64,000 bases of DNA, taken from positions 118,990 to 182,989 of the IMG/VR virus record IMGVR_UViG_3300033146_003879. One strand, given 5' to 3'. The DNA is from a virus (taxonomy: Duplodnaviria; Heunggongvirae; Uroviricota; Caudoviricetes). This document shows, one piece after another, positions 1 to 64,000 of this stretch. A program made the position numbers and the translations under genes. The stretch's first letter is position 1; the number at the start of each line of letters is the position of its first letter. A model generated the notes under the pieces. The model worked only from the letters and a program-made list of their open reading frames with translations, did no database searches and was not told the DNA's origin.

Positions 1-3
1 GAT

Positions 4-3000
4 ATGTTTGCCCACCTGCGGATATACGATTACCATAACGCGAGATCACTTGATATAGTGAACGCACCAAAGCGAATAAGTACACTATCTGCATTCAAGA
101 CATACTTACCTGTTGGCAAAGAGAACGGAGGACCTATTTTCCCTACTATGACGGAGATGCAGAGTAAGGTTATAGAGGGCCTTGTTATGGCATCTAGTGC
201 AAAGAAAGCAAGCTCATCAGAAACAAAGACACTGTTATCTACGCTCACCGACATATATAGCTCTATAAATTACACACTGGTACCCTTGCTCAATAAGCCA
301 GTACACGCTGACAAGAGACTTGAGAGAAATTCATCCGGTGGATATAAACACAAGGTAGTCTCCAAAGGGTATATCGCCCCTGAGGTTATGGCGCAGCCTA
401 TATATAATCACTACGCACCTCCTTTATCAAATATTTTCTTCGGACCAGACATAGTGTCCGCAACCACAAAGGTTAGTGGTGGTATAAATAGCAAGTATCT
501 GTTTGTAGTTCGCCCCATCCTCCCCGCTATAAACTCACAAGACCTTCCTCCAAAGGTTTACACCATGGATATTGCATCCGGCCAAGCTACCCTAATAGAG
601 GAAACTGACAGCAACCTATCAGGAGCAGGTGATGCTGCTGCTAGTATTGACGTGGAATCTCCTGAGGACGTCGCATTTGAGTTAAATAATATCATCCAAC
701 GAGATATGTCACACGTCGTATCCCGTAAGTTAAAGTCGCTAATAAATGAGCCTGAAGTTAAACAATCGGTGGTTGATCCCGATGAAGAGGGTGTTAACAA
801 GATGCTCAGCTCAACTAAAGACCTGGAACTATATCTCAATACTGATCTTGTAGGCAATAGTGAGGAGCCTGTTAGTCAGGCCATAATAACACTAACCCTC
901 AACACAAACGAAAAGCCCAAAACAGAGTACAAAGACGTTACAACTACAACAGAAACATTCGATAACCACGATATATATCGTAAGTTCAAACAATCATTCC
1001 GCAAGGCTAACCTCGATGTTAACTGGGTTACTCGCTCGTTTGCTCCGGCATCAGAGGCTCCTCTCATAAAGGATGCCTTACTCTCAACGCAGGATTATGA
1101 CCCAGATGCGGATAAAGACGCTCCAAGCAGTAGCCTCGTTGTTGAAACGGTACTTGCACTTAAAGAAGTTACTACGAGGACAATAACAACAGATGAAGAG
1201 GGAAAAAGTGTTCATGCAGTATCAGGAGGAGCTATTCACACAAAGATAGCAATAAACGTTACTGCGCCATCGAAAGATGTGCTCACATCAATACTCCATC
1301 CTGCTGACGGTCTATTTGACACAGTAGTTAAGCCTCATATCGCTGCCTCAATATCGTACGGGTCTCTTGTTACAGTATCAACAAACACGGTGATGCGTAT
1401 TATATCTAACATTGTTACCGGGTACCTGCGCATACTTATACTAAGCGCCGTTAATAAGGTGTTCGATACATACAGGCAGCAACTTCGTAAAGGAAAGTCT
1501 GATGCGGAACTTATAAAGAATATGACAGAGTTCACAATGCTGTTTAAAAATATGCTTGCAAGCAACTCAACTAAGTTCCACGTTAAGATGATCGCTAAGA
1601 AGGGATTCCCTGTATCTGCAAAAATAGTTAGCGTATCGATGGAAGCCAAAGGGAGTATGCAGCGCCGGATACGAACAAGTTTCACAGGGTACGTGCTTGG
1701 TCAGTCAGGTGCCCCATCCGTAATAATAAACAACGCTTGGAACATAATAGAGTATTACACAACAACTATGTCTGCAGCAGCAATTAACCACGTAAAGGAT
1801 AACTCGAAAGATATGTACGGGGAGATGAATACGTACGGTATGCTATCTATTACTAAATTTACCAGGAAAGTAGGTGGTACGGCTACTCCCGGGAATCTTT
1901 ACGAGTATGTTCCTGTGTCGCCGGAATTAGCAAAGATGCTAAAAAAGAAGGATATAGTCGCACCGGCAACAGTAAATACGTTTGATATCACAAGCGTGAA
2001 CAAGAAAACCATAATGGGAACATTGGCGAACCTTATATTTGACCCTAAGTTATTGTTCCCTGTTAAGAAAGCACCTTGGTCAAAACTAGGATCCTTTACA
2101 CTTAATGCTACATCAGCATACCCTGTATGGGGCGAGAGCCTTTCGGGAGATAACGCCGTGTCATCACCTACTGCTAGTTTCACTAGTAACGGTAACATAA
2201 CCTCCTTAATGGACTCTCTGGCAGGATGTCTACTTGGGTGTGCACGGATAAGTGCTTCCGAAAAACTACACCACGGAATTGGTTTAAACAGAAGAGCTAC
2301 ACTTATGTCAAAACCAGATAACAACAAAGCTATTGTGCAAACAGTGCTGCAGGCAGCCCTCGTAAAAGGTGTTTCTGTATTTAATGACGTGATAGGGTCT
2401 AGTGTAGGCAAGTACATACAATTCTTGCAAGGTACAATAATAGCTGCTACTCACGTTGAGGTGTATCGCCCTGATATAAAGTCACCGCCTCCTGTTACGC
2501 AGACAACAGCGACAAACTCAGGTAAATCTACTGCATATAAGCTCACAAAGCTGTATCCATGGTTCTTACAGGGAACCAGTTCTCTTGGGGACGCAATAAC
2601 ATTGCGCAACCCGGCCACCGACACATTCAAGCCGCGGCATTACCTCGGGCCAAGAAAAGATGACACTCTCCACGTAGGACTTGACCTTATACTTACGCAG
2701 GGCATTAAGGGGAAGCCTTTGGGTAAGCTTTATGACTCAAAAGAAGCATTAGAGATACAACAAAAGGTGTGGGCTGACCCTACTGTTAAGTCAAAGGGGT
2801 CTGACATTCCTGTAGCAGTAGCTCCGTATGAAGGATATGTGTGCTACTCGCTAAATAACGGGTATGGAATTACTTGCAGATATGTCCCAAAAGATCGAAG
2901 GGTGGAGAGCAATAGTATTCCAGTATTTCTTCTCGGTCATAATGACCCTACATCATTCTTGTATGCTGGCCCCGCAAATGACACTCGTCTTCAGGTGTAT

Positions 3001-4761
3001 ATGCAGGGAATATTCAAACAGAAGTTACCGGATGCAGCAATCAAGAAGCTAAAGAGAATATCTGATGCAGATATTACGGATTATACTATATATAACTCAG
3101 CGGTTAAAGGACACGCTAAAGAGAACTTTGTCAGAATAAAAGATGCATACAAGAAAGATACGTACGCCTATTTCTTCTATGTATACATAAATTATTTCCA
3201 CGACCTTTACACCGAATCGGCAAGGCTTACTATAAAGGCTGCAACTAACATCGTGAAAGGGGTGATCAACGATGACCTTGCGAAGATACAGATGCGGGTT
3301 GCGGAAGGTGATGTACTATGCGTGTATGGTCATTCAGGAAGCAGTAGGACAAACTACCACTATGATGATGGTCACGCCGCACACATCCACTTTCTCCCGT
3401 ACCGTATACATAAGGATGGGCCTGTATGCAGGAAAAGTGGGAGGTTAAGGAAAATAGTTGAGAGGAGTTCCTCCTCCTTGAGTTCAGCAGAAGCATCTAC
3501 ATTGCTCATAAGTGGTGTGAATGGAATGCTTAAGTCAGTACACCCCTACCTAAAGAAAGAGAAAGACCTAAGAAGACTAACGTACAATCCAGACCTATTC
3601 TTGTATAATATCGATGAGATATCGACGGTATACCAATTCAGTAGGTCATCAGATGTCGGTGCAGCTTCTGACGAGGACGTTCGGGGTGAACTCAATGCTA
3701 CCGCGGACCCAGGAACGATACAGCTGAAGCACTTATATGAGAAAAGTGACTGGCGTAGATATATAGATTTTGAAGCGATGAATATAATGTTGGAGGAACA
3801 GTACTCGATAGATCTACCTTCTGTTTCTATGAGGTATTGTGATGTAGATGTTGCGGCTAACCTTCCTGCTGCGTACATCACATACGATGACATATATCTT
3901 GCGGGGATAAGGTCAACCGCCGTATCCGTTCGAGGAAACGGGTCTCATGTGGGAACTACAGTAAGCTTTACTAGAGGTATGTCGGTTAGGGCTCTTTGGC
4001 TTGTTATTCGTGCTCGAATAGAGCAAGGGGTGAGGGCGGAGCTTAAGATATCAAAACAAAGTGGGATATTTTCACTAGCGTACCTGCATGCTATGGGGAA
4101 GAGCTCGTCTGATATAGCTAACGCTGTGTCAAAGGCGGTTACTGCGACTCTGGCTTCTCCTTATATCCAACCAGCACTATCGGGGATATCACTCACCGTT
4201 GCAAACCATAGTGTAATTAAGAAGGAGTATGAAGATACGTTTGGTAAATCGGAGTTTGTGTTTGACTGGACTGAATATGTAACATTCTTGGATTTGTCAG
4301 GCCCGCACTATCTAAAAGATATACCTGAGTTGCTTGTTAGCAGTGATAATGTAGAAGATGCTCTGACCTTAGCGGTTGACATCATATTGAATCCCGGAAA
4401 TAATGGGAGGGTTCTTGATAAACAGGACCCTTACTTCAGGATAGAGGCCAGAAGCATTATGGCAGGGGAGGAGGGTCTACTGCAGGGAGAATTGGATCAG
4501 CTCTTAACAACAAGAGCCTGGGCTAATGATAGATACCTAACGTTCGATAAGTTCATAAATGAGCTAAAGATGTATTCTGATAAGACGGTTGTGTTTTCTA
4601 AAGACCCTGGAAAAGTTCTTGATATAACTACACGAGGACACGCACGCACGACTCTAGTTCAGAGCGCATTTGAGCGAGTATCGCTGATAACAGATAGATC
4701 TATGACGTATTATGATTGGTCAACTTCGTTCGGTGATGAGGATAAAAGTAAAGAAGAGTAG
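4..4761 (+). CDS. giant virion/structural-like protein, 5' end cut by window edge (>=1585 aa)
   Basis: Single uninterrupted ORF of 1585 aa on +. Converges with the minus-strand block at a shared hairpin terminator. No catalytic motif recognised. Confidence 0.5.
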   Translation: MFAHLRIYDYHNARSLDIVNAPKRISTLSAFKTYLPVGKENGGPIFPTMTEMQSKVIEGLVMASSAKKASSSETKTLLSTLTDIYSSINYTLVPLLNKPVHADKRLERNSSGGYKHKVVSKGYIAPEVMAQPIYNHYAPPLSNIFFGPDIVSATTKVSGGINSKYLFVVRPILPAINSQDLPPKVYTMDIASGQATLIEETDSNLSGAGDAAASIDVESPEDVAFELNNIIQRDMSHVVSRKLKSLINEPEVKQSVVDPDEEGVNKMLSSTKDLELYLNTDLVGNSEEPVSQAIITLTLNTNEKPKTEYKDVTTTTETFDNHDIYRKFKQSFRKANLDVNWVTRSFAPASEAPLIKDALLSTQDYDPDADKDAPSSSLVVETVLALKEVTTRTITTDEEGKSVHAVSGGAIHTKIAINVTAPSKDVLTSILHPADGLFDTVVKPHIAASISYGSLVTVSTNTVMRIISNIVTGYLRILILSAVNKVFDTYRQQLRKGKSDAELIKNMTEFTMLFKNMLASNSTKFHVKMIAKKGFPVSAKIVSVSMEAKGSMQRRIRTSFTGYVLGQSGAPSVIINNAWNIIEYYTTTMSAAAINHVKDNSKDMYGEMNTYGMLSITKFTRKVGGTATPGNLYEYVPVSPELAKMLKKKDIVAPATVNTFDITSVNKKTIMGTLANLIFDPKLLFPVKKAPWSKLGSFTLNATSAYPVWGESLSGDNAVSSPTASFTSNGNITSLMDSLAGCLLGCARISASEKLHHGIGLNRRATLMSKPDNNKAIVQTVLQAALVKGVSVFNDVIGSSVGKYIQFLQGTIIAATHVEVYRPDIKSPPPVTQTTATNSGKSTAYKLTKLYPWFLQGTSSLGDAITLRNPATDTFKPRHYLGPRKDDTLHVGLDLILTQGIKGKPLGKLYDSKEALEIQQKVWADPTVKSKGSDIPVAVAPYEGYVCYSLNNGYGITCRYVPKDRRVESNSIPVFLLGHNDPTSFLYAGPANDTRLQVYMQGIFKQKLPDAAIKKLKRISDADITDYTIYNSAVKGHAKENFVRIKDAYKKDTYAYFFYVYINYFHDLYTESARLTIKAATNIVKGVINDDLAKIQMRVAEGDVLCVYGHSGSSRTNYHYDDGHAAHIHFLPYRIHKDGPVCRKSGRLRKIVERSSSSLSSAEASTLLISGVNGMLKSVHPYLKKEKDLRRLTYNPDLFLYNIDEISTVYQFSRSSDVGAASDEDVRGELNATADPGTIQLKHLYEKSDWRRYIDFEAMNIMLEEQYSIDLPSVSMRYCDVDVAANLPAAYITYDDIYLAGIRSTAVSVRGNGSHVGTTVSFTRGMSVRALWLVIRARIEQGVRAELKISKQSGIFSLAYLHAMGKSSSDIANAVSKAVTATLASPYIQPALSGISLTVANHSVIKKEYEDTFGKSEFVFDWTEYVTFLDLSGPHYLKDIPELLVSSDNVEDALTLAVDIILNPGNNGRVLDKQDPYFRIEARSIMAGEEGLLQGELDQLLTTRAWANDRYLTFDKFINELKMYSDKTVVFSKDPGKVLDITTRGHARTTLVQSAFERVSLITDRSMTYYDWSTSFGDEDKSKEE

Positions 4762-4778
4762 CCCGTCGAAACGGGCTA
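4759..4778. terminator. bidirectional hairpin terminator between convergent genes
   Basis: Perfect hairpin tagcccg-tcgaaa-cgggcta that overlaps the stop codon of the + gene and lies just 3' of the minus gene ending at 4785. Confidence 0.6.
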
Positions 4779-4784
4779 GCGAGA

Positions 4785-5144
4785 TTACTCTGGTTTTTCG
4801 TCGCCTTCGATGATCTTTGCAATAATGTCATCAAGAGAACCGGCAATCTTTGGATCAGCTTCTGAAACAACTTCAGCAGGCTGAACATCAGGATCTGTTG
4901 GTGAATCTTCAGCAATCTTGCTCTTCTTCAGATCTTCCTGAAGTGAGGCGATGATTGATTTGTCAACTGCAGAAATAGCATCTGTGCTTGTTTCTGGCAG
5001 TTCCGGATCGGAAGCGGCTGCGTCTACTTTTGCGACAACCGCGTCAACAACTTCTGCAAATTTAAGCAATACAGTGTTAATGTTTGCTTGTTTCTCCATA
5101 AGCTTTTGCACTCCGATTGCGAGGATCTGTGTCTCTGTAAGCAT
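4785..5144 (-). CDS. acidic helical protein, scaffolding-like; start uncertain (5144, 5156 or 5231)
   Basis: Asp/Glu/Ala-rich and predicted helical. An internal ATG at 5144 is preceded by GGAGAG. Position next to a Cys-cluster protein and the giant structural genes. Confidence 0.35.
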   Translation of the reverse strand: MLTETQILAIGVQKLMEKQANINTVLLKFAEVVDAVVAKVDAAASDPELPETSTDAISAVDKSIIASLQEDLKKSKIAEDSPTDPDVQPAEVVSEADPKIAGSLDDIIAKIIEGDEKPE

Positions 5145-5230
5145 TGTACTCTCCATTATGTACGTTAACGTCAAAACACAGTTATTATAGATACTGTAGT
5201 GTTGGTAAAAAGGAGGTTCTGTGTAACCCA

Positions 5231-5938
5231 CTATTGAGAGACGTATGTTACCATGGCATTTATGTCTCCGTTAACAACGACATAGGAGATATCGAAGTAC
5301 ACCATTCCTGCATTTATCATATGTACAGGAACACCTTCGACGAAGTCAAGAAGCTGATACTTTACGTGGTCGCAGTGTTCACTTGTAGTACGTGCTCTGT
5401 TCCCACAGATAGAGCAGACATCATATTCAACACCGCATCCCATAGATACGAGGATGCCTTTTTTCTGTTTGAGCTTCCGGTATATTGTCGGTGCCGCTTT
5501 CTTCTTTACGGAAAGAACCAACTCAACTCGATGTTGTTCTTCGTTGTAATTCGCATAATAGATGTCCCCAATACTCTTGCTCGGGTCGTCACTTTTGTGA
5601 AACATATAAACACTTCCCTTTTCCATGTAAGTAGGGGTAGCTGCTGGTAGTGTCTGTGTCTCTGACACAAATGGCTTAAACGGCTTCTCGAATACGGAAT
5701 CTCCATTATCGTTCTCACCAAACACTTCAAATGGAAATACCGCGAAGCAGAGCGCTGTGATGGCCCCTTCTCCTGCTGCCTTCTGTGCTTTCTCTACTTC
5801 TTTTATAAGGTATTCTGCGGTGGTCTTTGCTGCCTTTTTTATAAGGCCACATCCAATCTTGCCGTTACAAGTTACTGAGTCTATCACTGTTAGGTTGCTT
5901 GTTAGTGTCTTCTCTAGCATCAGTGCCTCCGTGAGCAT
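5231..5938 (-). CDS. hypothetical protein with cysteine cluster (CGVEYDVCSICG ... EHCDH); possible Zn-binding or prohead-protease-like, unproven
   Basis: 235-aa ORF. Cys/His cluster visible in the translation. Position is adjacent to the scaffolding-like gene. Confidence 0.4.
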   Translation of the reverse strand: MLTEALMLEKTLTSNLTVIDSVTCNGKIGCGLIKKAAKTTAEYLIKEVEKAQKAAGEGAITALCFAVFPFEVFGENDNGDSVFEKPFKPFVSETQTLPAATPTYMEKGSVYMFHKSDDPSKSIGDIYYANYNEEQHRVELVLSVKKKAAPTIYRKLKQKKGILVSMGCGVEYDVCSICGNRARTTSEHCDHVKYQLLDFVEGVPVHMINAGMVYFDISYVVVNGDINAMVTYVSQ

Positions 5939-6137
5939 GTTCCATCAAACATATGAATTATAGAGGAAAAAAAAGAACGCCTAATAGATAGGCGCTCTTG
6001 ATACTTGTTCTTACGTTAATCTGCGTTTCTGCCTTCGCAAAGAGCTGCGTGTAAGGCTTCCTTGCACACCGCATCAGATTCAGGGACTCACTTGGGCAAG
6101 GTGTACTCGCCGCAGTCCTGGAGTGTCCCTCTCTGTG

Positions 6138-7126
6138 TCCGGATATTATCCGGATACAACAAGTGAATTCTCGGTTCTAAAGTGCGCGCGCTGCAGGGAG
6201 CGCCGGCCTGATACGTAACCCGCATGCGCATTACGGGCAGTAATGGCTCTCTCGCAGCCTGGCGGGATCACGGGAGCAACGAAGGAGTGATCCCGCGGCT
6301 GTTCCCTAATGGTAAGTGCTGAAGCTGATATTATCAGCAGACAACCGATAAAAATTACAATCTGAAGTACATCTCCGGTTAAATGGATAGGCCCATACCA
6401 GGATAGTCACAGATCAGGATTCACGCGGTCTCGCGCGAAGCAAGAGTCCGTTTGAATCCTGACAGTGTTGCTGATATTATCAGCGAACATTGTAATCAAT
6501 TCATTAAACTCATCTAAAGAGATCTTACAGATCTCATCCGGTACCTGAAGACCCAGGTTAGTGAATTGTTCGGTTTCACGAAGGTTGAAGGGGGAAGCGG
6601 GATTGCTGCACGTTCAAGCGGATGACAAGCACTCCATCCTGCGGTCCCAACGGGACAAGCAGGCAGTGAGTGGTTGCAGCGTGCTTGAACTAAGCTGGCG
6701 CGACACCTTCCCTTCTGAAACAGCCACAATGAGCTAATTGGGTCTTGTATGAGTGCCGATATTATCAGCAAACATGAGTTCTTTCGTGTGCTTCTTCATC
6801 TAACACTTGGCGCCGCGGGTTACCATCCAGATAACCATCTGCTCCGCCGACTCGAGCTCTCCGAGGGATGCGTAGCAGAGTGAGTCGAGCTCTGGCGGGC
6901 GGCTCATTTTTCCGACATTATCGGAAGACATGAAGAAATAACTTTTGTACATTCGTCTAATGTAGAATCACCGCGCAATTGCAGCCCGGGAACTAGTGTG
7001 ATCGCTGCAAGCATCTCATGAACACCTTCTGTGTGCCGGTCAAGCGCGTAGGCAGGAAATGGATTATTTTCTGTCCCAGCGCGTGAGGCGCACTGCAGGT
7101 GTATGTGATTTCCGATGTTATCGGAA
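6138..7126. repeat. six dispersed 15-17 bp inverted repeats with an ATATTAT centre inside a 1.2-kb GC-rich non-coding island
   Basis: Copies at 6138-6154 tccggatattatccgga, 6324-6338 gctgatattatcagc, 6470-6484 gctgatattatcagc, 6755-6769 ccgatattatcagc, 6910-6926 ttccgacattatcggaa, 7110-7126 ttccgatgttatcggaa. Each copy is followed by an ACA(T)G(A) tract. No ORF longer than 85 aa is present, and those that exist lack an RBS. Confidence 0.7.
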
Positions 7127-7149
7127 TGCATGAATGTATATTTTGTCAA

Positions 7150-7165
7150 CTTCTTATACCATAAT
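7150..7165 (-). promoter_or_regulatory. copy 1 of recurrent promoter-like motif (plus strand cttataccataat; minus strand reads TGGTATAAG, an extended -10)
   Basis: Member of the 14-copy motif family. Oriented so that minus-strand transcription would enter the 5940-7150 non-coding island. Confidence 0.4.
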
Positions 7166-7177
7166 AATAATGGAGTT

Positions 7178-8332
7178 TTACTCGAAAGATAAGCCGTTCT
7201 TTATCGTATGGACAATCTCTTTTGTTGCGTTATTAGCTGTTCGGTAAGGGAGCTTGGTTATACGGGCTATGTCAGTTACTTTTACATTGCCTTCTTCGCC
7301 AGAATCAAGAATCTTGCGCATAGCAGCAAATACCTTTTTCTTAATAGGCTCTTTCTCAAACTCCTTCTCGAGGATATCCATATCAAGACCCATATAGCGT
7401 TCTTTCCAGGGGATATTTGTTGTGTTTATTGAGGAGTCATTAAATACTTTACGACGCTCCGCTATTGCCTTCTCTATGTCAGCTACCGGCAGACCAGTCG
7501 CTGCGGCAAGAAGGTTCTTATCGTATTCGCCTGTCCCGTACTCGTGTTCATATGCCTCAAATGCTTTGTCGAGATCAGACCACTGGCTAATACGGTGCTC
7601 CGGTGTATGGAGCATAGGGCCGTATTTATTAACATATCTGTGTAGTTTCTGCAGTTGGTTTGTTACGTGTGTTGCTAACTTCGCTTTGCTGGGGTCCCAT
7701 GTGTCGATTGCGTGTGATGCAAGACCTACTCCTTTTCCGTATAGAGACCCGTGACTAATTGACTTGCTGACGTTTATCTCACCGACACGTTTCATTATGA
7801 GGGGTTTAAGTGCCTGGAGGGCTTTGTCTTTTGAATCCATATTACCTGTCTCGAGATACTGTTTAGCCCAGTATCCTTCATTGTATTTCTGATCCCGTTC
7901 AGGAACAGGCTCCTTAACTACTTCCTTAACTACATCATCGATCGCATCAGGTATGCCGTCAGCAGCCTTTGCTTCTTTAATAAGCCCGGCTATACAGTAA
8001 GCCAATGAGGATGTTTTCATTATGTCTTGTCTGAGATCCTCGAGGAACTGATCGTCATCTTTATTCTCATCTAACCTTCTGAATCGAGACTTCGTTCGTG
8101 TTGGTATCGGCCCAGCGCTGTCCAGCGGTGATGGATCTATTCCCAACTTAGCTACGACACTCCTTAGAATATCGTTTTCTTGTAATAACCTTACTAGCTC
8201 TCCTTTATTCAGCGCATTAGTTGCTACATTCATACTCTCCGATCGGGCACCAGAGCTTGCTGTGATAGCAGCTCTCCTTCCGGTCTTCGCAACCGATTTC
8301 AGCACTGCTGATGGGTTTATTCCTACTACCAT
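7178..8332 (-). CDS. putative sigma-70-like / helix-turn-helix transcription factor (low confidence)
   Basis: C-terminal segment VTDIARITKLPYRTANNATKEIVHTIKNGL resembles a sigma region-4 HTH. Segment GLASHAIDTWDPSKAKLATHVTNQLQKL resembles region 2. Based on motif resemblance only. Confidence 0.3.
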   Translation of the reverse strand: MVVGINPSAVLKSVAKTGRRAAITASSGARSESMNVATNALNKGELVRLLQENDILRSVVAKLGIDPSPLDSAGPIPTRTKSRFRRLDENKDDDQFLEDLRQDIMKTSSLAYCIAGLIKEAKAADGIPDAIDDVVKEVVKEPVPERDQKYNEGYWAKQYLETGNMDSKDKALQALKPLIMKRVGEINVSKSISHGSLYGKGVGLASHAIDTWDPSKAKLATHVTNQLQKLHRYVNKYGPMLHTPEHRISQWSDLDKAFEAYEHEYGTGEYDKNLLAAATGLPVADIEKAIAERRKVFNDSSINTTNIPWKERYMGLDMDILEKEFEKEPIKKKVFAAMRKILDSGEEGNVKVTDIARITKLPYRTANNATKEIVHTIKNGLSFE

Positions 8333-8343
8333 TATGGCTCCTG

Positions 8344-9294
8344 TTAAGATCCCATGAGGGTATTATATGATGCCTTATAGTCATCGTATGCTTTAACGCG
8401 TTTGCGAGCTGAGTATATTCTAGGTATATCACTCGCCATATATCCGAGGCCAAGTCCTGCGACAGCTGCTCCGGGTGTCCAGAATCTTGTCTTTGCGTCG
8501 ACCGCGTCTTGCGCTTTCTTATCAATATAACGCTTTGCAAACGGGAGGGCAGCAAGCGTTGTTCCGGTAGCTCCGAGGCCGATAAGTTGGGCTAATCTGC
8601 CGGTTGACATCGCATGTTTTATCAGATCTAACTCATTCGATGAGTACTTCCTTCCATATCGAGAAGCATTGCGAACGTTGCTTCGCATTGCAGCCATACT
8701 TCCTGTTGCGGCATTACCTCGTGTTATATAGTTGCGGGCAGAATCATTCAGCTTGTAGCCAAGTGCCCCTGTTGCTACTGCTGCGAGCAGTGCTCTTGGA
8801 ATACGTGTCATTGCTGTATGTTTTGCCCTATCTGTCGCGTCCTTCTTATAATCATATATCTTCTTGCCACCATAAGCTACAGTACCTGCCCCGAGGGCAG
8901 CAGCCGCTAGTTGTCCTACACTCATAGATTGTTTAGGCATACTAGGGATTGCAGGAGCTGCTGGTGATTGCCCGTTAACATTCCACGGCTGGAATTGAGG
9001 CTGTGTGGTTTGTACACTTTGCTGCTGCCACAAATCAGTGTACCCTGGAGTTGTACCTACTTTACCTATGTTTGAATAGTCGTTTATTCCGGTGTTGTTT
9101 GCGTCGGTCTGCCCTTTAGGTGCCATACCCATGTTATTACTTTCTACAGCCAGTGGTGTGAGGTCTGCTTGCTGCTGGGAAGGTTGAGCTTCGCTCTTCA
9201 TGGTCAGTGATGCTTCCGGCGTGCTAAGATTCATGTTGTTGTCACTAGAACTCTTGTTAAGGTTCTTGACAGCATACTTGTATAGTGCTCCCAT
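8344..9294 (-). CDS. hypothetical Q/N/G/A-rich protein (virion or ejection protein?)
   Basis: 316-aa ORF in the structural block with low-complexity composition. Confidence 0.45.
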   Translation of the reverse strand: MGALYKYAVKNLNKSSSDNNMNLSTPEASLTMKSEAQPSQQQADLTPLAVESNNMGMAPKGQTDANNTGINDYSNIGKVGTTPGYTDLWQQQSVQTTQPQFQPWNVNGQSPAAPAIPSMPKQSMSVGQLAAAALGAGTVAYGGKKIYDYKKDATDRAKHTAMTRIPRALLAAVATGALGYKLNDSARNYITRGNAATGSMAAMRSNVRNASRYGRKYSSNELDLIKHAMSTGRLAQLIGLGATGTTLAALPFAKRYIDKKAQDAVDAKTRFWTPGAAVAGLGLGYMASDIPRIYSARKRVKAYDDYKASYNTLMGS

Positions 9295-9309
9295 TACGAA
9301 ACCTCTTTG

Positions 9310-9894
9310 TTATTTCTTCCCACGTCGGCGGTAGTTGTGCTCTGATTCTACAAGGGTGTTCACCATCTCTGGTCGCAATGACATGGATCCAGAATCAATG
9401 GCCGTCTGCAAGATAGGTAGTATTGCAGAAGGGGCTGCGCTTGTTGCTTGCGGAGCAAGTGCTAGGACTTCACCTACAAGGTCACGAGCACGTTTACTTC
9501 CGATTGCCTGGATCTCAGGTGATTTTGACAGAGATCGCACAATAGCGTCAGCTGTACTTAGTGGTTGATATTTTGCTGTAGTGAAATCGGAGAGTGTTGT
9601 CCCCAAGCCTTTTCCTGTTGCTTTTGCGGCTTCCTCAGGAGTATTAAATAACATATTGTACATCATCTCTTTTGCACGAGTGCTTCTATACAAGTTGCCG
9701 TAGTCACTCATGAGTCTTGATTGACCTGAAGTCTCCCATACAGGCGCTGCTTGTGTAATGTACTTCTGTTTTATAACATCACCGATGTCGTCAACGATAT
9801 CATCGAGAGCGAGAGCTCCTGCGAGAGCGCCTCCACCAAGGCCGAGTGTCAGTAACGCAGGTCCCATTTTCGCTTGTTTATCCATCATAATCAT
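9310..9894 (-). CDS. hypothetical protein
   Basis: 194-aa ORF, tightly packed within the minus-strand operon. Confidence 0.45.
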   Translation of the reverse strand: MIMMDKQAKMGPALLTLGLGGGALAGALALDDIVDDIGDVIKQKYITQAAPVWETSGQSRLMSDYGNLYRSTRAKEMMYNMLFNTPEEAAKATGKGLGTTLSDFTTAKYQPLSTADAIVRSLSKSPEIQAIGSKRARDLVGEVLALAPQATSAAPSAILPILQTAIDSGSMSLRPEMVNTLVESEHNYRRRGKK

Positions 9895-9928
9895 TACCTC
9901 AAAGTAAACTCAACTTCTGCCATTGTAA

Positions 9929-11794
9929 TTATAGTAACGTGACTGCACACTCGTCTTTAATGATATTCTTCGGGAAAATTGACTCTGTTATAGGTAGTAT
10001 ATATTCTGTAGTATATAGTGCCCAGAGTGGCATAATATCATCTATGAAAGACAAGTCACTCAGAACGTGAATACCAGCTGTGGGGATACGTATTATTACC
10101 TTCAGGTGGGAGTTTTTGATGAGATCTTCCCAGATATAAGTATTGTATTCCTTTATTGTTACTCTATCTGGGAGAAGCTTATACTTCTCAGGAGATGTCG
10201 TTGTGAATACATCGTAGTTAGAATCTATGTCTCGTGTGAAGAAATCAAATGTTATTTGTTTCTGATCGGCACAGGGCGGCGGTGCTGTTGTGTATACCGA
10301 ATCGAGTGGAAAAAAAGAATCGGAGAAATCGTCCCTGACAAAGTAATCGCCGGGAGAAAATGTTGCAGTGTTACCGTCGAAATCAAGGTATGTTATTGCG
10401 GTGGCTGAGAGGGGTAGATGGAACACGTGGTACTCTTCACGGTGAAGCTGGTAGTCTGTTTGTGTTGGTAGTGTAGTAACGTCTCCTTTGAATATAAGGT
10501 TGCGGTAGCGCTCCCAACGCGTGCCGTCAGGTGCTACATAAAGAATGTCGCCCTTTACGTATGTCTGAGTATCTCCTCCCCGTTCTATCGGGTAGGATAA
10601 CACTATTGTGTCTGGTGTTACACGTAGGTAGTCTCCTGCTGCGTGAGGCGTCGCATCGAGGTCAAGGTCGCTAGGCACACTTGCTGTTCCAACATTATTG
10701 CGGAGCATTGCGTACTTGTAGTGCAGTGGTACTTCACCGGTTACATTTAATGTCGGTGTATACACACTAGCGGATACTGTTGTTGAAACCGGGGAATAGG
10801 GGTTTATTCGTACAAGGTGCTCACTGAATGTTGCTGGAGGAACACCTTCCTCAATAGTAACAACGGAGTGGAATGGGGTGTATACAGGAAGAGTTGCTCC
10901 GAGTAGTAGTATTCCATTATTAAACGGTATTGTGTTATCGAGTATGTATGTTTCTCTATCTGTCCTCACCTCTGTGTGGGTAGGACCTGGTGTTATTGAT
11001 ACAATAGTTTCTCCTTCATAAAGTGTTATAGGGAGTCCTATTATCGTATTTATAGATGCTTCCAGTGCGACCTTTGTTGTTCCGTGATAGTAGGTAAGCA
11101 TAAGCCCTACGATCTTTCTACGGTATTCTATTTCTGGCTCAATATCATTTATATCTCTGTAATATACCAGAGTTCCGTAGTCTCTGTAGAGAGGCCCTTC
11201 TTTAAACTCAATTCCCTGAAATAGGAATGATCCTGTGAGAACAGAGTAGGTCTTACCTGAGGGGCATACAATGTCACTGTGGGCCGCTCCCTTAATGGAC
11301 TCAATAGGGTCAACATCAAACCGCATGTAGTCTGTGAAACATGCGTAGTTTATGTCCTTTATCAGGAGAACCTCAGGAGCAAAATATCTATCTGTTACTT
11401 TTGAGACGTATTTTGTATCTTCGTAAAAAAGGTCGAACGATCCGAGGAAAGTAGAGAAACCACCAACCGGTTCATAGTGTTTCATAAGTACATTTCGCTC
11501 AATAAGGTATTCTCTGTCAACAGGAAGGAGGGTATCTTCGTCGTTGATGTTAACGAGTCTTCGTACTGACACGAACCGTACTGCAGCCGGACTTGTTATG
11601 TCCGCCAATTGAGGGTTAATACTGGCTTGCTCTGCGATTATCCCTTCAAGGATGTCATTCATAAGAAGGTTTCCCGCTTCAACAAAAGCAGCCTCCTTAT
11701 CGAAGGCGTACTTTATTACAGACCAGTAGAATGGCGTATTAACGGGTACGAGACTCATGTCTTGTATAATCATGTTACACTCCTGCTGGTACAA
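9929..11794 (-). CDS. hypothetical structural protein (621 aa)
   Basis: Long ORF in the structural block. Overlaps the next gene by about 20 nt, typical of operon packing. Confidence 0.5.
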   Translation of the reverse strand: MYQQECNMIIQDMSLVPVNTPFYWSVIKYAFDKEAAFVEAGNLLMNDILEGIIAEQASINPQLADITSPAAVRFVSVRRLVNINDEDTLLPVDREYLIERNVLMKHYEPVGGFSTFLGSFDLFYEDTKYVSKVTDRYFAPEVLLIKDINYACFTDYMRFDVDPIESIKGAAHSDIVCPSGKTYSVLTGSFLFQGIEFKEGPLYRDYGTLVYYRDINDIEPEIEYRRKIVGLMLTYYHGTTKVALEASINTIIGLPITLYEGETIVSITPGPTHTEVRTDRETYILDNTIPFNNGILLLGATLPVYTPFHSVVTIEEGVPPATFSEHLVRINPYSPVSTTVSASVYTPTLNVTGEVPLHYKYAMLRNNVGTASVPSDLDLDATPHAAGDYLRVTPDTIVLSYPIERGGDTQTYVKGDILYVAPDGTRWERYRNLIFKGDVTTLPTQTDYQLHREEYHVFHLPLSATAITYLDFDGNTATFSPGDYFVRDDFSDSFFPLDSVYTTAPPPCADQKQITFDFFTRDIDSNYDVFTTTSPEKYKLLPDRVTIKEYNTYIWEDLIKNSHLKVIIRIPTAGIHVLSDLSFIDDIMPLWALYTTEYILPITESIFPKNIIKDECAVTLL

Positions 11795-12284
11795 GCGTAT
11801 AGGTATATTCCAAGGTAAGTGCAGTTGCGTCGTCTATGTCGAGTGCCGATGAAAATGTTACTCGTGAAAATGCCGTGGTCGTGCCGCCGTGGTTCACGGA
11901 TACAGCTGCCATGTGTTGTGTTGTTGCTGGGAAGTACCCGGCGGGTATTCCTATCTCAAAAACAACTGAGGCGGGAACTGCAGGATCTGATGTGTATGCT
12001 ATTGTTGTAGATGAGGACACGGTAAGTGCTCCTTCCGATAACCCGGTTCCGTCAAGAGGGATGTCTGCGGTAGGAGGAGTTGTGAATGTTGTTGCTAGGG
12101 GTGCTTGTGAAGAGTCTTCGAGCGATAGTGTATCAGGTGCCAACAATGATGCAGGGTGTGCTGTGTAGGCAAGGAATGTTGCAAGGGCATTGACAGATCC
12201 AGTTGGATCAAGAGCGTTGAATTTGTCGACTATTTTGCCATTCTTCCTGACAAGTATTCTGCAGCGGCCTATTACTTTCATCAT
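11775..12284 (-). CDS. hypothetical protein (169 aa)
   Basis: ORF packed between two large structural genes. Confidence 0.4.
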   Translation of the reverse strand: MMKVIGRCRILVRKNGKIVDKFNALDPTGSVNALATFLAYTAHPASLLAPDTLSLEDSSQAPLATTFTTPPTADIPLDGTGLSEGALTVSSSTTIAYTSDPAVPASVVFEIGIPAGYFPATTQHMAAVSVNHGGTTTAFSRVTFSSALDIDDATALTLEYTYTLVPAGV

Positions 12285-12286
12285 AA

Positions 12287-15200
12287 TTATGACCCCTTCT
12301 TGACTGTTGAATATATCTTAACATTACGCATGCGCTGTGTTATTACTACTTTTCCTGGGCGGACGGTGGTGCGTTCTTGGGAGGCGAACTCATCAGAGTT
12401 TTGTGCTGTTAACAGCCCGCTATTTACTGTGCACGCAAACTTATTTTCCGTGTCAGCGGAGTACATTATTGCGTCCTGTATTGTTGAGTAAGGAACTAGG
12501 TCAGCATCTGTATCGTGAAAATAGAGAGGTAGGTATCCTATCGATACCGTGATTGGCACTGATAGCCCTGGAATAGATCCAGCATCTGACCATTGTGTGT
12601 GGTCTGCTGCTGTGTCGCCTACTTTTATTGCAGCTCGTGTTATACCTGAGTAAGGTGCTGTAAAGTCATCTGACAAAACAGTAGGGTCGGTACCCAACAC
12701 TAAGCCGTGATCGTGTAGCACATCTACTAGATCATCGACTAGGTCTATTTCTAAGCTTATTCCTAATGATAGGTCAGCAAATGCATTTATTGGGGAGATC
12801 TCTATCTCGTGATCTAGGTTTAGTGGATCAGTTGCTGTGCTAGGGGTGTTGAGTTTTATGTCTACGGCGATCTGTTCGAACGTGAGTTCCCGCAAAACAC
12901 TATCCGACACAGCCATGGCTATTGTGTGTAGAGTTGCTTTCCCAGGGACAGGCGGTGTATACATGTCAGGGTTACTAACAAGCACATTGTTGTCTTCAAA
13001 CACAATGTCAGTTGCTGTTCTTGTGATTATGAGAGGTGATGACACATCAGGGTAGTAGGAGAGATCACTGAGTGTATCGTTCATGGTCATGGTTTCAAGG
13101 GTTGTTTCTCGGGTACCATCAACACTGGATATGGTAGGGTCAGCAAGCTGTAGTACGTGGAACTCTCCGCTACTATCCTGTACGGAGGCGTCGTACTGTT
13201 GTCTTATGAATGTTGCGCTGTAGTCTTTCGCCGCTTCTGCCAGAGGAGGGTAGGCTACTATATCTTTGTTCCTTCCGAGAGAATCATCTCTATCAGCAAC
13301 GTACTTGGTAAGTCCTAGGTCTAATACAGTCCTCTCGGTACCTTTATATAAGTTGGTTATGTCGACACGGGTCTCCCCTGCTGCGTATACACCCGGGGTG
13401 CTCCTTATTAAGGTTACTTTTTTTATGTAGTTTGCAGCATCTACGTTGAAATACTTACGGGAAACACCGGGGGATACCTCTGATACTGCGTATACAGGAA
13501 GTGTAATCATTGCGAATGGAAATACCTTTGTTTTGTTTGCAGTAGAAGTTGCCCCTGCGAGCTTTATTTTCGATAACAGCCCTAAACTTTGCGCAAAGGA
13601 ACCTGAACCTAGATCTGAATCTGGACTATCTATTTCACGATAATAAGTAGACATTCTATATTTTTCTGAAGTGGGGTTGGTGTCGGTATTAGGCACTGTG
13701 TTTAACTGTATTGGGTTAAATACAAAAGTGTCGGATGCGGAGGTGGGGTCAGTTGTAGCATCAGTCTTTGTGGCAATTATTGATGGGTTAAACAAAGCTA
13801 TGTGAGCTATGTCGTATTGGGGTGCGGATGTATAGGTTGCTGCCCTTGATGATTCTATTGCTGGGTAGAACTTCTCTGTTGTTGTTGTTGCTGTTATGTA
13901 ATCTCCGTAAGTCGTGCTTGTTAAGGACTCATATGAAATCCCGTACACAAGAGCTAGTATGTACTCAGCGGAGAACAGTACAGATCTGTTTTTCGCACAA
14001 TTACCTCTAGCGCTAGAACTGAGCTTCAGGTCAGTATAATAGTCAACATCTACTGTGAAGTTGTCCACCATCGCATCCGGTAATGATCTGTTTAATGTCC
14101 TCTTTAAGTAAGTTTGTACCAGAGATGTGCTGTAGGTTTTTCTTAAAAGTGTTCTGAATCTTGTGAATGTATCGATTGTTAGTGTGTCGTGCGCTGGAGG
14201 TGGGCTGTAGTCAGAAAGGCTCTCCAAGACGTGCTGTACGTTGATGTATGTGTCTATGTTTGTGGCGGCAGATGTGAATACAGTTCTCCGTAACAGTGAT
14301 GCCTCATTATATCTGCCAAATGCTCGCTGATCGTGGCCGTTGGTCCCATCCGATCCCGCTACAGCGGTAGTGTAAATAGAATTAACTGTAGCGTCAACCA
14401 CCAGGTCTCCTGCTTGTCCGCCGAGGCGTGCTCCGGATGATTTGTCGTTTATTGCTATTGTTGTAGCTTGCCCCATTGATAGATTGCTTAGGAGATCCGA
14501 TAAAACGACGTGCATTGACGCCTGAGGCTCGTGGGTTATAGATATTGTGTCTGATATATCTCCGAAATGTATGGAGTATCCTGTTGCGGTGTCTCCTGTG
14601 TGTTCTATTTTTGTTTCATTAACGCCGCCGTATATACGTTTTGTGGATCCCCCGAGAAATAAGTTCAGAGATGAGTATATTGACGAATACCCTGTAAACT
14701 GGTCTCCTACTAATCCATGTTCAGGGGACTCAAGTGCAGGTAGAGGTCTTCTCATAATCGCTTGTTGAGGGAGAGGGGTGAATGGAGGTAACCCTTCACC
14801 ACTATTGGTTGTTGTTATAGCTCCGTTCGTCCCTATTATTGTTCCACCAGATCTAAAGTTCCCTACATTAACGCCGGGATCTCTCACATTACCTATGTAT
14901 GTGCTGCGTTTTGTTGCTCCTAGTATGTCTGTCACAACATACGCTTTTGGTTCTGCCCCGTGGGCATTGGGAGTTATTATGTTTATGAAACCTGTTGGTA
15001 GTATTGCCCCGACATATACAGGTGTTGTTGGGCTAGGCGTCCCTAGTAACAAAGGGATGAGAGGCAGTGTGTATGTTGTTGGTGATATTCTTTTCCATCT
15101 ATCAACGTGTATATTGTTTAAGTCGCTCGCCAAATCCGTTACCTCAATAGAGAACCCAACAGCAGATACTGTCTCAGGGTTTATCAACAACTCGGTACGC

Positions 15201-17101
15201 TTAACTGAATCAGGGTACACAGAAGATCTTCTGTTTATCAGCTCATAAAGAGCGGTAAACATCTGATCAATATACACAAGACTATCTTTTCCTGGTATTG
15301 TTGTGGTAGCCTCGTCTTGTGGTACTACTGGCCCTAACATTGTTGGAAATAGGTCTTTGTATGGCGCCGATGGGGTACCTCCCCACTCCTCTATGGCGTC
15401 GTAGGTTACGTTTGATAAGCGGGTTGCACCACCCGAAAAGAAACTTCCTCCAGACCCCGTCGACATAACGATGCTCGTCTCCCCTGTATGGAGAAAGTAG
15501 TCGAGATAATCATCGAGGTTTATTACTGTTCCATCAAGGAATGTTATCTTTTTCTCAGTAACAGTAAACATAGGTAAGAATGTGTCCTTCATGTATGCTG
15601 TACCGTCGCCAGGGTCAGGTGCACCTGTGTTGTGGTACAGGTAAGGATTGTTCTTATGGGAAGGTTTGTAGATGTCCCAAACTGGTACTTTCAGGCTTGG
15701 GTCAAACGTAGGATCTAGTTCTGTTGTTCCAGGCGCCATATTTGCTATAGCGTGTCCTAGTGATGCTGGTATGAATGCAAATTGAGCACTGGATGATGAT
15801 CCGTTTAAGTATTCGAAGTTTGTGTTTCCGGTTGAGGTTACGGTAGGGGTGTCGAACATTGATTTTTGTACCCCTTCTCTAGCAACAACAAATCCATAAG
15901 TTCCTGTATTTATGAAGTTAGCGTCGTATTTGGGGTGACCGTTTATCTCAGTGCTTGTGAGTTCGCCTGACACATCCCCTCGAGAAAACAAGAAGGGGTG
16001 GTGTCTTCCGTACGTAGGAACATCACCGTCATCAAGAGGTAGTTGATCATCAAATGAAACAGGTCTACCCTCAAACACAGGAGGAAACGCCGATGCTCCA
16101 GGGATCTCTATTCGGACACTACGTGGTTTTATTGTGGCTATGTAAGGTTTTTCTTCTCGGTTCTTCATGAATGTCATGTTGAGAGGGGTGGTCAACAAGG
16201 TGGATGGTGGTACTACCTCAGGGAATATCTTAACGTGAAGCGGGAATAAACCGTCATTAAACGTGCGTGCTGACCCAGCTGTAACAGACCCTAGTGCAGA
16301 TAACAAGTCACCTACAGTCATACTTGCAATGTCACACACAATGCGAATTGTAGTATACCTCTTTTTATTGTCAATAAGAACAGGATCCTCAACAAACGTA
16401 CCGTGCTTGTCTGCCTCAGTATTGTGCTCAACGATAATCGAGATGTTGTGATGTACTGCGGTCGTAAATATATCAGGGTTAGCACCCCCCTCATCAACGT
16501 ACAACATAAGAACTGTTTCTGCGTCGAAAGGAGATGGTTCGTCAGGTGATAGAGGTATCGCATGGTAGTATTCACCGTAACCTCCGAGCCCGTAGTTAAG
16601 AATCAGGGTGTAAGCGTCAGCTGTGTCAATAGATCCTGAAGAGTCCCAGTTACTTGCTGCCGCAAATCGAACCGGAACATATTGTAAGAGACGGCTGCCA
16701 GGAACACTTGTTCCGATAACACCAGAAAGGTCTCCCGGTTTCCATACTCGGATATTCACATCGCGGTCTTTCTTGTAGTAAGGGCTTCCGTAGGTCGCTT
16801 CCGGTGGGGGAGGAACAGCCGCAGGATGTCCCACAGCAGTTGCGCTAGGTTCACTTTGAGCGCTCATATACAGTTGGATCTTATCGAGGAACAACCTATG
16901 CTCAAGGCTTGACACCTCACTTTGGTTAATCCCATGCATTAGGCTAACCATCCGAGAATAAGCAGAACTACCGTAGAGCTCCGATTGACGAACGGGGTCA
17001 CAGTCCTTGTAAAAAATACCGCTGTTCTTAATGTTGTTCTTTTTGTAATCGCGAGCCATGAGTCTCCTCCTTGTTGTCACATCGAAATTATAGTAGAACA
17101 A
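12287..17101 (-). CDS. giant structural protein (1604 aa)
   Basis: Uninterrupted 4.8-kb ORF. First gene of the minus-strand structural operon, downstream of an AT-rich divergent control region. Confidence 0.6.
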   Translation of the reverse strand: MFYYNFDVTTRRRLMARDYKKNNIKNSGIFYKDCDPVRQSELYGSSAYSRMVSLMHGINQSEVSSLEHRLFLDKIQLYMSAQSEPSATAVGHPAAVPPPPEATYGSPYYKKDRDVNIRVWKPGDLSGVIGTSVPGSRLLQYVPVRFAAASNWDSSGSIDTADAYTLILNYGLGGYGEYYHAIPLSPDEPSPFDAETVLMLYVDEGGANPDIFTTAVHHNISIIVEHNTEADKHGTFVEDPVLIDNKKRYTTIRIVCDIASMTVGDLLSALGSVTAGSARTFNDGLFPLHVKIFPEVVPPSTLLTTPLNMTFMKNREEKPYIATIKPRSVRIEIPGASAFPPVFEGRPVSFDDQLPLDDGDVPTYGRHHPFLFSRGDVSGELTSTEINGHPKYDANFINTGTYGFVVAREGVQKSMFDTPTVTSTGNTNFEYLNGSSSSAQFAFIPASLGHAIANMAPGTTELDPTFDPSLKVPVWDIYKPSHKNNPYLYHNTGAPDPGDGTAYMKDTFLPMFTVTEKKITFLDGTVINLDDYLDYFLHTGETSIVMSTGSGGSFFSGGATRLSNVTYDAIEEWGGTPSAPYKDLFPTMLGPVVPQDEATTTIPGKDSLVYIDQMFTALYELINRRSSVYPDSVKRTELLINPETVSAVGFSIEVTDLASDLNNIHVDRWKRISPTTYTLPLIPLLLGTPSPTTPVYVGAILPTGFINIITPNAHGAEPKAYVVTDILGATKRSTYIGNVRDPGVNVGNFRSGGTIIGTNGAITTTNSGEGLPPFTPLPQQAIMRRPLPALESPEHGLVGDQFTGYSSIYSSLNLFLGGSTKRIYGGVNETKIEHTGDTATGYSIHFGDISDTISITHEPQASMHVVLSDLLSNLSMGQATTIAINDKSSGARLGGQAGDLVVDATVNSIYTTAVAGSDGTNGHDQRAFGRYNEASLLRRTVFTSAATNIDTYINVQHVLESLSDYSPPPAHDTLTIDTFTRFRTLLRKTYSTSLVQTYLKRTLNRSLPDAMVDNFTVDVDYYTDLKLSSSARGNCAKNRSVLFSAEYILALVYGISYESLTSTTYGDYITATTTTEKFYPAIESSRAATYTSAPQYDIAHIALFNPSIIATKTDATTDPTSASDTFVFNPIQLNTVPNTDTNPTSEKYRMSTYYREIDSPDSDLGSGSFAQSLGLLSKIKLAGATSTANKTKVFPFAMITLPVYAVSEVSPGVSRKYFNVDAANYIKKVTLIRSTPGVYAAGETRVDITNLYKGTERTVLDLGLTKYVADRDDSLGRNKDIVAYPPLAEAAKDYSATFIRQQYDASVQDSSGEFHVLQLADPTISSVDGTRETTLETMTMNDTLSDLSYYPDVSSPLIITRTATDIVFEDNNVLVSNPDMYTPPVPGKATLHTIAMAVSDSVLRELTFEQIAVDIKLNTPSTATDPLNLDHEIEISPINAFADLSLGISLEIDLVDDLVDVLHDHGLVLGTDPTVLSDDFTAPYSGITRAAIKVGDTAADHTQWSDAGSIPGLSVPITVSIGYLPLYFHDTDADLVPYSTIQDAIMYSADTENKFACTVNSGLLTAQNSDEFASQERTTVRPGKVVITQRMRNVKIYSTVKKGS

Positions 17102-17294
17102 AACAACAACGCAAATTTTTTAAGCAAAACACAAGAAAAACATAAGGTAGAGAAAATGTCAATAATCCTATGTGCGCGGGTGGCGCGGTATTAATTCTTA
17201 CGCGCGTTCGCGCCGGCGTAACTATTCTCTATATATTTTTTTCTTTCTTTAAAAAAGTTTTTTTCTGAGAGGAAACTTTTAAAAACGTGATTTT

Positions 17295-17570
17295 AGTCCC
17301 CAAATCAACGTAACTACCTGATAATACTACATGCACTTGGGGACTACTCGGGGACTTACTCTGATATTCGGGGACTTATTCCTCCTTTGCAAAGTAGCAT
17401 TAGTTGTATACTTTATTTAGTATCACAAGTGATACGTTAGGTTTACTGTAGTATACAATCCAAATAATTAAACGTCTTGTGTTCGTGTTTTTGTGTATTT
17501 CTGTGCAATGCTAGTCCCCAGATTTGCCGAGTAACTCCCCGGATCTTGGAATAACTCCCCAAATTTACCC
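17295..17570. promoter_or_regulatory. divergent control region with about 7 GGGGACT / AGTCCCC repeats
   Basis: agtcccca at 17295 and 17513, ggggact x3 at 17337-17385, actcccc at 17544 and 17564. Lies between the starts of 12287..17101 (-) and 17721..20115 (+). Confidence 0.45.
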
Positions 17571-17720
17571 TTCTGTTTTTCGCCACTTTATCCTCTTGTT
17601 TATTTTTGTGTGCGGCATTTTAATTAGACGCATATTTAATCAACAAATTATTTTTAATCAACCAGTACTTCCCCTTGTTATATACCCTATAATTAGAGTG
17701 ACGTTATTTTGGAGGCATAA

Positions 17721-20115
17721 AATGCATAATGTAAAACCGTATCAAGTTAGAAGACAAGCGGATGGTGAGCTCCACCCTGTAGCTATAACGGAGAGGCTAC
17801 TCGCTGTTCGTGACAAACAGTACTCAAGCCCTGTATTATTGCTTCGAGAACAACCCTACCTGCTTGATGGAACACCTACTGTTGCTGTGACACGTGTGTT
17901 AGCAGTGAGTTCACCACTAACAGAGGTTGCTCCTACGGCCGTTGTTCCTATAGAGTCCTTTGTTGTTAGTTACACAGAAGGCATTATATACCTGAACGAG
18001 TCTGAGGTCCCTACCGGAAGTGATGTAAGTGCTGCTTTATATATAGTAGAGTATAGTGGGCTAGGTACACTCGTCAGCACAAGAGATATTCTCAGCCGAG
18101 ACGCTGATGCGTCAAACGCGAGTGACACAAATAGTGCTCTCCAGCGCTTTAACGTAACAGATTCTTACAAACTGGACCCCTCATCATATACGGCGTCTGC
18201 ACAAACAACAGCAGACTCAGTCAATGATGTCTTCTCCTTCGTCCTCTCCGGGGTATATATAACTGTTGCGCGCAATTCTACGGTCTCGTTTATGGAGATG
18301 GATAGATCCACAGCAACACTGAACGCAGTAGCAATAACATCAGACGCGATACCTAATCTAGCAGCCTCAAACCCTGCAGATATATGCATCATATCAGAGT
18401 CTGCTACTGCAATACACGACGGGCTTGGCGGCTTACACTTATTTACCTTGTCAGGAACCTCTTCCGGGACAGCGCGCCGCCTCAAAGTAACATCATTTAA
18501 ACTAGGCTTTACTCCGATAAAACTTGCGGTATTATCACCAGGGAACGACTCTATTATTGTGACATATGTCATGGGTAACGGTACTGGTGCTTATTCCACA
18601 GGGTATTTGCGCTTAACATCCGGACTTATGTTGTTTGATCAAGTAAACATAGACATAAGTAGTCACATAGATACCGGGTTTATTGATATACTCAGTGTGT
18701 CCTCAATACAAGGACCAAACACAACATTTAGTATTTTACAGAGCACCGGAGGAACAACAGTAAGCGTGACGTCGCTGTACTTCAATAGTTATATTTACGA
18801 CGCTCCTGCAGGAGAAGTTATAAGAACAGGAACCCTACCATTTTCAGGGAACATGTACTCCTTCGCCGCCGGCTACGGACCCGACGGCTCTGTTGTAGTA
18901 GCAACGTTTGCCTCATTTACTATGGGACCAAATCTCTATACTACAGCAATACACCCAGATGGAGAGTGCACTACCCTAACCTTCCCGCTGATGCCGAACG
19001 AACAGATTGTGAGCACCACCCGATCACACGGACTCTACATAGGTGTTACTCGCTACCTCGACGGCTCGGATGTGCACTTAAGAACAGCGTTATTCGACTT
19101 TGCAAATTATGAGATAAGCCCCCCTTTAGACATAAATGCATCCGTCACAATCGGTCCGGTTGCACACAGAGAGAACCTTTCTGTATTTACCTATGAATAC
19201 GGAGGCTTTGCCCAAATTATTTACTACGACAACCGCACAGCGAGTAACACGAAGTACGTCCTTGACTATGCGCGGTTCGACACAAAAAGAGACGACTGCG
19301 TACATCCTGACGGACTGCTCCAATGGGAAGGCGACGTCATTAGTGACGAGACTTACATAGACGATACAACACCAGGAGTCCAACTTACTCTGCTAACAAC
19401 ATGTAAAGACACAGAGATTGAGGCAAATTCAGCAGGAACAATCGAGGCTACCGTAACAGGAAAACAAGATGTAACAGGGGACGTCGCGAGCTTCAGAGTT
19501 ACTGCAACTATTCATAATGATGGAATGGCAACAACTATTGTAGGGACCCCAACAACAACAGTACTCGCGAGCACGGCTGGTGCTACAGGCTGGGTAGCGC
19601 GCGCATACAATGCAGGAAACTATCTTATTATCTTTGTACATGCAGACGGCTCTACAAACAACGTACACTGGTCAGCAGAAGGGTTTGTTGTTAAAACAGA
19701 ACTACCTGCAGTTTACACACCAGGAAGCCTTGCTGTATGGGAAGGAGAGACGACAACAGATGAAACTTACGTCAACGATACGACACCAGGAACAAAGTTC
19801 ACATTAGTGCCGGCATCAACAGTAGATACACTAGCGAGTGGTGAGATTGCCAACGTATCAGCTGTAGTTACTGCCGCATCTGTTTCTGGTGAAGCTGCAA
19901 GCTTTAGAATAGAAGGGACTGTGCAGTATGACGGATCCACAACAATTCTTATAGGAACACCTACCGTGTCTGTTCTCGCAGCGTCTGCCGCCGCAGTTAC
20001 ATGGAGAGCACGTGTTTACTTCGATAGCAATCAGATCGTTATTTATGGACACGGGGACGGTAGTGGCGGCGACACTATTACTTGGAACGCCAAAGGTATT
20101 CTTATTAAGTTCTAA
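17721..20115 (+). CDS. tail-fibre / receptor-binding-like protein with internal ~130-aa domain duplication
   Basis: Start at ATG 17721 is preceded by ggagg. Two C-terminal repeats (TYIDDTTPG...WSAEGFVVK and TYVNDTTPG...WNAKGILIKF). Ser/Thr/Gly-rich composition typical of fibres. Confidence 0.5.
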
Positions 20116-20116
20116 T

Positions 20117-20154
20117 GAAAAAAAGAAAGCCCCCAACACGTAGTGTGTTAGGGG
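20117..20154 (-). terminator. rho-independent terminator for the minus-strand lipoprotein gene (hairpin cccccaacacg-tag-tgtgttagggg plus U-run on minus)
   Basis: GC hairpin at 20130-20154, followed on the minus strand by UUUCUUUUUUUC (20117-20128). Confidence 0.55.
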
Positions 20155-20163
20155 TGAACATAA

Positions 20164-20985
20164 TTAAGGTAGATGGTAATACACACCATCTACGTCTATG
20201 TCTATAAGGGCTTCAATTCGCCCTATAACCACTCCGGTCGCTACTGGACTATACGTAACAACCTCGTATGAGTCAGAATAATTGTAATCCAGAGATGTTA
20301 CGGTAAATGATAGATTATGCCTATCCCGCAGCATATCAACTGTCCTATCACCTAGTCGGGCTGGCATGCTCACGTTCGATTCTTTATTAAGTGTAAAGTA
20401 TAATGTAAGACTACTCATATCAGACACAACTGCGAAATACATAGTAAGTATGTAGCCGGAATAACGACCTACAAGCTCACACTCCATCACAGACCCGAGT
20501 AGTAGGTCACCGTCTTTCCTTAGAACCTCTTCACAAACAACATCTGTTATAGGCACGTCCGTGTCATCCGACTCCTCAGAATCATCAGCGACAGCGTCAT
20601 CATCAGCCGACTCCTCAGAATCAACAGTCTCATCGACACCACCAGCCGACTCATCAGAATCAACAGTCTCATCGACACCATCAGCCGACTCATCAGAATC
20701 AACAGTCTCATCGACACCATCAGCCGACTCATCAGAATCAACAGTCTCATCGACACCACCAGTAGCCTCCTCTGAGTCTACATCAGCAACTTCATCAGCA
20801 ACACAGATCGAGTCAATACACTCGAGCCTTGAATCACAGGTGTTATTATCGTAGCACTTTTCATGCCATCCTCCAACATCACCTGATCCTTTCGCCGCGT
20901 CTCCACCGCAGCTAACAACAAACATGTTCATCAAAACCACCAACAAAACCACCAACCACCCCTTTCTTCTTGTAACCTTAGTCAT
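20164..20985 (-). CDS. secreted lipoprotein with Cys-rich N-domain and acidic 13-aa tandem repeats (GVDETVDSDESAD x ~5)
   Basis: Start MTKVTRRKGWLVVLLVVLMNMFVVSCGG has GGAGG 7 nt upstream. Signal peptide plus lipobox VVSC. Repeats are visible in both protein and DNA. Confidence 0.65.
   Translation of the reverse strand: MTKVTRRKGWLVVLLVVLMNMFVVSCGGDAAKGSGDVGGWHEKCYDNNTCDSRLECIDSICVADEVADVDSEEATGGVDETVDSDESADGVDETVDSDESADGVDETVDSDESAGGVDETVDSEESADDDAVADDSEESDDTDVPITDVVCEEVLRKDGDLLLGSVMECELVGRYSGYILTMYFAVVSDMSSLTLYFTLNKESNVSMPARLGDRTVDMLRDRHNLSFTVTSLDYNYSDSYEVVTYSPVATGVVIGRIEALIDIDVDGVYYHLP
20569..20763. repeat. 5 x 39-bp tandem repeat inside the lipoprotein gene
   Basis: Unit ccgactcMtcagaatcaacagtctcatcgacaccaYcag repeated head-to-tail. 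Generates spurious shadow ORFs on both strands. Confidence 0.8.
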
Positions 20986-21225
20986 AACAACCTCCTGTTT
21001 TTTAACGTGGTTGTCTCCACATTGATATATACTACACAATAAAACCAGAAGTAATGGCTCAGACTACGCTTGCCTAGGCCTGTACGTAACTTCACGAGGT
21101 CTTTCTCCTCGCACACAGACATCTCAACACCTCCTCCTTTGTTGACATACCATACATATTCTTATACCTCAAAAACGCAGTTTTTATATCAAAAAAAGAA
21201 ACCCTGCAACTTAAGTAACAGGGTA

Positions 21226-21582
21226 TCATAACCCTCCATCTTGATTAATATTACGATGCCTAAGATCAATCCGAAAGCTCTTTTCAAATAACTTCGGGGG
21301 GAATACCAGCAGCGTACCATCTGTCCTACGTACTATATAGTCCCCTATGTTTGCTCCCGCATATGACTTGGCCCCATCCTGCATAAGCTGAGGCTTATTT
21401 GAGATAGGGCAAAGAACTATAGACAAATTCTTAATGTTTGTCCGTTTTGAGAACGCGTCGGCTTCCTCTTGGGTTTCTCCCCACCAGCGCTCAGCCATAA
21501 TTTCCTCTGCATGGGTTCCGGGACCCTTCTTGAACACATATCTATTCACAACACACCTCCTAGCGGTGGTATATTGTCGCAC
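21226..21582 (-). CDS. small protein, paralogue family A member 1
   Basis: Shares Y-x-[KR]...AAQW[LI]G[EN][TS]..AF and C-terminal GDY[VI]..G..[VI]F...F[EN][KR] motifs with three neighbouring ORFs. Confidence 0.5.
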   Translation of the reverse strand: MRQYTTARRCVVNRYVFKKGPGTHAEEIMAERWWGETQEEADAFSKRTNIKNLSIVLCPISNKPQLMQDGAKSYAGANIGDYIVRRTDGTLLVFPPKLFEKSFRIDLRHRNINQDGGL

Positions 21583-21902
21583 CTAAGATACACACCATAC
21601 CTACTATTAAAGAACTTCTCGGTAAACACCCTTATAACCCCCTTACCGTCGACAGCTATAAAGTTACCGTACTCGGCACTCCTAACTATTTTATCTTCAC
21701 CCGGTGTTACCACCACCTCCAGCTGTTGTGTGAAAGGATTTTCATCAAGAAATAGCCTACCTTGGAGTCCGTGTTCTTCCATGAACGCCTCCAGATCTTC
21801 CTTCGTATTACCTAACCACTGTGCTGCATAGAGTTCTTTGTCACACACCCTCCTATTATTGCTAAAGCCTGGAGGAGACCAACGTATTTTATACCTATCC
21901 AT
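21546..21902 (-). CDS. small protein, paralogue family A member 2
   Basis: LYAAQWLGNTKEDLEAF ... GNFIAVDGKGVIRVFTEKFFNSRY. Confidence 0.5.
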   Translation of the reverse strand: MDRYKIRWSPPGFSNNRRVCDKELYAAQWLGNTKEDLEAFMEEHGLQGRLFLDENPFTQQLEVVVTPGEDKIVRSAEYGNFIAVDGKGVIRVFTEKFFNSRYGVYLRCDNIPPLGGVL

Positions 21903-21944
21903 ATCTCACAACCCCCTTAGCAGTATACTGTTATTTATTAAGAA

Positions 21945-22493
21945 TCACCAATCAACATCATCGTCGTCCCAGCCATCATCATCGTCGTCCCAATCATCAT
22001 CATCGTCGTCCTCATCGTCCTCATCATCCTCATCCTCATCATACTCGCCAAGGAACTCCGCAGCTTCTTCATCATCACATGCGGCATAATCATACTTATT
22101 AGGATCTGATGCTGGGATATAGTCATCTCTCATGTTATCAACCCATATCTTTGGGAGCGATGGTTCGTAGGCACGCTCAAAGGGAATGCCTGGAATAATT
22201 AATATCTTTCCTGATTCACGCCTTACAACATAATCCCCTTGGCTAGCGTGTCTGAATGTCGCACCAAAACCCTCTTGCGTGAGCACCTTATTACCAGACC
22301 GGACACGAATAACCGTAAGCCCCTCAATTCCATGCTCCTCACCAAACACCTTAGCATAACACACGGTAGACCCGATCCAACACGCTGCGCGTATCCTTTC
22401 TGGTAAAGCCTTTCCTTCAGAGTCTGTTTTGTATCCGCTTTTCTTTAGTTTATACTCAATCACAACACCCTCCGCTACCCCATAGGTCCACAC
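21945..22493 (-). CDS. family A member 3 with a 60-aa poly-acidic, Trp-punctuated C-terminal tail
   Basis: Core matches family A (AACWIGS ... GDYVVRRESGKILIIPGIPFERAYE). Tail is EYDEDEDDEDDEDDDDDDWDDDDDGWDDDDVDW. Confidence 0.5.
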   Translation of the reverse strand: MWTYGVAEGVVIEYKLKKSGYKTDSEGKALPERIRAACWIGSTVCYAKVFGEEHGIEGLTVIRVRSGNKVLTQEGFGATFRHASQGDYVVRRESGKILIIPGIPFERAYEPSLPKIWVDNMRDDYIPASDPNKYDYAACDDEEAAEFLGEYDEDEDDEDDEDDDDDDWDDDDDGWDDDDVDW

Positions 22494-22912
22494 CCAACAG
22501 CTTTACCTGGAGTGCATAATTTCTCTCCTGGTACGAGGGCTTTTCTAGCTTCTTCCTCGCCCCCGAACGGAGTAAACCCGTGTATCAACAGGCGCATAAT
22601 TACCCCGTGGTTCTTTCTAATAGCAATCACACACATCACATTCTTATTGTGAGCGAGGATAGCTTGCTGAAGTGCTGACTCAACGTAATCTTCGCATGTT
22701 GTATTAGCAACACTCAGTAAGAGTGCGTCATGCACCCCTTGCAGTTCGCTTGTCCTCTGTTCCGTAGAAACGGCATCGACGGATATAACGAGCGCTACAA
22801 AGAACGCACTGCCAACCGCTGACCTGACAACAGCATCAGTCGTCTGTGCTGAGTGGGACTCGAGCACCAGAAACCCGATAATAAACAGAAATATCAGTAA
22901 TACAAAACTCAT
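22475..22912 (-). CDS. hypothetical protein with N-terminal signal/anchor
   Basis: Starts MSFVLLIFLFIIGFLVLES (hydrophobic). Confidence 0.4.
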   Translation of the reverse strand: MSFVLLIFLFIIGFLVLESHSAQTTDAVVRSAVGSAFFVALVISVDAVSTEQRTSELQGVHDALLLSVANTTCEDYVESALQQAILAHNKNVMCVIAIRKNHGVIMRLLIHGFTPFGGEEEARKALVPGEKLCTPGKAVGCGPMG

Positions 22913-22921
22913 GATCTCCTC

Positions 22922-23260
22922 CTAAATTAAACGCCCTTCTTGAGCAAGATTATTACCCACCAGCACAGGTTTTCTCACTTCTACATACTTCTTTTCGAAG
23001 ATATGCCTACTAAACACAGCTATACCGTTCTCCCAATCAAGAGCAACGTAATCACCCTGTTTTGCTACAGTAGATGCTATGAACGATCCTTTCAGTCTTA
23101 TGTGGTACACTTGTGAGTAATATGCTTTGTAGTATTTCAGCGCAGGTAACCCCTCTTTCTTTGCGAAAGCATCAGCATCAGCCTGGGACTCACCTAACCA
23201 CTGAGCCGCGTACAAAAAGCGCTCACCTATACCACGTCTCCGATACTTTTTCACAAACAA
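22922..23260 (-). CDS. small protein, paralogue family A member 4
   Basis: LYAAQWLGESQADADAF ... GDYVALDWENGIAVFSRHIFEKKY. Confidence 0.5.
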   Translation of the reverse strand: MFVKKYRRRGIGERFLYAAQWLGESQADADAFAKKEGLPALKYYKAYYSQVYHIRLKGSFIASTVAKQGDYVALDWENGIAVFSRHIFEKKYVEVRKPVLVGNNLAQEGRLI

Positions 23261-23353
23261 TGTCCTCCTACGACTTAAGATAAGCAGCGCCTTCTATACC
23301 GACAACCATCACACTGAATACTATAAAAGCAAGACCCCTTAATAAAAGTCTCT

Positions 23354-23665
23354 TCATTTCTTTCTCCTTATTACGTTCGTTGTGAATTCATATCTGTGAT
23401 CATAGACTCCTTTACACCCCCACACGGTTACTTTTGCCGGAGGGAACTTGAATCCACCGCACGAGTTATCAGGGAGTGCCTCTACAAAAGACGATACATT
23501 CACGGTAGGGTTATTCGGCTTAAGAGTAATCTCCCAAGACACATCGTCCCATCCGTACGGAATGACCTCTCCTAGCTTATCGTCAGAACTGTCGTTTCTA
23601 CCAGACATAATAGATGATAACAATAACGGGATAGCAAGGATCCCCATAATAACACTTACTTTCAT
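23354..23665 (-). CDS. small secreted protein (signal peptide)
   Basis: Starts MKVSVIMGILAIPLLLSSIMSG, followed by a hydrophilic domain containing CGG and GCKG. Confidence 0.45.
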   Translation of the reverse strand: MKVSVIMGILAIPLLLSSIMSGRNDSSDDKLGEVIPYGWDDVSWEITLKPNNPTVNVSSFVEALPDNSCGGFKFPPAKVTVWGCKGVYDHRYEFTTNVIRRKK

Positions 23666-23735
23666 TTTTTACTCCTGCGCTATCTGAGCGCAATTGTCAA
23701 TAAACATACACCGTGATAGTAACTATATACAGAGT

Positions 23736-24101
23736 TTAGTCAAGTTGCTTGGTTGTGACGTATTCCCTAACTGTCTTAGGAGACCCAGACACACGTATCT
23801 CTATTTGCGTGAACTCACTATATTTGCGAGACAGTATATAATCAACCACTTTCTGATAACAACTTGAGCTACAGGCATTTAGCTTCAAGGTAGCCCTACC
23901 TTGCACGTCACCTTTATCAATACCGCGTATTTCTACAAAATCATCTCGAGCACCTGCGTGAATACCTATTGTCTTTTCACACCCATCGCACTTTATGTGA
24001 TCTGGTTGATATTCACGATGCGTGTAACTCTCCACGGAGCTATTATCATCCACACGCTTTACACTCACGCTGCGCATAACCTCTCTTGCAACAACACTCA
24101 T
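23736..24101 (-). CDS. hypothetical protein with CDGC...C..SSSC cysteines
   Basis: 121-aa ORF immediately 3' of the tmRNA. Confidence 0.4.
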   Translation of the reverse strand: MSVVAREVMRSVSVKRVDDNSSVESYTHREYQPDHIKCDGCEKTIGIHAGARDDFVEIRGIDKGDVQGRATLKLNACSSSCYQKVVDYILSRKYSEFTQIEIRVSGSPKTVREYVTTKQLD

Positions 24102-24158
24102 GATGTAACCTCCTTAACGAATTTTAATTATTATCATATCACACCTGCTACTAAAAAT

Positions 24159-24499
24159 TGGTGGAGGCGGCGGGAATCGAACCCGCGTCCTAAAAACCTT
24201 CAAGATAGATACTACATGTTTAGTCCGTCTTTACTAAAATCTTCGGCGCCAACGGACAGGCCCCTCGAAGTTTCCTACGCTAAAGTTTTCGTGGCATCTC
24301 CCACATAGAAAGGATCAACCCTTAGTCTCACAGTTGTGCGCCCCAATTGGTGTCGTGAGCACCCCTCCAATAGGACGGCAGCTTATGCTGCTATGAGTTC
24401 AGTTTTTGCGTCTCTGAACGTGCCGCTTTTTACGAGGCCCGCGGCGCCTCGACATGCATCTATTCTCTCCGCGAATCCAGTCGAAACCAGGTCGCCCCC
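24159..24499 (-). ncRNA. ssrA: tmRNA (ssrA-like), about 341 nt, phage-encoded
   Basis: Minus strand reads 5' GGGGGCGACCUGGUUUCGACUGGAUUCG ... GGACGCGGGUUCGAUUCCCGCCGCCUCCACCA 3'. The 7-bp acceptor stem (GGGGGCG / CGCCUCC) carries a G3.U pair. T-arm GCGGG-UUCGAUU-CCCGC with terminal CCA. Internal putative tag frame ends ...ACU GAA CUC AUA GCA GCA UAA (TELIAA*). Confidence 0.8.
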
Positions 24500-24502
24500 A
24501 TA

Positions 24503-24907
24503 TTACAAACTACACTCCTTAACAATATGTTCTGTTCTCAAAGTGTCCTCAAACAACATAGAATGATAATACATCCTATGCCAACCGACCCAGGTAATGC
24601 TGTATGCATAGCAATACGCATGCTGGGAACGGAAATCAATAGATCCGTCAAAGATAGCGCTAACAGGAACTATCTCACCAGCGTATTCGATGATTCTCTC
24701 AGGCAGCAACAGGTAGCGCCCTCGCGCATACATCTTACCAAACGAGGTGAGCGCCTCCACATCTATTCTGTGGACCTTCCCCACTACCCCAATAACGGTA
24801 CCGACAAGGCCTTCATTAACAAGCTTACGCAAATAGGTCTCGCCCTTTATGCGCATATATTCGCGCAAGCTACCGTCAACTCTGTCACCATACATAGATC
24901 TAGCCAC
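24503..24907 (-). CDS. small protein, paralogue family B member 1 (probable GTG start)
   Basis: KIDVEALTSFGKMYARGRYLLLP motif shared with B2 and B3. Leader AGGGGG + 6 nt + GTG is conserved with B2. Confidence 0.45.
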   Translation of the reverse strand: MARSMYGDRVDGSLREYMRIKGETYLRKLVNEGLVGTVIGVVGKVHRIDVEALTSFGKMYARGRYLLLPERIIEYAGEIVPVSAIFDGSIDFRSQHAYCYAYSITWVGWHRMYYHSMLFEDTLRTEHIVKECSL

Positions 24908-24917
24908 AACGCACCCC

Positions 24918-25274
24918 CTAAACACTACCTATATTATCAACAGTTAAGCTATCAGTAAACAATAGAGGGCTAAGTATGATACCGCCTTCCGATATTCGGT
25001 AACCATCTACCATACCGTATGAAGACCTAAAGTCCGTGGCTAGCATAGGGCACACCTCCGCCTCTACCACCATACCTGCATTAGATATCATATCACAAGG
25101 CATCAACAAGAACTTGTTTCTACTAAACATCTTTCCGAATGTCTTAAGCATATTTATCCTTATTTTATATAAACCAGAGGGAGACCTTGTATCATTCACC
25201 CTTGAGTAAATCCCCTCATATATCATTCTCCCAAGGAACTCTGAACTCTGGACACGAAGTACTTTTGTCCGCAC
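24918..25274 (-). CDS. small protein, paralogue family B member 2 (GTG start)
   Basis: KIRINMLKTFGKMFSRNKFLLMP. About 65 bp of conserved upstream sequence shared with B1 (minus-strand TTTACT-17-TAATAT promoter-like). Confidence 0.45.
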   Translation of the reverse strand: MRTKVLRVQSSEFLGRMIYEGIYSRVNDTRSPSGLYKIRINMLKTFGKMFSRNKFLLMPCDMISNAGMVVEAEVCPMLATDFRSSYGMVDGYRISEGGIILSPLLFTDSLTVDNIGSV

Positions 25275-25413
25275 GCCACACCCCCTAAACGTTACCTATA
25301 TTACCAACAGTTAGGTTATCAGTAAACAATAAAGGGTTAAGTATAACACCATCACCCATAACCTTAGCGCCTATACCGCCAACAGAAACCCCAAGCCCTG
25401 TAACTACTTACAG

Positions 25414-25429
25414 TATCTTATACCACAAT
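25414..25429 (-). promoter_or_regulatory. recurrent promoter-like motif, copy 2
   Basis: cttataccacaat. Minus strand reads TGTGGTATAAG. Confidence 0.4.
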
Positions 25430-25668
25430 AGCAGCTCGTTAAATGTCACTGTCTGCAATATTGTTCACCATAAAACCAGTTGTAAATAGTGTAGGTTGGT
25501 AATGCAACGCATCATGCGTGCCGTCATTTACTAGGTCCCTAGGAATACCTTACTTTATATATGCACAGTAATCTCACCGCCTCTTACCATATAGCACTCT
25601 CCAATAAACGCCCCTCCCGAAGGAGAGGCAACACTATAAGCAGCGAGCTGCGCCCGCTTCCTAATACT

Positions 25669-26058
25669 TTAGATACCACCTAGATTATCCCCCAAGAGAC
25701 TATCGCGGAATAGTAATTGACTAAGACCGAATCCTCCATCCCGCAGTTGATACCCGACAGCATATCCTTTACTAGCGAAGTAATCGCACAACCAAGACTC
25801 ACTCGCCTTTACGTAGACAAGTCTATCAGCCATATCGAATAACTCTAAAGGAAGGACCAGGTAGTACTTCCTTCTATATAGCGGACCGAACGACATAAGC
25901 TTACCTACATCAATCTTATAGGCCTCACCTTCTCTTCCGTATGACCTAGCGACACTTCCTTCTTTAACCATTGTATCCAAAAAACCCCTACTCTGGGCAC
26001 GTACTACTCTTATAGCCACTCTACTTTCCCAATCAAACGGTCTCAGAATCTCACTCAC
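25669..26058 (-). CDS. small protein, paralogue family B member 3 (GTG start after GGAGGG)
   Basis: KIDVGKLMSFGPLYRRKYYLVLP. Confidence 0.45.
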   Translation of the reverse strand: MSEILRPFDWESRVAIRVVRAQSRGFLDTMVKEGSVARSYGREGEAYKIDVGKLMSFGPLYRRKYYLVLPLELFDMADRLVYVKASESWLCDYFASKGYAVGYQLRDGGFGLSQLLFRDSLLGDNLGGI

Positions 26059-26070
26059 AGCACCCTCCAC

Positions 26071-26094
26071 TCAAAACCCCGCCCGAAGGCGGGG
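26071..26094 (-). terminator. rho-independent terminator (ccccgcc-cgaa-ggcgggg plus U-run on minus)
   Basis: 7-bp GC stem with a CGAAG-type loop. Minus strand continues UUUUGAG. Lies after the radical-SAM operon. Confidence 0.5.
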
Positions 26095-26215
26095 TAACAC
26101 CACAACATTTACGAGCAGTGGCCGTTACCGCCACCCCCACTGTCTCCAGAACAATGGCCGTTACGGCCTTCATCCAAACGGCGAACAATTCGCCTCAATA
26201 GCCTTGTCCACATGC

Positions 26216-27079
26216 CTACCTCCATCCATTCGTCAGCGTCCCATCTTCATAGATTACGCCGTACTTGTTATTAACTGCTCCTGCGAGCGCCTTGTATGCC
26301 ACTTTCACTCCATCCATGACAGATGCTTTCAGCGTCTCTTCACACATAAAGCATGATCTCTTTAACAGCAACGGGGTCTTCATCCCAGGAAACAACCGGT
26401 TCGTGTCAATATGTTTCTGACACCCACTAAAGTAAGGGCTCCCGAGCTTAATGTCAAACACGTCCTCAAATGAGACGAAATACTCTTCTCCGTGCTGGAT
26501 CTCACTCAGCTTTATTTCACTGAATCCCATTGCGTCGTAGTGCCGGAGGCACGCTTCAATATCCTCTCTCTTATAGAGAAAAGGCTTCACGATGTTTATA
26601 TTGATCCGGATTTTCTCCTTGTGCGGCAAGCTGTTGTAAAACGCCTGCCTGTCATACTCAGACTTTGTTCTTCGTATCGAGTCTGCGACAGCTTCGTCAT
26701 GATGTTGCACACTCAGGTTGATACCGTCACACATGTCAATGAGTCGCTCAAACATCTCACGCTCATCATGGCATATCTTCGGGACCGCCGTCGTCACAAA
26801 CACTTTGAGTTTCGTGTTCGCTTTAATGAGGATAACACAATCAAGCAACTCTTTCAGATACAGAGCCGGTTCTCCTCCAAGAAACAACACATCATCATAC
26901 CCTTCAGCATTGTTCGCAACCGTATCAGCGATAGCATAGATGTCCGGTTTGTTAATACCGAACCCCGCATAGTGCGTATCGATGCAATGTGCACACTTGT
27001 TGTCACATGCACTTGTGAAGTGTATGTCGAAACTGTTGTATGTGCCGTCGCAGCTGTTTTTTACGAATTGGTTCTTCAT
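26216..27079 (-). CDS. radical SAM enzyme (CxxxCxxC), viperin-like features
   Basis: HFTSACDNKCAHC close to the N-terminus, LFLGGEPAL glycine-rich SAM motif, C-terminal ...TNGWR. Compare viperin HFTRQCNYKCGFC, SGGEPFL and its terminal Trp. Confidence 0.6.
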   Translation of the reverse strand: MKNQFVKNSCDGTYNSFDIHFTSACDNKCAHCIDTHYAGFGINKPDIYAIADTVANNAEGYDDVLFLGGEPALYLKELLDCVILIKANTKLKVFVTTAVPKICHDEREMFERLIDMCDGINLSVQHHDEAVADSIRRTKSEYDRQAFYNSLPHKEKIRININIVKPFLYKREDIEACLRHYDAMGFSEIKLSEIQHGEEYFVSFEDVFDIKLGSPYFSGCQKHIDTNRLFPGMKTPLLLKRSCFMCEETLKASVMDGVKVAYKALAGAVNNKYGVIYEDGTLTNGWR

Positions 27080-27100
27080 TCCACATCTCCATGCAAATTG

Positions 27101-27382
27101 TCAATCAAGATTCACAGCAAGAGCCCTCTCGATACTGTTGATAACGTCCTCTGTCGTAAAGGGAGCACTTTTACGCATAAAGAGTTTAATACCAACTTCA
27201 ATTTCTTCAAAGTTCTCGCCTTGCTGGCTAACACATGTTCCCCACAGCATCACTGCGTTCATCGGGTGCAGCACCTCATCAACAGAGACATCTGCATACC
27301 GATTTGAGAAGTGGGTAACAACAGCCTGCTTGTTTGCAGATACCGCTGCCCACTCCTCCACATTGTTATATTTCTTTTTCAT
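27101..27382 (-). CDS. hypothetical protein (93 aa) in the rSAM cluster
   Basis: ORF in a compact cluster. Confidence 0.4.
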   Translation of the reverse strand: MKKKYNNVEEWAAVSANKQAVVTHFSNRYADVSVDEVLHPMNAVMLWGTCVSQQGENFEEIEVGIKLFMRKSAPFTTEDVINSIERALAVNLD

Positions 27383-27398
27383 AGTCTTCTCCTATTGT

Positions 27399-28436
27399 TC
27401 ACTGCGCGAACTCACTCCATGATATAACTGGCTTAACAGGAACAGGGTAGTTCTCCTCATAAGTAAAGCTCCTCTTTCCTTCAATATCAGCCTCGCGCCG
27501 TGCGCACGCATCCCAATAAGCATGCAGCAGTGCACTGTTCTTACGCAGCTGTTTCTGCTGACCAGAAGTAAGCCTCTCTTCGATCACTTCCCAGACCTTG
27601 CTTAACGTAGACTCATTGTCATCAATGAATGTTCTGTCGAATTCGAGCTTCGGCCCAGCGTGCCCACGGCACCACTTGACAAAGGCAGCATCAGACATAA
27701 CGCGAAGATAAGGTAACTCTTGCACAAGGCCACCGTTCGTAAAACTAATGTCACCACAGACAACATTGTCGTACAGTTCAGAAGGAATCTTCTTGTTGAA
27801 GTCTCCTGTTGCACCACAATACAGATAGAGCGCCAGCGCTCTAAACTCCCCCTCCCGGAAATATGAGATCATATCATCGGTCTTATGAGCGAACATGTAC
27901 TTCAACTTCGCCTTAATGGCCTTATCCTCCATGTAGTAGCGATAGTCATACGCTCTTTGTGCAGACCGGCACACTATGGTTAGCCATTGATCAACACTCG
28001 CCTTCTTAATCTCCGGGGTAAACCCCGGGTCAAGTAGCAACGCCACATCGATCTTTCCAACAATCTCAGGGTACCATATTACGCGCTTATGCTCTTCGGG
28101 AGTCATTTCGTAAGGGTAGTACACCGCAGCGTACAGTGCAAACGTGTCAGAGTCACTGTTTTCGCTTTTCAATATATAGTGGTAGTACGCCCGCTCCTCG
28201 TCGGACAGAGGACTTACTTTCGACAGGCTCACAAGGAATGCCGAAGGATTTACATCACGTAACCATTTCTTCGCGTGCTTACCTAGCGCCTGCTTTCTTT
28301 CTTCGGATACTTTCCCAAAGGCGTCTATATTCTCCTTGGTACACCTCGGAAAGTATGGCGCCCTCACCCCCCTTCTCTCCTTGACAAGCTCGTTCAATAA
28401 CGGAACAAGTTTGTTTAACCTACTGATGTTACTCAT
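27399..28436 (-). CDS. hypothetical protein (345 aa) in the rSAM cluster
   Basis: ORF, no motif recognised. Confidence 0.45.
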   Translation of the reverse strand: MSNISRLNKLVPLLNELVKERRGVRAPYFPRCTKENIDAFGKVSEERKQALGKHAKKWLRDVNPSAFLVSLSKVSPLSDEERAYYHYILKSENSDSDTFALYAAVYYPYEMTPEEHKRVIWYPEIVGKIDVALLLDPGFTPEIKKASVDQWLTIVCRSAQRAYDYRYYMEDKAIKAKLKYMFAHKTDDMISYFREGEFRALALYLYCGATGDFNKKIPSELYDNVVCGDISFTNGGLVQELPYLRVMSDAAFVKWCRGHAGPKLEFDRTFIDDNESTLSKVWEVIEERLTSGQQKQLRKNSALLHAYWDACARREADIEGKRSFTYEENYPVPVKPVISWSEFAQ

Positions 28437-28445
28437 ATTACCCTC

Positions 28446-29267
28446 TCAAAAAGTTTTCCATTCTAAGTTCGGTTCATCAGGAGCCTCGTCCTGTTTTCCC
28501 CGATCATAATACGATTGTTCATCGTAGTACTTCCACATAATAGCCATGTTACGCGTAAGCTCCTCAGACACATCCTCAGAGAAGGAGTCCACCATCTGCA
28601 TAAGTAATGCGGGATACCCCGTAAGCTTACCGGTATACTCCTTTGCGATCTCCTTTAAGAAGTCAATCGGTAGTTTTTCCGGGATGACATCAAGCATACA
28701 CAGGTATTTTTCGACAAGATTATATCTCTTGAGCTCAGAAATAATCAACCTGATGTCTACGGAGGTAAGTTTCTCACGCATAACAGACATGAGCATGACA
28801 GCTATATAACTGCTTATTCTCTCTTCCTCAATACGTCTTACAGGAGCACGAGCAAACCAGTGATACCACGTGTTATCAACCAGCTTATCAAGGTTTCTAT
28901 TTTCCCCGAGAAGCTCAACTGTCACTGCACTCCGCACCGGAAGAGCAGCAAGCGCACGTAGCGCCTCCAGTTCCTCAGCAGGACTTTCATATTCTTCAAC
29001 ATGGCGCATCTTTGTGATGACATCAATAACGAACCCATCTGATGGATTCATGTCGTGCGCCGCATGCAGGAGTTGAGCGCGCCCTAGCTCTGTATCCCAC
29101 AACCCGTCAAACACCGTTCGCACAAACGGGTACTCTTCCTCCAACTCCCCGATTGACGCCTTCTCCCACAACCCTCTACGGGTAAGAGAAATAATATGGA
29201 AGATCTTTTCCTCTATGCTACATTGCTGCTGCAGATAGCAGAGGTGCTTCTCTTGCACTTCATTCAT
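28446..29267 (-). CDS. hypothetical protein (273 aa) in the rSAM cluster
   Basis: ORF, no motif recognised. Confidence 0.45.
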   Translation of the reverse strand: MNEVQEKHLCYLQQQCSIEEKIFHIISLTRRGLWEKASIGELEEEYPFVRTVFDGLWDTELGRAQLLHAAHDMNPSDGFVIDVITKMRHVEEYESPAEELEALRALAALPVRSAVTVELLGENRNLDKLVDNTWYHWFARAPVRRIEEERISSYIAVMLMSVMREKLTSVDIRLIISELKRYNLVEKYLCMLDVIPEKLPIDFLKEIAKEYTGKLTGYPALLMQMVDSFSEDVSEELTRNMAIMWKYYDEQSYYDRGKQDEAPDEPNLEWKTF

Positions 29268-29294
29268 GTAGGACTCTCCTTTTCCTAAGTATTT

Positions 29295-29807
29295 TCATAG
29301 TCGGAAATCCCTCATTGTTTCTCCTGTACCCTCTGCCCTTACATACTGTGCGTGTGCTAGTTCTGGTTCTCCTGCAGCGGTGAATATGTCGCCCTGCAAC
29401 TTGGCGAGTATAGCTCGTGACTCAGTAGAGTATCCAGAGTAGTACTCCGCCTTCTCCACAACGGCAATATACCGCCAGAACCACCTGTCATCATCACGTA
29501 GATCCCGTCGAACAAGAGCACTTCTTACAAATGTGTCTGCGATAGTTGCAGCATGTGCAATGTGATTAACATGTTCAAGCCTTCCCATGAAACGAACAAC
29601 ACAGTCAATAGCACCTACTTGACTAGTTGCCATCGACACGCACCGCCGCGCGTTAGCCTCCATCCGTGCTCTCGGTGCGGGCACAAGGGAATCATGTAGC
29701 TTCATAGCTACAGGAGCAACAATCAACAACAAAACCAAAGCAATCGCTATTAAGTCAATACAGGGAGACCAACAGAACTTCCCATCTAGTTTACATAAGT
29801 TAAACAT
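29295..29807 (-). CDS. hypothetical membrane-anchored protein (170 aa), first gene of the rSAM cluster
   Basis: Hydrophobic helix LIAIALVLLLIVAPVA. Promoter motif about 85 nt upstream. Confidence 0.45.
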   Translation of the reverse strand: MFNLCKLDGKFCWSPCIDLIAIALVLLLIVAPVAMKLHDSLVPAPRARMEANARRCVSMATSQVGAIDCVVRFMGRLEHVNHIAHAATIADTFVRSALVRRDLRDDDRWFWRYIAVVEKAEYYSGYSTESRAILAKLQGDIFTAAGEPELAHAQYVRAEGTGETMRDFRL

Positions 29808-29891
29808 AGCACTACCCCTATCAAATAAAAATAAACAACCAACAAGCCCATAACATTACATTACAGGATCGATACACAGCATAAGTCTCAT

Positions 29892-29907
29892 TATCTTATA
29901 CCATAAA
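29892..29907 (-). promoter_or_regulatory. recurrent promoter-like motif, copy 3
   Basis: cttataccataaat, upstream of 29295..29807. Confidence 0.4.
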
Positions 29908-29992
29908 TATGAGAAAATAGAGGCAGTTATCCAACAGCCCGTAAAACCCGGTCTCTGTAGGCCAGGCCCGACAAAGGCCGGGATATAAGGGC

Positions 29993-30367
29993 TTACTGAT
30001 TCTTAATGTATGTCTTGATGACTTCGAGCGGTGCGCCGCCAGAAGACGTAACGTAATAAGACGGGGACCATAATTTCTTGTGCCGTCTTAATTCCGGGTA
30101 TAAAGCTCTGAGCTTTTTGCTTGTTGGCCCCTTAACTGCCTGCACTATAGAGGAGATTGACTCTGTCGAAGGGTATTCAATAAGGAGGTGGACGTGATCT
30201 AAATCGCCGTTACATTCCTCAAGCGTGATCCCCTTCTTCTTGAACGCCTGTCTTGCATAATATGCGAAGTCTCCAAGTATTCTCGGAGAAAGCACCTTTC
30301 TCCTATACTTCGTTACCAATACGAGGTGTGCATGCAAGCTGCTTATGTTTGTTCTTGACTTCCTCAT
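29993..30367 (-). CDS. tnpA: IS200/IS605 Y1 (HUH) transposase TnpA
   Basis: LHAHLVLVTKYRRKVL ... DHVHLLIEYP (HuH) ... LWSPSYYVTS (catalytic Tyr). Confidence 0.85.
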   Translation of the reverse strand: MRKSRTNISSLHAHLVLVTKYRRKVLSPRILGDFAYYARQAFKKKGITLEECNGDLDHVHLLIEYPSTESISSIVQAVKGPTSKKLRALYPELRRHKKLWSPSYYVTSSGGAPLEVIKTYIKNQ

Positions 30368-30389
30368 AACCCTAAGTATACTCTTTTGT

Positions 30390-31508
30390 ATGAAAGTGTC
30401 AAGAGCATATAAATACCGCCTTTACCCTACGCGAGAACAAGAGATTAAGTTGTCTCAGTTCGTTGGAAACAATAGATATCTCTGGAACTTCGTTCTATCC
30501 GCTCTCGAAGGCAAGAAGTGGGACCGATTCGCTGTTTCCAAACAACTTCCTTCACTTAAGTCTGAAATACCATTCCTTAAAGAATCTCCGTCTCAAGCGT
30601 TTCAACAATTGTTAATTGATATGGATGCTGCATTTAAGAGCTTCTTTCGGAAGAAACACGGATATCCGAAGTTTAAGAAACGCGGTATGCACGACTCTTT
30701 TAGAATACCGGTTGTGAAGTCCCCTGAATCTATAAACAAGAATAGCTGCGTCTGGATACCAAAATTGGGTTTTGTGGAACTGCGTTTGTCGCGTGAGGTG
30801 AGAGGAGAAGCGAAGTCTATCACTGTGTCTCGGAGAGCGGGAAAATGGTTTGTCTCAATATTGACGAAAAGCGAGATGCAGGAAACAGGCGGAAAGACAG
30901 GAAATAGTGTAGGAATTGATCTCGGCGTTAAACACTTCGCGACAACGTCGGGCGGAAAGCATATACATGCTCCAGAGGAAAGAGTGCGCTATTTAGAGAA
31001 GAGAATAGAGCGCATGCAGAGGAAAGTCAGTAGAGCGAAGAAAGGATCAAGCAACAGAAGCAAGTTGCGTCTTAAATTAAGTAGACTCCACTTAACTCTC
31101 GCGAATGTGAAAGAAGACTTCTTGCACAAGGTGAGCACACAGTTAATCAAGAACCACGATTTACTTGTGCTCGAAGACCTTGGTGTAAAGGAGATGACAG
31201 AAGCAGGAGCGAGAAAAGCGAAGTTAAATAGAGCAATCTTGCGTCAAGGTTGGTATAAATTTAGGACTTTACTTGAGTATAAGAGTATGTGGTATGGCTG
31301 TGCCGTAGTGTTCGTCCCGCCTCAATTCACGAGTCAGCGCTGTAGCGAATGCGGGAATATAAACGCAGCAAACAGAAAGACACAATCGTCATTTAAATGC
31401 CTTTCGTGTGGCCATACTGAAAACGCTGATATAAACGCAGCTAAGAACATTTTCACCGTCGGGCAGACGGGTAGAGCCTTTGGAGACGCCGCGCTAGCGG
31501 GTCGATGA
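30390..31508 (+). CDS. tnpB: TnpB (OrfB, RuvC-like, RNA-guided nuclease family)
   Basis: N-terminus KVSRAYKYRLYPTREQ, GIDLGVKHFATTSGG (RuvC-I), C-terminal zinc finger CSECG...CLSCGH, DINAAKNI. Confidence 0.85.
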   Translation: MKVSRAYKYRLYPTREQEIKLSQFVGNNRYLWNFVLSALEGKKWDRFAVSKQLPSLKSEIPFLKESPSQAFQQLLIDMDAAFKSFFRKKHGYPKFKKRGMHDSFRIPVVKSPESINKNSCVWIPKLGFVELRLSREVRGEAKSITVSRRAGKWFVSILTKSEMQETGGKTGNSVGIDLGVKHFATTSGGKHIHAPEERVRYLEKRIERMQRKVSRAKKGSSNRSKLRLKLSRLHLTLANVKEDFLHKVSTQLIKNHDLLVLEDLGVKEMTEAGARKAKLNRAILRQGWYKFRTLLEYKSMWYGCAVVFVPPQFTSQRCSECGNINAANRKTQSSFKCLSCGHTENADINAAKNIFTVGQTGRAFGDAALAGR

Positions 31509-31526
31509 ATTAGGAATCCCGGTCTT

Positions 31527-32180
31527 TCAAGGCCGGGAGGATGTCAAGACGTTGAAACCCATCTCAATCAACTTTACGAGATGTTCTGGGCTGTGCCCGA
31601 CATTAAGTGTATAGGGGCCTCCACCGACAGTGTAATCCAACATAACGCTGGAGTCTCCCTCATTGAAGCGTAGTTTACCAAACTTCGCAATCATGATTCC
31701 TGGGAACCAACTCTCAATAATCTTTTTCTCATGCTCTTTGATGTCGGACAGGAGCCTACTGCCCATTTTAACCCTACAAGGTTCACCGCAGTTTACCATT
31801 CTATCCTCCCCAAATACATCGCATATTTCATACACGATTTGATTACTACCGTTAAACCGAGACACAGGAAGCTTTCTAGCCACCATCTTATCCTGGTTAT
31901 GCCACACAGAACCTCTTGGAGACAGTGCTACAAATCGCGTTTCCCAGTCTTTAACCTTATCAAGGTAGTGTTTATAGTGCTCCGGGGAAATATCATATGA
32001 GATATCAGTTATTTCATTGCTTGCTGCTATATCAGACAGTGCCTGCATAGCGACTTCATGCTGCCCTACATTCCCGACAGGAATATAGATTGGACTAAAG
32101 TGCTTTTTGTCTTCCCAGTCTTTCTGGGAGACTCTCTTAATCGATTCGATTTGTTCTTTGCTGAGACTTTCTTTAACCAC
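31527..32180 (-). CDS. hypothetical protein (217 aa) next to the RNA ligase
   Basis: ORF. No clear phosphoesterase or kinase motifs seen. Confidence 0.4.
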   Translation of the reverse strand: MVKESLSKEQIESIKRVSQKDWEDKKHFSPIYIPVGNVGQHEVAMQALSDIAASNEITDISYDISPEHYKHYLDKVKDWETRFVALSPRGSVWHNQDKMVARKLPVSRFNGSNQIVYEICDVFGEDRMVNCGEPCRVKMGSRLLSDIKEHEKKIIESWFPGIMIAKFGKLRFNEGDSSVMLDYTVGGGPYTLNVGHSPEHLVKLIEMGFNVLTSSRP

Positions 32181-32598
32181 TCTTCTCCTCCCATTTTCTC
32201 AACTGTTTCATCAAACTTCCATCAACATCAAGGCGTCCGTCACCCATGGGATTTCCAAAACTGAACCACCCACCATCGACGGTACGAGTAAATGTTAGCG
32301 GGGTATTTTCTTCATCATCCAGATGACCATATACTAGCACGTCAGTTTCCTTTGCATACAATCCCGAGCACTGGTCAACCTCTTGTTTCCACAGCTCTCT
32401 CAGATCCTTTCGCGCGGTATTAAAGGAAGCAACGGTTTGTATATAGGCCCGGTTGTGCCGGGTCATTTTGACCTTTCCGTCGTCGAAGAAGTCATACTCC
32501 TCCCCTACCAACGGGACAGGCATTAATTTTCTAACTCCCATAGTGTTCCCCTCCATCTCCGTGGTTAGTAACAGCCGCTCTAATACCCTCTGCGACAC
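32173..32598 (-). CDS. hypothetical protein (141 aa); part of it is duplicated at 34156-34400
   Basis: PLVGEEYDFFDDGKVKMT...SGLYAKETDVLVYGHLDDEE recurs in the downstream ORFs. Confidence 0.4.
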   Translation of the reverse strand: MSQRVLERLLLTTEMEGNTMGVRKLMPVPLVGEEYDFFDDGKVKMTRHNRAYIQTVASFNTARKDLRELWKQEVDQCSGLYAKETDVLVYGHLDDEENTPLTFTRTVDGGWFSFGNPMGDGRLDVDGSLMKQLRKWEEKSG

Positions 32599-33511
32599 TT
32601 CCGATAGCTATAACACCATCGATAAGGAGCATGCCGAGATGAATTAGTGTTTTAACGCTATCATGCTGTACCCCAGACACAGGTAAAGAAGGGTTAACCT
32701 CTTTCCCTGACACCGCGAGCTTCCCATCGTCTGCCGCAGAGAATTCAACATCAACAAGAATATCTTTGACACCCTCTCGAACAGAGTCAAGAACAGCAGG
32801 ATCTTTGATAAACAACTCAACATCCTTTCTTGTAGCGGGAACAGGCTCCATATCCCACTCTTCAATGATATTCCTCTCCGGCTTTATCTTAACCATGATA
32901 CGCTTACCACTTCTGGTGAGCATACCAAGAGGCGCCTTCAATACGACACCTTCTGCGGGATACTCTTTGTTCTCCGCAATTAACGACTTGAAGTCGTTGT
33001 TGACCAGGGCATCTGCTTCGGCAAGACTCATGTTTCCGAGAAACGGAACAACAAGAATCCCTATACGGGCCGCAATGTTTTCTATATCTTTTCTCTGCAA
33101 CCACCAGCCCCCTACACGAATATCAAACAGAATGAAGGACACATCTTTCTTTATGTAGTTCCCTCCTTTCTGAATCTTCACACCATACCCTTCTCCATAG
33201 AGACAGACGACCTGTCCACCCTCAAGAGTAAACCCTTTCTTAAGAGTCTCCGGAGTAAACAACTCATGCAGCTTCTTGTCAAGGTGCCCCGGCAAGATAG
33301 CTTTATCCGTCTTACCCCGGATATCGACTTTCTCTCCATCCCAGATAACACGAATGTTCGTGCCGTCTATTTTCTCTGTTGCTTCCCACAGGGCGTTCTC
33401 GAGTACCTCAAATTCAGGCATTGCGTACGCGCCTCTTATGAGAGGCTTATTTTTCATATGCATAGCCCTCTTCCACAAAGAGTTTATCTTTGTATACTTT
33501 CCTCCGTTCAT
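32531..33511 (-). CDS. ATP-dependent RNA ligase, Rnl2-like
   Basis: Motif I EKIDGTN (compare T4 Rnl2 EKIHGTN), motif IV EGVVLK, motif V IMVKIKPE. Start MNGG is preceded by GGAGGGAGAAGG. Confidence 0.7.
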   Translation of the reverse strand: MNGGKYTKINSLWKRAMHMKNKPLIRGAYAMPEFEVLENALWEATEKIDGTNIRVIWDGEKVDIRGKTDKAILPGHLDKKLHELFTPETLKKGFTLEGGQVVCLYGEGYGVKIQKGGNYIKKDVSFILFDIRVGGWWLQRKDIENIAARIGILVVPFLGNMSLAEADALVNNDFKSLIAENKEYPAEGVVLKAPLGMLTRSGKRIMVKIKPERNIIEEWDMEPVPATRKDVELFIKDPAVLDSVREGVKDILVDVEFSAADDGKLAVSGKEVNPSLPVSGVQHDSVKTLIHLGMLLIDGVIAIGSVAEGIRAAVTNHGDGGEHYGS

Positions 33512-33524
33512 CCTTCTCCCTCCT

Positions 33525-33806
33525 CTAAACACTATCAATAAACTTGAGAAGCTCCTCTTTCTTTTTCTTGACCTCTGGAGTCAGTTCCACCTCGTGTCTC
33601 CTGATCCTCGGGAACACACCGTACTCATCTTCATAGATACTATACATTATACCCAGACCTACAGCAGGCTCTACGTATCCAAACAGATGAGAAGGCAGGG
33701 ATAACGTCACTTTCCCAAACCTAACGGAAACGAACTCGTCACTGTACGAAACTATTACACCTGACTTCTCTGCTATCAGGTTAATCATCTGCTTTCCCGT
33801 CCACAA
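33525..33806 (-). CDS. hypothetical protein (93 aa)
   Basis: ORF. Confidence 0.35.
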   Translation of the reverse strand: MWTGKQMINLIAEKSGVIVSYSDEFVSVRFGKVTLSLPSHLFGYVEPAVGLGIMYSIYEDEYGVFPRIRRHEVELTPEVKKKKEELLKFIDSV

Positions 33807-34050
33807 CAGTAGCTCTATCGCCCGCTACATAACACTCCCTCCCCACGAGTTCCGGGTATACATCCTTCAGCAATCTCCACGCCTTCGCCCTCAACCGCCC
33901 TTGTTCTTTCGCCAAGGCTATTATCTTTTTCGTAGTAAAGGGGAAACGGCATAGTCTCTCCAAAGTCACCCTACACCCTGTTGCCTCATCAAACAGCAGC
34001 ATAATATCTTGTGGGACTACCCACTCTTGTTTCTTTTCCTTAGCACTCAT
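33781..34050 (-). CDS. hypothetical protein (89 aa)
   Basis: ORF. Confidence 0.35.
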   Translation of the reverse strand: MSAKEKKQEWVVPQDIMLLFDEATGCRVTLERLCRFPFTTKKIIALAKEQGRLRAKAWRLLKDVYPELVGRECYVAGDRATVVDGKADD

Positions 34051-34170
34051 GTACTTCTCCTCCTAATAAGATTATTCTGTTCTTCTAAACCCCCGACTGG
34101 ATTGTGAGCTCAATTATCCTCTCCGCTCCTCCTACAGCCACCAATACCTCTAGTACTATTCCTCCCTTAT

Positions 34171-34378
34171 GTCCTTCCTCGCGGTGTTAAAGGAGGTAAC
34201 GGTTTGTATATAGACCTGCCTGAGGCTTGTCATTTTGCCCTCCCCGTCGTCGAAGAAGTCATACTCTTCCCCCACCAACGGGATAGGTTTCCTCATCCTC
34301 AAAGCGTCCGTATACGAACACGTCAGTTTCCTTTGCATACAACCCTGAGCACCGGCCAACCTCTTGTTTCCTCCTGTT
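34171..34378. repeat. about 200-bp duplicated and circularly permuted copy of 32300-32520
   Basis: cgtcgtcgaagaagtcatactc..ccaacggga, cggtttgtatata and cgtcagtttcctttgcatacaa blocks all recur, but in permuted order. Confidence 0.7.
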
Positions 34379-34792
34379 CCGCTCGGGCTTTATTTTACCC
34401 ATCTCCTCTCCGCGAGAAGTGTCTCGGTTCTCTTCTGCCACGAGCGTCACCGTAACATCCATTGGGCCAAGATCACGCAAATAACCACCGGACTCGGGGC
34501 CAGTATTCTTGACAACAAAGAACACTTTTTCCTCCCCTGCTATTTCGATTAGACGCTCTTTCGTTATTTCGATAACACGGAAGCCGGCGTCTACGTAGAC
34601 ATGCGTGACCTGAGGCAGTACATCAACAAGTTCATTATTCCCAGCCCTAAGCATGCGCACTTGCTCTCTCTTTACTTTTAATTCAGATTCGGTCGCCGCG
34701 AGCTCCACGTTAGACTTATTTAACGCGTCTGCAAGAAAAGCAACAAAAGTGGCAGCGATCAGCACTGCGATTACAAATAGGATGTATATCAT
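34259..34792 (-). CDS. hypothetical membrane-anchored coiled-coil protein (carries the duplicated fragment in its C-terminus)
   Basis: N-terminal TM helix MIYILFVIAVLIAATFVAFL and a helical region. C-terminus is SGLYAKETDVFVYGRFEDEE. Confidence 0.4.
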   Translation of the reverse strand: MIYILFVIAVLIAATFVAFLADALNKSNVELAATESELKVKREQVRMLRAGNNELVDVLPQVTHVYVDAGFRVIEITKERLIEIAGEEKVFFVVKNTGPESGGYLRDLGPMDVTVTLVAEENRDTSRGEEMGKIKPERNRRKQEVGRCSGLYAKETDVFVYGRFEDEETYPVGGGRV

Positions 34793-35313
34793 AGCAATCC
34801 TTCCTCCATCATCCTGTCCACCACCTCTTTGAGGTAGTAGTGTGTTTGTAGCAACGCGGTTACGTCAGTAAACTCCCTGATAGCAGTGAATAGAGCATCT
34901 TCCTCCTGATCAGTCACTTTTCTAATAGACGCCACCTTTCCCATGTCCCCTACTCTTTGCGCCATGAGGAATTGGTCTGCATTCTGTGCCTCTGCCTGCC
35001 TCCTCGCAATTGTCTTGAGTATATCTTGTGTTAGCTCCGGGCGAGTATCCCTGACAAAAACATCAGGGTAGTCCCGAATAAGAACACGCTGCCCAAGGGC
35101 CGCCTGACATATATGTATGCCATCGGCCCAATTCCTCCCAACATCTTCTCGGAGGACAGGGAGTCGCGCATACTTGTTATGCGCTTCGATGAGCAGGTCC
35201 ATTACCTCCCGCTCCTCCTCGGTAAAGGGGTCTTTACTAGTCATAATTTTCTCCCCCGTCAACAATAACATCGAGTTCTTTAGTTGTAACAGTACCACCT
35301 TCGCGGACGGCAT
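34789..35313 (-). CDS. hypothetical protein (174 aa)
   Basis: ORF. Confidence 0.4.
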   Translation of the reverse strand: MPSAKVVLLQLKNSMLLLTGEKIMTSKDPFTEEEREVMDLLIEAHNKYARLPVLREDVGRNWADGIHICQAALGQRVLIRDYPDVFVRDTRPELTQDILKTIARRQAEAQNADQFLMAQRVGDMGKVASIRKVTDQEEDALFTAIREFTDVTALLQTHYYLKEVVDRMMEEGLL

Positions 35314-35623
35314 AACTTAACTTCCGCGTAAGAGCCTCACGCAGTATCTCATCTCTACCAATTGGGACCTCGACTCCTGAGATTGTCATAAATAATCGAC
35401 ACTCCCTACTTTCAATCAAGGAAATAAGTTTATCGTTGCCTGCCTTCACGCGATACAGCGTAAACGCAGCTTCCTCTTTATCCTCTTGCAGCCTTTTTAT
35501 GTAGTCACTAAGGTCTGCTAGTGTTTTGTTTGCCTCCCACAGTAGTAGTGAGGTAACGGTTGCTATTATTGTCATACACAAAGCGAGCATTGGCATAAAT
35601 ATATTAAATAAATCAACAGGCAT
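35237..35623 (-). CDS. hypothetical membrane-anchored protein (128 aa)
   Basis: N-terminal helix FMPMLALCMTIIATVTSLLLW. Confidence 0.4.
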   Translation of the reverse strand: MPVDLFNIFMPMLALCMTIIATVTSLLLWEANKTLADLSDYIKRLQEDKEEAAFTLYRVKAGNDKLISLIESRECRLFMTISGVEVPIGRDEILREALTRKLSYAVREGGTVTTKELDVIVDGGENYD

Positions 35624-35638
35624 AATATTGCCCTCCTT

Positions 35639-36235
35639 TTAAAAGTTAACAATCCCCGTCGCATCAGGCAACGTCTCAGTAGGGTCCCTATCTCCATTCT
35701 TATTGAGCTCCCAATTTACCATATGAGGGTATCGGATAGCCTCCCAGTTTATGTTGTATTTAACTGGGAGCAGGGCAAGTATTTTCTTAACCCCATCCTC
35801 TACCTCAGCAGGCAGTACGCCACAGAGCGAATCCCCTACTTTGAATCGTTTTGCAATATGACGAGCTTTCCTCTCAACTTCCTTAGAAGAAGGACTGTTG
35901 TAGAAAGAGTCAGTCTTCACGTGTACGACATTGAAGCTCTTATCGATAACGACTTTCAGTGGAGCTTTAGTCACGTGACTTGCGCCTCCACCCCAATCAC
36001 CGTAGCCTGATATGACACTACCGAACCCGATCTCGAGGCATTTACTGTTATACAGTTTTTTGTCGGTTATAGATGTATAACCAACACCGTTTCTCACACG
36101 AATATCCTTCCCGAGCACATCTGCTATTCTGAGTAGCTTCTTCTCGACAACAACCTCCCTCTCTGGCTGAATCAATGTAAAGATTGCTCCTGAAAGCGCG
36201 ATGGCGAATACCAATACTACTATCCACATAATCAC
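35639..36235 (-). CDS. hypothetical membrane-anchored protein (198 aa)
   Basis: N-terminal helix MIMWIVVLVFAIALSGAIFTLI. Confidence 0.4.
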   Translation of the reverse strand: MIMWIVVLVFAIALSGAIFTLIQPEREVVVEKKLLRIADVLGKDIRVRNGVGYTSITDKKLYNSKCLEIGFGSVISGYGDWGGGASHVTKAPLKVVIDKSFNVVHVKTDSFYNSPSSKEVERKARHIAKRFKVGDSLCGVLPAEVEDGVKKILALLPVKYNINWEAIRYPHMVNWELNKNGDRDPTETLPDATGIVNF

Positions 36236-36471
36236 TTACCCTCCTTTTTGTAGTCGTCAAGCCCTTTTAAGTATTGCCCCTTAATCGGCGTACACTCGAA
36301 CTCAACAACAGTTTCATCACCCGCAGCTCTAACACATTTGGCTTCCACTTTGACACCAAAAATAGGTCCGAGCACTCCTGCAACAGAATCGGCATCTGTG
36401 TCAAGAAGCCATGCAACTAACGCATTGTGCGCCTCGTTGTCTGTTACTGTAAATGTCTTTTTATTACTCAT
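36232..36471 (-). CDS. hypothetical protein (79 aa)
   Basis: ORF. Confidence 0.35.
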   Translation of the reverse strand: MSNKKTFTVTDNEAHNALVAWLLDTDADSVAGVLGPIFGVKVEAKCVRAAGDETVVEFECTPIKGQYLKGLDDYKKEGK

Positions 36472-36537
36472 GATTAAACTCCTATTATCGTATATATACT
36501 AATGCATCTTCCAGCTCAGCTAACCTTTCCTCTATTG

Positions 36538-36918
36538 TCATAAATTGCCCCCCTCAACTATATTAGACTCAAATCGCGTACCCTTAATATCTGTGATACC
36601 TGTAGGTACCACGCGAGCACCATACCTACTCACTGAGATTAGGTCCTGATGCGTGATTACCATCCGTCCTTGCGGCAATCGATTAAATGAGCAGTGCGAC
36701 ACCAGCAGTACCTCAGCGTAGGGATGTATGACTACATCCTGCCCTTCCCTCCAGTAAATACCCATTTCGAATAGGGCCAACTGTATTCTACGGGATGCAG
36801 CAGCGCTGGTTGGATAGATAGCGAGGAGTAAAGGCTCACCTGTTGTCACACTGATTTTCATCGCGTCAGCACGCGCATCAATAATGCGAGCAAGATAACT
36901 TTTATGGTAACTACACAC
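36538..36918 (-). CDS. hypothetical protein (126 aa)
   Basis: ORF. Confidence 0.4.
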   Translation of the reverse strand: MCSYHKSYLARIIDARADAMKISVTTGEPLLLAIYPTSAAASRRIQLALFEMGIYWREGQDVVIHPYAEVLLVSHCSFNRLPQGRMVITHQDLISVSRYGARVVPTGITDIKGTRFESNIVEGGNL

Positions 36919-36939
36919 ACCTCACCTCTCAAATAACTG

Positions 36940-37656
36940 TTACACAATATCCCGTATTAACGTTTCAATGCGTTTAAGCTTCCTTTCGCTATCCCGCAAC
37001 CGATCCAACTCCCGATGTTTAATAATAACCACGTCAATCTCAAACTGAGATTCTTCGTGCTTACTACTGTCTGCATACACCGTCCCAGCTATATCAACAA
37101 GCATCTTAATGTCGGTAATCGGAATACTGTGCAAGAAGTGCAGGAACTTCTCCTGTAATCTGGTAGTAGCATTGAGCAGACTCGTATTCGCATCCGCCTC
37201 TTCATCAACTAGCTTAATTGCTATCTCTACCTTCCTGCGCCTCTCCAGATAACTCTCACGTTCGACATGCATAGTAGAACTATCTCCTACCACAAACTTC
37301 TTAACCGCTTCTATGTTGTCCGTAACAATAGAAACGTAGTTCGTGAACTCAGTCGCCGCAGCCTCAACCTCTGTAGAAATATCGATAGTATGTACCACAA
37401 ACTGCTTCGCGTCTCGAACTACCACATTAACCGTCACACCATCACTGAACGCATGAACTTCTTCTCTAAGCATACTCCGCAGCATCTTACTCGTACACTC
37501 ATAAGGGGCCTGAGTCTCCACATGGACAATTGCATTAAGTGGGTGCACAAAGCCATCAATACCAACAACTGAGGCACCTATCTCATCCTCAATAAGCTTG
37601 AATTTCATACCCGTTGCATATAACAACACTACGCTATTCTTATGCATAACATACAC
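36940..37656 (-). CDS. hypothetical protein (238 aa)
   Basis: ORF. Confidence 0.4.
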   Translation of the reverse strand: MYVMHKNSVVLLYATGMKFKLIEDEIGASVVGIDGFVHPLNAIVHVETQAPYECTSKMLRSMLREEVHAFSDGVTVNVVVRDAKQFVVHTIDISTEVEAAATEFTNYVSIVTDNIEAVKKFVVGDSSTMHVERESYLERRRKVEIAIKLVDEEADANTSLLNATTRLQEKFLHFLHSIPITDIKMLVDIAGTVYADSSKHEESQFEIDVVIIKHRELDRLRDSERKLKRIETLIRDIV

Positions 37657-37819
37657 CTCTCATAAATTGTTATTAAAAGTCGCTCGACCTACGTCTTACC
37701 TCAATGCTCATGATCACCCCCGGTTAGTATCAACAGCAGCGTTCTCTTTCGCAATAGGAAGCAGCGTAAACATATCCGTACCCCAGTCTCCTATAAAAAT
37801 TAAAGATATATTGTTACAG

Positions 37820-37835
37820 TATCTTATACCACAAT
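37820..37835 (-). promoter_or_regulatory. recurrent promoter-like motif, copy 4
   Basis: cttataccacaatac. Confidence 0.4.
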
Positions 37836-37874
37836 ACATAAAAAATAGGGCGTAGAATTAACCACGCCTTATCT

Positions 37875-38303
37875 TTAGTTTACGACTACGCAGTTTATCT
37901 GCTCCTCAATGATACGAGTCGCATCCTCCTTATTTTTTGCGTCATATACAAACACCATACGCTCTTGGTACGATGCTATTGGGCAATTCTTGATGAGCCA
38001 TAAGTCCGCTTCATAGGAAGTGCTCCATATAGCTACATCCGCTTCACCCTCTGCCTCAACCCACTCGAGGTCCTTCTTGTTGGTTGCGAGTATTCTTGGT
38101 GTAGGCTCCACTTCCGCATCGAGCTCGAGTAGTGCGAACGGATACAACCAAATGCACCTACCTAACTCTTCCATCATCTTGTCGTAGTTAGCAATCCACC
38201 ACTCTCGGTAGATCTTGTATTCCTTTCCAGGAACGTACGTCTTGTCAATTCCAGCCACGTCACCCTCCAAACAGGTTAGTAAGAACAATCTAAAAGCCCC
38301 CAC
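37875..38303 (-). CDS. hypothetical protein (142 aa)
   Basis: ORF. Confidence 0.4.
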   Translation of the reverse strand: MGAFRLFLLTCLEGDVAGIDKTYVPGKEYKIYREWWIANYDKMMEELGRCIWLYPFALLELDAEVEPTPRILATNKKDLEWVEAEGEADVAIWSTSYEADLWLIKNCPIASYQERMVFVYDAKNKEDATRIIEEQINCVVVN

Positions 38304-38673
38304 CGGACTCCAACATGCGGTAGCTAAAGTAGACGAGCCCTGTTCCTGTTGAAAAAGCTAACACAGCAACACTCATACTAACGATAACAAACACTACATT
38401 TACTATAAAATGAAATGCCATGCCCACTGTGATCCTTAACCTGTACGCCAACAGCACAAACCATCGCCTACCAAACGTACGTCTCAGGTAAGATGCTAAT
38501 ACTCCCCCATACGTCCACGTACAGGATTCTCCGCGAGTGCCGACGCTATGGACTCAACAGCAATATAAAGCAACGACGGACCAATAAACAAAACCGTAAT
38601 CATACCGAACGTGCCTGCCCCAGGTATAAAAGGAACAGCATCTTGTTAGCTATATCAAGGTCAGGAGCAGGCA

Positions 38674-38970
38674 TTACGTAATCTCCTTAAGCGCAATAAT
38701 AAGGTCTTTTCTCTGGTCGGATGTAAGACCGTAGTACCCTGAGATAGCCATCTCAACAGCAGCGTCATCAAGCTTACCCTCATCAATGAACTGTCTAACA
38801 TCGCTAGGAGTTACGCCTGTCTTGCTTTCAAGTAGCCTCCCCTCATTCATGCCAACAATGTCGTCTACATTTTTGTAAACCTTATCTGAGGCATGTAAGA
38901 ATAGCGGCAACATAGTAACGAGCGTTGTCGCTCTGCCTACAGCGTGCTCCAATACATCACGATCACTCAT
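38674..38970 (-). CDS. hypothetical protein (98 aa)
   Basis: ORF. Confidence 0.4.
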   Translation of the reverse strand: MSDRDVLEHAVGRATTLVTMLPLFLHASDKVYKNVDDIVGMNEGRLLESKTGVTPSDVRQFIDEGKLDDAAVEMAISGYYGLTSDQRKDLIIALKEIT

Positions 38971-38980
38971 ACGATTCTCC

Positions 38981-39006
38981 TTTAGAATAAAAGCCCCCGA
39001 AGGGGC
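38981..39006 (-). terminator. rho-independent terminator (gcccc-cgaa-ggggc plus U-run on minus)
   Basis: Hairpin at 38993-39006. Minus strand continues CUUUUAUUCUAAA. Confidence 0.45.
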
Positions 39007-39011
39007 CTTTG

Positions 39012-39386
39012 TTAAACTTCAATCTCGAACGTGCCATCCCAGGCAGGCTCATTAACTGGCATCTCTCTGATTGCTGCAGCAAACACCTTTATCATGAGCG
39101 TAAGCTGCTTCTTTGGAAGCTCAATTAACAAGACTCCGGCAGGGTTTATGTTTTTATCCCGCAGGTTAAAGACCTTGGAAACTGAGTTACTTGATACAGA
39201 TACCTCTCCGGCAGGTCTGCCATCAGCATCGACGATGCTTGCACCGTGAACGCCGGGGTACTTCCCTACCGCTTTTGACAAAGCGTCAATAAGCCCCGCT
39301 TCGTCAATAGCCGTAGATCCATCAACAGTAATAAACACACCACTCTTACCAACTTTTACTCTTTTACTCATACCTTTGATCCCCAA
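39012..39386 (-). CDS. hypothetical protein (124 aa)
   Basis: ORF. Confidence 0.4.
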   Translation of the reverse strand: MGIKGMSKRVKVGKSGVFITVDGSTAIDEAGLIDALSKAVGKYPGVHGASIVDADGRPAGEVSVSSNSVSKVFNLRDKNINPAGVLLIELPKKQLTLMIKVFAAAIREMPVNEPAWDGTFEIEV

Positions 39387-39401
39387 ATATATGGTTTCTA
39401 T

Positions 39402-39635
39402 TTAAGATTCCTTTTCTCCCTCATCTACCTCACCAACGGCGCGATCACTCTTTTTATAGGCCTCACCAGACTTACAATCTTTTGTAAGTTCAATAAATGC
39501 GGTATACGCATCGAGTATACGTATTTTCTCATCGATAATATTGTATCTATTCCGGATATACCCTCTGATCACCATACTAAGCACGGCTACCAGTAATATA
39601 CCTAGCCCAAGACCTGTTGCAATAACACTACTCAT
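39402..39635 (-). CDS. small membrane protein (about 78 aa; the long ORF is trimmed to avoid overlapping the upstream gene)
   Basis: MSSVIATGLGLGILLVAVLSMVI. Confidence 0.35.
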   Translation of the reverse strand: MSSVIATGLGLGILLVAVLSMVIRGYIRNRYNIIDEKIRILDAYTAFIELTKDCKSGEAYKKSDRAVGEVDEGEKES

Positions 39636-40122
39636 GATCTTCCTCCTTTGTGTTAGCGTCCAATCCTGTAGCTGGGTACTGCGGCCGTGCCCCTTCATAA
39701 TTACCCCACAACTTAAACATACAATTACATGTGAAATGTTCCCAATGCGGTAACCCGCTATCAGGATCAACATCCAGTAGATGGTCAATCTCGTTATCTG
39801 CTCGACTCCGCCCGTTAAACACAGATGCAAGGTGTCTTATAGAGGCGCTAAAATAACGCTCTTGGAAATTAGCGAGATACTTCCAATTGTCAATACCGTA
39901 TTTTAATGCTCCGTGTTGCATAACCTCCTCTGTTGCCGCGATAGCAATGAGTCTCCAATCATCACCTACTTCCCCCGCATCAAACACAATACTTATGGCG
40001 TCCTTAACCATCTTAACGAGATGGTCATCATTTTTTTCATATAGAAGCTCAACCATTCTCTCAGGAATAAGTACGCGAGGCTTGTTACTATCATACTTAG
40101 TTCCTACTACCTCCTTACTCAT
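39628..40122 (-). CDS. dATP/dGTP pyrophosphohydrolase-like domain protein
   Basis: KYDSNKPRV ... MQHGALKYGIDNWKY, the motif pattern of the phage dATP/dGTP PPHase N-terminal domain. Based on motif resemblance only. Confidence 0.45.
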   Translation of the reverse strand: MSKEVVGTKYDSNKPRVLIPERMVELLYEKNDDHLVKMVKDAISIVFDAGEVGDDWRLIAIAATEEVMQHGALKYGIDNWKYLANFQERYFSASIRHLASVFNGRSRADNEIDHLLDVDPDSGLPHWEHFTCNCMFKLWGNYEGARPQYPATGLDANTKEEDHE

Positions 40123-40477
40123 GGCTCATTACCTCCAACCATTTACAGTTCCACAAATCAACATCTGGAGAAACACCTTTACGATGTCCATACCACAAAC
40201 CATTACTCTTTCTACGCACAGTACACTTAACAGTGTCACCTTTAGAACCCGCTCGCGGGTGATGCACCAACACGATATCATGCTCATATATAGCAACACC
40301 GTTTCTATCAACCCTCCCAATGTACTCACCTTCGGTACCCCTAACACAGGTGGTGAATAGCATTTCACGAGGGGCCTTTATGCAAGGTACCCCTCTATCG
40401 TAAACAAGATCACCATACATGAATTTACCGAATTTCGATATGTCGTCAGGCCGAGCTCTAAATACTCTTCTTTTCAA
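40115..40477 (-). CDS. hypothetical protein (120 aa)
   Basis: ORF. Confidence 0.4.
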   Translation of the reverse strand: MKRRVFRARPDDISKFGKFMYGDLVYDRGVPCIKAPREMLFTTCVRGTEGEYIGRVDRNGVAIYEHDIVLVHHPRAGSKGDTVKCTVRRKSNGLWYGHRKGVSPDVDLWNCKWLEVMSHE

Positions 40478-40691
40478 TCTTCCCCTCCTTATACAACTTC
40501 AGAAATGCTCTTTTCTCCAGTCCTTCCGGAAGAAGTTTGCATTTATGGTCAGGACGAGATGCTTCATAGCGGACAATCCGCTTGACAAGATCTAGCTCAC
40601 TATCGGCCGACAGTATCTCACCAACCTCAATATCAATGACTTCTCCGAGGGCAGTGTCCTCGGTTATCACAACATACATCTTCTCAGACAT
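40458..40691 (-). CDS. hypothetical protein (77 aa)
   Basis: ORF. Confidence 0.35.
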   Translation of the reverse strand: MSEKMYVVITEDTALGEVIDIEVGEILSADSELDLVKRIVRYEASRPDHKCKLLPEGLEKRAFLKLYKEGKIEKKSI

Positions 40692-40704
40692 GATATTACA
40701 CCCC

Positions 40705-41517
40705 CTACCTTAGGTTACGAATCACAGGTATGCCATTTGCACCCGAAGGTATATAAACAGTCGTGTGGTTTGGGGAATTTGCCATCTTCTTCTGAGCAGA
40801 GATGGCTTCATGCTGCAGGTAATTCTTTGTGAGAGTCGCGTTAATAATACGCTGCGCCTCCGCAATACCTTTCGCCTCTTCAATGCGTATCTCTGCATCT
40901 TTCTTGGCGATCTCCCTCTGCGTCTCTTTTTCTTCAAGTTTTTGTTTTGCAGCGAGCTTCTTTTCGACAGCTTTTGTAACAACGTCGGGATAATTTATGT
41001 TACCGACTACAGCTGAGATGAGTATAAAAGGTGTATCTTTCAAGTACTCCTGCATCTTCTTCATTACCGCTTTCGCAATAACAATACGTTGCGCTTTAAC
41101 AGCCCTACTGTTTAAAGGTTGTACATTCTCACGAACGGCAGAACGTAAAGGCTCATGAATATATTTCTCGTAGAACTTCGCTCCCGAGAACTCTTCTACA
41201 ACTCTCCGAATCGTTCCTTTCCGCACCTTTATGATTGTTTGGAACCTGAACCCAATGTTTAGCTCATCTTTCGCAAGGATCCTAAATCCCTCCGTATATG
41301 TCTGCGGACGGAAGTCCACGTTCTCAACCTCGTTACGCCACAGCGACACCCCGAAGTTACCTGGACCAGTAATCGCTCCTTGAAATCCACCGGAACCAAA
41401 GATTCGTGGATCCTCGAATACATATCCTTCATGCCCGGCAGGAGTGCTTGGGTTGCTGCAACTGATAGATGCAAGGGATACGAACAACAACATAATAACA
41501 AACAAGATCTTTTTCAT
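40705..41517 (-). CDS. lipoprotein with SPFH (band-7 / prohibitin / HflC-like) domain
   Basis: Signal peptide plus lipobox LASISC. Charged Ala/Glu/Lys-rich helical tail (KAVEKKLAAKQKLEEKETQREIAKKDAEIRIEEAKGIAEAQRII) typical of SPFH proteins. Confidence 0.55.
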   Translation of the reverse strand: MKKILFVIMLLFVSLASISCSNPSTPAGHEGYVFEDPRIFGSGGFQGAITGPGNFGVSLWRNEVENVDFRPQTYTEGFRILAKDELNIGFRFQTIIKVRKGTIRRVVEEFSGAKFYEKYIHEPLRSAVRENVQPLNSRAVKAQRIVIAKAVMKKMQEYLKDTPFILISAVVGNINYPDVVTKAVEKKLAAKQKLEEKETQREIAKKDAEIRIEEAKGIAEAQRIINATLTKNYLQHEAISAQKKMANSPNHTTVYIPSGANGIPVIRNLR

Positions 41518-41519
41518 TT

Positions 41520-42096
41520 CTTCTTCTCCAATAATTGTTTAAGTTTTTCTTTCATCTCCGGAATATTATTCTCAAGACTTCTTGTCTTGTACGACTCCAT
41601 ACTATCGTCTCCTGATAATAGGTAGTATTCTTTCAAGTAGTTCTGCACCAAGCGCTAGAGCGACTCTAGCGAGATGGAAATCCTCCTCCGTGACGTCGAT
41701 AATTTCTTTACCGTAACCGTTGTCAGGATCTTCCCCTTCACCTCTATCATCGCGTCTTAGTTCTTCAAGCTCTTCCGCGAAGTAGCGGATACGCCTCTAC
41801 TCATAGTCGAAGTGACTTCCACTACCTCAATGTAATCTCCATCTTTACTCATAACCGAGCTCCGCGAACAACTATAAATAGTAATGTTAGTAATATACCT
41901 CCCTTGGTACGGGAGCAAATCCTTTCGGATATCTTTCCAGGGCAGCATTTGCAAGCTCCACTTTCTCATCTCGTGAAGCCTTGTTGTACTTCGCAAGATA
42001 CTTCCTAATGGCTGTAGCGTTGATGGCACAACCTGTTAGCAGCTCTCCTAACAGTAGAGCATGCGTCCCGGCCAATACACTTCTATCTCTTACCAT
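41520..42096 (-). pseudogene. possible frameshift-disrupted gene (three overlapping partial ORFs in three frames)
   Basis: 41887..42096, 41757..42029, and a start-less acidic ORF fragment at about 41600-41760 sit in different frames and tile the region. A 28-aa ORF (41518-41604) overlaps the next start by ATGA. Confidence 0.25.
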
Positions 42097-42097
42097 C

Positions 42098-42346
42098 TTA
42101 AACCCCTGTAATATGTCTGAAAAGTTCCTTGTTTAGTACCTCAAGATTCTGCAAGTAATAATATAGATATTTGGAATCTATCTTGGTGCGATCGTACTCA
42201 AAAACAACGTCACCACGCACCACATGCACAGTAATACCCTTTGGTACGAACTCAATCTGTTTATCTTTCGACCGGAAAATAACAGCGTCACCAACAACGT
42301 CACCATCCTTTTCTACACTATTCGATGTAAGTTCACCTCTACTCAC
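42098..42346 (-). CDS. hypothetical protein (82 aa)
   Basis: ORF. Confidence 0.35.
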   Translation of the reverse strand: MSRGELTSNSVEKDGDVVGDAVIFRSKDKQIEFVPKGITVHVVRGDVVFEYDRTKIDSKYLYYYLQNLEVLNKELFRHITGV

Positions 42347-42355
42347 AACAGCCTC

Positions 42356-42883
42356 CTAATAGTTAAACGAGTCAAGGTGCCACGCCATAACGTTAAGCTC
42401 CTTCTCTGTTATTTTCCCATCCACAGCGCGGAATACACCAGGCATTCCTGTCATAGTATCAAGCATAGAGGGTAGCTCGACGACAATACAGTAGCGTCTG
42501 AACTTATGAGTACGGTGCTCATCTATCCAGGTACTCACACTAACCATATTTCCAGACCCTCCCTTTATGCGCACAACCTCGGCTTTGTACTCCTTAACGA
42601 AGTCAGCTAAGCCATCTTCATCAATCCCTTCCTCAAGGAATATGACAGGGGCAGCTAAATGAGGTCTTAACAACACCTCTCCTTTAGTAAGCTCCTTCAA
42701 CGTAAGTACGCATCTGTTAACGAGGGCAACGCGACTTGTGCACGCAACACCACTAGGGGTTCTCCCGTGGGCGTGCTTGCATTTACCTACTTCACCCTTG
42801 TTGTACACACAAGGGTTTTCTTTACTGTCCTGACATAACAACGACAACGACGCTCGGTTATCTCTTAACTTTTCTTCACACAT
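42356..42883 (-). CDS. hypothetical Cys-rich protein (start MCEEKL after GGAGG)
   Basis: ORF with an internal RBS-supported start. Confidence 0.4.
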   Translation of the reverse strand: MCEEKLRDNRASLSLLCQDSKENPCVYNKGEVGKCKHAHGRTPSGVACTSRVALVNRCVLTLKELTKGEVLLRPHLAAPVIFLEEGIDEDGLADFVKEYKAEVVRIKGGSGNMVSVSTWIDEHRTHKFRRYCIVVELPSMLDTMTGMPGVFRAVDGKITEKELNVMAWHLDSFNY

Positions 42884-42893
42884 CACCACCTCC

Positions 42894-43274
42894 TTAGTTC
42901 CACAAGCTGAGGAAATTTTCCCCAAGCAACTTGAGTCCTTCCTCCACCTTTTCCTTCTCACCTTCCACAGTAAACAATCCTCCTCCCCCTTCCTTGATTA
43001 TCATCTCAAGTGCGACAACAATCTTGTCAAGGTCACTAATAAACTCTGCACTCTGTTCTGCATCTCCAGGGTATGTGTCCCTGAATTCTTTTATTCTCGG
43101 GAGCATGAACTTCGAGAGAGTAAGATCGAGGCTCCACAATTCACTTTCATCAAACCCACGCGCTAGGCGCTGTTCCCTGAACTGCTCCACCCTACCATCA
43201 TCTTCTGATACAGCAGTGAAGTTTACGTTTGGCACCCCGCACTCTTTCGGGTCAAAAATCCTTCTTTCAGACAT
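42894..43274 (-). CDS. hypothetical acidic protein (126 aa)
   Basis: aggaggagg RBS. Preceded by a 500-nt structured leader. Confidence 0.45.
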   Translation of the reverse strand: MSERRIFDPKECGVPNVNFTAVSEDDGRVEQFREQRLARGFDESELWSLDLTLSKFMLPRIKEFRDTYPGDAEQSAEFISDLDKIVVALEMIIKEGGGGLFTVEGEKEKVEEGLKLLGENFLSLWN

Positions 43275-43781
43275 AATAGTAACCTCCTCCTCCTTTTGCT
43301 ATAAAAAATGTGGCTTCCGCCAGTAAAACATCCTGCAGTAGTTAGCAAGACAACGTCACACAGACATCCTCGTGTGGCAATAACGGCTCCCTTATATAGC
43401 AGGGAACTGCAGACGTGAGTGTAGAGCAAAGGGCCACCTTCGCTACGCACACTCACTAATTTTATGCACAGAGTCCATCTTGTGCAACCTCCTATCGCGG
43501 AAGGGTTCGGCCTCACCCGTAGTAGTAAACTCATACACCGGTGAGGAGATATATGAGCCGTAGAAGCATAGCCGTGGAGCCAGGAAGCTATCCCAACTTC
43601 GCACGAACTATAACTTTTACACACGTTGCTTAAGCGTGCAACCTGGCTCCTGCAGGTATAGGGTATGTCCAGTCTTCACTACGGGATAGGACATACAAAC
43701 GTCCCGCAGAGCCCCGTTCTTACACGAGGATTTTACCGTCAGCTAATACGGCTTAATGAATATACATTGATATTCATTCAA

Positions 43782-43797
43782 CTTCTTATACCACATA
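43782..43797 (-). promoter_or_regulatory. recurrent promoter-like motif, copy 5
   Basis: cttataccacatatctaggatttttacact. Confidence 0.4.
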
Positions 43798-43807
43798 TCT
43801 AGGATTT

Positions 43808-46442
<2,635 letters not shown>

Positions 46443-46578
46443 TACCCTCCTCTTTCGTCTCTACCTCAATCTCTACGGGGTTGTGCTCGACAGCCTCCCC
46501 AACAGGAACAGGCTTCTCTTTAAGGAACATCTTAAATACATTAAACATGATTACCTCCAAGGTAAATAAATTATCCAT

Positions 46579-46594
46579 AATCTTATACCATAAA
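46579..46594 (-). promoter_or_regulatory. recurrent promoter-like motif, copy 6 (divergent region; a separate TATAAT + GGAGG serves the + gene)
   Basis: cttataccataaacaccctccTATAATttac. Confidence 0.4.
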
Positions 46595-46633
46595 CACCCT
46601 CCTATAATTTACACAGAATAGATGGAGGGTAAT

Positions 46634-47506
46634 ATGGGAAGCTTTCTTAAGTATGCTAAATTAATGCTCGACATAAATATCGGAGATATTATGTTAACCG
46701 GTCGATTCAAGAATCACCGCGAGGTAGTAAAAACAATGGGTACTGACGAGCTTGGGCAGCCACTGATAAATGGGAAGAAACTACTTGATATGCGCATCGA
46801 GAAGAAACTCCCTTTTGAGAAGAGAAGTAAGAAGACAAAGGAAGAGTCAGGAAAGAGTGTAAAGAAGTTCAGTAAGAAAGCGGACCAAAAGTCAATGGTG
46901 ATAGACGGCGACAAGATACAAGGCGTAGGCATGAGAAGAACACTGCATGACTATCTTGATGAAAAAGGAATTAAAGGCGTTGCTGTTAATGATGCGAAGA
47001 CCGGGAATGTCGAGGTGACTGTAGATGCCCCAACAAAAGACGATGCGGTGCGCGCTCTTGAAGAACTAAAGGTGATCGCAAACAACCGTGTTGGTGAACC
47101 GCTGCGCTACAATATGCCTAAGCGTCCTCTACCGTTACGGGACGCAGTAATAACAAACGAGGACATGGAGCGGTTCAACACAAAGTCATACGAAAGCTTT
47201 CTCCGATCACGTAAGCTTCATCCTGAAATGCGGTTCTCAACAGGTAGACTTCCGCTTGAAGATGTCATAAGGGAAACAGCAGAACGCTATCGACTACAGC
47301 GCGGAGAAGGTGATGTTGCCTTGCAAGGACTCGTCACAGCAAGAGCATTACGGCAACTCCTAAACAAGGAAACACAATACGAATTCATGCGTAGAGAGAA
47401 CCTTGTTCGCAGTAAAGCCGAGGGGTATGCGTTACTCGCTAAGATAAAAGCGATGCGTGAGGCAAATGGAAGAGGAGACGACACCGACTGGCCATCAAAA
47501 AAATAA
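46634..47506 (+). CDS. protein with acylphosphatase-like domain
   Basis: IDGDKIQGVGMRRTLHDYLDEKGIKGVAVNDAKTGNVEVTV matches the acylphosphatase V-x-G-x-VQGV-x-FR signature. GGAGGG RBS. Confidence 0.45.
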   Translation: MGSFLKYAKLMLDINIGDIMLTGRFKNHREVVKTMGTDELGQPLINGKKLLDMRIEKKLPFEKRSKKTKEESGKSVKKFSKKADQKSMVIDGDKIQGVGMRRTLHDYLDEKGIKGVAVNDAKTGNVEVTVDAPTKDDAVRALEELKVIANNRVGEPLRYNMPKRPLPLRDAVITNEDMERFNTKSYESFLRSRKLHPEMRFSTGRLPLEDVIRETAERYRLQRGEGDVALQGLVTARALRQLLNKETQYEFMRRENLVRSKAEGYALLAKIKAMREANGRGDDTDWPSKK

Positions 47507-48016
47507 ATAACGCCACCACCACAGTATGCGGGAATGGGGCACTATCAATGCATAACAACAGCTGTCTTCAGCCAATCGCTCCAAACCGCTACGCCGTGAA
47601 GGCTCGGTGGATTGAGATGTTATGCATTGATAGTTGCACACCAGATTTGATTTTTACTTCCAGTTTTCTCTGGAACCCAAGTTTCACCACTGCCTCCTGT
47701 GTGGATCCCCCGGGGAGCAACTCTTGTTTATCCCGGCGTCGCAGTGCTATCGCGACGGAGCACACCCTCTGTTTTTAAGTGGTATCGGGTGCTCCCTTCC
47801 ACTGGTTATTGATGGCTGTTCGCGCAGCTCGGGATGTGAGTCCCGCCATCTAGGTATGGCAATCGTCACCCTAACCACCCTACTTACCGCGAGGTGGAAG
47901 CGTCTGACAGTTTTCACTGTCGGTCGGGTGCTAACTAACGTGTTCGACCATTACGCTCGCATAGTTTTCCATCTATACGAGTATGACGTATACATCGGGA
48001 GTATACTTCATATCAT

Positions 48017-48032
48017 ATTCTTATACCACAGA
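48017..48032 (-). promoter_or_regulatory. recurrent promoter-like motif, copy 7
   Basis: catattcttataccacagaatacgattttttgcagg. Confidence 0.45.
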
Positions 48033-48083
48033 ATACGATTTTTTGCAGGGTATTTAGGGCGGATCTATCTGGAACCCGGATCG

Positions 48084-48136
48084 AAAAAAATATACTTACT
48101 CCCAGGGGACACCGCTCGTCAGCGGCTACCCCTGGT
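48084..48136 (-). terminator. rho-independent terminator (ccaggggacaccgctcgtcagcggctacccctgg plus U7 on minus)
   Basis: Long GC hairpin. Minus strand continues GAGUAAGUAUAUUUUUUUCG. Confidence 0.55.
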
Positions 48137-48378
48137 TTCAGGCACCCCTCTACAACTAGGCTCTAGCCTAGACCAATACCCTTGAGGGGAAAGTATATTG
48201 GTCACCGCGTTTCTTTTTACCCATGAGGCTCGCGGCTAGCCTCTGCGGATGACCTTTCTCAAGGCTCCGCTTCCTTTATTCTCTTCATGATCTCTGCACC
48301 TCCCAGTGCTTGCCCGGTGACCAACCCGGATAATGGCCAATAGTATCCCGGCTGCCTGGCAGGGATACTTCATATCAT
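48084..48378 (-). ncRNA. candidate about 290-nt structured ncRNA bounded by a promoter (48379-48394) and a terminator (48084-48136)
   Basis: No ORF with an RBS. GC-rich, with multiple hairpins. Discrete promoter-to-terminator unit on the minus strand. Confidence 0.3.
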
Positions 48379-48394
48379 GTTCTTATACCATAGA
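48379..48394 (-). promoter_or_regulatory. recurrent promoter-like motif, copy 8
   Basis: catgttcttataccatagaatcacagtttttgcagg. Confidence 0.45.
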
Positions 48395-48605
48395 ATCACA
48401 GTTTTTGCAGGTGCCTATCTGGAAGCCGAAAAAAGAAACGCACTGCTGAGTACTACGCAGTTTGTTCCTTTTACCACGTGGCGTTCGTGGATTTGTGCAT
48501 CGTCTTTTCTATGTACTACGGGGCGGATTGCAGTTCCCCTCATGTCTATTTATATTTTGTTTTACATCAGCGCCAACACGGCGAGCGCTGATAGACGGCC
48601 AAGGC

Positions 48606-49115
48606 TCAACCCACAGGAGGAGTAGAGACGATAGGTCCGTAGTAGACCCACACCTCATGATATGAGCCCACTATGCTCACACCATACTCCACACCATACT
48701 CCTTGCTAAGGTCCGCCTTAATCTCCTCGAGATCAGGGTACCCATTCACAGGAGCATCTGTGCAGTGATCTGCTACTTGGTAGTAGATGTCACCCTCTAC
48801 ATCGTAGAGTTTGCCACTTACCTCGCAGATCTTGAGATCAGACAGACTGATGTCTTTGGCATGAAGGTCCACCAGAAGTGCGTATGCACCTCTCGAGTAC
48901 TTCAATGCGTCAGCATCAGATGTCCCTTTATCAACAATACCCTTATCACGGGCACAGTCGAGTATAAGGGCAGCACCGATACGGTGCATGTCCGCTAGGC
49001 CCTCATGCAGAATCTTTGCTGCACGAACACCCAGGATCTCATTCTTGTAGTCACGTACCGTTGCGACGTACTCCCAAACGGAGCGTCGAACGATAGAACC
49101 ACAAGCCTCCACCAT
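48606..49115 (-). CDS. hypothetical protein (169 aa)
   Basis: ORF. Confidence 0.45.
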   Translation of the reverse strand: MVEACGSIVRRSVWEYVATVRDYKNEILGVRAAKILHEGLADMHRIGAALILDCARDKGIVDKGTSDADALKYSRGAYALLVDLHAKDISLSDLKICEVSGKLYDVEGDIYYQVADHCTDAPVNGYPDLEEIKADLSKEYGVEYGVSIVGSYHEVWVYYGPIVSTPPVG

Positions 49116-49232
49116 CTTTATAGACAGTATGTTATCAACACACCTCCTACAAAGAGAGAGCCCACCTCAATCAGGGCAGCACGCATACACCTATACACGT
49201 ACCAGCGATCTACACAATGTATAGACTACCAT

Positions 49233-49248
49233 ATTCTTATACCACAGA
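49233..49248 (-). promoter_or_regulatory. recurrent promoter-like motif, copy 9
   Basis: catattcttataccacagaaaac. Confidence 0.45.
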
Positions 49249-49518
49249 AAACAAGTTCTTACGAAAAAAGAGAAGGGCACATATTATAAACACATGCCCT
49301 TTGTCGACCTACCAGATCTTCCCGGTATTTCTATCCCGCCCCGGTCGGCGGTAAGCAGTGTGTGACCCCCGAAGGGGTCTCTTACTCTTCTTTGTCGCGG
49401 CTTGCCTTGCGGGCGAATTTCTTCGCTCCGCGTACAATCCAATAGCCCGCCACGTAGGCTATTGCAAGGTCTACTGCGACCACAGCCGCTTTTACAACAC
49501 TTCCCATAAAATTCTCCC

Positions 49519-50367
49519 CTAGGTTTGTGGCAACGCTTCCGTCACCAGTTTTTTGTACTCCGATTCATCAGACGGGATGAAGTTCAACAAGAATCCGCCC
49601 TTATGGGCGAACACAAGGTTCTTCGGTCTTGACTTCACAAAGTCGAGACCAGCGTCCTCTCCTTGCCGGGTTCGGAACAGGGTGCGTGTCTTGCCGGCGA
49701 GGTCACGAGGATCAAACGAGTATGTTGCAACTGCATCATACTTGTTGATTAACTCCCCTTGGGCCGCGTTCACGACTGCTGTCTCAAGCCCTGCGGCTCT
49801 CGGGTTAGACAACAATTCAATGACCGCATGCCCACCGACGGTAACAACAGCGTGGTTCTCCTCCAACCACGCCCCTGCCTCCTTTACGGAGCGCATGAAC
49901 TCGAGGCGATCTTTCACGATCTCCCCTACAAGCCCTGCGACATCCGTCGGCGCATGCTCGAAGAGTCGGATAAGCCCGAACTCGAGCGTGAGCAGCGGAG
50001 CCACTCTGTTCCCGCCAAACTCCGCGTCCAACGAACGGAGGCCGCCGTTATCTTGAATCTCGACTAGCTTCAAGAACGGACCCCATACGGAGTCCTTGAG
50101 AAGATCTGGAGCAAACGCCTGGGAGATCAGAGTCGCCGCGCATTCGCCTGCAACAGCAGCCTCCTTTTGATGATGATCAAACAGACGGACTCCGTCATAC
50201 TGACCACCTACGTCGAGGATATAATCCTCGTCGCCGGTGGGGTTATTCGTACGAATTACTTCATACGAACCTTGGTACCACCCTTTTGCCGCGATGAGTA
50301 TGCCTGCGGCAAGCAGGTCATCCTTGTGTGCGGCCCCGGCATGGACCGCAATAATTATTTTCTTCAT
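49519..50367 (-). CDS. putative metal-dependent hydrolase (H-x-G-x-x-H-x-DD N-terminal motif plus DHHQ); family assignment tentative (MYG1/UPF0160-like?)
   Basis: IIAVHAGAAHKDDLLAAGIL ... LFDHHQ. GGAGG RBS. Confidence 0.3.
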   Translation of the reverse strand: MKKIIIAVHAGAAHKDDLLAAGILIAAKGWYQGSYEVIRTNNPTGDEDYILDVGGQYDGVRLFDHHQKEAAVAGECAATLISQAFAPDLLKDSVWGPFLKLVEIQDNGGLRSLDAEFGGNRVAPLLTLEFGLIRLFEHAPTDVAGLVGEIVKDRLEFMRSVKEAGAWLEENHAVVTVGGHAVIELLSNPRAAGLETAVVNAAQGELINKYDAVATYSFDPRDLAGKTRTLFRTRQGEDAGLDFVKSRPKNLVFAHKGGFLLNFIPSDESEYKKLVTEALPQT

Positions 50368-50460
50368 AATAGTACCTCCTAAGTACTTTCCCGGAGACTA
50401 ATCCGGATTAAGTCTTATCAGCACGCAGACTACTGCGCGTACCGAAACATATACATTCAC

Positions 50461-50476
50461 ATTCTTATACCACAGA
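50461..50476 (-). promoter_or_regulatory. recurrent promoter-like motif, copy 10
   Basis: cacattcttataccacagaatgtgagttcttgcat. Confidence 0.45.
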
Positions 50477-50548
50477 ATGTGAGTTCTTGCATAAAAAATA
50501 AACGCACAAAGAGCAGCCACCAACCCCGAAGGGTTGGCAGCGGAGATA

Positions 50549-51463
50549 TCACATGCATCCTGAGTTGTAAATAAACTCATTGAATGCAAGGCTGTCTAAC
50601 TCATCAGAAAGGGCTTGCACAGAAATGGCTACTTGTACTTGCGCCTTATTCATGTTTGCAATGTTTCCTCGGACGAACGCTGCGAGAATACCACGCAGGC
50701 TGTGTCCCCTACTTCTTATTGAGGACGCATACTTACGTACAGCTTTTATGCGCTTCATCTGACGTTGCTGTACGATTCCCGTTTTCATACCCTTGCCATT
50801 TTTGTCATAGGCAAGAACTTCTTCTCGACCGGTATATGACTTCGCAAGGGTCGGTAATACTTCTTCGACCTGCTCGACAGAGACATGGATAGGAGCCCAC
50901 ATGTGAGCCAACCACGTCAGTGAACCATCAGGCATAGTTACAATAATATCATGCACTGGATCAGCGTGCATCTGCGGGGTGTCTGTTAGAATGACAATAG
51001 TGTACACCCCCTCCTCCTCAACTTCGTGATTCTTCAGCACGATGCCGAGCTCCGCATCCGTACCAACCTCATTGAGGTTGACTCGTATAATGTCTCCTAC
51101 TTCACAGTAGGGATTTCCTGCAGTAAACCCAGCAATGGAGTAAGTAAGGTCTGATAGTTTAACCCACTCCTTACCGAGTTGCTCCAGCATGTCATCAGTA
51201 CCGCCCGCGAGCGATATCTCCTCCGAAATGGCGCGCACGTCCTTCATCATAGTACGTGCTTGCTCTCGCATATCTCTCTTCTCCGCATCAGAGCTTCCGA
51301 GAGCGTTATCGAGGTCGCTCCTGAACTCATGCACTGCGTGGGACAACCCACCAATTATCTCAGAGAGACTATCTACGTCTCCTGAAGATGCGGTTACCTT
51401 CTCTTTGTACTCTTTTATCACCACTCTCTCCCGTGTAGTTGCTACCGAGCACATGAAGCTCAA
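50549..51463 (-). CDS. hypothetical protein (304 aa)
   Basis: ORF. Confidence 0.45.
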   Translation of the reverse strand: MSFMCSVATTRERVVIKEYKEKVTASSGDVDSLSEIIGGLSHAVHEFRSDLDNALGSSDAEKRDMREQARTMMKDVRAISEEISLAGGTDDMLEQLGKEWVKLSDLTYSIAGFTAGNPYCEVGDIIRVNLNEVGTDAELGIVLKNHEVEEEGVYTIVILTDTPQMHADPVHDIIVTMPDGSLTWLAHMWAPIHVSVEQVEEVLPTLAKSYTGREEVLAYDKNGKGMKTGIVQQRQMKRIKAVRKYASSIRSRGHSLRGILAAFVRGNIANMNKAQVQVAISVQALSDELDSLAFNEFIYNSGCM

Positions 51464-51695
51464 TAATTACAAATAATACCGTAGGTGTCATGAACGCCAC
51501 CATAACCCAGAACGTACCTCCCGTTCCGAGCGCACTCGCCTGCCACGCATACGACGTGATAAGAGCCCCTGCCATAATACCAGACAGGGAATCAACTACT
51601 CCAGGCCTGATGAATAGATAGTTCTTAATAGTACGAAACAGTGTGTACTGTGCAGCAAATACTAATGCTACGGACACCCATACACAACTAGACAT
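51369..51695 (-). CDS. small polytopic membrane protein
   Basis: About 3 hydrophobic helices (VWVSVALVFAAQYTLF, GIMAGALITSYAW, FWVMVAFMTPTVLFVIIEL). Confidence 0.35.
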   Translation of the reverse strand: MSSCVWVSVALVFAAQYTLFRTIKNYLFIRPGVVDSLSGIMAGALITSYAWQASALGTGGTFWVMVAFMTPTVLFVIIELHVLGSNYTGESGDKRVQREGNRIFRRRR

Positions 51696-52311
51696 TTTGC
51701 ACCCCCTTAATTTCAGGATATGTTTCTTCAATCGCCTCTTCGTAATATCGCTCTACAGCCATCACAACACGCTCACCTCGGTTAAGCAATCGGCTTACGT
51801 CAAGTACGCGTTTAGCAATATCGTCAGCAGCTTCCCTCGCCTTTGCTGAGTACCTATCTCCGTGTACTCCTGCATAGGCTAGAGAATACAGCCTATGCGT
51901 TAAGACTAACGCCTGGGCAGCACCTACTAGATCCATGTCGAAGTCTTCTGCTCGTCTTGCCAGACCAACAACGGAATTCAACATATCACCCGGTCTCCCG
52001 GTCCGCAGTTCATCCCACACTGCCGCATACTTATTATTACGCATACCGCCTCGAGTAACTTCCCCACGCAAGGCTGTATCCCGATACAAAAGAACGTATG
52101 CATGGAGTAACGTATACTCTCGCAGCTGCCTGGTATTTATGAATATACCAAACATAGTGTCCGAAACACTACGCGCTTTTATGGCTGCGTCCATGTTGTT
52201 GTGTGATATGTACCACTGCCATTTGTGCAGTAGCACGAGGTCATAAGCCACAAGGATAGCGGCAGTTAGTATCTGCAGCGCTATCATTATGAAGATAGTT
52301 TTGACGTCCAT
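51688..52311 (-). CDS. hypothetical membrane-anchored protein (207 aa)
   Basis: N-terminal helix IFIMIALQILTAAILVAY. AAGGAGGG RBS. Confidence 0.45.
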   Translation of the reverse strand: MDVKTIFIMIALQILTAAILVAYDLVLLHKWQWYISHNNMDAAIKARSVSDTMFGIFINTRQLREYTLLHAYVLLYRDTALRGEVTRGGMRNNKYAAVWDELRTGRPGDMLNSVVGLARRAEDFDMDLVGAAQALVLTHRLYSLAYAGVHGDRYSAKAREAADDIAKRVLDVSRLLNRGERVVMAVERYYEEAIEETYPEIKGVQNV

Positions 52312-52505
52312 TACGCCGCCCTCCTTTATAAAAATTAAAGTACCTCATGCAGGTTGACCCTCTCCTGGTTGGGAGGGGTCGGTGTCCTGCACTAACCGTA
52401 TTAACTGACGGCTAACAGCGCGATAGATTAACTGCTATCACTGGTGATGCTTTCGCTGACGGAGTCACTTACCCGGGCCCTTTACGTCTAGCCGTAGACG
52501 GGTTA

Positions 52506-52676
52506 TTATTTTACATCCAGTATGCTCTGGAGTGTTGGGCGAACGCCCCGGGCATGCTGAGCAGCATGGTAGATCCCACGACCTTTAGGAAGGCCGTACC
52601 TATTACGTACAACAGGTAAGCTGTTAGAAGTGGGGCTTGCACGCGGGGTTTCCCCCGTCATAAGTTCATAATACAT
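52506..52676 (-). CDS. small ORF (56 aa) with a strong RBS inside a long leader
   Basis: GGAGG + 7 nt + ATG. Leader and start are near-identical over about 50 nt to those of gene 49519..50367. Falls below the 60-aa ORF-track cutoff. Confidence 0.3.
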   Translation of the reverse strand: MYYELMTGETPRASPTSNSLPVVRNRYGLPKGRGIYHAAQHARGVRPTLQSILDVK

Positions 52677-52790
52677 AATAGTACCTCCTAAGTACCTTCC
52701 CGGCGACCAACCCGGATAATAGTCATCGCACCAACCACACGGTCAATACTTATAGGAGGTATGCTATTACATGCGCAAATCTCCTATCAT

Positions 52791-52806
52791 ATTCTTATAC
52801 CACAGA
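52791..52806 (-). promoter_or_regulatory. recurrent promoter-like motif, copy 11
   Basis: catattcttataccacagaatctgaatttttacact. Confidence 0.45.
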
Positions 52807-52848
52807 ATCTGAATTTTTACACTGATTCTAGGCACCTATCTGGAAGCC

Positions 52849-52880
52849 GAAAAAAGAAACCCCCAGCGTTTAGCTAGGGG
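52849..52880 (-). terminator. rho-independent terminator after gene 52889..53263
   Basis: Hairpin cccccagc-gttta-gctagggg, followed on minus by UUUCUUUUUUCGG. Confidence 0.5.
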
Positions 52881-52888
52881 TGTGCATG

Positions 52889-53263
52889 TTATTTCTTTGC
52901 GGTGTCAGGCATCAGTCTGAACCTCCGCATGGTGGCTTTTGCTTTCCTGAGCTCTCCACGAACTATGTGCTCGTAGAACCGCAGACGTTTCCAATCTGTC
53001 TTGTTTTCAAACTCTTTTAGTGAGGCACGCAAACCTTCAGCGTCACGTTTTATGTCCGCTATGTACTTTTCCTTGTCCTCCTCAAGTACCGAGACATGCG
53101 TCGCGTCAGCTATGAGCTGTAGAGCAACGGCGTTCAGCCGTCCCGCCTCTTCTATCAGGTCATCCGCCTTCTTCTCGAGCGCTTCATAGTTAACGCCCTC
53201 CCACGCTTGTTTTTCGTTACTACTCATAATCTCCTCCACCTTCATTAATAATATACCTGTCAT
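52889..53263 (-). CDS. hypothetical helical protein (124 aa)
   Basis: ORF. Confidence 0.45.
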   Translation of the reverse strand: MTGILLMKVEEIMSSNEKQAWEGVNYEALEKKADDLIEEAGRLNAVALQLIADATHVSVLEEDKEKYIADIKRDAEGLRASLKEFENKTDWKRLRFYEHIVRGELRKAKATMRRFRLMPDTAKK

Positions 53264-53513
53264 CCAGCCACTGGATTAGCTCCGCATTCTCGTTACACAC
53301 TTCGAGCTCACCTCGGGCAATTGCGAACCCTGCAATCCCATCGGGAGTTATAAGTGTATACCCATTAATGTCGACCTCCCAGTTCTCAGGGTTACTCAAA
53401 GGTCTGTCCGAGATACTGCTGCTTGTTGGTCCAATGTACTCACGGCTGACGTCCTCGATGACTTGTACTCCGGCATCTACAGCACGATCAACGTTAAACA
53501 TAACTACTTTCAT
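53220..53513 (-). CDS. hypothetical protein (alternative longer start at 53630)
   Basis: MKVVMFNVD start is preceded by GGAGG. The ORF track extends the ORF to 53630. Confidence 0.4.
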   Translation of the reverse strand: MKVVMFNVDRAVDAGVQVIEDVSREYIGPTSSSISDRPLSNPENWEVDINGYTLITPDGIAGFAIARGELEVCNENAELIQWLDDRYIINEGGGDYE

Positions 53514-54041
53514 AACTACCTCCTGCGGTATGAAAAATAATATCTTAGTAATGTATTTTGTTAAGAAACATAAGGGGCGCCGCGCAGGTTTCTGTACAGA
53601 TCCGAAAGGATCCATGCTCCACCTGCGCATGATTCAGTTTCCTTCGCCGGAACGCACGTTCCGGTTCAGATACGTACAGCATGTCGGCCGAACCACACCG
53701 TTTGCTGCACGAGAAGTAAGTAGAGGTGCACCCCTAATTACTTCTTTGATTTTTCAGAGCTCGCATTACATTCCTGCTCCCTAGGGTTTACTCCCTGACC
53801 TACCGCCCGATTGTTTTTTATAGCAGTATTCACCGGTAGGTGCCCTCTGCAACCGCACTCCAAGGTACGGAGGTCCTTAATTTATATTGCGGTTCGACCC
53901 TGCCCGCTAACTCTGTTGCCCTCTGAGAGGTGTCGGCTGAGTTTACATGCGCCTTGTGTGTGCTTGGTGGTTAACCTAACGTCTCGCCCAGACGCTACGT
54001 ATCACTACGTAGTAAAGAATCACGTGAAGATACTTTATCTA

Positions 54042-54057
54042 ACTCTTATACCACAAA
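54042..54057 (-). promoter_or_regulatory. recurrent promoter-like motif, copy 12 (a TATAAT for the + gene follows at about 54073)
   Basis: ctaactcttataccacaaacctcagatttttcacactacTATAAT. Confidence 0.4.
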
Positions 54058-54114
54058 CCTCAGATTTTTCACACTACTATAATTACCATGTACCACTCGA
54101 TGGAGGGAGCCGTG

Positions 54115-54594
54115 GATAAGGAAGCAAAGAAGCTAACGACGTACGCTCGTAAACACATAGCAGACAAGAACTTCGCAGGTAAAAAGAAATCATATCCTAT
54201 ACATGATATATCCCATGCAAGATCTGCTCTATCTTACGGATCACGTTTCCTGCCGAAGGATGAGTACAGTAAGCTGCGGACACGCGTTCACAAGAAGTAT
54301 CCAAGTCTCGCTAAAAAGAGTAATCTCACAAGCTACGTTGGGAGCATGTTGAAGGAATCTGCGTATGACCCGCTCCCACAAGAGCTCGGTCACTTCGTGG
54401 GGAGAAAGGCAGCCCGCGATCAAGATGCTCGATACAGTTACGGCGGAGCAGCGACAGCAGCTCTCGGAACAGCTGCTCTTACAAGTCTCTTCGGTGAAAA
54501 CAAGTGGAAGGCACTGCGTAACGGAACGCTCGCTATCTTCCCAGGAATGTTTGCAGGTGAAGCTGCGAAGCATTATGTAAATAACAAAAAATAG
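54115..54594 (+). CDS. hypothetical protein (GTG start after GGAGGG; ORF track extends to 54088)
   Basis: ORF with an RBS. Confidence 0.4.
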   Translation, partial: DKEAKKLTTYARKHIADKNFAGKKKSYPIHDISHARSALSYGSRFLPKDEYSKLRTRVHKKYPSLAKKSNLTSYVGSMLKESAYDPLPQELGHFVGRKAARDQDARYSYGGAATAALGTAALTSLFGENKWKALRNGTLAIFPGMFAGEAAKHYVNNKK

Positions 54595-54787
54595 TACAAA
54601 CAGGCTGCATAATTCCAAAGGGAGACCCCAAGGCCCTCCTTATTTCAAGTTACTTATAATTCATCGAGCTATAACTGCGCGCCCTCTGTCTAGTGCCTTT
54701 GATATCTGGGTCAAAAGGCGCTGCTGCATGTTATCCCACACTATTTAATAAATTACATCTGCGCAGGATGAAGTGAACACAAGAAAA

Positions 54788-54848
54788 AATAAAACAACAA
54801 AACAACAAAACAACAAAGCAATAAAGCAATAAAGCAATAAAACAACAT
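54788..54848. repeat. short tandem repeats (aacaaaac)x3 followed by (caataaag)x3
   Basis: aaaacaacaaaacaacaaaacaacaaagcaataaagcaataaagcaataaaa, in a 1.1-kb non-coding stretch. Confidence 0.8.
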
Positions 54849-55648
54849 CGGCGCAGTCCCCTGAGTGTTCGGGGTACGTAGCGCCATGGTAGCATTTTTA
54901 ACCTTTCGGCCATTACACACACCCACATTTCTGTAGGTAGCCACCAGAAACACAGCAGATAAGTTCTGCCGCAAACTCCTGCGCTGCTCATCATAGGTTT
55001 CCTCTGCTAGCAACCCCTTTGGTAGGGTTCAACGACTCCCGCCGTTTATTGTCCAACATTTTCCGCCTCACAGTTCACCTTGTGGGATTCCTGCGTCATC
55101 ATTTTTCAGATGAATAAGTTTCTTTTCAGAATCAGCGCCTACACCGCTTTTTACCATTTGTTTTCTTGATTAATAGTCAAGTAGTTGATTTCGAGTCGCC
55201 GGTGTAGCCGATAACCTAGATGCCTTTTGAGCACCCGTGCGGTCCTACGCCTCGTTGTTTCAAGTTAGACCGGGTAAGGTCCTGAAACGGGAATCTTTTC
55301 TTGAACCGCGTGATTTCGCACGTGGCCCAAAAGTCCTTACGTAAAGCCCTTGCTCCTCAGCTCGAACAATACACAGTGCAACCCCCTATTGCCTCTCAGC
55401 TCACCTACCATACTACTGATAGGCATTACCACTTCTGCGCCGCCAGTTGGCCTTGCATTCCCGTGATAACGGTAGTTGTACTCCTCTCTACGGTCACGGT
55501 TTAACCCGCGCGCATCCGTGGTTCACTTTCCACTAAATGCCTTTTAGGCTCATCACTGAGCTTACCCTAACGACAAGAAGGCTGCCGTCGCAAAGATATA
55601 CGGTAGATGTTTCTAACTAGGTTAGCATACAAACATATACCTTTGCAA

Positions 55649-55664
55649 CTACTTATACCAGGTT
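55649..55664 (-). promoter_or_regulatory. recurrent promoter-like motif, copy 13 (divergent variant: cttataccaggttttactgtgagttttacact)
   Basis: Oriented towards the 54600-55645 non-coding stretch. Confidence 0.35.
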
Positions 55665-55847
55665 TTACTGTGAGTTTTACACTTATTTCTCAGCTAGTCT
55701 CTGTTTCTGTCTCGAAGTTAGATTTAATACCACTTAGCCATCTATCCCGTGTCTTTGTAGACACCATAAAATCGTGATACCAATCTGCTGCAGTATCGTT
55801 GCCCCACGGCTTCGGTCCCCATGTTCCCATATTAAACCTCCAGCTTA

Positions 55848-56432
55848 CTAATTGTAATTGTACCCAATCCAACGGGCAATAGTGATAAGTGAAGCACGCT
55901 TCACCTTGCCGTGATCATCAACGTAATCCGGCTCTAGCTTAGGAAGCAGCCTTTCAAGGTCTTCTCTATTTCTACTTACGTGCACTGAGTCAACATCCCG
56001 CATAACGTAGCCAAAGTAGTCATCAACTATTGTATAAAATACTTTTGCCGCCGTAAATTTTATATTTGATATTATCCCAGTATGAATGCCAAACTTCAAG
56101 TTACTATGCTCATTCAAGTTATCTGCCATAGGTATGTAATTCACGCTCTCGCCTAGATTCAGGTTGCTTATGAATGTAGGTCTCACCTCATCAGGCGGAC
56201 GCTCGTTAAGTAACTCCATTGAACGCTGGTATAGAGGTCCAAGCATGTACCCGCCCTCGTCAACAAGTGATGCTTGGGGGAGATCTTCGCTGAATAGTAC
56301 TGACGTGATAGGTCCTGTCGCCGCCTTCCCGCTTCCGTTATTCTTTGTGCGAACAATGTCGCCGATAGCAACTTTAGAAGAGAACATCTCTTCGGCAAAC
56401 TTTAAGAGTCTGTTAGTCATCACTTCCCCCAT
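55848..56432 (-). CDS. hypothetical protein, paralogue family C member 1
   Basis: N-terminal TNRLLKFAEEMFSSKVAIGD is shared with the next two ORFs. Confidence 0.45.
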   Translation of the reverse strand: MGEVMTNRLLKFAEEMFSSKVAIGDIVRTKNNGSGKAATGPITSVLFSEDLPQASLVDEGGYMLGPLYQRSMELLNERPPDEVRPTFISNLNLGESVNYIPMADNLNEHSNLKFGIHTGIISNIKFTAAKVFYTIVDDYFGYVMRDVDSVHVSRNREDLERLLPKLEPDYVDDHGKVKRASLITIARWIGYNYN

Positions 56433-56559
56433 ATGCGTTTACTATGTTCCTGTCGGGAACGTCCCTTATCATAAGGCTTGTCTCAGCATCAAGTATATCG
56501 TACAAGATACCTTTGCGTGTGAAGATGACACCCATAACAGTTCCTGCTCGAGGTTCATC

Positions 56560-56886
56560 TTACTTGACATCAGGATCCTTGTACACATCTTCTGGCATAT
56601 ATATAATCGAATCACCTAAATCAACATCACTTTGGTAGATCACGTCGGAATAATCAGGGTGCTCACCATGGTAATCAAATACATGACTTAAGTTATGTTC
56701 GAGATTAGAACCGCTAACCATCTGAGGCATACCATTGTCATTACGATTACCCTCAGTGAATGCTATCCTTGAAACAATACCGTTAATAGAGTCGCTATTA
56801 TTCTCGTTAATTGCTCTAGCACGCTCACCAATCCTTATGTTTGACTTGAATAATGCCTTTCTTGCAAATTTAAGAAGCGTTGCCAC
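56560..56886 (-). CDS. hypothetical protein, paralogue family C member 2
   Basis: MATLLKFARKALFKSNIRIGERARA. Confidence 0.4.
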   Translation of the reverse strand: MATLLKFARKALFKSNIRIGERARAINENNSDSINGIVSRIAFTEGNRNDNGMPQMVSGSNLEHNLSHVFDYHGEHPDYSDVIYQSDVDLGDSIIYMPEDVYKDPDVK

Positions 56887-56892
56887 GACAAC

Positions 56893-57177
56893 CTACCTAT
56901 GAACATACGCAAGTATGTCTACATACACGGACGCGAGTGATTGCATCTGAGAGACAGTCTTCTTTTTAAGCCCACTACCGATATTGCTTTCTTGAATACT
57001 TCGTATGAGTTCTTTTACGTTAATCTTCTTCTTAGCTGCAGATGAGACTGCGTCACCTCCGGCATTTAAGATCTTACTCTTATTCTTGTTGAATAACTCA
57101 GCAAGAGCGCGTTTTGCTGGTCCGATGCTTTTCATCTCAAGTCTAGCATATTTAAGAAGTCTTCCCTCAGTAATCAT
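56893..57177 (-). CDS. hypothetical protein, paralogue family C member 3
   Basis: EGRLLKYARLEMKSIGPAKRA. Confidence 0.4.
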   Translation of the reverse strand: MITEGRLLKYARLEMKSIGPAKRALAELFNKNKSKILNAGGDAVSSAAKKKINVKELIRSIQESNIGSGLKKKTVSQMQSLASVYVDILAYVHR

Positions 57178-57192
57178 TAGCTCCTCCTATCG

Positions 57193-57747
57193 TTACTTAT
57201 TTTTATTGTAGATATCGTAACCAACACCGCCAGCAACCCCTGAGCTAACTAAGCCTGCAAGAGCTTGCTTCCTTGCTTTGGCAACAAGCGCATCCTGATA
57301 GGAAACTTCACGCGCCGCTTTTGCAAGGAAAGGGGAGTGTGCAATGTTTCCGAAGATGAGACTAGGGTTTGGTACCCCTTGTGCGAGACGTAGTTTTGGG
57401 TGTGTCGCAAGCATGTTATACACAGCTTGAGGATTCCCTACTCCGAGGTTACTTAAATAGTTAGGATCAAACTTCGTAGCAAACTCCTTAACGATATCGT
57501 CAGTTACGTTTGCCTGCCCCTCCTTTACCCACTTCCCGAAGTCCAGAGAGGCAAGGGACTTCCACGAATCTACTTTAAGAGGAACGCGGCTGAATATCTT
57601 CTTTTGTTTAGCAAGAGCAGCAGCGTAAGCAGCTATAGCCTCCATACGCTGAGACTCCACAATCCCTTTAACGTTATTCAGATTAGAAACAGCATCACGG
57701 GCAGATGTCCCCAACACGCGGCTTATAAACTTAGTTACTTTACCCAT
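57193..57747 (-). CDS. hypothetical protein (184 aa)
   Basis: ORF. Confidence 0.45.
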   Translation of the reverse strand: MGKVTKFISRVLGTSARDAVSNLNNVKGIVESQRMEAIAAYAAALAKQKKIFSRVPLKVDSWKSLASLDFGKWVKEGQANVTDDIVKEFATKFDPNYLSNLGVGNPQAVYNMLATHPKLRLAQGVPNPSLIFGNIAHSPFLAKAAREVSYQDALVAKARKQALAGLVSSGVAGGVGYDIYNKNK

Positions 57748-57833
57748 TAGCGTTTACCTCGTATATGGGTTACCCTTCCTTCAGCCATGTTCGTCTCCAC
57801 ATAAATCATCAGCTGATATAATTATAGGCTAAC

Positions 57834-58130
57834 TCAAGAAGGATTAGATGCATTACCGACAATAGCGAACAGATCTTTTGCGGCGATGAGCAAGCATGTC
57901 TGACCATCGACGACTACCTCTCTACCACTGTAGCTATTGTACAGCACTATATCATCTTTCTTGATAGGAAGTTCAACATCATCTGCGGCGTCCATAACAA
58001 TACCCTCTGGGATACCAGGCTTGTCATCATCGTCAATTGATACTGGTATGATAATACCACCAGCTGTCTTTCTCTCATCTGCCTCTGGTTTGTCAACACT
58101 TAGCAATACATGTCCGTTCAATGGCTTCAT
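57834..58130 (-). CDS. groES: co-chaperonin GroES (Hsp10) homologue
   Basis: MKPLNGHVLLSVDKPEADERKTAGGIIIP ... KKDDIVLYNSYSGREVVVDGQTCLLIAAKDLFAIV. Compare E. coli GroES KSAGGIVL...VGDIVIF..YG..EV..D..E.L...E.DILAIV. Confidence 0.75.
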   Translation of the reverse strand: MKPLNGHVLLSVDKPEADERKTAGGIIIPVSIDDDDKPGIPEGIVMDAADDVELPIKKDDIVLYNSYSGREVVVDGQTCLLIAAKDLFAIVGNASNPS

Positions 58131-58224
58131 AGCAATCTCCTTATAGTGTTTTATTAAAATAACACAGCCCAAAAAAACTGACGCACGGCATTTAGCTGTG
58201 CGTCATAGGTACTGTTTTACAATT

Positions 58225-59322
58225 TTACTTATTAGACTTACGTCTATTACAGCTCTTACAAAGCACCTGGCAGTTAGCGGAGATGGTTTTCCCACCTTCG
58301 CTCCACGGTGTAATGTGGTCAGCCTCCATGTCCTCTATGATAAACTTCTTCTTGCACATAGAACATTTCTTTTTCTGTTTCTCATACACAGCTATTTTCA
58401 TAGCAGGTGTGAACGCACGGATTGATAAGTAGCGCTCATCTCCGGTAAGAACGTAGGAGTACATGCCGCGTTTTGCTGTGACGTCATCATCAAGTATTAG
58501 TCTAGCGATCTCGACTTCGAGGGCATCGGTGTCATAGGTGTTATCCTTGAACGCATTGTACAGGTAGCCCCACTCAACACCCTTCATGAATTTTGTTCTG
58601 CCCTTATTGTATTTCACTGGAAAAGTATCCTCTACCCATGTCACTACCGATTGAAAATACCTCCACAGTGCTCCTGCGTTTTGTTCTCCTTGGTGTTTTG
58701 CCATGTACGCTTCGATATTATCATCCGATATCCATCGAATCGCAGTCTCGAGATAATCTTGCCGAATAGCGGATCCAGTCAGGTACACACTTCCGATACG
58801 GTGTGCTGTGCACCCGGTCTTGCTGAAGCGCGCTTTAGCAGCAGTTACCCACGGCCCAGAATAAACAGCGTTGCGCAACTCTTGATCAGTAAGCTTCATA
58901 CCTGAGATATTAACCGTTTTAAACCACTCAAGCTTGTCGCTGTCCCCACCCTCACAGAAGTACACCATTAACTCGTAATTAAGAACCTCTTCTTTCTTAT
59001 CGGATGGGAGGTTGCTAAACAACATACCCTCAACAGAGAAGTCATCGTTAACATACTGGCATATAGACAACGTGCGCTGCTGACCATCTATTATCTCGAA
59101 TGATTCTTCTGAATTCACTGCCCAGTAGATAGCACTGAGCGGGAACCCTTTCATAACAGTGTCAATAACAGCAGCGCGCTGCTTATCATTATACACAAAC
59201 TCTCTCTGATAAGGAGGCCTGATGTCAAGTTTTCCATCTAACCCAACAACACCCCCTTCGTCAGCATCCTTGAATCCATGAACAACATCTCTTACTGTAA
59301 CTCTTTTTAATTCAACTCGCAC
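58225..59322 (-). CDS. DUF262 (ParB-like, DGQQR) + HNH nuclease fusion, GmrSD / type-IV-restriction-like
   Basis: N-terminal EIIDGQQRTLSI. C-terminal CSMCKKKF...ADHITPWSEGGKT...NCQVLCKSCNRRKSN (HNH). Confidence 0.65.
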   Translation of the reverse strand: MRVELKRVTVRDVVHGFKDADEGGVVGLDGKLDIRPPYQREFVYNDKQRAAVIDTVMKGFPLSAIYWAVNSEESFEIIDGQQRTLSICQYVNDDFSVEGMLFSNLPSDKKEEVLNYELMVYFCEGGDSDKLEWFKTVNISGMKLTDQELRNAVYSGPWVTAAKARFSKTGCTAHRIGSVYLTGSAIRQDYLETAIRWISDDNIEAYMAKHQGEQNAGALWRYFQSVVTWVEDTFPVKYNKGRTKFMKGVEWGYLYNAFKDNTYDTDALEVEIARLILDDDVTAKRGMYSYVLTGDERYLSIRAFTPAMKIAVYEKQKKKCSMCKKKFIIEDMEADHITPWSEGGKTISANCQVLCKSCNRRKSNK

Positions 59323-60415
59323 TTGATTCTCCTTTTCTTCTTATTAAAACTCTAGCGTACGGGACAACTACTACCTCTTCTGAGACCATATACAAGTCTC
59401 CGTCCACCGCTCCTCTTTTTTGAACATCCCTACGGTACTCCCTGTGCTCTACCGTATAGGGGCGTACCCCTATTTCCGTACCAGATCCTGCTATCCCTAA
59501 CCCAATAACCTCAAATTGTTCAGGATTATACTTAGATAGGAACGTCACAGGGACACCCATGACACCGTCATAGTCCTCTGGTATGTCAGAAACCTTGTCG
59601 ATATTTATAGCATCGTAGTTATAATATCTTGTATACAGCAGAGGATCATATTTACGGTACATTAATAGGTCTACGTGCCTCTTTGTAATATCCAGGTTTG
59701 TAAACCAGCAAATGTTTCCAAACTTTCGTAATTCGTAATCTGAACCGCCTCTCTCCCGCGCACCGCCAACAGGAGAACGGAAACTCATAGCACCACTTCT
59801 ATACCCTAACCATACTCTGTCTTCCTTTATTAATGCAAATATCGCTTTATACGTCAACGCATTCATGTTACCTATAATCAGGAACTGTTTGTTATTTGAA
59901 ACAAGCGCATGCATGAACTCTCTGAACAAAGAGAATGGAGGATTTGTAACAACTACGTCAGCCTCACGCATTAAAGCTAAGCACTCTTCACTGCGAAAAT
60001 CACCATCACCAGCAAGAGCGGTAGCCACATTACCATCATGCAGTAACAGGTGTTCGACGTCAAATATGTTTACCGACCCGTCACCGGTGTAATCGCGTAC
60101 CTCTGTGATCTCAATCTTTATAGGTGCTCCCCGGTCACTCTCTGCTATACCTTGCATATCGCTAATAGAAACCTGATCCCCGATTATAGGAGAGCTGACG
60201 TAACTTGTAGCTATAAGCTTCTTCAGCCCGAGTATATTAAATTGCATAGCGAAGTACTTGAAAAAGTTACTCTCGAAAGGGTCGTCTGCATTACAGTACA
60301 CAGTTTTCCCTCTAAAGTAATGCTTATAGTGCTTTAGCTCCTTCTCAATATCTGATAACTGAGTGTAGAACTCGTCATTCTTATTCTGCTTCGCATTCCG
60401 TAAACTAGCGTTTGC
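59312..60415 (-). CDS. N6-adenine DNA methyltransferase (NPPF motif IV)
   Basis: NDEFYTQ near the N-terminus. VVVTNPPFS. Size and layout fit gamma-class adenine MTases. Confidence 0.65.
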   Translation of the reverse strand, partial: ANASLRNAKQNKNDEFYTQLSDIEKELKHYKHYFRGKTVYCNADDPFESNFFKYFAMQFNILGLKKLIATSYVSSPIIGDQVSISDMQGIAESDRGAPIKIEITEVRDYTGDGSVNIFDVEHLLLHDGNVATALAGDGDFRSEECLALMREADVVVTNPPFSLFREFMHALVSNNKQFLIIGNMNALTYKAIFALIKEDRVWLGYRSGAMSFRSPVGGARERGGSDYELRKFGNICWFTNLDITKRHVDLLMYRKYDPLLYTRYYNYDAINIDKVSDIPEDYDGVMGVPVTFLSKYNPEQFEVIGLGIAGSGTEIGVRPYTVEHREYRRDVQKRGAVDGDLYMVSEEVVVVPYARVLIRRKGESSAS

Positions 60416-60462
60416 CATAATTAACACATCCTCAATAAAATGTTGTATAAGATACCATCCAC

Positions 60463-60478
60463 TATCTTATACCACAAA
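60463..60478 (-). promoter_or_regulatory. recurrent promoter-like motif, copy 14
   Basis: cttataccacaaacaac, 35 nt upstream of the MTase start. Confidence 0.45.
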
Positions 60479-60499
60479 CAACACTCAGTTGCACTACAC

Positions 60500-60868
60500 C
60501 TATCTTTTACCATCACCGCGTTTCTCTCGACGCCTGCGAGCTTTCTCTAACGCGTCATACCGCAAGTGATCTAGCTGGCACATAGCACGCAGCCTATCAT
60601 CAGCAACCTCTTCATTCTCTTCATCATGATCAAGGTGAGCAACAGTAAGCACCACCTTCACATCTTTCCCTTTGTCCCAAATATCATTGTCAATGTGAAG
60701 CTTATAGTGCATTGGTAACCACTGTCTAAATCCATCAGTCCCAATAACGCTGCGTACGGTATCCCCGTTCTCTAGCCCGCAAACTTCGCATCTATTGTTT
60801 GCGCGTTCCAGTATGCGTGCTCTTGTTTCCTTCCAGTCTTTTGGGTACCTATTGTAGTCAATTGGCAT
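60500..60868 (-). CDS. HNH endonuclease (start trimmed to MPIDYNRY)
   Basis: NRCEVCG ... VAHLDHDEENE ... LRAMCQLDH (C..C...H..H..N...C..H pattern). Confidence 0.6.
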   Translation of the reverse strand: MPIDYNRYPKDWKETRARILERANNRCEVCGLENGDTVRSVIGTDGFRQWLPMHYKLHIDNDIWDKGKDVKVVLTVAHLDHDEENEEVADDRLRAMCQLDHLRYDALEKARRRREKRGDGKR

Positions 60869-61469
60869 TCTTTCTGTCACTCCGGATGTGGTTGTACCAG
60901 GCCTCAATGATGTACGCGTCGTACAGTGAATTGTGTTTCTGCACCCCTCTCTCCTCGGCGTCGCCAAAGGTAGGTGTATGCAGGTCAACTACATCTTCCC
61001 GCGTGACATCGGGGTCGATGCCGGACATCTTCATAAGAGTAGCTATATCAAAGGGGATATAATATACTTGTTTCGGCAAGTTCGGGTAACCATTCTCGTA
61101 TGTTGCGAAGATCTTGTTGAATAACACCCAATCGTAAGCGAGGACATCGGACCACATCTCTACATCCTCTCCTGCTAGATCGTCACGCAGCCAGTACCCA
61201 AATGCATCACGTACTGTATCGGTATTTCCACACACTGTTGTGTGTACGCCATTCGTATGAACTCCTGAAGTGCCAACTCTTCCTAGAAGCGTAAGCTTAT
61301 CAAGTACGTTCTTTTGCAGCCAGTCATTTATATGGGACTTATCATAATCAGTGAACTCAGCGTAGAACGTGTGTCCTGTCTCCGATACGATACCTATAGA
61401 TATAGGCGTTGTGTCTTGTCTCAATCCAGTAAACTCCATATCAAAAAAAAGCTTAAGTCGCTCACTCAT
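60858..61469 (-). CDS. DnaQ-like DEDDh 3'-5' exonuclease
   Basis: Exo I LFFDMEFTGL. Exo III HNSLYDAYI. Start MSERLK after GGAGG. Confidence 0.7.
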   Translation of the reverse strand: MSERLKLFFDMEFTGLRQDTTPISIGIVSETGHTFYAEFTDYDKSHINDWLQKNVLDKLTLLGRVGTSGVHTNGVHTTVCGNTDTVRDAFGYWLRDDLAGEDVEMWSDVLAYDWVLFNKIFATYENGYPNLPKQVYYIPFDIATLMKMSGIDPDVTREDVVDLHTPTFGDAEERGVQKHNSLYDAYIIEAWYNHIRSDRKNAN

Positions 61470-61902
61470 TATCAAGTTCCTCCAAAGCAGACTCAAGCAC
61501 TCCTGTATAGACTTCTCCTGTAGCATTTCTCACAACAGTATAGGTAGCTGCATCTCGTGTGAACCGGATGGAACTGACGGTAACCTTGTGCCTCATCACA
61601 ATAGGAGGGTCACATGCTGCATCTACGTACACTAACTGCTGTACCTGGTTACCTACGCGAAACTTGTGAAGCAGTCCCCTACGAACAGGCGTGTCTCTGA
61701 CGTTTTCCACAGGAACAGAGTCGTGGGTTGTTTTTGGAGTACGAACGATATCCTCTTCTTTAAGTGTGCAGGTAGCTCCTGTATAATCAACTAGCTCGTA
61801 GAAGTTTGACACCCCGTCATAGACAATAAAGCATATTGTCCCTACGAAAGGTGAATACTGTTTTTGAACGACGTCATTAAATGAAAAAGAAGGTACATGC
61901 AT
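61462..61902 (-). CDS. hypothetical protein
   Basis: Start MHVPSF after GGAGG. Confidence 0.4.
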   Translation of the reverse strand: MHVPSFSFNDVVQKQYSPFVGTICFIVYDGVSNFYELVDYTGATCTLKEEDIVRTPKTTHDSVPVENVRDTPVRRGLLHKFRVGNQVQQLVYVDAACDPPIVMRHKVTVSSIRFTRDAATYTVVRNATGEVYTGVLESALEELDNE

Positions 61903-62008
61903 ATTACCTCCTCTCACCTCTTTACTTGCCGATTTACTCATGATTAACCTCCAAGGATCATTTACTGGCTGCAGGAGAGATTATTACATCTCCCCTGCAG
62001 TGTCAAGT

Positions 62009-62641
62009 TTATAGTGATGCTAACAACTCTTGGATATCGAACTTCGATATGTCGTTCTCACCAACCGCTTTAAGCTTCTCATTTTGCATCTCAGCGTAAG
62101 GAGCCTGAGCAATCGCCTCCTTCTCCGCTTCTTTTGCAGTAGCATACCACCCAACAGGATACCCGTCGACATATCCGCAGAATGGACGTTTAAATTGAAC
62201 ACCTTCGTAAATAACAGTTATGACTCTTCCGTCAACAACTCGACGTACCGCTGCCTTTGTATCACCATTACCATCTCTTGCATGTATAGCATCAGATAGC
62301 TTTCCAAATACACCCAGTGTGAGTCCTCTGCTAGAGGTTGAATTGGATAAAGCGGTAAAAGTGACGCTCCCATCTGCGTACGCTCTTTTATATATCCTCG
62401 GTGCTACCTTCTCTTTGTTAATTAGAGTACGATCTTTCTGATTAGCAACAATACAGTTATCTTCCGAATAGACACCTAATCGGCTCCTTCTACGTACAGT
62501 AGGTGAAACTATGCCCTTACTATTCTTGTTAAACCACTCCTCAAACACAGAGAAGTCTTCCCACTCCGAAGACACACCTACCCCATTCTTGAGCTGCCTC
62601 CAACGAAGTATTAGTTTCTTTCCCTTACCTTTCTTCTGCAT
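62009..62641 (-). CDS. hypothetical basic protein (DNA-binding?)
   Basis: Start MQKKGKGKK after GGAGG. Lys/Arg-rich N-terminus. Confidence 0.4.
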   Translation of the reverse strand: MQKKGKGKKLILRWRQLKNGVGVSSEWEDFSVFEEWFNKNSKGIVSPTVRRRSRLGVYSEDNCIVANQKDRTLINKEKVAPRIYKRAYADGSVTFTALSNSTSSRGLTLGVFGKLSDAIHARDGNGDTKAAVRRVVDGRVITVIYEGVQFKRPFCGYVDGYPVGWYATAKEAEKEAIAQAPYAEMQNEKLKAVGENDISKFDIQELLASL

Positions 62642-63062
62642 CGGGATCCTCCCCCATTGAAACAAATATCTCCCTGTCTATCTCAGCAACAAGATCAATT
62701 ATCGAGCCCCTATACTGAACAGCACGTTTCCGGAAATCAGACAACTCTTCATCAGGATCACGTTGAGGTATATTATCCGGGACATCACGGTCATAGGAAT
62801 CTGCCTCAAGTATTGACTCGACCCATTGATTGGCTATACGGAATGGATCTTCATGCATTCCGTCCCACACATAGAAGGAGTACAACGTGTCGGATTCTTC
62901 GGAAGGTACCGCCGGTAAGACACGGCCAAGGAGGTTATTAATCTCGCTTGTATACAGTGCCCCTTCTGGGCTGAGAAATCCTCCCATGTAGTTACTGTAG
63001 CCTCCGTCTACTGATAGCACTGCCCGCATGTCTTCTACGGACTTCATCTTAACAAATAGCAT
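62625..63062 (-). CDS. hypothetical acidic protein (145 aa)
   Basis: ORF. Confidence 0.4.
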   Translation of the reverse strand: MLFVKMKSVEDMRAVLSVDGGYSNYMGGFLSPEGALYTSEINNLLGRVLPAVPSEESDTLYSFYVWDGMHEDPFRIANQWVESILEADSYDRDVPDNIPQRDPDEELSDFRKRAVQYRGSIIDLVAEIDREIFVSMGEDPDAEER

Positions 63063-63572
63063 TTATTCCTCCGGGAATAGTTCACGAGCCGTGTTCTCAA
63101 GAATATGACACAGCTGGTCAGATAAGCCAAACCTTTTCTTGTTTATCTTGATAGACTCAAATATATTACCGTCAGCATGGCGTTCTGACGCAGCCTTCCA
63201 ATCGAAGAACATCTCAATGAGATCGAATAAGTCAAAGCCATCAACACCATTCTCGTAATGTTCCGGGTGGTGGCTGTTGTTCTCATAGTGGTGTTTAAGT
63301 GCAACACCTAGCCCTTTGAGTAACTCTGCATACTCAGGACTCCCATAAGTAGATCCTTTCAGCTTCGGTGTATATTCGTCGAACAACTCTTTCTCTTCCT
63401 TGCTCAACTTAGACAAGTCGTGATCGATACCACGTCTCCTTAACTCGGAAGAAGCTTCCTCGAGCAACTCTCTAACTCGGTTAATATGAGCTTCCGTGTC
63501 TCTCCTGCTATCATACTTCTTCATATCATTCTCCCATGATGTCTGCGAACATCGTGTCAACGATTGCTGCAA
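63063..63572 (-). CDS. HD-domain phosphohydrolase-like protein
   Basis: RRGIDHDLSKL (HD motif) followed by H-rich KHHYENNSHHPEHY. Confidence 0.5.
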   Translation of the reverse strand: MQQSLTRCSQTSWENDMKKYDSRRDTEAHINRVRELLEEASSELRRRGIDHDLSKLSKEEKELFDEYTPKLKGSTYGSPEYAELLKGLGVALKHHYENNSHHPEHYENGVDGFDLFDLIEMFFDWKAASERHADGNIFESIKINKKRFGLSDQLCHILENTARELFPEE

Positions 63573-63900
63573 ATAATTTATCCTTCATCTTTTCAGACTT
63601 AGGTAGTTTCCCGTATGGAACCATACTGGGGTGGGTCTTTGCTTCCGCGTCTTTTACCTTACCGTATACCCATCCTTCTTTCTCTTTTTTCTTAACCCAC
63701 TCCTCATGCAGTGCTTTAGCACTTACTTTCGGGTTATTAATCTTAAACTGAACACCTGCTATTGCTGATTTCCGCTGCCACTGAGGAGCTTTATCCCAAA
63801 CTACCTGAGATCGGTCACCCGTATACACACTGAACACTCTGTTTACTTCATGACATAACCTAGCTGCTTCTAACAATGCAGCGTCTGATACTACAACCAT
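63526..63900 (-). CDS. RyR-domain protein (phage ryanodine-receptor-like domain)
   Basis: HEEWVKKKEKEGWVYGKVKDAEAKTHPSMVPYGKLPKSEKMKDK fits the RyR-domain pattern HE.W...K..EGW.YG......K.HP.LVPY..L...EK..D. Confidence 0.5.
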   Translation of the reverse strand: MVVVSDAALLEAARLCHEVNRVFSVYTGDRSQVVWDKAPQWQRKSAIAGVQFKINNPKVSAKALHEEWVKKKEKEGWVYGKVKDAEAKTHPSMVPYGKLPKSEKMKDKLFAAIVDTMFADIMGE

Positions 63901-64000
63901 TACGCAATCCTCCGTCTATGTACTAAGTAATAACAGATACACGTTAGCAAATGTGGATTTTGAAGTCAAGTTATTTGCGAAATGCTTTTTGTTGCTCCTT

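Follow-up and report, generated by a model that had tools for sequence, protein, structure and literature searches.

Why would a large phage keep, between a sigma-factor-like gene and a putative prohead protease gene, a 1.2-kb segment without protein-coding capacity, and what could be made from it? The locus lies in a 64,000-nucleotide stretch of the 182,989-bp contig of an uncultivated phage, all of which was analysed and which is called the window here.

A non-coding island and its neighbours

The island (5965-7150) is 1.2 kb long and codes for no protein. It holds no credible open reading frame on either strand, and the longest ones, which start with TTG, have 81-85 aa. TAA, TAG, and TGA are all present in each frame of both strands; therefore, stop-codon recoding rescues no gene and was ruled out. 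The GC content is 0.51-0.56 within the island versus 0.40-0.46 in its flanks (300-nt windows). A first-pass annotation had described a GC-rich non-coding island with six irregularly spaced palindromes, and all of these properties were recovered, including both of the GC stems that it had named. The island matched no GenBank phage or plasmid at the DNA level; thus, a recent insertion of host DNA is without support, bacterial chromosomes having been probed with the exact hairpin-pair pattern only. Complementarity to the remaining 62.7 kb of the window, which would point to antisense targets, did not exceed chance.

The flanking genes are on the minus strand.

7178..8332, minus strand: upstream gene, 384 aa, predicted divergent sigma-70-family factor (profile search, Pfam in a relative, Foldseek)
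5231..5920, minus strand: downstream gene, 229 aa (P0155), putative prohead (head-maturation) protease (PHROG)

The sigma-like character of the upstream protein, which had been proposed earlier, agrees with a PDB profile search, in which the best 15 of 17 matches were sigma factors (best E 0.0027). With an AlphaFold model of mean pLDDT 63 as the query, all 50 matches listed by Foldseek were sigma factors with a probability of 1.0, at TM-scores of about 0.2-0.3. The Pfam domain Sigma70_r3 was matched only in a distant relative (P0007). The downstream protein is weakly annotated; it matched phrog_18299, "head maturation protease", with an E-value of 6.7e-6 in addition to other weak matches, and it contains the conserved motif NDNGD together with clustered Cys and His residues. 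Its homologues in the array-bearing relatives are 59-88% identical. Its AlphaFold model (mean pLDDT 52) was too poor for use.

Several other genes of this phage were recorded. Giant ORFs with no assigned function lie near the island. The RNA-repair genes comprise an RNA ligase and a tmRNA, the latter at 24159-24499 of the window. A tnpB-only element of the IS605 type (30345-31508) is located 23 kb away on the strand opposite to the array.

Transcription signals bracketing the island

All signals of the island are found on the minus strand, which is the sense strand of the flanking genes.

7153..7181, minus strand: predicted island promoter, with a -35-like GTAAAACTC (7181-7173) and an extended -10 TGGTATAAG (7161-7153)
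5965..5999, minus strand: predicted intrinsic terminator closing the island; its stem has 11 pairs (5999-5973), and a T-run comes next
5920..5963, minus strand: second promoter type CTATAATT (5963-5956) and start region of the downstream gene, with the Shine-Dalgarno sequence GGAGG (5930-5926)

The -35-like element of the island promoter and the stop codon of the sigma-like gene overlap. The motif at 7153-7161 had been reported to point into the island; it does so and is one of 14 exact copies of TGGTATAAG in the window, all of which are on the minus strand and share an upstream GTAAAA..TC. The promoter motif GGTATAAG is also present 3' of the sigma-like gene in the related contigs L001, L004, L055, and L057, and L003 has the variant TGTTATAAG at this position. 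Equivalent terminator hairpins with T-runs, whose stem sequences differ, end the arrays of L065, L068, and L069. The downstream gene probably starts at the ATG at 5920. The CTATAATT element before it stands upstream of several large genes on both strands, and its position ahead of the downstream gene's homologue is conserved in L001, L003, L055, L065, L068, and L069. These signals suggest that the island is a separate minus-strand transcription unit. An internal sigma-70-type promoter in each unit was also considered and was rejected because the spacings between TTTAGA and the -10 element are inconsistent.

Six hairpin-headed units

The six palindromes are centred at 6146, 6331, 6477, 6762, 6918, and 7118 (plus-strand numbering), with spacings of 185, 146, 285, 156, and 200 nt. 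Each of them belongs to a unit that begins with W-T-G and 3 nt, continues with a hairpin of 6-7 bp and its A-rich flank, and then has a GC-rich body (65-255 nt) before an A-rich linker. The units are given below in the minus-strand direction with their covariance model scores.

6932..7131, minus strand: unit 1, 200 nt; ATG 7131-7129, hairpin 7126-7110 UUCCGAUAACAUCGGAA, GC-rich body, AU-rich linker; 33.6 bits
6776..6931, minus strand: unit 2, 156 nt; ATG 6931-6929, hairpin 6926-6910 UUCCGAUAAUGUCGGAA with a sense-strand U.G pair; 30.2 bits
6491..6775, minus strand: unit 3, 285 nt; ATG 6775-6773, hairpin 6770-6754 UGCUGAUAAUAUCGGCA with a U.G pair; 31.2 bits
6345..6490, minus strand: unit 4, 146 nt; ATG 6490-6488, hairpin 6484-6470 GCUGAUAAUAUCAGC; 28.5 bits
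6160..6344, minus strand: unit 5, 185 nt; TTG 6344-6342, hairpin 6338-6324 GCUGAUAAUAUCAGC; 29.7 bits
6000..6159, minus strand: unit 6, about 160 nt; TTG 6159-6157, hairpin 6154-6138 UCCGGAUAAUAUCCGGA, then body; 32.1 bits

In unit 3, the body forms one long, imperfect hairpin that spans about 200 nt. The two GC stems mentioned above are in the bodies of unit 4 (6414-6432/6444-6462) and unit 5 (6262-6271/6287-6296), and the linker of unit 5 has the motif ACTTTAGAACCGA. The ACATGA-like tract that had been noted after each palindrome is real as a sequence; it is the complement of the W-T-G that stands, on the minus strand, 6 nt upstream of the hairpin core.

The conserved element is probably an RNA hairpin

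Across the arrays of this phage and its relatives, the top of the hairpin is invariant: R-A-U, a W-A-Y triloop, and A-U-Y. The conserved 9-nt core is RATWAYRTY. The triloop is nearly always of the class AAU, AAC, or UAU, and its central A is present in 35 of 35 elements. Upstream, there is a G at -7 (33/35), a T at -8 (26/35), and an A or T at -9 (34/35). The stem begins 2-3 nt past this W-T-G, and the 3' flank is A-rich. A lower stem that would pair W-U-G with a downstream C-A was rejected because it is not conserved. As repeat families, the copies are 65-91% identical over 22-26 nt, and their stems differ.

These differences between the stems follow base pairing. The six inner pairs are never unpaired in 40 hairpins, in which 67 double-change cells were counted versus 20.1 in shuffles (0/500). 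Stem cells of the same 40 hairpins are paired in 93.6% of cases versus 27-48% when the partner column is slid. In the outer stem, three positions each have 3-5 pair types, and a fourth alternates between G-C and A-U. The non-Watson-Crick pairs of 41 hairpins comprise nine G.U on the sense strand and no A.C; when two degenerate copies are added, the ratio becomes 10:1 in favour of sense-strand G.U, with one U.U in addition. A covariance model scores the sense strand at about 30 bits versus about 15 bits for the antisense strand. Its scores within the arrays are 24-36 bits, and the best values elsewhere in the window and in 713 kb of unrelated bacterial DNA are 15 and 21.5 bits, respectively. 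Neither the hairpin scan nor the covariance model found the element outside such arrays. The stem covariation and the 10:1 excess of sense-strand G.U favour an RNA hairpin over a protein operator or an iteron.

Operators for a dimeric DNA-binding regulator and origin iterons had both been offered by the first-pass annotation. In favour of such sites, six near-palindromes (15-17 bp) sharing the conserved core GAT-N3-ATC lie beside a sigma-like DNA-binding protein. However, substitutions in the outer half-sites are compensated by their pairing partners (at four stem positions), and, with a single exception, the wobble-type mismatches are G.U on one and the same strand (10:1 over A.C). A double-stranded operator for a dimeric helix-turn-helix protein needs no intra-strand complementarity, and neither property is expected of it; therefore, the operator reading is unsupported. 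The central 3 nt are asymmetric and keep one orientation, and the spacing (95-285 nt over all arrays) is irregular and not helically phased. An iteron origin would have regular direct repeats, an AT-rich unwinding element, and a skew switch, whereas the island is GC-rich, its hairpin stems covary, and its repeats are irregularly spaced (146-285 nt). The cumulative GC skew changes direction at about 16-20 kb and not at the island (6-7 kb), and neither an AT-rich unwinding element nor a rep gene was observed. We consider operators or iterons highly improbable.

The element can also be read as the start of a mini-ORF or leader peptide, in which ATG, TTG, or GTG is followed in frame by x-x-Asp-Asn-Ile (GAT AAY ATC). 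A start codon is located exactly 9 nt before GAT in 26 of the 35 elements, and AAT and AAC would be synonymous Asn codons. However, nine elements carry AGA, TAG, AAG, TGG, TCG, or AGT at this position, and one reads ATG-TAA. There is no Shine-Dalgarno sequence, whereas the real genes here have GGAGG, and the would-be ORFs range from 1 to 75 codons with sequences that cannot be aligned between arrays. Moreover, the change of GAT to AAT is always coupled to that of ATC to ATT, which indicates base-pair covariation and not codon logic. The reading was dropped because the arrays show TAG, AAG, TGG, and TCG at the start position, and we give it hardly any credence.

Arrays in related phages

Eight further array-bearing contigs were found; a search for similar palindromes in related phages had been proposed earlier. 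The comparison covers a small set, all of it metagenomic: five arrays that are complete or nearly so, with 6-9 units (the window, L001, L003, L055, and L057), and four partial ones (L004, L065, L068, and L069). L003, L055, L068, and L069 share one source sample (ENA ERZ23498500). Wherever a contig has both flanks, the array sits between the sigma-factor-like gene and the putative prohead protease gene. The loci span 1.0-1.7 kb in this clade of large uncultivated phages, and the units are 146-285 nt long in the window and 95-214 nt in the relatives. No array is present near the distant sigma-like relatives L060, L061, and L062 or near the distant protease-like relatives L190-L195. A scan of IMG/VR with the hairpin-pair pattern gave 50 matches, all due to chance. 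The sole addition from a JGI metagenome scan with the sigma profile was a second version of L057 with a single base difference. The pattern scan of GTDB returned chance matches and an unrelated Oscillospiraceae hairpin repeat scoring below the model.

The pair L068 and L069 separates what is kept from what is not. Their flanking protein is 90% identical, and its 4-fold sites are 47% identical. The hairpin and its 5' flank are 96% identical over 28 nt, and the terminator, promoter, and Shine-Dalgarno sequence can be aligned, but the bodies cannot. The 4-fold sites of the closest pairs are only 33-50% identical and thus near saturation; therefore, an active turnover of cassettes or spacers cannot be claimed.

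No sequence similarity was found between bodies, either within or between arrays, so they are not duplicated sRNAs. The conservation pattern points to selection on the hairpin element and not on the bodies. Nevertheless, the bodies are strongly folded. The folding z-scores of the two island halves against shuffles are -6.66 and -7.77, compared with +0.69 for adjacent coding sequence and -5.24 for the antisense strand of one half. The minimum free energy folds of the bodies contain more G.U pairs on the antisense strand than on the sense strand (82 versus 55), and for several long body hairpins the antisense form is the more stable one. The evidence for the strand is therefore carried by the hairpins, by the promoter and terminator, and by a single comparison of z-scores.

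The strong overall folding (z of about -7) and the high GC content in an AT-richer phage genome would fit one large ornate non-coding RNA, as had been considered earlier, which would adopt one global fold like GOLLD or ROOL. However, only the small hairpins are conserved. Because the number (6-9) and length (95-285 nt) of the units and the sequence of the bodies differ between relatives, no global architecture can be conserved. Rfam gave no family match even at E <= 10, apart from the chance-level matches described below. A single large RNA is thus very unlikely. Among the four early proposals, that of an array of small or non-coding RNAs is the one supported by the sense-strand promoter and terminator, the stem covariation, the G.U asymmetry, the folding, and the conservation in related phages.

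Possible roles of the array

We favour, at a little short of an even chance, a minus-strand non-coding RNA precursor that is punctuated by hairpins and processed into several stable RNAs. A single transcript of about 1.17 kb would start from the phage promoter at 7181-7153 and end at the terminator at 5999-5965. The hairpin may be the recognition site of an RNA-binding factor, and an endonuclease would cut at the conserved U-G just upstream of it, much as RNase Y-type maturation sites are cut. This would divide the precursor into several stable RNAs, each with a 5' hairpin that shields it from 5' exonuclease, and the compact bodies would withstand nucleases and Rho. We infer transcription, strand, cleavage at U-G, the identity of the binding factor, and the role of the RNAs from sequence. 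There are also arguments against this precursor model. A generic 5' stabiliser needs no invariant top and triloop; therefore, a specific binder must be assumed. Functional small RNA bodies would be expected to show sequence conservation, and these bodies show none.

The near-invariant hairpin top with its triloop class, as a specific ligand would require, and the sequence selection on hairpins only would suit an uncut, multivalent RNA, whose 6-9 hairpin copies titrate or assemble a host or phage factor as a sponge or display scaffold. Its target could be a protein that binds RNA, a nuclease or defence effector, or the anticodon loop of a tRNA, and the GC-rich bodies would be mere self-folding insulators. 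The bodies vary in sequence and length, yet they stay GC-rich and folded, and the copy number is always high. The phage carries an RNA ligase and a tmRNA; hence, RNA-targeting functions of the host may matter to it. However, no candidate for the binding partner emerged, recognition of the loop alone does not explain the conserved upstream U-G and the A-rich downstream flank, and no precedent for the architecture was found in Rfam or literature searches. We regard an uncut sponge or scaffold as possible but distinctly less probable than the processed precursor.

A bolder proposal, which we put forward as rather unlikely, is that the array represents a new class of long non-coding phage RNA. In such a "hairpin-display" array, 6-9 hairpins of 17-27 nt (W-U-G, N3, stem, W-A-Y) would be the only selected parts of a multivalent sponge or assembly platform, and self-folding GC-rich insulators that evolve freely would keep them apart. 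If true, the phage would have an RNA device for host take-over or against defence for which no counterpart has been described, aimed at a host factor such as the machinery of RNA decay, a defence nuclease that targets RNA, or the anticodon loop of a tRNA.

Phage non-coding RNAs are far less explored than phage proteins. This clade keeps 1.0-1.7 kb of non-coding DNA in which purifying selection is visible only on a tiny hairpin in 6-9 copies. The array is a clear candidate for a new module of RNA-protein or RNA-RNA recognition, and the phages may use it at the RNA level to take over the host or to evade its defences. The covariance model and the gene order (sigma-like gene, array, protease-like gene) offer a means of searching metagenomes and metatranscriptomes.

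Comparison with known systems

The island looks like a non-coding array that matches no described RNA family or repeat system among those tested. A scan of the whole window with Rfam 15 at gathering thresholds, which covered GOLLD, ROOL, HEARO, 6S, ribozymes, and group I/II introns among other families, found only the tmRNA. A permissive scan of 5800-7300 gave two chance-level matches (E 5.7 and 9.3), so the covariance search proposed at the outset assigned the island to no family. ARAGORN found the same tmRNA and no tRNA in the window.

The array resembles a CRISPR locus in that one promoter precedes hairpin-forming repeats in one orientation, unrelated variable sequences lie between them, and the repeat number varies between relatives. 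However, CRISPR repeats are near-identical direct repeats of 23-50 nt, whereas the phage array keeps only a 9-nt core and its stems differ. CRISPR spacers are uniform (about 26-72 nt), whereas the bodies are unequal (65-255 nt) and strongly self-folded. Pfam scans of 50 window ORFs revealed no Cas family, the only related match being the IS605-type TnpB, and there was no sign that the bodies were acquired from foreign DNA.

ToxI of type III toxin-antitoxin systems and phage tRNA clusters are likewise tandem non-coding units behind one promoter in GC-rich, structured phage islands, and their transcripts are cut into monomers. ToxI, however, consists of near-identical head-to-tail repeats of 34-36 nt beside a ToxN/AbiE-type toxin; the neighbours of the phage array are sigma-like and protease-like, and a direct-repeat search found no ToxI-like tandem array. 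The tRNAs have a common fold, whereas the units share only a short 5' hairpin. Integron attC sites are 55-140 nt long with R''/R' GTTRRRY boxes and an adjacent IntI; the array hairpin is 17 nt long with a different conserved core, and no integrase is among its annotated neighbours.

Several known hairpins act as single-stranded DNA, such as promoters of the N4 virion RNA polymerase, primosome sites, and HUH/Y1 nuclease sites. The N4 early promoters have a 5-7 bp stem, a 3-nt loop with a central purine, and a stem sequence that is free if paired below a conserved top; the array hairpins, with 6-7 pairs and a W-A-Y loop (A in 35/35), share this geometry and pattern. The T7-like virion polymerase that N4 promoters serve might be sought in the unassigned giant ORFs nearby, but these show neither RNA polymerase motifs nor a sequence match in the PDB, and an N4-like enzyme was rejected as a candidate. 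N4 hairpins are GC-rich (a heptamer centred at -11) and are located on the template strand before early genes, whereas the array hairpins have A/U-only tops and form 6-9 tandem copies with no ORFs behind them. G.T is tolerated on their sense strand, which is the non-template strand for co-directional transcription, and the array is bracketed by a sigma-type promoter and an intrinsic terminator. The TnpB gene indicates that IS200/IS605-type elements have visited this genome. However, the ends of these elements, PATE, and REP have two imperfect subterminal hairpins per element with a TnpA/RAYT gene of the Y1 HUH type, whereas the array has one hairpin per unit and not two transposon ends, and no TnpA, Rep, or integrase gene was found near it. 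A role as single-stranded DNA is therefore improbable.

A close likeness is to RNase Y sites. RNase Y prefers to cleave after G, with U at -2/-3, in an AU-rich context, and a downstream hairpin stabilises its 3' product against RNase J1 (bioRxiv 10.1101/2023.03.12.532304). The sites in cggR-gapA of Bacillus subtilis and saePQRS of Staphylococcus aureus share with the array element a G before the presumed cut, U-rich -2/-3 positions, an AU-rich single-stranded context, a stable hairpin a few nt downstream, and an A/U-rich stretch after it. Unlike these sites, the array element is repeated 6-9 times in a putative non-coding transcript, and unlike a generic RNase Y stabiliser, its hairpin top and triloop are invariant in sequence. 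By its sequence features, the element nevertheless resembles an RNase Y-type maturation site.

Coding content and transcription signals

No credible ORF was found in the island, which lies between minus-strand genes at 7178–8332 and 5231–5938; its longest frames are 81–85 aa and start with TTG. The first-pass annotation had described a stretch richer in GC than its flanks, and the values agree (0.51–0.56 versus 0.40–0.46). A repeat finder returned both of the GC stems named there and also the six palindromes, with plus-strand centres at 6146, 6331, 6477, 6762, 6918 and 7118 and spacings of 185, 146, 285, 156 and 200 nt. The same annotation raised the possibility of a disrupted gene. TAA, TAG and TGA are all present in every frame of both strands; therefore, stop-codon recoding is unable to rescue a gene. 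The suggested Rfam scan of the island gave a best value of only E = 5.7 under permissive settings, and the sole Rfam match in the window is a distant tmRNA (24159–24499). No tRNA was found in the window, and a search of GenBank phages and plasmids with the window gave no match.

The predicted signals that bracket the island are as follows:

7181–7173, minus: GTAAAACTC, upstream part of the island promoter, extending over the upstream gene's stop codon
7161–7153, minus: TGGTATAAG, second part of the promoter, opening the island
5999–5973, minus: intrinsic terminator closing the island, followed by a T-run
5963–5956, minus: CTATAATT, a second promoter type, just past the terminator

The motif reported at 7153 as pointing into the island was located at its start, on the minus strand. 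TGGTATAAG has 14 copies in the window, all on the minus strand, with GTAAAA..TC common upstream. CTATAATT stands ahead of several large genes, some on each strand; its general form, CTATAAT(T/A), lies 20–45 nt ahead of the Shine-Dalgarno sequence and start of such genes, has no obvious −35 element, and may be recognised by the sigma-like factor of the phage. The copies are as follows:

7161, 25425, 29903, 37831, 43793, 46590, 48028, minus: promoter-like GTAAAA..TC-N-TGGTATAAGA, copies 1–7 of 14
48390, 49244, 50472, 52802, 54053, 55660, 60474, minus: the same family, copies 8–14
57827, 17093, 9934, 5963, 5190, minus: promoter-like CTATAAT(T/A)
17687, 46602, 54077, plus: promoter-like CTATAAT(T/A)

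The GTAAAA..TC-N-TGGTATAAGA sites cluster at 43–61 kb ahead of small genes, and several are followed by a structured leader with no immediate ORF. Behind CTATAATT at the island, GGAGG precedes an ATG at 5920, which is probably where the downstream gene really begins. Because the island has its own promoter and terminator, followed by a second promoter for the downstream gene, it appears to be a separate transcription unit and not part of an operon message. These signals lead us to infer a single transcript of approximately 1.17 kb.

Neighbouring genes

The upstream protein is, by profile and model comparison, a divergent sigma-70-family factor. In a profile search of PDB sequences, the best 15 of 17 matches were sigma factors (top E = 0.0027), and Pfam Sigma70_r3 is present in a distant member of its family. 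Its AlphaFold model is of moderate quality (mean pLDDT 63), and all 50 among the Foldseek matches listed were sigma factors, with TM-scores of 0.2–0.3. The downstream protein, which is far better conserved than the sigma-like one, has a weak PHROG match to a head-maturation protease, and its predicted structure was too poor for use. No RNA-binding or nuclease genes are evident adjoining the array. An RNA ligase, a tmRNA, a TnpB and two exonuclease-like proteins are encoded elsewhere in the window, among the following features:

24159–24499, minus: tmRNA encoded by the phage (tag peptide AKTELIAA according to ARAGORN; Rfam score 173.6 bits)
26216–27079, minus: radical SAM (Pfam)
30345–31508, plus: IS605-type TnpB (Pfam OrfB_IS605, Cas12f1-like TNB, HTH_OrfB_IS605), on the strand opposite to almost all neighbours, with no TnpA seen
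32531–33538, minus: RNA ligase (Pfam)
40705–41517, minus: SPFH/Band 7 (Pfam)
43808–45796, minus: NAD-dependent DNA ligase (Pfam)
49519–50367, minus: MYG1-like exonuclease (Pfam)
58225–59322 and 59312–60427, minus: GmrSD-N + HNH endonuclease adjoining an EcoRI-like adenine methyltransferase (Pfam)
60858–61526, minus: Rv2179c-like 3'-5' exoribonuclease (Pfam)

Arrays in related phages

Relatives were found by protein searches with both flanking genes, and all of the evidence is from sequence, in a few metagenomic contigs. On every contig that is long enough, the gap between the 384-aa and 229-aa homologues holds an array of the same hairpin in the same orientation.

Table. Hairpin units in the window and in related contigs (L-handles)
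Window: 6, complete
L001: 9, complete
L003: 7, complete
L055 (= L056): 6, complete
L057 (= L058, L059; L063 differs by one base): 6, complete
L004: at least 1, partial
L065: at least 4, partial
L068: at least 3, partial
L069: at least 2, partial

Wherever the 5' end of an array is visible, the GGTATAAG promoter motif lies directly 3' of the upstream gene; visible 3' ends carry a terminator hairpin and/or T-run and CTATAATT ahead of the downstream gene. The first hairpin lies within about 20–40 nt of the −10 element in arrays other than L001; there, approximately 340 nt of AT-rich, hairpin-rich sequence (3780–4110) intervenes between the promoter motif and the earliest unit that can be recognised. 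Relatives that are more distant, whether of one flanking gene or the other (L060, L061, L062 and L190–L195), lack the array, with the genes directly adjacent; therefore, the array is restricted to a single sub-clade. Such a distribution would fit insertion of the array between two once-adjacent genes.

Anatomy of the units

Between promoter and terminator, the minus strand of the window holds six modules, each opening with ATG or TTG. Six nucleotides later, the core GAT-AAY-RTC lies inside a perfect 6–8 bp stem, with an A-rich 3' flank, a GC-rich body and then an AU-rich linker. Upstream of the stem, position −7 is G in 33 of 35 cases, −8 is T in 26 of 35 and −9 is A or T in 34 of 35. The three nucleotides at the centre read AAU, AAC or UAU; this triplet is asymmetric, and its orientation never varies.

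The opening W-T-G and core could be read as a start codon followed by x-x-Asp-Asn-Ile, and mini-ORFs were rejected on five grounds. In the L055 and L057 arrays, the start position is occupied by TAG, AAG, TGG, TCG or AGT; one element reads ATG-TAA; the elements have no Shine-Dalgarno sequence, whereas real genes here use GGAGG; the putative ORFs span 1 to 75 codons, with sequences that fail to align from one array to another; and GAT→AAT is invariably coupled to ATC→ATT. We regard mini-ORFs as extremely improbable.

The linkers are enriched in (T)TTAGAAC(CG) and AACCGGA, and GAACCG occurs in 6 of 35 (0.4 expected). The linker motifs (T)TTAGAACCG(A) and AACCGGA lie 20–45 nt ahead of the next hairpin in the window (6182–6170, minus), L068, L069, L003 and L055. 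In L068 and L069, the final unit carries a related GTTTAGACA immediately ahead of the terminator hairpin. In L055, a 21-nt linker segment, TCACGAGGTAGTAATGAAGTA, occurs twice in successive units (1940–1965 and 2083–2110), which suggests that units arise by local duplication.

Covariation and strand of the hairpins

In a gap-free alignment of 40 elements, all six inner stem positions stay paired throughout, and four of them show two to five different pair types. Cells with changes on both sides numbered 67, against 20.1 ± 3.8 in shuffles, and none of 500 shuffles reached 67. Stem pairing was 93.6%, compared with 27–48% when the 3' partner column was slid. The non-Watson-Crick pairs in 41 hairpins are nine G·U on the sense strand and no A·C; an unbiased scan with A·C allowed added two degenerate copies, giving ten G·U, one A·C and one U·U. 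A covariance model scored the elements at 24–36 bits in sense and about 13–17 bits in antisense, and recovered an untrained copy in L065. It found no further match in the window or other related loci, and its best score in 713 kb of bacterial loci preselected for the core sequence was 21.5 bits.

A single-stranded hairpin produces compensatory change together with strand-specific wobble, and neither is expected of a double-stranded site. Therefore, the operators for an HTH regulator and the iteron origin proposed earlier are ruled out as double-stranded readings, and we consider them highly improbable. The suggested GC-skew check located a turn away from the island, at about 16–20 kb. The cumulative peak (16000–20000) lies between a 1604-aa gene (12287–17101, minus) and an 863-aa gene (17524–20115, plus), and skew is strongly negative from 20 kb on; it could mark a switch of replication or transcription polarity. 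Hairpins acting at the DNA level would share their geometry with N4 promoters, but this reading fails on base composition and on strand, no genes lie downstream of the hairpins, and no polymerase was found; we judge it improbable.

Hairpin pairs of the form RGGGCG-GATAATATC-CGCCCY (consensus GGGGCGGATAATATCCGCCCC) were seen in intergenic DNA of two Oscillospiraceae MAGs (L086, L144) and a Ruminococcus MAG (L090), about 165 nt apart with other GC hairpins between them; TAATTTC-like microsatellites follow those of L086 and L090. The hairpins have no match in Rfam, score at most 19.5 bits, below the phage hairpin model, and seem to be a bacterial repeat of their own, not previously described.

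Bodies without sequence constraint

The bodies have no sequence similarity within or between arrays. In the closest pair, L068 and L069, a flanking protein is 90% identical, the hairpin and 5' flank share 96% identity over 28 nt, and the terminator, CTATAATT and Shine-Dalgarno sequence align; the bodies align no better than random. Four-fold degenerate sites are only 47% identical in this pair and 33–50% in others. Therefore, the bodies indicate no sequence constraint beyond neutral and not active cassette replacement. Despite their free sequence, they remain GC-rich and highly folded: the island halves have folding z-scores of −6.66 and −7.77 (dinucleotide shuffles), compared with +0.69 for adjacent coding sequence and −5.24 for the antisense of one half. 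Unit-wise MFE folds contain more G·U pairs in antisense (82) than in sense (55), and antisense folding gives some of the long body hairpins greater stability; therefore, the bodies alone cannot fix the strand.

The locus is, from these comparisons, modular, non-coding and bracketed by promoter and terminator, and its only sequence-constrained parts are small hairpins on the sense strand whose top and 5' U-G are fixed. A single ornate RNA, also proposed earlier, is very improbable.

Possible function and comparison with known systems

The hairpin is presumably the recognition site of an RNA-binding factor. Our tentative preference, held at a little less than even confidence, is that the elements serve as signals that punctuate and stabilise the RNA. 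The factor would recognise each hairpin in the single minus-strand transcript of about 1.17 kb, the RNA would be cleaved after the conserved G upstream, and each product would then carry the hairpin as its 5' cap, while the compact bodies would make the RNA resistant to nucleases and Rho. In the main rival, the RNA would stay uncut and work as a multivalent platform or sponge, bound by a factor that recognises the invariant hairpin top. This accounts better for conservation limited to the hairpins, and we consider it possible but rather unlikely.

By the tests that define each, the array is not a member of any Rfam family, a tRNA cluster, a CRISPR array, a ToxI array, an integron attC array, IS200/IS605 or REP elements, a set of N4 promoters, an iteron origin or a set of HTH operators. 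A full-text literature search found no such array described. We rate it as a putative phage-encoded multi-unit ncRNA punctuated by hairpins; there is a small but genuine chance that it represents a new class of multivalent hairpin-display RNA. It shares a repeat-spacer layout with CRISPR, but without Cas proteins. RNase Y prefers to cut after G, with U at −2/−3 in an AU-rich context, and a downstream hairpin shields the 3' product from RNase J1 (bioRxiv 10.1101/2023.03.12.532304). The conserved G and the U-G 5' of the hairpin match this published preference. By this analogy, the nearest working likeness of the array would be a non-coding transcript in which an RNase Y-type maturation site recurs.

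Follow-up and report, generated by a model that had tools for sequence, protein, structure and literature searches.

What are the copies of a short motif that recur in one orientation along this phage DNA, and which polymerase would read them? The window, by which we mean the whole 64,000-nt stretch analysed, comes from an uncultured phage of ~180 kb, and the initial annotation had listed in it 14 copies of a long promoter-like motif. A search with the 9-mer CTTATACCA, which is TGGTATAAG when read on the minus strand, reproduced every one of these positions and orientations: it returned exactly 14 matches, all on the plus strand, against a chance expectation of 0.74 and a maximum of 4 matches across 100 shuffled sequences. 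The most over-represented multi-copy 10-mer of the window is TGGTATAAGA (13 copies, 0.19 expected). The 9-mer core is common to all 14 copies, but the 17-mer originally quoted fits only ~6 of them; the long form TTCTTATACCACAGAAT has 3 exact matches and is found at 6 of the 14 sites when up to 3 mismatches are allowed. With ~30.7 bits of summed information across the aligned copies, the motif is, much as had been claimed, far longer and better conserved than a plain -10 element. A degenerate fifteenth copy, AGGTATAAG, lies at 21161 and is followed 3' by AATATG, as at other copies.

When the 14 copies are read on the minus strand in an anchored alignment, T-15, G-14, G-13 and each base of the hexamer TATAAG, which ends with G-7, are present in 14/14. 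T-17 and R-16 each occur in 13, giving T-R-T-G at -17 to -14 in 13 of the 14. Of the features of a sigma-70-type extended -10 promoter, TG one base 5' of the hexamer and A at -11 are found in every copy, and the initial reading of the motif as TGn + TATAAG, in the direction of the genes that follow it, is borne out. Downstream of the hexamer, A-6 and T-2 are each conserved in 13 copies and G-1 in all 14, with T-G at -2/-1 in 13. Upstream, an A at -30 is invariant, but the conserved block described there holds up only in part: it is a weak nTGYAA with TG at -34/-33 in exact register in 6/14 copies. When small shifts are permitted, a TG[TC]AA-like block appears in ~10/14 copies of the 9-mer listing, and it is absent at 25417, 29895 and 37823. 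Where the -35-like TG is present (6/14), a 17-bp spacer separates it from the -10 element, so the block, once taken to be UP-like, occupies a degenerate -35 position and not that of an UP element. Judged by its sequence, this layout has the architecture of a sigma-70-family promoter. For primary sigma factors, T at -7 is among the two most conserved -10 positions. No window copy has T there (0/14); G occupies -7 in all 14 and in all copies in relatives, and a generic sigma-70 scan that requires T at -7 recovers none of the 14.

Each of the 14 copies shares its strand with the gene downstream and occupies a gap between minus-strand genes (Table 1). The earlier description of them as intergenic is correct relative to these genes, but the copies at 48020, 48382 and 54045 fall within mechanically listed plus-strand ORFs, in stretches that we read as non-coding RNA. 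Because a hairpin with a T-run lies within ~70 nt 5' of the motif at 8 of the 15 copies (the other seven being without one), we describe many of the copies as composite terminator-promoter cassettes. At six copies an ORF with an AGGAGG-type ribosome site begins 33-117 nt past the 9-mer, and many predicted transcripts open with a stem-loop just past the motif. Some copies share 49-70 nt including their flanks (repeats D1-D3 and D6) and form duplicated promoter and leader modules within the window. Between 43 and 62 kb, canonical sigma-70 matches are not enriched (26, with 27.2 expected), and no other over-represented promoter-like class was found there. Very probably, the 14 copies are the main promoters of the accessory region. 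Among the protein-coding units downstream are an EcoRI-like methylase and a ligase operon; the others include an operon with the tmRNA gene, the tandem array of hairpin RNAs, a GOLLD-like RNA and two more structured RNAs. Most window proteins have no Pfam or PHROGs match. The window also contains a TnpB/IS605-type element, and another is present in the related phage L020.

Table 1. Motif copies, RNA units and sigma-related features of the window (5' and 3' refer to the minus strand; numbers in parentheses are the positions by which copies are cited in the text).
Feature	Coordinates	Strand	Context
Copy 1	7147..7181	-	17 nt past stop codon of sigma-like gene; heads tandem hairpin-RNA array
Copy 15, degenerate (21161)	21155..21189	-	hairpin + T-run 5'; 46-aa then 273-aa ORF 3'
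Copy 2 (25417)	25411..25445	-	no nTGYAA block; small ORFs and tmRNA gene 3'
Copy 3 (29895)	29889..29923	-	hairpin + T-run 5'; gene run with radical-SAM protein 3'
Copy 4 (37823)	37817..37851	-	hairpin + T-run immediately 5'
Copy 5 (43785)	43779..43813	-	after NAD-ligase stop codon; predicted transcript opens with 5' stem-loop
Copy 6 (46582)	46576..46610	-	divergent intergenic region; 43-aa ORF, 227-aa ORF and NAD-dependent DNA ligase 3'
Copy 7 (48020)	48014..48048	-	strong hairpin + T-run 5'; ~500-nt structured non-coding unit 3'
Copy 8 (48382)	48376..48410	-	heads ~300-nt structured unit closed by hairpin + T-run
Copy 9 (49236)	49230..49264	-	13-pair hairpin + T-run 5'; 169-aa ORF 3'
Copy 10 (50464)	50458..50492	-	hairpin + T-run 5'; MYG1-like 282-aa gene 96 nt past 9-mer
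Copy 11 (52794)	52788..52822	-	hairpin + T-run 5'; leader and Shine-Dalgarno in common with copy 10 (repeat families D4-D6)
Copy 12 (54045)	54039..54073	-	first convincing ORF ~400 nt away
Copy 13 (55652)	55646..55680	-	~390 nt upstream of Rfam-matching part of GOLLD-like RNA
Copy 14 (60466)	60460..60494	-	EcoRI-like adenine methyltransferase 47 nt past 9-mer, then GmrSD/HNH nuclease
Hairpin-RNA array	5965..7146	-	downstream of copy 1; six units; closing hairpin + T-run
tmRNA gene	24159..24499	-	4 nt past preceding ORF's stop; nearest upstream copy 25417
Structured unit	47505..48012	-	downstream of copy 7; z-score -5.0
Structured unit	48072..48374	-	copy 8 to hairpin + T-run; z-score -4.2
GOLLD-like RNA	54858..55252	-	part aligned to Rfam RF02032 over its full 416 positions
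Divergent sigma-70-family protein, 384 aa	7178..8332	-	candidate reader of motif
TTGCGT-16-TATAAT	17087..17114	-	consensus match only; ahead of 1604-aa gene (ATG at 17059)

Several of the putative promoters very probably drive structured non-coding RNAs and not proteins. What the initial annotation regarded as long leaders are mostly independent non-coding RNA units (the GOLLD-like RNA, the hairpin-RNA array and the two structured RNAs), and one more copy stands before the operon whose last gene is the tmRNA gene. Each unit of the array consists of a hairpin with a 6-7 bp stem and a 3-nt loop (..GAT-AAY-ATC..) followed by a G+C-rich structured segment. The G-U pairs of these hairpins are standard only on the strand that copy 1 would transcribe, and equivalent arrays are found in the relatives L008 and L009. 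We use the label GOLLD-like because the match to RF02032 has full coverage at E 8e-16 but scores 63.3 bits, under the gathering threshold of 150. Neither structured unit (48072..48374 or 47505..48012) has an Rfam match; the block of copy 8 is 82.6% identical over 69 nt to positions 3683-3751 of L026.

The initial annotation had proposed a scan of related phage genomes. Among these, the motif occurs in L008, L009, L010 and L026. It is kept at syntenic sites in the first three (L008 3769, L009 2540 and L010 1870), each directly past the sigma homologue, where the position of copy 1 holds TGGTATAAG; L026 has four full copies. The relatives that keep the motif at the same sites are metagenomic phages with ~40-48% protein identity, and over 31-39 nt the identity of their promoter blocks reaches 85-93%, compared with ~75% for the best coding segments. 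Some of the window copies and those of L026 have ~38 bp conserved, including CTGYAAAAA and ATTYT, and the conserved promoters of L026 border unrelated sequence. In L008 and L009, as in two of the window copies, the upstream box is displaced by 2-3 nt. The L020/L011 lineage carries TGTTATAAG, in which the "n" of TGn differs (G -> T) while TG and TATAAG are retained; the leader behind the L020 copy is 93% identical over 30 nt to that of the copy at 21161. More distant relatives with a sigma homologue have a canonical TTGACA-17-TATACT or TATAAT at the syntenic site.

The candidate reader within the window is the protein encoded at 7178..8332, and its description as sigma-like is supported by profile, structure and model searches alike. 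Its family profile matches only RpoD, RpoS and SigB chains (best E 1.8e-5), with matches that cover RpoD regions 2-3 and are nearly full length for one chain. NCBIfam sigma models match 2-3 of the 15 family members (best E 2.9e-9); a Pfam search with the window protein alone gave no match. The best 50 PDB matches in Foldseek are all sigma factors (probability 0.98-1.00), with low TM-scores and starting from a mediocre structure model (mean pLDDT 64, pTM 0.31). In the profile alignment to RpoD, the sigma-70 stretch STYATWWI, whose aromatic residues contact the -10 strand, lies opposite STHVTNQL of the window protein. The sigma gene is the last of a ~10 kb gene run opened by the 1604-aa gene. 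In the window, L011, L017 and L012, a TATAAT-type element with T at -7 precedes either the sigma gene itself or the operon that contains it; L016 has a TATAAG-type element before its own sigma gene. Since these T-7 promoters stand beside the G-7 motif, two discrete classes coexist in these genomes.

Given the invariant G-7, and given that the sigma gene lies behind canonical promoters of the TATAAT type, we favour a class of middle promoters read by the phage sigma over early promoters read by the host sigma, and hold this view with slightly less than even confidence. The likeliest reader would be bacterial RNA polymerase core carrying the divergent phage protein, which is linked to the motif only by their co-occurrence. 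This holoenzyme would recognize a weak -35-like block (nTGYAA, A-30) and, after 17 bp, the extended -10 element T-R-T-G-G-TATAAG, and transcription would be expected to start at the conserved T-G, 5-6 nt past the -10 element. G-7 would set these promoters apart from host-type TATAAT promoters. The sigma gene would be expressed first, from its canonical host-type promoter, and the TATAAG class would then constitute a middle regulon of DNA-metabolism genes, anti-restriction genes and non-coding RNAs. Promoter activity, start site, temporal class and the pairing of sigma with motif are all properties that we infer. In its fullest form the proposal is that a phage sigma retargets host polymerase to an 11-bp TRTGnTATAAG, that G-7 alone separates phage from host promoters, and that the regulon consists largely of structured non-coding RNAs (GOLLD-like, tmRNA, a new hairpin-unit array that three phage lineages conserve, and two or more unclassified RNAs) in a previously undescribed clade of ~180 kb phages. 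This combination is tentative, and we would sooner bet against it than for it.

Recognition by the phage sigma has to contend with the fact that the core agrees at 10 of its 11 positions with TRTGnTATAAT, the consensus for primary sigma factors of Gram-positive bacteria. The motif copies could instead be immediate-early promoters for unmodified host RNA polymerase with its primary sigma, belonging to the Gram-positive extended -10 ("-16 region" TRTG) class. As for the early promoters of T4 and the host-takeover module of SPO1, selection for strength together with duplication of cassettes would then account for their extra conservation. We regard this as a serious possibility, if one to which we give well under even weight. 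It agrees with the near-constant TRTG (13/14) and invariant TG and TATAA, with the properly spaced -35-like TG in 6/14 copies and the constant A-30, with the terminator-promoter cassettes and duplicated leader modules, and with cargo that is accessory or anti-restriction. The strong AGGAGG sites point to a host in which Shine-Dalgarno usage is strong. Moreover, the accessory region, with its many small genes, its methyltransferase and a promoter and terminator per unit, resembles an immediate-early host-takeover region, which would need unmodified host polymerase unless the sigma were injected. The sigma gene, last in its long run, is not obviously early; the syntenic site holds host-type canonical promoters in distant relatives that have the sigma homologue, and the L016 sigma gene itself lies behind a TATAAG-type element. 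What the host primary sigma does not readily explain is G in place of a near-universal T at -7 in every window copy and every relative, since selection for strength should yield T. T-7 promoters coexist in the same genomes, so G-7 is not a general drift of the lineage, and the generic scan misses all 14 copies.

It is improbable, in our estimate, that the host polymerase is modified or redirected by another phage factor, or that a host alternative sigma is used. An activator could act on the TGYAAAAA box together with sigma appropriation, as with T4 MotA/AsiA, or, as in Thermus phage P23-45, a factor could disable -35 recognition and so restrict initiation to promoters with an extended -10. 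The ~38 bp conserved in L026 and some window copies exceed what a -10 element alone needs, and the three window copies without the upstream box suggest subclasses. However, no candidate activator or appropriator was found among the proteins, most of which lack a Pfam or PHROGs match, and the box neither resembles the MotA box nor keeps a constant position, given its 2-3 nt displacement in two relatives (L008 and L009) and in two copies of the window. We consider it very unlikely that the motif is no promoter at all and is instead a dispersed mobile-element repeat, a hotspot of recombination or an operator to which some protein binds: the flanks shared between some copies and the TnpB/IS605-type elements in the window and L020 would fit, but the copies cease to resemble one another 24-70 nt out and have neither terminal inverted repeats nor target duplications, the asymmetric core always has the orientation of the downstream genes, terminators, ribosome sites and start codons are placed around it as a promoter requires, and relatives keep it despite unrelated flanks.

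If the copies are promoters, one short motif annotates most units of the accessory region of a phage with hardly any recognizable proteins, and several "empty" gaps would be independent RNA genes with their own putative promoter and terminator, one of them GOLLD-like. If a phage sigma governs an RNA regulon, GOLLD-type RNAs, a class whose function is to our knowledge still unknown, would gain a defined promoter and expression window. G-7 would reveal either a new phage sigma specificity or a host primary sigma that tolerates or prefers G. Further members of this phage clade can also be sought with the motif as the query.

A close parallel in architecture is the Gram-positive "-16 region" promoter, consensus TRTGnTATAAT: in both, T-R-T-G stands one base 5' of a hexamer that begins with TATAA, and the -35 is weak or dispensable; the spacer, too, is 17 bp in the copies that have a -35-like TG. 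The motif differs in having G-7 in every copy, conserved A-6, T-2 and G-1, and ~31 bits. In phage SPO1, transcription proceeds from host sigma A to gp28 and then to gp33/34. The logic proposed here is similar, in that a host-type promoter would drive the sigma gene and a phage-specific promoter class would come into play next, and the SPO1 host-takeover module likewise has many short operons, each with its own promoter and terminator. No sequence relationship to SPO1 was found, and its middle and late promoters are nothing like TATAAT, whereas the motif is off the host-type consensus at essentially one core position. The T4 late promoter TATAAATA is read by the sigma-like gp55, and the phiEco32 sigma gp36 has its own promoters. 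These are analogous in departing from TATAAT at the 3' end, in needing little or no -35 and in belonging to phages that encode a sigma-family protein of their own, but the sequences differ and the window sigma has regions 2-4 and not region 2 only; no counterpart of the T4 sliding-clamp or co-activator system was identified in the window phage. Finally, PeSL (promoter-early stem-loop) cassettes of T4-like phages are small terminator/promoter composites between variable genes (PMC4122927, PMC2839356). The motif cassettes similarly lie between variable genes in a plastic part of the genome, as conserved blocks beside unrelated sequence, and the duplicated modules suggest that recombination occurs at them. 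Unlike PeSLs, they come from an unrelated phage lineage and have another consensus, and several of them carry non-coding RNAs.

The window has exactly 14 copies of the 9-mer CTTATACCA, all on the plus strand and at the 14 positions listed in the initial annotation (7153 to 60466; copies are named by these coordinates), against a chance mean of 0.74 and a maximum of 4 in shuffled sequence. Likewise, TGGTATAAGA is the top over-represented multi-copy 10-mer of the window (13 copies; 0.19 expected). A 15th, degenerate copy (AGGTATAAG) at 21161 has the same flanking features as the others. Each copy lies between minus-strand genes and shares their orientation, as had been annotated; from 20 to 64 kb, the minus strand carries nearly all genes. 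The longer consensus first proposed, TTCTTATACCACAGAAT, held in part: it is exact in three copies and matches 6 of the 14 with at most three mismatches, and the rest do not fit. A literature search on TATAAG, TGGTATAAG (the minus-strand reading) and TGTTATAAG returned nothing relevant and found no mention of the motif. We conclude that the motif is real, well conserved and very probably a promoter family, with three notable features: (i) a fixed G at -7, (ii) a cognate-looking phage sigma factor and (iii) the many large non-coding RNAs in its cargo.

The 14 copies were aligned on the 9-mer and read on the minus strand, with TATAAG numbered -12 to -7. A-30, T-15, G-14, G-13, T-A-T-A-A-G (-12 to -7) and G-1 are invariant, and T-17, R-16, A-6 and T-2 are each present in 13 of 14 copies, the summed information of the alignment being ~30.7 bits. 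Extended -10 ("-16 region") promoters of Gram-positive bacteria have this T-R-T-G-n-TATAA layout. The upstream block previously described as UP-like (GTGTAAAAA / CTGCAAAAA) does exist but reads as nTGYAA, a degenerate -35 hexamer that a 17-bp spacer separates from the -10 element. Its T-G falls at -34/-33 and an A at -30. Six of the 14 copies have TG in precisely this register, some others carry the block at an offset, and it is absent from copies 25417, 29895 and 37823. The core leaves the primary-sigma consensus at -7 alone, where all copies have G (with T there, TGGTATAAG would read TGGTATAAT). A generic sigma-70 scan, which demands T at -7, recovered none of the 14 copies, and by the same scan canonical promoters are not in excess at 43-62 kb (26 found, 27.2 expected). 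The match to the sigma-54 (TGGCAC-N5-TTGC), sigma-28 (TAAA-N15-GCCGATAA), MotA box and TcdR/BotR-class (TTTACA/GTTATA) consensuses is poor or partial. We also considered leaderless mRNAs, with the conserved NTG 3' of the motif as start codon, and rejected them: the frames end within 2-13 codons and are not conserved.

A hairpin and T-run lie at most ~70 nt upstream of 8 of the 15 copies, which are thus composite terminator-promoter cassettes. Downstream of six copies, an ORF with an AGGAGG-type ribosome site starts 33-117 nt past the 9-mer, and many predicted transcripts have a stem-loop at the 5' end. Copies 48382, 50464 and 52794 have a leader module in common, and 48382 and 52794 an upstream module as well, which points to cassette duplication. 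Two of the three 35-nt leader elements (Table) are followed by an identical ribosome site and start, TAGGAGGTACTATTATG. A transposed repeat, MITE or other mobile element is argued against because similarity among copies ends 24-70 nt out and terminal repeats were not seen.

Table. Features associated with the motif in the window and in related metagenomic contigs (L numbers).
Feature	Location	Strand	Remarks
Hairpin array, window	5965..7146	-	1.2 kb, headed by copy 7153; between sigma-like and protease-like genes
Hairpin array, relatives	L008 3780..5430; L009 2550..3520
TTGCGT-16-TATAAT	17114..17087	-	ahead of ATG at 17059
tmRNA gene	24159..24499	-	Rfam 173.6 bits; tag peptide AKTELIAA*
Gene run including radical-SAM protein	downstream of copy 29895
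NAD-dependent DNA ligase	downstream of copy 46582
G+C-rich non-coding unit	47505..48012	-	~500 nt, headed by copy 48020; fold z-score -5.0 vs shuffles
G+C-rich non-coding unit	48072..48374	-	~300 nt, headed by copy 48382; fold z-score -4.2 vs shuffles
35-nt leader element (..ATCCGGGTTGGTCRCCGGG..)	48305..48339, 50382..50416, 52691..52725	-	3' of three motif copies
MYG1-like protein	downstream of copy 50464
GOLLD-like RNA	54858..55252	-	~390 nt downstream of copy 55652
EcoRI-like adenine methyltransferase and GmrSD/HNH nuclease	downstream of copy 60466
Intergenic same-strand TGGTATAAGAATAATGTA or TGGTATAAGAAAAGTGTA (three)	L003 (IMG/VR contig 3300022305_001428) 6132, 6688, 11677	+	ahead of small genes
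TTGAAA-17-TATGAT	L011		ahead of sigma gene or operon
TTGACA-17-TATTCT	L017		ahead of sigma gene or operon
TATAAT	L012		ahead of sigma gene or operon

The cargo includes both proteins and RNAs (Table). Copy 25417 heads small ORFs leading straight into the tmRNA gene. A 140-aa ORF has its stop codon 4 nt ahead of this gene, for which a separate promoter is not obvious. The GOLLD-like RNA matches all 416 positions of RF02032 (E 8e-16), with a score of 63 bits that is below the gathering score of 150; an overlapping 87-aa ORF (54731..54994) is probably spurious. Neither G+C-rich unit has an Rfam match. The 48072..48374 unit holds an 8-codon mini-ORF behind GGGAGGTG and closes with a strong hairpin and T-run. 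Two of the related contigs, L020 and L026, likewise have G+C-rich intergenic gaps of 250-700 nt. At permissive thresholds, Rfam searches of the window and six related loci gave nothing beyond the tmRNA and the GOLLD-like match. Between copy 25417 and the tmRNA gene, a ~55-nt element occurs twice on the minus strand (25280..25335 and 24910..24965). Its copies code for the C-terminal ends of small paralogous peptides (..PLLFTD[NS]LTV[GD]NIG[NS]V*), and GGGGGTG and the start codon of the next ORF follow each.

The region headed by copy 7153 has no convincing genes and no Rfam match. Within it, a G+C-rich segment comes after each of six hairpins (stem 6-7 bp, loop 3 nt, ..GAT-AAY-ATC..), and the array terminates in a hairpin and T-run. 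Across the window, five of six such hairpins fall inside the array, against 0.52 expected. The arrays of the window, L008 and L009 consist of 6-9 units, each with TGTnT, a 6-9 bp hairpin with loop AAY or TAT, and a structured G+C-rich segment of 95-285 nt; the window array adds a TTAGAY tail. Among the 21 hairpins of the three arrays, pairing is kept through 33 double changes versus 9.6 in shuffles, the percentage paired being partly circular as the hairpins were selected by a palindrome scan. Some of their G-U pairs are standard only on the (sense) strand predicted to be transcribed from the promoter. The array may serve as a precursor processed into several RNAs or as a sponge for a protein. 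Mini-ORFs (M-x-x-D-N-I) fit the window and L008, and we treat the peptide as a by-product because L009 breaks the reading while the hairpin stays in all three. The 5-7 bp stem and 3-nt loop resemble N4 virion-polymerase promoters, but DNA hairpin promoters of this type were set aside, as an N4-like polymerase was not detectable.

Judged by sequence, this is a phage without a close cultured relative: 10 kb of the window had no megablast match among INPHARED phages, and the ligase and protease-like protein had only distant tblastn matches (identity < 41%). The 1585-, 1604-, 863- and 621-aa proteins had no match in Pfam or PHROGs, nor the 1604- and 1585-aa proteins in a sequence search of PDB chains. 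The 1604-aa operon and the 863-aa plus-strand gene diverge from a region (17300..17560) with ~7 copies of GGGGA(C/G)T or AGTCCCC, which may act as a set of operators or form another promoter class. Within ORF 20164..21039, four exact copies of TGGTGTCGATGAGACT lie at 39-nt spacing (20626..20758, minus strand), which gives a 13-residue tandem repeat in the protein. A TnpB / IS605 OrfB-type gene (30345..31508, plus strand; Pfam OrfB_IS605 and Cas12f1-like TNB domains) runs opposite to the surrounding minus-strand genes, with a palindromic TTGACA-16-TATACT pair at 30355/30402; such a gene is also found in L020, L021 and L022, adjoining the sigma homologue in L020 and L021.

The sigma-like gene adjoining copy 7153 (7178..8332, minus strand) encodes a 384-aa protein that alone has no match in Pfam and none by sequence in PDB. 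Its annotation as sigma-like is borne out by family profile, structure and NCBIfam. A 15-member family profile matches sigma factors only (RpoD regions 2-3, E 1.8e-5) and spans nearly the full length of S. aureus SigB; all of the top 50 Foldseek matches of an AlphaFold model of the protein (mean pLDDT 64) are sigma factors, and NCBIfam sigma models match some family members. In the profile alignment to RpoD, STHVTNQL of the window protein lies opposite sigma-70 STYATWWI, whose aromatic residues contact the -10 non-template strand.

Homologues of this protein were found in metagenomes only, with no relatives in IMG/VR or in bacterial contigs (one genome per species). In L008 (40% identity), L009 and L010 (both 46%, tblastn), exact TGGTATAAG lies directly 3' of the sigma homologue, and a hairpin array of the same kind follows. 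The L020/L011 lineage has the form TGTTATAAG. TG and TATAAG are kept in it and the "n" of TGn varies, which is what would be expected of an extended -10 element. In the most distant relatives (L013 to L017), canonical TTGACA-17-TATACT or TATAAT follows the sigma homologue, which makes the site a promoter position across the group. L026, whose MYG1-like protein (48% identity) is the only one in common with the window, has four copies of cTG[TC]AAAAACTCrTATTyTrTGGTATAAGAATATG; over 31-39 nt, its promoter blocks reach 85-93% identity with window copies, versus ~75% for the best coding segments. A scan of IMG/VR for the 17-mer gave seven single matches, about the estimated chance number, of which only L003 looks real. 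L003 has no detectable protein in common with the window; it could match the remaining two thirds of the window's source genome, and we therefore do not call it an unrelated phage.

That the copies are promoters of some kind is highly probable. We tentatively favor reading by the phage sigma factor, as a middle class, because -7 is G in the window copies and every relative, whereas T is what selection for strength on a primary sigma factor should produce. The same genomes also have promoters with T at -7, which lie ahead of the sigma gene or operon (Table); this fits a cascade in which host sigma would drive the phage sigma gene and phage sigma in turn the TATAAG class. Reading of -10-like elements by phage sigma proteins has precedents in T4 gp55 (with TATAAATA) and phiEco32 gp36. 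Against such a cascade, the sigma gene closes a gene run of 10 kb, the sigma gene of L016 is itself preceded by a TATAAG-type element, and the link between protein and motif is co-occurrence only. Reading by the host primary sigma factor, as an early class, is conceivable if doubtful: 10 of 11 core positions follow the Gram-positive consensus and the region resembles an early host-takeover region, but G is fixed at the one position where T should have been selected. Another phage-modified or alternative holoenzyme is an unlikely reader, and we consider it very improbable that the motif is not a promoter.

Among known systems, Gram-positive extended -10 promoters have the same layout as the motif, which lacks their T at -7. 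In T4-like phages, the PeSL terminator-promoter cassettes (PMC4122927, PMC2839356) share the packaging and genomic role of the window motif but belong to an unrelated lineage and have a different consensus. These two are its closest functional counterparts.

Follow-up and report, generated by a model that had tools for sequence, protein, structure and literature searches.

Our best guess from sequence is that an array of seven short repeats, located between two divergent genes of this phage, is a single-copy cis-acting nucleoprotein assembly site and not a promoter. The specific function that we favor for the locus is that of a phage origin of replication, to which we assign a probability of about 0.3. 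That the array serves as a docking site for some DNA-binding protein is almost certain. To our knowledge, hardly any cis-acting site of a large or jumbo phage, be it an origin, a packaging signal or another element, has been mapped. Seven sites with a clear consensus at a single, sharply delimited locus would provide a handle on one such function and on the protein that binds it.

The repeats are matches to GGGGAST (five GGGGACT and two GGGGAGT) clustered within positions 17295–17560 of the window, i.e., the whole stretch of 64,000 nucleotides of phage DNA that was analyzed. The heptamer matches 17 positions on both strands of the 64 kb, and the ten outside the cluster are all isolated; no second GGGGAST cluster is present in the 64 kb. 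When the background rate is taken from these other ten sites, a Poisson model predicts 0.042 sites in the 266 bp that contain the seven (P(≥7) = 4e-14). Half of the ten GGGGACT copies in the window (five) fall in the intergenic gap at 17060–17721. The first-pass annotation had reported seven GGGGACT/AGTCCCC elements clustered in AT-rich DNA. Both the count and the clustering hold (seven sites in 266 bp, in a gap with 36% GC), but the last two elements are GGGGAGT variants (ACTCCCC on the plus strand). The positions given for the copies at 17295 and 17513 are exact, whereas those given as 17337, 17353, 17373 and 17544/17564 were off by 2–10 nt.

Similarity among the seven sites extends beyond the heptamer to a 16-bp asymmetric consensus, AYYYGGGGASTTAYTC. 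Written in a common orientation, the seven copies are ACTTGGGGACTACTCG, ACTCGGGGACTTACTC, ATTCGGGGACTTATTC, ATTTGGGGACTAAAAT, ATCTGGGGACTAGCAT, ATCCGGGGAGTTACTC and ATTTGGGGAGTTATTC. We built a 16-nt weight matrix from the seven sites and used it to scan both strands of the 64 kb. The seven sites scored 16.6–22.7 bits and the next best position in the 64 kb scored 13.4 bits. The matrix thus separates the seven sites from all other positions, indicating that the motif is confined to the gap within the 64 kb.

The sites are arranged as two arrays plus one additional copy. The left array (17335–17381; 16.6–22.7 bits) contains sites 2 (core 17339–17345, ACTTGGGGACTA), 3 (core 17350–17356, ACTCGGGGACTTACTC) and 4 (core 17370–17376, ATTCGGGGACTTATTC), all with GGGGACT cores on the plus strand that point right and are spaced by 11 and 20 bp. 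The right array (17508–17567; 18.0–21.6 bits) contains site 5 (core 17513–17519, GGGGACT) and the one-base GGGGAGT variants at sites 6 (core 17534–17540) and 7 (core 17554–17560), all on the minus strand, pointing left and spaced by 21 and 20 bp. Site 1 (core 17295–17301, GGGGACT; extended sequence ATTTGGGGACTAAAAT, 19.0 bits) is on the minus strand, inverted relative to sites 2–4; together with site 2, it makes up a divergent pair. The same-orientation spacings (11, 20, 21 and 20 bp) correspond to one or two helical turns, and the left and right arrays converge on an AT-rich core of ~130 bp.

The core (17383–17507; 25–33% GC in 40-bp windows) carries a second set of motifs, four copies of GTATNAC that include the palindrome GTATCACAAGTGATAC. 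Its elements are the palindrome CTTTGCAAAG (17385–17394), TTGTATAC (17404–17411), the palindrome GTATCAC-AA-GTGATAC with a 2-bp spacer (17420–17435) and GTATACAA (17451–17458). Another AT-rich tract of about 70 bp (17220–17294), with two copies of TTTAAAAA(A/C)GT placed 30 bp apart, extends to the left of site 1. Its GC content is 15% at 17220–17269, a segment with a ΔG of −1.03 kcal/mol/bp; of the 40-mers sampled throughout the window, only ~15 are as unstable. This makes the tract a candidate unwinding or bending element. Adjoining the tract is a GC-rich dyad, TGCGCGGGTGGCGCGG ... CGCGCGTTCGCGCCGGCG (17173–17218), which is real, as the first reading of this DNA had it, and begins slightly inside the limits given there (17166–17218). 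The dyad is unique within the window. It folds with −20.7 kcal/mol (z −2.2) and is not a canonical terminator.

All of these elements reside in a divergent intergenic gap (17060–17721) of 662 bp and 36% GC, compared to ~45% GC for the window. No other truly non-coding gap in the window is as long or as AT-rich. The other three divergent gaps measure 104–306 bp, and the one of 179 bp bears a divergent promoter pair. The region is divergent, as claimed earlier: a 1590-aa gene starts at ATG 17059 on the minus strand and a 797-aa gene starts at ATG 17722 on the plus strand, preceded by the Shine–Dalgarno (SD) sequences GGAGGAG and GGAGG, respectively. The former gene had been called as a 1604-aa product from a TTG start, an over-extension of the frame that begins with the SD-preceded ATG. 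Neither the 1590-aa and 797-aa proteins nor the rest of the minus-strand operon have a Pfam, PHROG or PDB match. Furthermore, PDB sequence searches with the 1590-aa, 797-aa, 1585-aa, 621-aa (as a profile) and 384-aa proteins returned nothing significant. Because the flanking genes lack such matches, the labels “structural operon” and “tail fiber”, which derive from size, Ser/Thr-rich composition and a duplicated C-terminal module of the 797-aa protein, remain provisional.

None of the small open reading frames in the gap looks coding, and the repeats, with spacings that three does not divide, fall in different frames of these ORFs. The gap contains no Rfam families, and single-strand folding of the whole inverted repeat was modestly better than that of shuffled sequences (z = −2.9). 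We rejected an RNA explanation of the repeats.

Each of the flanking genes has a promoter-like box of its own. The −10-like box CTATAATT is found at 17086–17093 on the minus strand, 26 nt ahead of ATG 17059, and at 17687–17694 on the plus strand, 27 nt ahead of ATG 17722. The box occurs seven times in the window, always in the correct orientation and 24–35 nt upstream of SD-preceded starts. It is also kept, as CTATAATA and at the equivalent position, in the sole relative found (contig L058), where it lies upstream of the gene following the homologue of the 621-aa protein. The CTATAATT boxes are, thus, the most likely promoters of both flanking genes, and we corrected the annotation of the region to this effect. 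If they are the promoters, the arrays are not transcribed. A second sequence, GGTATAAGA, occurs 14 times in the window versus 0.7 expected, all on the minus strand. It is preceded by tGt and often, further upstream, by TGYAAAAA, which suggests an early or middle promoter of the extended −10 type. The two promoter classes (CTATAATT and TGYAAAAA...GGTATAAGA) should help in annotating the remainder of the phage genome.

The position of the boxes bears directly on the proposal of the first-pass annotation that the repeats form a late promoter or an activator-binding array for both divergent transcripts. A late-promoter element would be expected within ~100 bp of the start that it serves, yet the arrays lie 123–295 bp from the CTATAATT boxes (123–175 bp on the right and 200–295 bp on the left, with transcription starts predicted from sequence). 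Nor is the motif a common companion of such boxes: the other five have no GGGGAST site within ~450 bp, and the predicted enrichment of the motif upstream of other late genes is not seen in the readable third of the genome (64 of 183 kb). A sigma-70 scan within the gap was negative, and the weight matrix for the early promoters reached at most −4.2 bits in the gap versus at least 30 bits for real sites. Based on the separate CTATAATT boxes, the distances of the arrays from them, the five other boxes without the motif and the lack of an early-type promoter in the gap, we rejected the late-promoter reading. What survives of the proposal is an oriented and phased array of the protein-binding type between divergent genes; the general late-gene activator does not. 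The protein suggested as its regulator (7178..8332) lacks any signature of DNA binding and matches nothing in Pfam, PHROG or PDB; the AF2 single-sequence model of this protein was uninformative (pLDDT 44). With a proximal promoter-like box in front of each gene, the ~590 bp between the two boxes need another explanation. Indeed, the other divergent promoter pairs of this phage fit in ~30–180 bp; for example, the pairs at 46581/46602 and 54044/54077 take up ~30 bp each, in short gaps.

Among the readings that we compared, an origin of replication explains the largest number of features of the locus. In this model, the repeats would be the iterons of an initiator, a sequence-specific and probably phage-encoded protein that would bind the 16-bp asymmetric AYYYGGGGASTTAYTC cooperatively. 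Because the sites are one or two helical turns apart, the bound proteins would align on one face of the DNA. The two arrays would then face each other across ~130 bp of deformable AT-rich DNA with its four GTATNAC motifs, and oligomers assembled on both arrays and on the inverted site 1 could bend or loop the core. The stress may be passed to the 15%-GC tract (17220–17294) or to the core itself and lead to melting, with the GC-rich dyad serving as a putative boundary. The two outward-firing promoters would generate negative supercoiling and could aid the melting. We infer protein binding and each of these functional steps at the array.

Iterons in plasmid and lambda origins are typically spaced by one or two turns, and the phasing of the seven sites (11, 20, 21 and 20 bp) agrees with the putative binding of an initiator. 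By sequence, the locus also has adjacent AT-rich DNA suited to be an unwinding element, both in the tract (15% GC at 17220–17269) and in the core (25–33% GC). Like iteron origins (lambda ori, P1, F and pSC101) and viral origins (HSV-1 oriS and oriL and the SV40 core), it combines asymmetric repeats at one- or two-turn spacing with a low-stability AT-rich segment, and it is a single-copy locus positioned between divergent units. The confinement to a single locus is what would be expected of an origin or a packaging site, not of a promoter element. The 662-bp gap is also far longer than the other divergent gaps (104–306 bp) and, the two CTATAATT boxes aside, no ORF with a coding signal, Rfam family or promoter of either recognized class was found inside it. 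The layout mirrors that of HSV-1 oriS, in which an AT-rich stretch separates Box I from Box II, and Box III is palindromic with respect to Box I (PMC13458718). The phage locus similarly has inverted boxes about an AT-rich center and an extra box inverted to its neighbor, although the center is ~130 bp long here versus 18 bp in oriS.

Other observations weigh against an origin. The iterons of classical phage and plasmid origins are mostly in direct orientation (all direct in lambda and plasmid iterons), whereas the arrays here converge and no initiator gene is found nearby. There are no DnaA boxes at the locus either. The window, which is part of a 182,989-bp JGI contig, encodes an NAD-dependent ligase, an RNA ligase, GroES, radical-SAM proteins, a dATP/dGTP pyrophosphohydrolase and HNH endonucleases, together with a genuine tmRNA gene and an IS200/IS605 tnpA-tnpB pair. 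This gene content fits a large lytic phage. No terminase, integrase/recombinase, replication initiator, helicase, primase, polymerase or partition protein was detectable among the window ORFs, which are mostly ORFans, and searches for ParA, ParB, ParM, ParR, TubZ and TubR gave no matches in the window. Hence, no replication gene is detectable adjoining the locus or elsewhere in the window.

Nucleotide skew gives the origin no support. The GC skew of the plus strand changes sign between 17 and 20 kb, though minus-strand genes lie on both sides, and at four-fold sites a plus-strand switch at 17.4 kb was the best of 19 gene-boundary breakpoints for both G/C and A/T. If replicative, the polarity of the switch would be that of a terminus (G>C left of the site by the standard rule) and not the origin polarity expected of a composition switch at the array. 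However, the switch can also be described by a class model with the same number of parameters, in which the genes at 4785–20115, whichever strand they are on, have a coding-strand bias of C>G and A>T, and all other genes are biased the opposite way. For the class and strand models, the negative log-likelihoods were 2072.6 versus 2074.8 for G/C and 3472.7 versus 3479.8 for A/T, and adding a strand term to the class model brought no improvement. Because a gene-class bias of the coding strand fits as well or better, skew is unusable for or against an origin or a terminus and was discarded as evidence.

Finally, every feature that speaks for an origin is also compatible with a packaging site, a looping regulator or a centromere. 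The regulator would be specific to this locus, an activator or repressor that binds both arrays and controls the promoters at 17086 and 17687 by looping or bending the DNA, a possible but doubtful explanation. The arrays do sit between the two promoters concerned, and the polarity of the proximal array is the same for both promoters (GARTAASTCCCC, read along transcription). The phased spacing also suits cooperative binding and, by eye, a sequence (AATCAACAAATTA, 17639–17651) resembling the IHF consensus (WATCAANNNNTTR) can be found where the right array is followed by the right-hand promoter box. Looping regulators with oriented sites in divergent regions include the Mu repressor (O1–O3), 186 CI (with FL/FR) and phi29 p4. 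The phage locus shares with these systems the presence of several oriented sites in a divergent control region and a phasing that fits a wrapping or looping oligomer. Yet the Mu, 186 and phi29 sites overlap or abut promoters, whereas the sites here are 120–300 bp away and the core contains no recognizable promoter. Furthermore, the arrays lie at unequal distances from the two −10 boxes (123–175 and 200–295 bp), the five other CTATAATT promoters of the window have no such site and other divergent promoter pairs need just ~30–180 bp. No candidate regulator was identified, and a regulator would leave three elements without an explanation: the GTATNAC motifs, the tract with 15% GC and the GC-rich dyad. 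Should the repeats be an ordinary operator array, the result would be routine.

The single-copy nature of the array in the window would also suit a packaging site of the pac or cosB-like type, which we consider unlikely. The arrays would be binding sites for the small terminase subunit by a cleavage site; the DNA would be cut either within the AT-rich core or at the GC-rich element, and the gap would mark the junction of the physical genome ends. In lambda, GC-rich segments adjoin the binding sites at cosN/cosB, and the R sites of cosB are in both orientations. The GC-rich segment beside the phage sites is reminiscent of cosN/cosB. The layout is also that of P1 pac, a 161-bp region in which seven hexamers (HEX4 + HEX3) surround the cleavage site and a site for IHF (PMC10028697). 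Hence, both loci have the same number of short repeats, split in two blocks with a central region between them; bending is required at P1 pac and lambda cosB. An unrelated phage contig from IMG/VR (L057) carries three copies spaced by 20 bp (CCGCTACGGGGAGTTATTTA / GGGGAGTTATT) ~560 bp upstream of terS-terL-portal, showing that a location of the packaging type can have this core and this spacing. However, this contig was found by motif search and is, hence, an analogy and not independent evidence. In P1, the hexamers are Dam sites, palindromic and internal to pacA, and lambda cosB abuts Nu1; the phage sites, by contrast, are 16-mers without symmetry and occupy non-coding DNA. The small-terminase gene contains or adjoins the known pac and cos sites. 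Here, no terminase gene is detectable in the 64 kb and the neighbors are the 1590-aa and 797-aa ORFans. As far as is known, large phages also package their DNA mostly by the headful mechanism or from long terminal repeats, which argues against a site of this type.

Quite unlikely, too, is an undescribed kind of cis-acting site recognized by a new AYYYGGGGASTTAYTC-binding protein, which might be a two-motif origin whose converging initiator arrays clamp the 130-bp core or, more exotically, a phage-encoded polar fork trap or a centromere-like anchor. The fork trap is suggested by the sign change in skew, which has terminus polarity under the strand model, together with the converging polar sites.

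Three known types of site (an attP-type site with GGGGAST arms and a GTATCAC-AA-GTGATAC core, a plasmid-style centromere and a polar fork trap) are very unlikely even when taken together. The fork trap is suggested by layout, as Ter/fork-trap regions have converging polar sites. Lambda-type attP sites have flanking oriented repeats and a central inverted repeat, and the phage locus resembles them in this two-motif layout and in its overall size (~270 bp). However, the spacer of the central palindrome is 2 bp, versus the 6–8 bp overlap of tyrosine-recombinase cores, and the gene content (ligases, GroES, tmRNA) looks lytic. Furthermore, no integrase, recombinase, ParB, TubR or TubZ that could serve an attP site or a centromere is detectable in the window. 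Type III centromeres are defined by split blocks of short iterons, as in tubC of prophage c-st, whose split repeat blocks are always upstream of tubR (PMC6009700). In split-iteron centromeres (tubC of c-st and pBtoxis, and parC of R1), which the phage locus resembles in having blocks of short repeats with a spacer, cooperative binding leads to a ring or superhelical nucleoprotein complex (PMC6009700). Unlike the phage arrays, the repeats of tubC and parC are direct and directly precede the gene that encodes their binding protein, overlapping its promoter, and no partition genes were seen in the window.

Multi-site ends are known in transposons such as Mu, Tn7, IS21 and Tn402-type elements. A decayed, non-autonomous MITE-like element (~17338–17561) with three transposase sites per end is nevertheless highly improbable: three inverted sites on each side, the 5'-TG...CA-3' termini given by the outermost sites and a size of 224 bp, typical of MITEs, speak for it, but site 1 lies outside the putative element, the window has no second copy, no target-site duplication is seen (left flank GCACT, right flank AATTT), matching end pairs were not found in IMG/VR, the JGI metagenome contigs or 185,579 GTDB species genomes, and the sole transposase in the window is that of IS200/IS605, which lacks such ends.

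By sequence comparison, the array is new in sequence but familiar in class (iteron or operator-like repeat arrays), and public data contain next to no homologues of the phage lineage. When positions 16000–19500 were compared with 50,697 phage records, neither close nor distant DNA similarity emerged. The proteins of 797 and 1590 aa matched only themselves among 5.8e9 clustered proteins, and an exhaustive HMMER scan of 1.84e9 representatives with the first 1200 aa of the 1590-aa protein also returned only the self-match. Similarly, the flanking proteins gave negative results in tblastn searches of the phage records and in IMG/VR scans, and a literature search for the heptamer retrieved nothing beyond primers and NF-kB, which we regard as noise. 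A single relative was found for the 621-aa protein (58% identity); it is encoded on a 4.6-kb ENA contig (ERZ23498500; SAMN18200488) that ends ~5 kb short of the gap. We also scanned IMG/VR, the JGI metagenome contigs and the 185,579 GTDB species genomes for a pattern of two sites 20 bp apart. IMG/VR yielded no locus under the strict pattern and one under the relaxed pattern (L057), the JGI metagenome contigs 37 loci and GTDB 19; none of the matches in the three collections has converging arrays. The 37 metagenome and 19 GTDB loci were rejected as kin of the phage array, as they either are tandem repeats of 10 or 20 bp with no relation to it or match by chance. By eye, some of these loci (in L041 and L045) overlap the DnaA-box-like sequence TTATCCACA.

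Seven CTATAATT boxes, four on the minus strand (5956, 9927, 17086 and 57820) and three on the plus strand (17687, 46602 and 54077), were identified close to gene starts in the window. A start codon preceded by a Shine-Dalgarno (SD) sequence lies 24–35 nt downstream of the boxes, and the orientation is correct in all seven. Two back-to-back GGTATAAGA/CTATAATT pairs are also present (46581/46602 and 54044/54077). Furthermore, a relative of the phage (contig L058) keeps the box as CTATAATA at the equivalent position (2469–2476 of that contig). CTATAATT probably represents a -10-only (late-type) promoter class.

The window also carries 14 copies of a second promoter-like motif, tGtGGTATAAGA, against 0.7 expected. 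All 14 are on the minus strand (for example, those at 60465–60473, 52793–52801, 49235–49243, 21160–21168 and 7152–7160), often with TGYAAAAA approximately 12–16 nt upstream. tGtGGTATAAGA probably defines the early or middle promoter class.

A 575-bp non-coding gap (5939–6513) interrupts the minus-strand operon and contains three palindromes, all built on GATATTATC: TGTGTCCGGATATTATCCGGATACA at 6134–6158 and GCTGATATTATCAGC at both 6324–6338 and 6470–6484. The same gap holds the top off-locus match (ATTCAGGGACTCACTT, core at 6082, 13.4 bits) to the 16-nt weight matrix derived from the seven GGGGAST sites of the divergent gap.

Around the right array (GGGGAST sites 5–7), an IHF-consensus-like sequence, AATCAACAAATTA (17639–17651, plus strand), lies between the array and the -10-like right promoter box, and is adjoined by a second TTTTTAATCAAC repeat. 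A 47-aa open reading frame with a GTG start (17443–17586, minus strand) overlaps the array and has an SD-like AGAGGA; we judged it to be non-coding.

Only one relative of this phage was detectable: L058 (ENA ERZ23498500, scaffold_46054), a 4635-bp contig whose genes of 168, 618, 205 and 321 aa are syntenic with positions 7800–12400 of the window. The 621-aa protein of the window and the 618-aa protein of L058 share 58% identity, and the sample from which L058 came (ERZ23498500) may contain the homologous intergenic region. Pattern searches returned an unrelated phage contig (IMGVR_UViG_3300033143_000657) in which GGGGAGTTATT is part of three exact 20-bp tandem units, with several ATACCCCG repeats after them (940–1300). 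The terS, terL and portal genes are located approximately 560 bp downstream of these repeats, and the repeats probably mark a cos or pac region. On metagenome and MAG contigs (L005, 2780–3560; L002, 7220–7300; and L050), GGGGGAGTTAYGA repeats adjoin CCCCCTCTTAAG-N-CTTAAGAGGGGG hairpins. These belong to an unrelated bacterial repeat family caught by the pattern search.

Third-position usage at four-fold sites contrasts sharply between the gene blocks at 4785–20115 and 20164–64000. Genes in the former, on either strand, favor C over G and A over T on the coding strand, whereas most window genes outside it favor G over C and T over A. The blocks could differ in expression class or in evolutionary origin, or the contrast could stem from a strand effect.

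The phage also encodes a complete tmRNA (24159–24499, minus strand) that covers the full Rfam RF00023 model (173.6 bits, E 6e-69) and has an ARAGORN-predicted tag of AKTELIAA*. An IS200/IS605 element resides within the phage at 29993–31508, where tnpA (Y1 transposase, 124 aa, minus strand) overlaps tnpB (387 aa, plus strand; IS200_TnpB at E 3e-94).

Follow-up and report, generated by a model that had tools for sequence, protein, structure and literature searches.

A predicted lipoprotein with an acidic tandem-repeat segment in an apparently autonomous cassette of a large, phylogenetically isolated phage

Few phage proteins act on the surface of the host cell, and lipoproteins belong to these few, with roles in superinfection exclusion, the masking of receptors, lysis, and the fitness of the host. 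The known exclusion lipoproteins are much smaller than the protein described here and have no repeats. Ltp, from the Streptococcus thermophilus phage TP-J34, combines a lipid anchor, a spacer, and an effector, and its negative charges matter for binding the basic end of the tape measure protein (PMC3952083). The Llp/Cor family, which blocks FhuA and is found in T5, T1, phi80, and N15, is made up of small, single-domain proteins without repeats that have an intramolecular disulfide, and in T5 the llp gene adjoins the receptor-binding gene pb5 (PMC9586334). Among the lysis proteins, both o-spanins (Rz1-like) and u-spanins (T1 gp11) have a flexible linker behind an N-terminal lipoylation signal. 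Envelope lipoproteins are also coded by morons, a concept that reportedly goes back to Juhala et al. in 2000; the product of the lambda bor gene, Bor, is a lipoprotein. Outside phages, the Vlp and Vsa proteins of mycoplasmas are size-variable surface lipoproteins built of tandem repeats, in which the copy number sets both length and shielding.

The gene analyzed here is located at 20164-20985 on the minus strand of a window of 64,000 nucleotides (the whole stretch of DNA that was analyzed) and codes for 273 aa plus the stop codon, with its ATG at 20985 (Table 1). Its Shine-Dalgarno sequence, ATG, in-frame codon usage, and terminator show that the gene is real, and the phage to which it belongs is large and phylogenetically isolated. 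Of the window's 39 ATG genes, 26 are preceded by a Shine-Dalgarno motif (background 19%). On a CAI-like scale on which the reference genes score 0.74 to 0.81, the lipoprotein frame reaches 0.797 and the other five frames 0.66 to 0.73, and both its GC content (0.46) and its codon usage agree with those of the rest of the phage. A Ser-rich antisense ORF (20561-20854, plus strand) can be discarded as a shadow of the repeat, as codon usage favors the minus-strand frame. The earlier note had proposed a phage origin, which the gene content of the window supports: an RNA ligase, a dATP/dGTP pyrophosphohydrolase, GroES, DUF5662, a RyR domain, and a tmRNA, together with a head-maturation-protease-like ORF and a PHROG "lipoprotein." Regarding the host, an IS605-type transposase is uninformative, with at most 41% identity to scattered taxa, and the use of Shine-Dalgarno sequences and of the standard code argues against only Bacteroidota-like or recoded hosts.

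Table 1. Predicted features of the lipoprotein gene, its cassette, and the convergent neighbor (window positions).
Feature	Position	Strand	Remarks
Convergent neighbor, 797 aa, orphan	17722..20115	+	C-terminus is a tandem duplication of a ~128-aa domain
Intrinsic terminator, 10-bp GC-rich stem, 5-nt loop, CUUUCUUUUUUU	20120..20154	-	10 nt past the lipoprotein stop codon
C-terminal domain, aa 147-273, ~127 aa	20167..20547	-	Predicted all-beta; Cys 151, 169
Acidic, probably disordered segment, aa 63-146	20548..20799	-	84 aa, 38 D/E, 0 K/R, net charge -38
Degenerate repeat units, one per flank	20758-20796 and 20563-20601	-	23-30/39 nt identical
Core array, four 39-bp/13-aa units GVDETVDS(D/E)ESA(D/G), aa 77-128	20602..20757	-	
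Four-Cys mini-module, aa 40-62, WHEKCYDNNTCDSRLECIDSICV	20800..20868	-	C44, C50, C56, C61
Lipoprotein signal peptide, aa 1-25, plus Cys26 (predicted lipidated)	20908..20985	-	PS51257-style rule; mature protein begins CGGDAAKGSGDVGG
Shine-Dalgarno AGGAGG	20991..20996	-	5 nt 5' of the lipoprotein ATG, within ...AACAGGAGGTTGTTATG
Possible ORF, 46 aa, MSVCEEKDLVKLRTGLGKRSLSHYFWFYCVVYINVETTTLKNRRLL	20982..21122	-	TGA overlaps the lipoprotein ATG (ATGA)
Promoter-like motif, core GGTATAAGAAT at 21168-21158	21155..21192	-	Consensus extended -10-like, TGnTATAAG type; A-rich block upstream
Probable terminator, hairpin CCCUG...CAGGG plus U-run	21191..21224	-	Fold -14.7 kcal/mol, z -2.5, then UUUCUUUUUUU

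The architecture of a lipoprotein with a tether is well supported by the predicted anatomy of the protein. Its N-terminus, MTKVTRRKGWLVVLLVVLMNMFVVSC, passes a PROSITE PS51257-style lipoprotein rule (K or R among residues 1 to 7, a hydrophobic core free of charges, a lipobox of the form [LVI][ASTVI][GAS]C, and the Cys at 15-35), in line with the signal peptide and lipobox that had been claimed before. The n-region is positive (K3, R6, and R7, then K8), and the h-region plus lipobox reads VVLMNMFVVSC, with V-V-S-C as the lipobox and the Cys at position 26. The Kyte-Doolittle maximum is 2.29 at aa 9-27 (19-residue window), and there is no second hydrophobic segment in the protein. After Sec/SPase II-type processing, the protein would be anchored in the membrane by an N-acyl-diacylglyceryl Cys26. 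We consider it unlikely that the N-terminus carries no lipid and works as an uncleaved signal-anchor or an SPase I peptide, which would make this a type II membrane protein or a soluble secreted one. Such a reading could draw on the V-V at -3/-2 of the lipobox, which is not the commonest L-A/S, and on our lipidation call being rule based and not taken from a trained predictor, but V-V-S-C is within the accepted lipobox classes, Cys26 is inside the expected range behind an n-region with four K/R, and no A-x-A type SPase I site is found downstream. It is also weakened by a second canonical lipoprotein at 40705-41517 (lipobox SISC, SPFH domain, phrog_200), so the phage does exploit the host lipoprotein pathway.

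A short Gly-rich tether follows Cys26 and precedes the Cys mini-module, which contains the string CYDNNTCDSRLECIDSICV at aa 44-62 and has the Cys spacing C-x5-C-x5-C-x4-C. Six Cys other than the anchor are distributed in two clusters, four in this module and two in the C-terminal domain, and the even Cys count of the module fits two disulfides, predicted to form in an oxidizing compartment. The Cys-rich module of the earlier note is thus present, but not its EGF or knottin-like label, as those folds need six Cys and three disulfides and only four Cys are available here, so their six-Cys pattern is absent, and no Pfam EGF-type or knottin match appeared at E values up to 10. The sole hint of homology, which is below threshold, is to NCBIfam NF047434 (LA_0364 family Cys-rich lipoprotein): the full protein scores 18 bits, aa 1-76 score 21 bits, and the Cys module alone, without the signal peptide, still scores 15.8 bits (E value of 0.014). 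All of these are below the curated cutoff of 40 bits, and we reject membership in the family. The LA_0364 lipoproteins of Leptospira also have a lipobox followed by a Cys cluster of similar spacing, but the model has only 94 positions and neither acidic repeats nor a C-terminal domain, unlike the phage protein, and the similarity may come down to the Cys spacing alone. A literature search for LA_0364 found nothing relevant.

The acidic segment behind the module is rich in Ser/Thr, and the mature protein has a net charge of -52. The AF2 model, of low confidence, shows no secondary structure in it. The tandem array is real and far above chance, as Tandem Repeats Finder (TRF) reports it at 20564-20762 with a period of 39, 5.1 copies, 92% matches, and a score of 314. 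What had been described as five perfect 39-bp repeats (20569-20763) is indeed an in-frame acidic tandem array, but one of four near-identical units with degenerate flanks: units 0 and 1 are identical in DNA, while units 2 (GAT>GGT, D>G) and 3 (GAT>GAG, D>E) have one nucleotide change each, both nonsynonymous. The longest exactly repeated block is just 116 nt and unit-specific substitutions fix the succession of the units, which makes a collapse or expansion of the array by a short-read assembler unlikely. Because two units are identical in DNA and two differ by one nucleotide, the array could presumably gain or lose units in frame, which would tune the reach of the tether. As an extended, self-repelling spacer, the acidic segment would have a contour of ~30 nm (~4.7 nm per 13-aa unit) and, spanning the periplasm or the wall, would keep the C-terminal domain at a distance from the membrane in which the protein is anchored. 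A disordered linker at the N-terminus belongs to the normal functional equipment of envelope lipoproteins (bioRxiv 10.1101/2021.01.05.425367; PMC12826056). Vlp and Vsa resemble this protein in being lipoproteins made of tandem repeats that stay in frame, with units of 12-13 aa or a similar length, but they are bacterial and not phage proteins and have no sequence relationship to it, and a mycoplasma can be excluded as the host because TGA serves as a stop codon in the window, as in the standard code.

The C-terminal domain that the earlier note placed after the repeats is present, with a length of ~127 aa. In AF2 models from single sequences, made for the full protein and for this domain, the pLDDT is ~47 and the domain has strands only, and a Foldseek search of the PDB with this low-confidence model gave a best E value of 0.78. 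Searching 1.84 billion representatives with the domain (phmmer) returned only itself and one spurious match, P0002. An Ig-like identity through P0002 (E value of 9e-5) was discarded because the score is summed over nine repeats and the alignment straddles the domain boundary; an Ig-like domain of the Big_9, He_PIG, or cadherin-like type is likewise rejected, with hhalign against the P0002 repeat profile giving 1% probability over 20 columns and Pfam no match.

In sequence comparisons, the lipoprotein is a complete orphan, with no relatives in any search. It had no match in Pfam, PHROGs (E values up to 10), PADLOC, or NCBIfam (above cutoff), no nucleotide match among GenBank phages and no tblastn match in 50,697 phage records, and no match among PLSDB plasmids, IMG/VR, or PDB sequences. 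None was found either among JGI metagenome contigs, where the search did not return even the source contig, and in an index of 5.8 billion proteins it matched only itself. Membership in the Ltp family is rejected on the lack of PHROG, Pfam, and PDB sequence matches and on the Foldseek result, and membership in Llp/Cor on the lack of PHROG, Pfam, PADLOC, and tblastn matches. The neighbors are orphans too, including ORFs of 797, 1604, 384, and 621 aa and an upstream four-member paralog family, and consequently there is no related genome in which to compare the number of repeats.

The predicted signals around the gene indicate that it sits in its own autonomous, insulated transcription cassette with a putative promoter, an organization that is new beyond the earlier reading. 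It begins with a terminator, which is followed by a phage promoter-like motif, the 46-aa ORF, the lipoprotein gene, and a second, strong terminator. The upstream hairpin is directly 3' of the stop codon of a paralog gene (21226-21582) and was not picked up by a strict consensus terminator scan; it probably isolates the cassette from the upstream gene array. The core GGTATAAGAAT has 10 matches in the window (one mismatch at most), all of them on the minus strand and intergenic, against 1.25 expected, a count reached in none of 100 shuffles, and the extended consensus is TGYAAAAAYT-N5-TTCTGTGGTATAAGAATATG. The putative promoter motif is thus common to nine other coding-strand intergenic sites, and its presence at no fewer than nine other phage genes suggests that the cassette is integrated in the phage program and not obviously foreign. 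The 46-aa ORF has a strong Shine-Dalgarno sequence (AAGGAGGAGG) 7 nt before its ATG and a CAI-like score of 0.731, inside the noncoding range, so its coding status is uncertain; it has no family matches (NCBIfam, PADLOC) and no N-terminal TMD, its single hydrophobic run being 13 aa long and near the middle. The downstream terminator lies between the convergent lipoprotein and 797-aa genes and has a fold of -17.9 kcal/mol (z of -4.7), a stability equaled in none of 200 shuffles. An accessory gene, or pair of genes, between modules with its own putative promoter and terminator and an envelope lipoprotein as product is what is seen in bor-type morons. Unlike those, the composition is not foreign, with GC content and codon usage matching the phage, and there is no sign that the phage is temperate.

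The cassette is located at the junction of a structural-like block and the accessory gene array. On the structural side, the two duplicated domains of the 797-aa protein share 40% identity (E value of 1e-28), but the protein has no matches and no annotatable function, structural or other. A phage lipoprotein with Cys recalls Llp/Cor, and its gene beside the 797-aa gene recalls llp beside pb5, although the 797-aa gene is at most a candidate receptor-binding or fiber gene and a 273-aa repeat protein is unlike these small proteins. With Ltp, the protein shares the succession of lipid anchor, low-complexity spacer, and effector domain, as an analogy of layout only (PMC3952083). The spacer of Ltp is short and Ser-rich, in contrast to 84 aa with acidic tandem repeats behind a four-Cys module; its effector is a helical repeat domain, in contrast to one predicted here, with low confidence, to be beta-rich; and its gene is in the lysogeny module of a temperate phage, in contrast to one beside structural-like genes of a large phage.

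Taken as a whole, the best explanation, to which we give somewhat less than an even chance, is a lipid-anchored extracytoplasmic protein that modifies the envelope of the infected cell. By binding or masking an envelope component, it would keep further phages from adsorbing or injecting, or it could equally stop the progeny from being wasted on lysed cells. As there is no homology to exclusion proteins or to anything else, function has to be argued by analogy alone, and superinfection exclusion is a preferred but tentative guess, plausible on that basis. Its sole circumstantial support is the architecture, that is, the apparently autonomous cassette adjoining and convergent with the 797-aa gene and the layout of anchor, spacer, and effector. 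A more specific version, which we find rather improbable, is a "polyanionic ruler" lipoprotein and possible founder of a new class, in which an acidic tether with a variable number of repeats would set the reach of a novel beta-rich binding domain, or act by electrostatic repulsion or cation sequestration, and would exclude competitors tunably while evolving fast by slippage.

Among the alternatives to exclusion, an accessory, moron-like lipoprotein whose polyanionic repeats act by Ca2+/Mg2+ chelation or as a charged brush (affecting envelope charge, adhesion, biofilm, or resistance to cationic agents), without receptor masking, has perhaps one chance in several. The composition of the acidic segment, with its many D/E and Ser/Thr and no basic residues, and the strongly negative mature protein speak for it, as does the autonomy of the cassette. 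A paralog at 21945-22493 has a repeat-encoded polyacidic tail, a sign that acidic tails recur as a device in this region. Nevertheless, Pfam finds no TSP3, EF-hand, or RTX calcium-binding motif, and the well-formed Cys module and the C-terminal domain suggest specific binding instead. We give less credence to a factor involved in virion assembly or associated with the virion and tied to the 797-aa protein, for example, a membrane-tethered chaperone or scaffold for fibers, or a decoy against fiber binding before release. The gene does adjoin and converge on the 797-aa gene, on the margin of the structural-like block, and a terminator region is common to both; however, the two genes are on opposite strands and belong to different transcription units, no structural function can be annotated for either product, and in tailed phages lipoproteins are seldom part of the virion or of its assembly. 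A lysis protein, either the o-spanin of a two-component spanin or a unimolecular spanin, is very improbable and largely refuted by the anatomy, for although a flexible linker follows the lipidated Cys of a phage lipoprotein, as in Rz1 (PMC6139136), the 46-aa ORF overlaps the start of the gene, and a TM protein is coded 1.5 kb upstream (22475-22912), the protein has its only hydrophobic segment in the signal peptide and therefore no C-terminal TMD, contains just 4 Pro in its mature form and no Pro-rich region, is with 273 aa longer than the ~250 aa typical of both subunits together (PMC6139136), has no PHROG spanin match at E values up to 10, and lies outside a lysis cassette, with no endolysin or holin match within 6 kb, no i-spanin nearby, and an overlapping ORF that lacks an N-terminal TMD and a periplasmic coiled-coil domain.

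On present evidence, this is one more orphan accessory gene, and nothing in it goes against current understanding. Still, a lipoprotein unrelated in sequence to those described, with an acidic tether built of repeats, would broaden the range of designs known for phage proteins active at the host surface. If the number of repeats varies in populations, this would be a contingency-type variation in a phage envelope factor and, if the ruler reading is true, a VNTR-type contingency locus in a phage exclusion gene. The gene is small, self-contained, and easily synthesized, which makes it a clean test object for the effects of a huge uncultivated phage on the envelope.

At 20164-20985 the window carries a genuine and neatly organised gene for an orphan phage lipoprotein, read on the minus strand from 20985 to 20164 (273 codons plus stop), with a Shine-Dalgarno (SD) AGGAGG 5 nt ahead of its ATG. 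A mechanical ORF listing gives a TTG-initiated version of 291 aa, but we preferred the ATG because it has the SD and yields a canonical signal peptide. On a CAI-like index derived from 14 long genes of the window, the frame scores 0.797, against 0.66 to 0.73 for the other five frames and 0.74 to 0.81 for the reference genes, so we consider the gene real and reject the antisense Ser-rich ORF (20561-20854, plus strand) as a shadow of the repeat.

Everything that Sec export, Lgt/Lsp processing and lipid anchoring require is present in the predicted protein, together with extracytoplasmic hallmarks. With Cys at position 26, the lipobox V-V-S-C satisfies a PROSITE PS51257-style rule, which supports the lipoprotein assignment of the earlier note, whose overall description is essentially right, including a domain following the repeats. 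Scanning of the whole protein revealed no hydrophobic segment besides the signal peptide, and therefore no C-terminal anchor. The mature protein has a net charge of -52, and its six non-anchor Cys split 4 + 2, as would be expected of a disulfide-bonded extracytoplasmic protein. The Cys module proposed earlier is present, but its EGF or knottin-like identity is not supported, as it has four Cys instead of six and no Pfam match. The C-terminal domain was all-beta in two independent low-confidence AF2 runs (pLDDT 46.7 and 47.5).

Features of the lipoprotein, its cassette and the surrounding window
Feature	Position	Strand	Remarks
Signal peptide	aa 1-25	minus	MTKVTRRKGWLVVLLVVLMNMFVVS; four basic residues, hydrophobic core
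Gly-rich tether		minus	CGGDAAKGSGDVGG; second part, between signal peptide and Cys module
Four-Cys mini-module	aa 40-62	minus	WHEKCYDNNTCDSRLECIDSICV; C-x5-C-x5-C-x4-C
Acidic segment	aa 63-146	minus	38 D/E, 0 K/R, net charge -38
C-terminal domain	aa 147-273	minus	Two Cys (151, 169); predicted all-beta
Intrinsic terminator	10 nt 3' of lipoprotein stop	minus	10-bp stem, -17.9 kcal/mol, z -4.7, then CUUUCUUUUUUU
Upstream hairpin + U-run	21224-21191	minus	Directly after preceding gene's stop codon (21226)
Promoter-like 11-mer	21168-21158	minus	GGTATAAGAAT; downstream of hairpin + U-run
Promoter-like motif sites	7160, 21168, 43792, 46589, 48027, 48389, 49243, 50471, 52801, 54052	minus	TGYAAAAAYT-N5-TTCTGTGGTATAAGAATATG
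46-aa ORF	21122-20982	minus	Start 36 nt downstream of promoter-like motif; excellent SD AAGGAGGAGG
Head-maturation-protease-like ORF	5231-5938
Second lipoprotein	40705-41517	minus	MKKILFVIMLLFVSLASISC..., canonical; SPFH/Band_7 (Pfam 1.5e-17); phrog_200 'lipoprotein' (1.7e-32)
IS200/IS605-type pair	29993-30367; 30345-31508	minus; plus	Y1 transposase; TnpB-like OrfB, phrog_506 5e-108
tmRNA, full-length	24159-24499	minus	Rfam RF00023, 173.6 bits; ARAGORN tag peptide AKTELIAA
Giant ORFs	4-4761; 12287-17101	plus; minus	1585 aa; 1604 aa; no Pfam match, 1604-aa ORF also no GenBank-phage match
797-aa orphan neighbour	17722-20115	plus	True start ATG 17722 after GGAGG
Paralog family	21226-21582, 21546-21902, 21945-22493, 22922-23260	minus	Four tandem, ~110-180 aa, motif YAAQWLGxTxxDxxAF
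Membrane protein	22475-22912	minus	N-terminal TM segment MSFVLLIFLFIIGFLVL
Small secreted protein	23354-23665	minus	Signal-peptide-like MKVSVIMGILAIPLLLSSIMSG
Divergent intergenic region	17102-17721		620 nt, between 1604-aa gene (minus) and 797-aa gene (plus)

The core of the acidic segment consists of four 13-aa units, GVDETVDS(D/E)ESA(D/G), each specified by 39 bp of the stretch 20757-20602. The DNA of units 0 and 1 is the same throughout, units 2 and 3 have one non-synonymous change apiece, and a degenerate unit (23-30/39 nt identical) lies at either side. The array is real, but the five perfect repeats described previously become four near-perfect and two degenerate ones (TRF: 5.1 copies, 92% matches, score 314). 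As the longest exactly period-39 block is only 116 nt and unit-specific substitutions fix the order of the units, short reads should have allowed an assembler to resolve the array.

The lipoprotein is an orphan: a search of 5.8 billion clustered proteins retrieved nothing but the protein itself, on a 182,989-bp JGI contig. Exhaustive phmmer of the C-terminal domain against 1.84 billion representatives returned itself and one 1516-aa protein (P0002, E 9e-5) with at least 14 tandem Big_9/He_PIG/cadherin-like repeats. We rejected this lead, as the score sums nine weak stretches, each straddling a repeat boundary, and the repeat profile, aligned to the domain, reached a probability of 1% across 20 columns. 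A single hint is left, NCBIfam NF047434, the 'LA_0364 family Cys-rich lipoprotein' of Leptospira, which scored 18 bits against the full protein (E 0.003), 21 bits against aa 1-76 (E 0.00035) and 15.8 bits against the Cys module without signal peptide (E 0.014), all far under its 40-bit cutoff; the signal peptide alone gave no match to it. Since a four-Cys match can come from spacing alone, this is resemblance, not membership.

The flanking terminators, promoter-like motif and small ORF suggest that the lipoprotein is expressed from a self-contained cassette with the motif as candidate promoter, the strong 3' terminator separating it from the convergent 797-aa gene. Allowing up to 1 mismatch, the 11-mer has 10 matches in the window against 1.25 expected (0/100 shuffles reach 10), all on the minus (coding) strand in intergenic DNA, and the aligned sites have an extended -10-like promoter consensus in common. 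Sites 48027, 48389 and 52801 also share an upstream block, GGCTTCCAGATAGG, and two of these fall in a 1.1-kb ORF-poor gap (47507-48605), where small RNAs or small genes may lie. The TGA of the 46-aa ORF overlaps the lipoprotein ATG (ATGA), and its index of 0.731 is in the non-coding range, so we regard it as no more than a possible leader or small gene. The layout is that of a classic moron, although composition and promoter type are the phage's own.

The window looks like phage DNA and is very isolated. Among its recognisable genes are those for NAD-ligase, RNA ligase, dATP/dGTP pyrophosphohydrolase, ParB/HNH and a methyltransferase; GroES, DUF5662, radical SAM and an RyR domain also occur. 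The giant ORFs, ORFs of 384 and 621 aa and the 797-aa neighbour had no match across Pfam, PHROGs, GenBank phages and IMG/VR. The IS200/IS605 pair has inserted into the leftward gene array; its closest relatives in genomes come from scattered taxa and reach only ~41% identity. The tmRNA sits within the phage-like array, 3.2 kb upstream of the lipoprotein gene; tmRNAs are known in huge phages (PMC10747093), and its phylogeny could point to the host. An SD motif stands ahead of 26/39 ATG genes, against a background of 19%, and each of the three stop codons is in use, features that point to a host with SD-dependent initiation and standard code.

The cassette occupies a junction. On one side are a leftward, structural-like block (4785-17101) and the rightward 797-aa gene; on the other is an array of small accessory genes, likewise leftward, among them the four paralogs plus one TM and one small secreted protein. 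In the 797-aa protein a ~128-aa domain is duplicated in tandem at the C-terminus (40% identity, E 1e-28), an arrangement that fits, but does not prove, a protein of the fibre or adhesin type. The paralogs are 24-31% identical to the first member, with no relative elsewhere among 5.8 billion proteins; the one at 21945-22493 ends in a polyacidic tail, DEDEDDEDDEDDDDDDWDDDDDGWDDDDVDW (21948-22042), whose DNA consists of 21-bp/3-bp tandem repeats, so that two acidic tracts built from repeats, this one and that of the lipoprotein, lie within 1.5 kb of each other. Family searches with the membrane and secreted proteins gave no match, and their presence in one array with the lipoprotein suggests a cluster of envelope-directed products. 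The divergent intergenic region, with at least 7 clustered GGGGA(C/G)T motifs in both orientations, palindromes and the cumulative GC skew maximum, is a candidate for a regulatory or origin-like role; over 10-16 kb the skew is positive and from 20 kb on strongly negative, with minus-strand genes in both stretches. An 8-bp (ACAACAAA)/16-bp tandem repeat of ~9 copies (54779-54847) lies in a 1.25-kb ORF-poor region (54595-55847).

The polyanionic repeats would form a disordered, electrostatically extended tether with a contour length of ~30 nm (~4.7 nm per unit), keeping the C-terminal domain away from the anchoring membrane. Given the near-identity of the 39-bp units, in-frame gain or loss of units is likely and would change the reach of the tether. 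In envelope lipoproteins, linkers that are disordered contribute to function (bioRxiv 10.1101/2021.01.05.425367; PMC12826056). The phage TP-J34 protein Ltp follows the same anchor/spacer/effector logic, with acidic residues that bind a basic tape-measure terminus (PMC3952083), and T5 llp adjoins a receptor-binding gene (PMC9586334). Purely by analogy with these precedents, an envelope-modifying role is plausible and the one we favour, most likely exclusion or receptor masking. Rival readings are an accessory protein that acts as a polyanion or binds cations, a factor in fibre-associated assembly and a non-lipidated signal-anchor protein. A spanin is largely refuted, as the protein is too long (PMC6139136), has no C-terminal TMD or Pro-rich region and is accompanied by neither a partner nor a lysis cassette. 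The protein belongs to a known kind, the phage-encoded envelope lipoproteins in autonomous cassettes.
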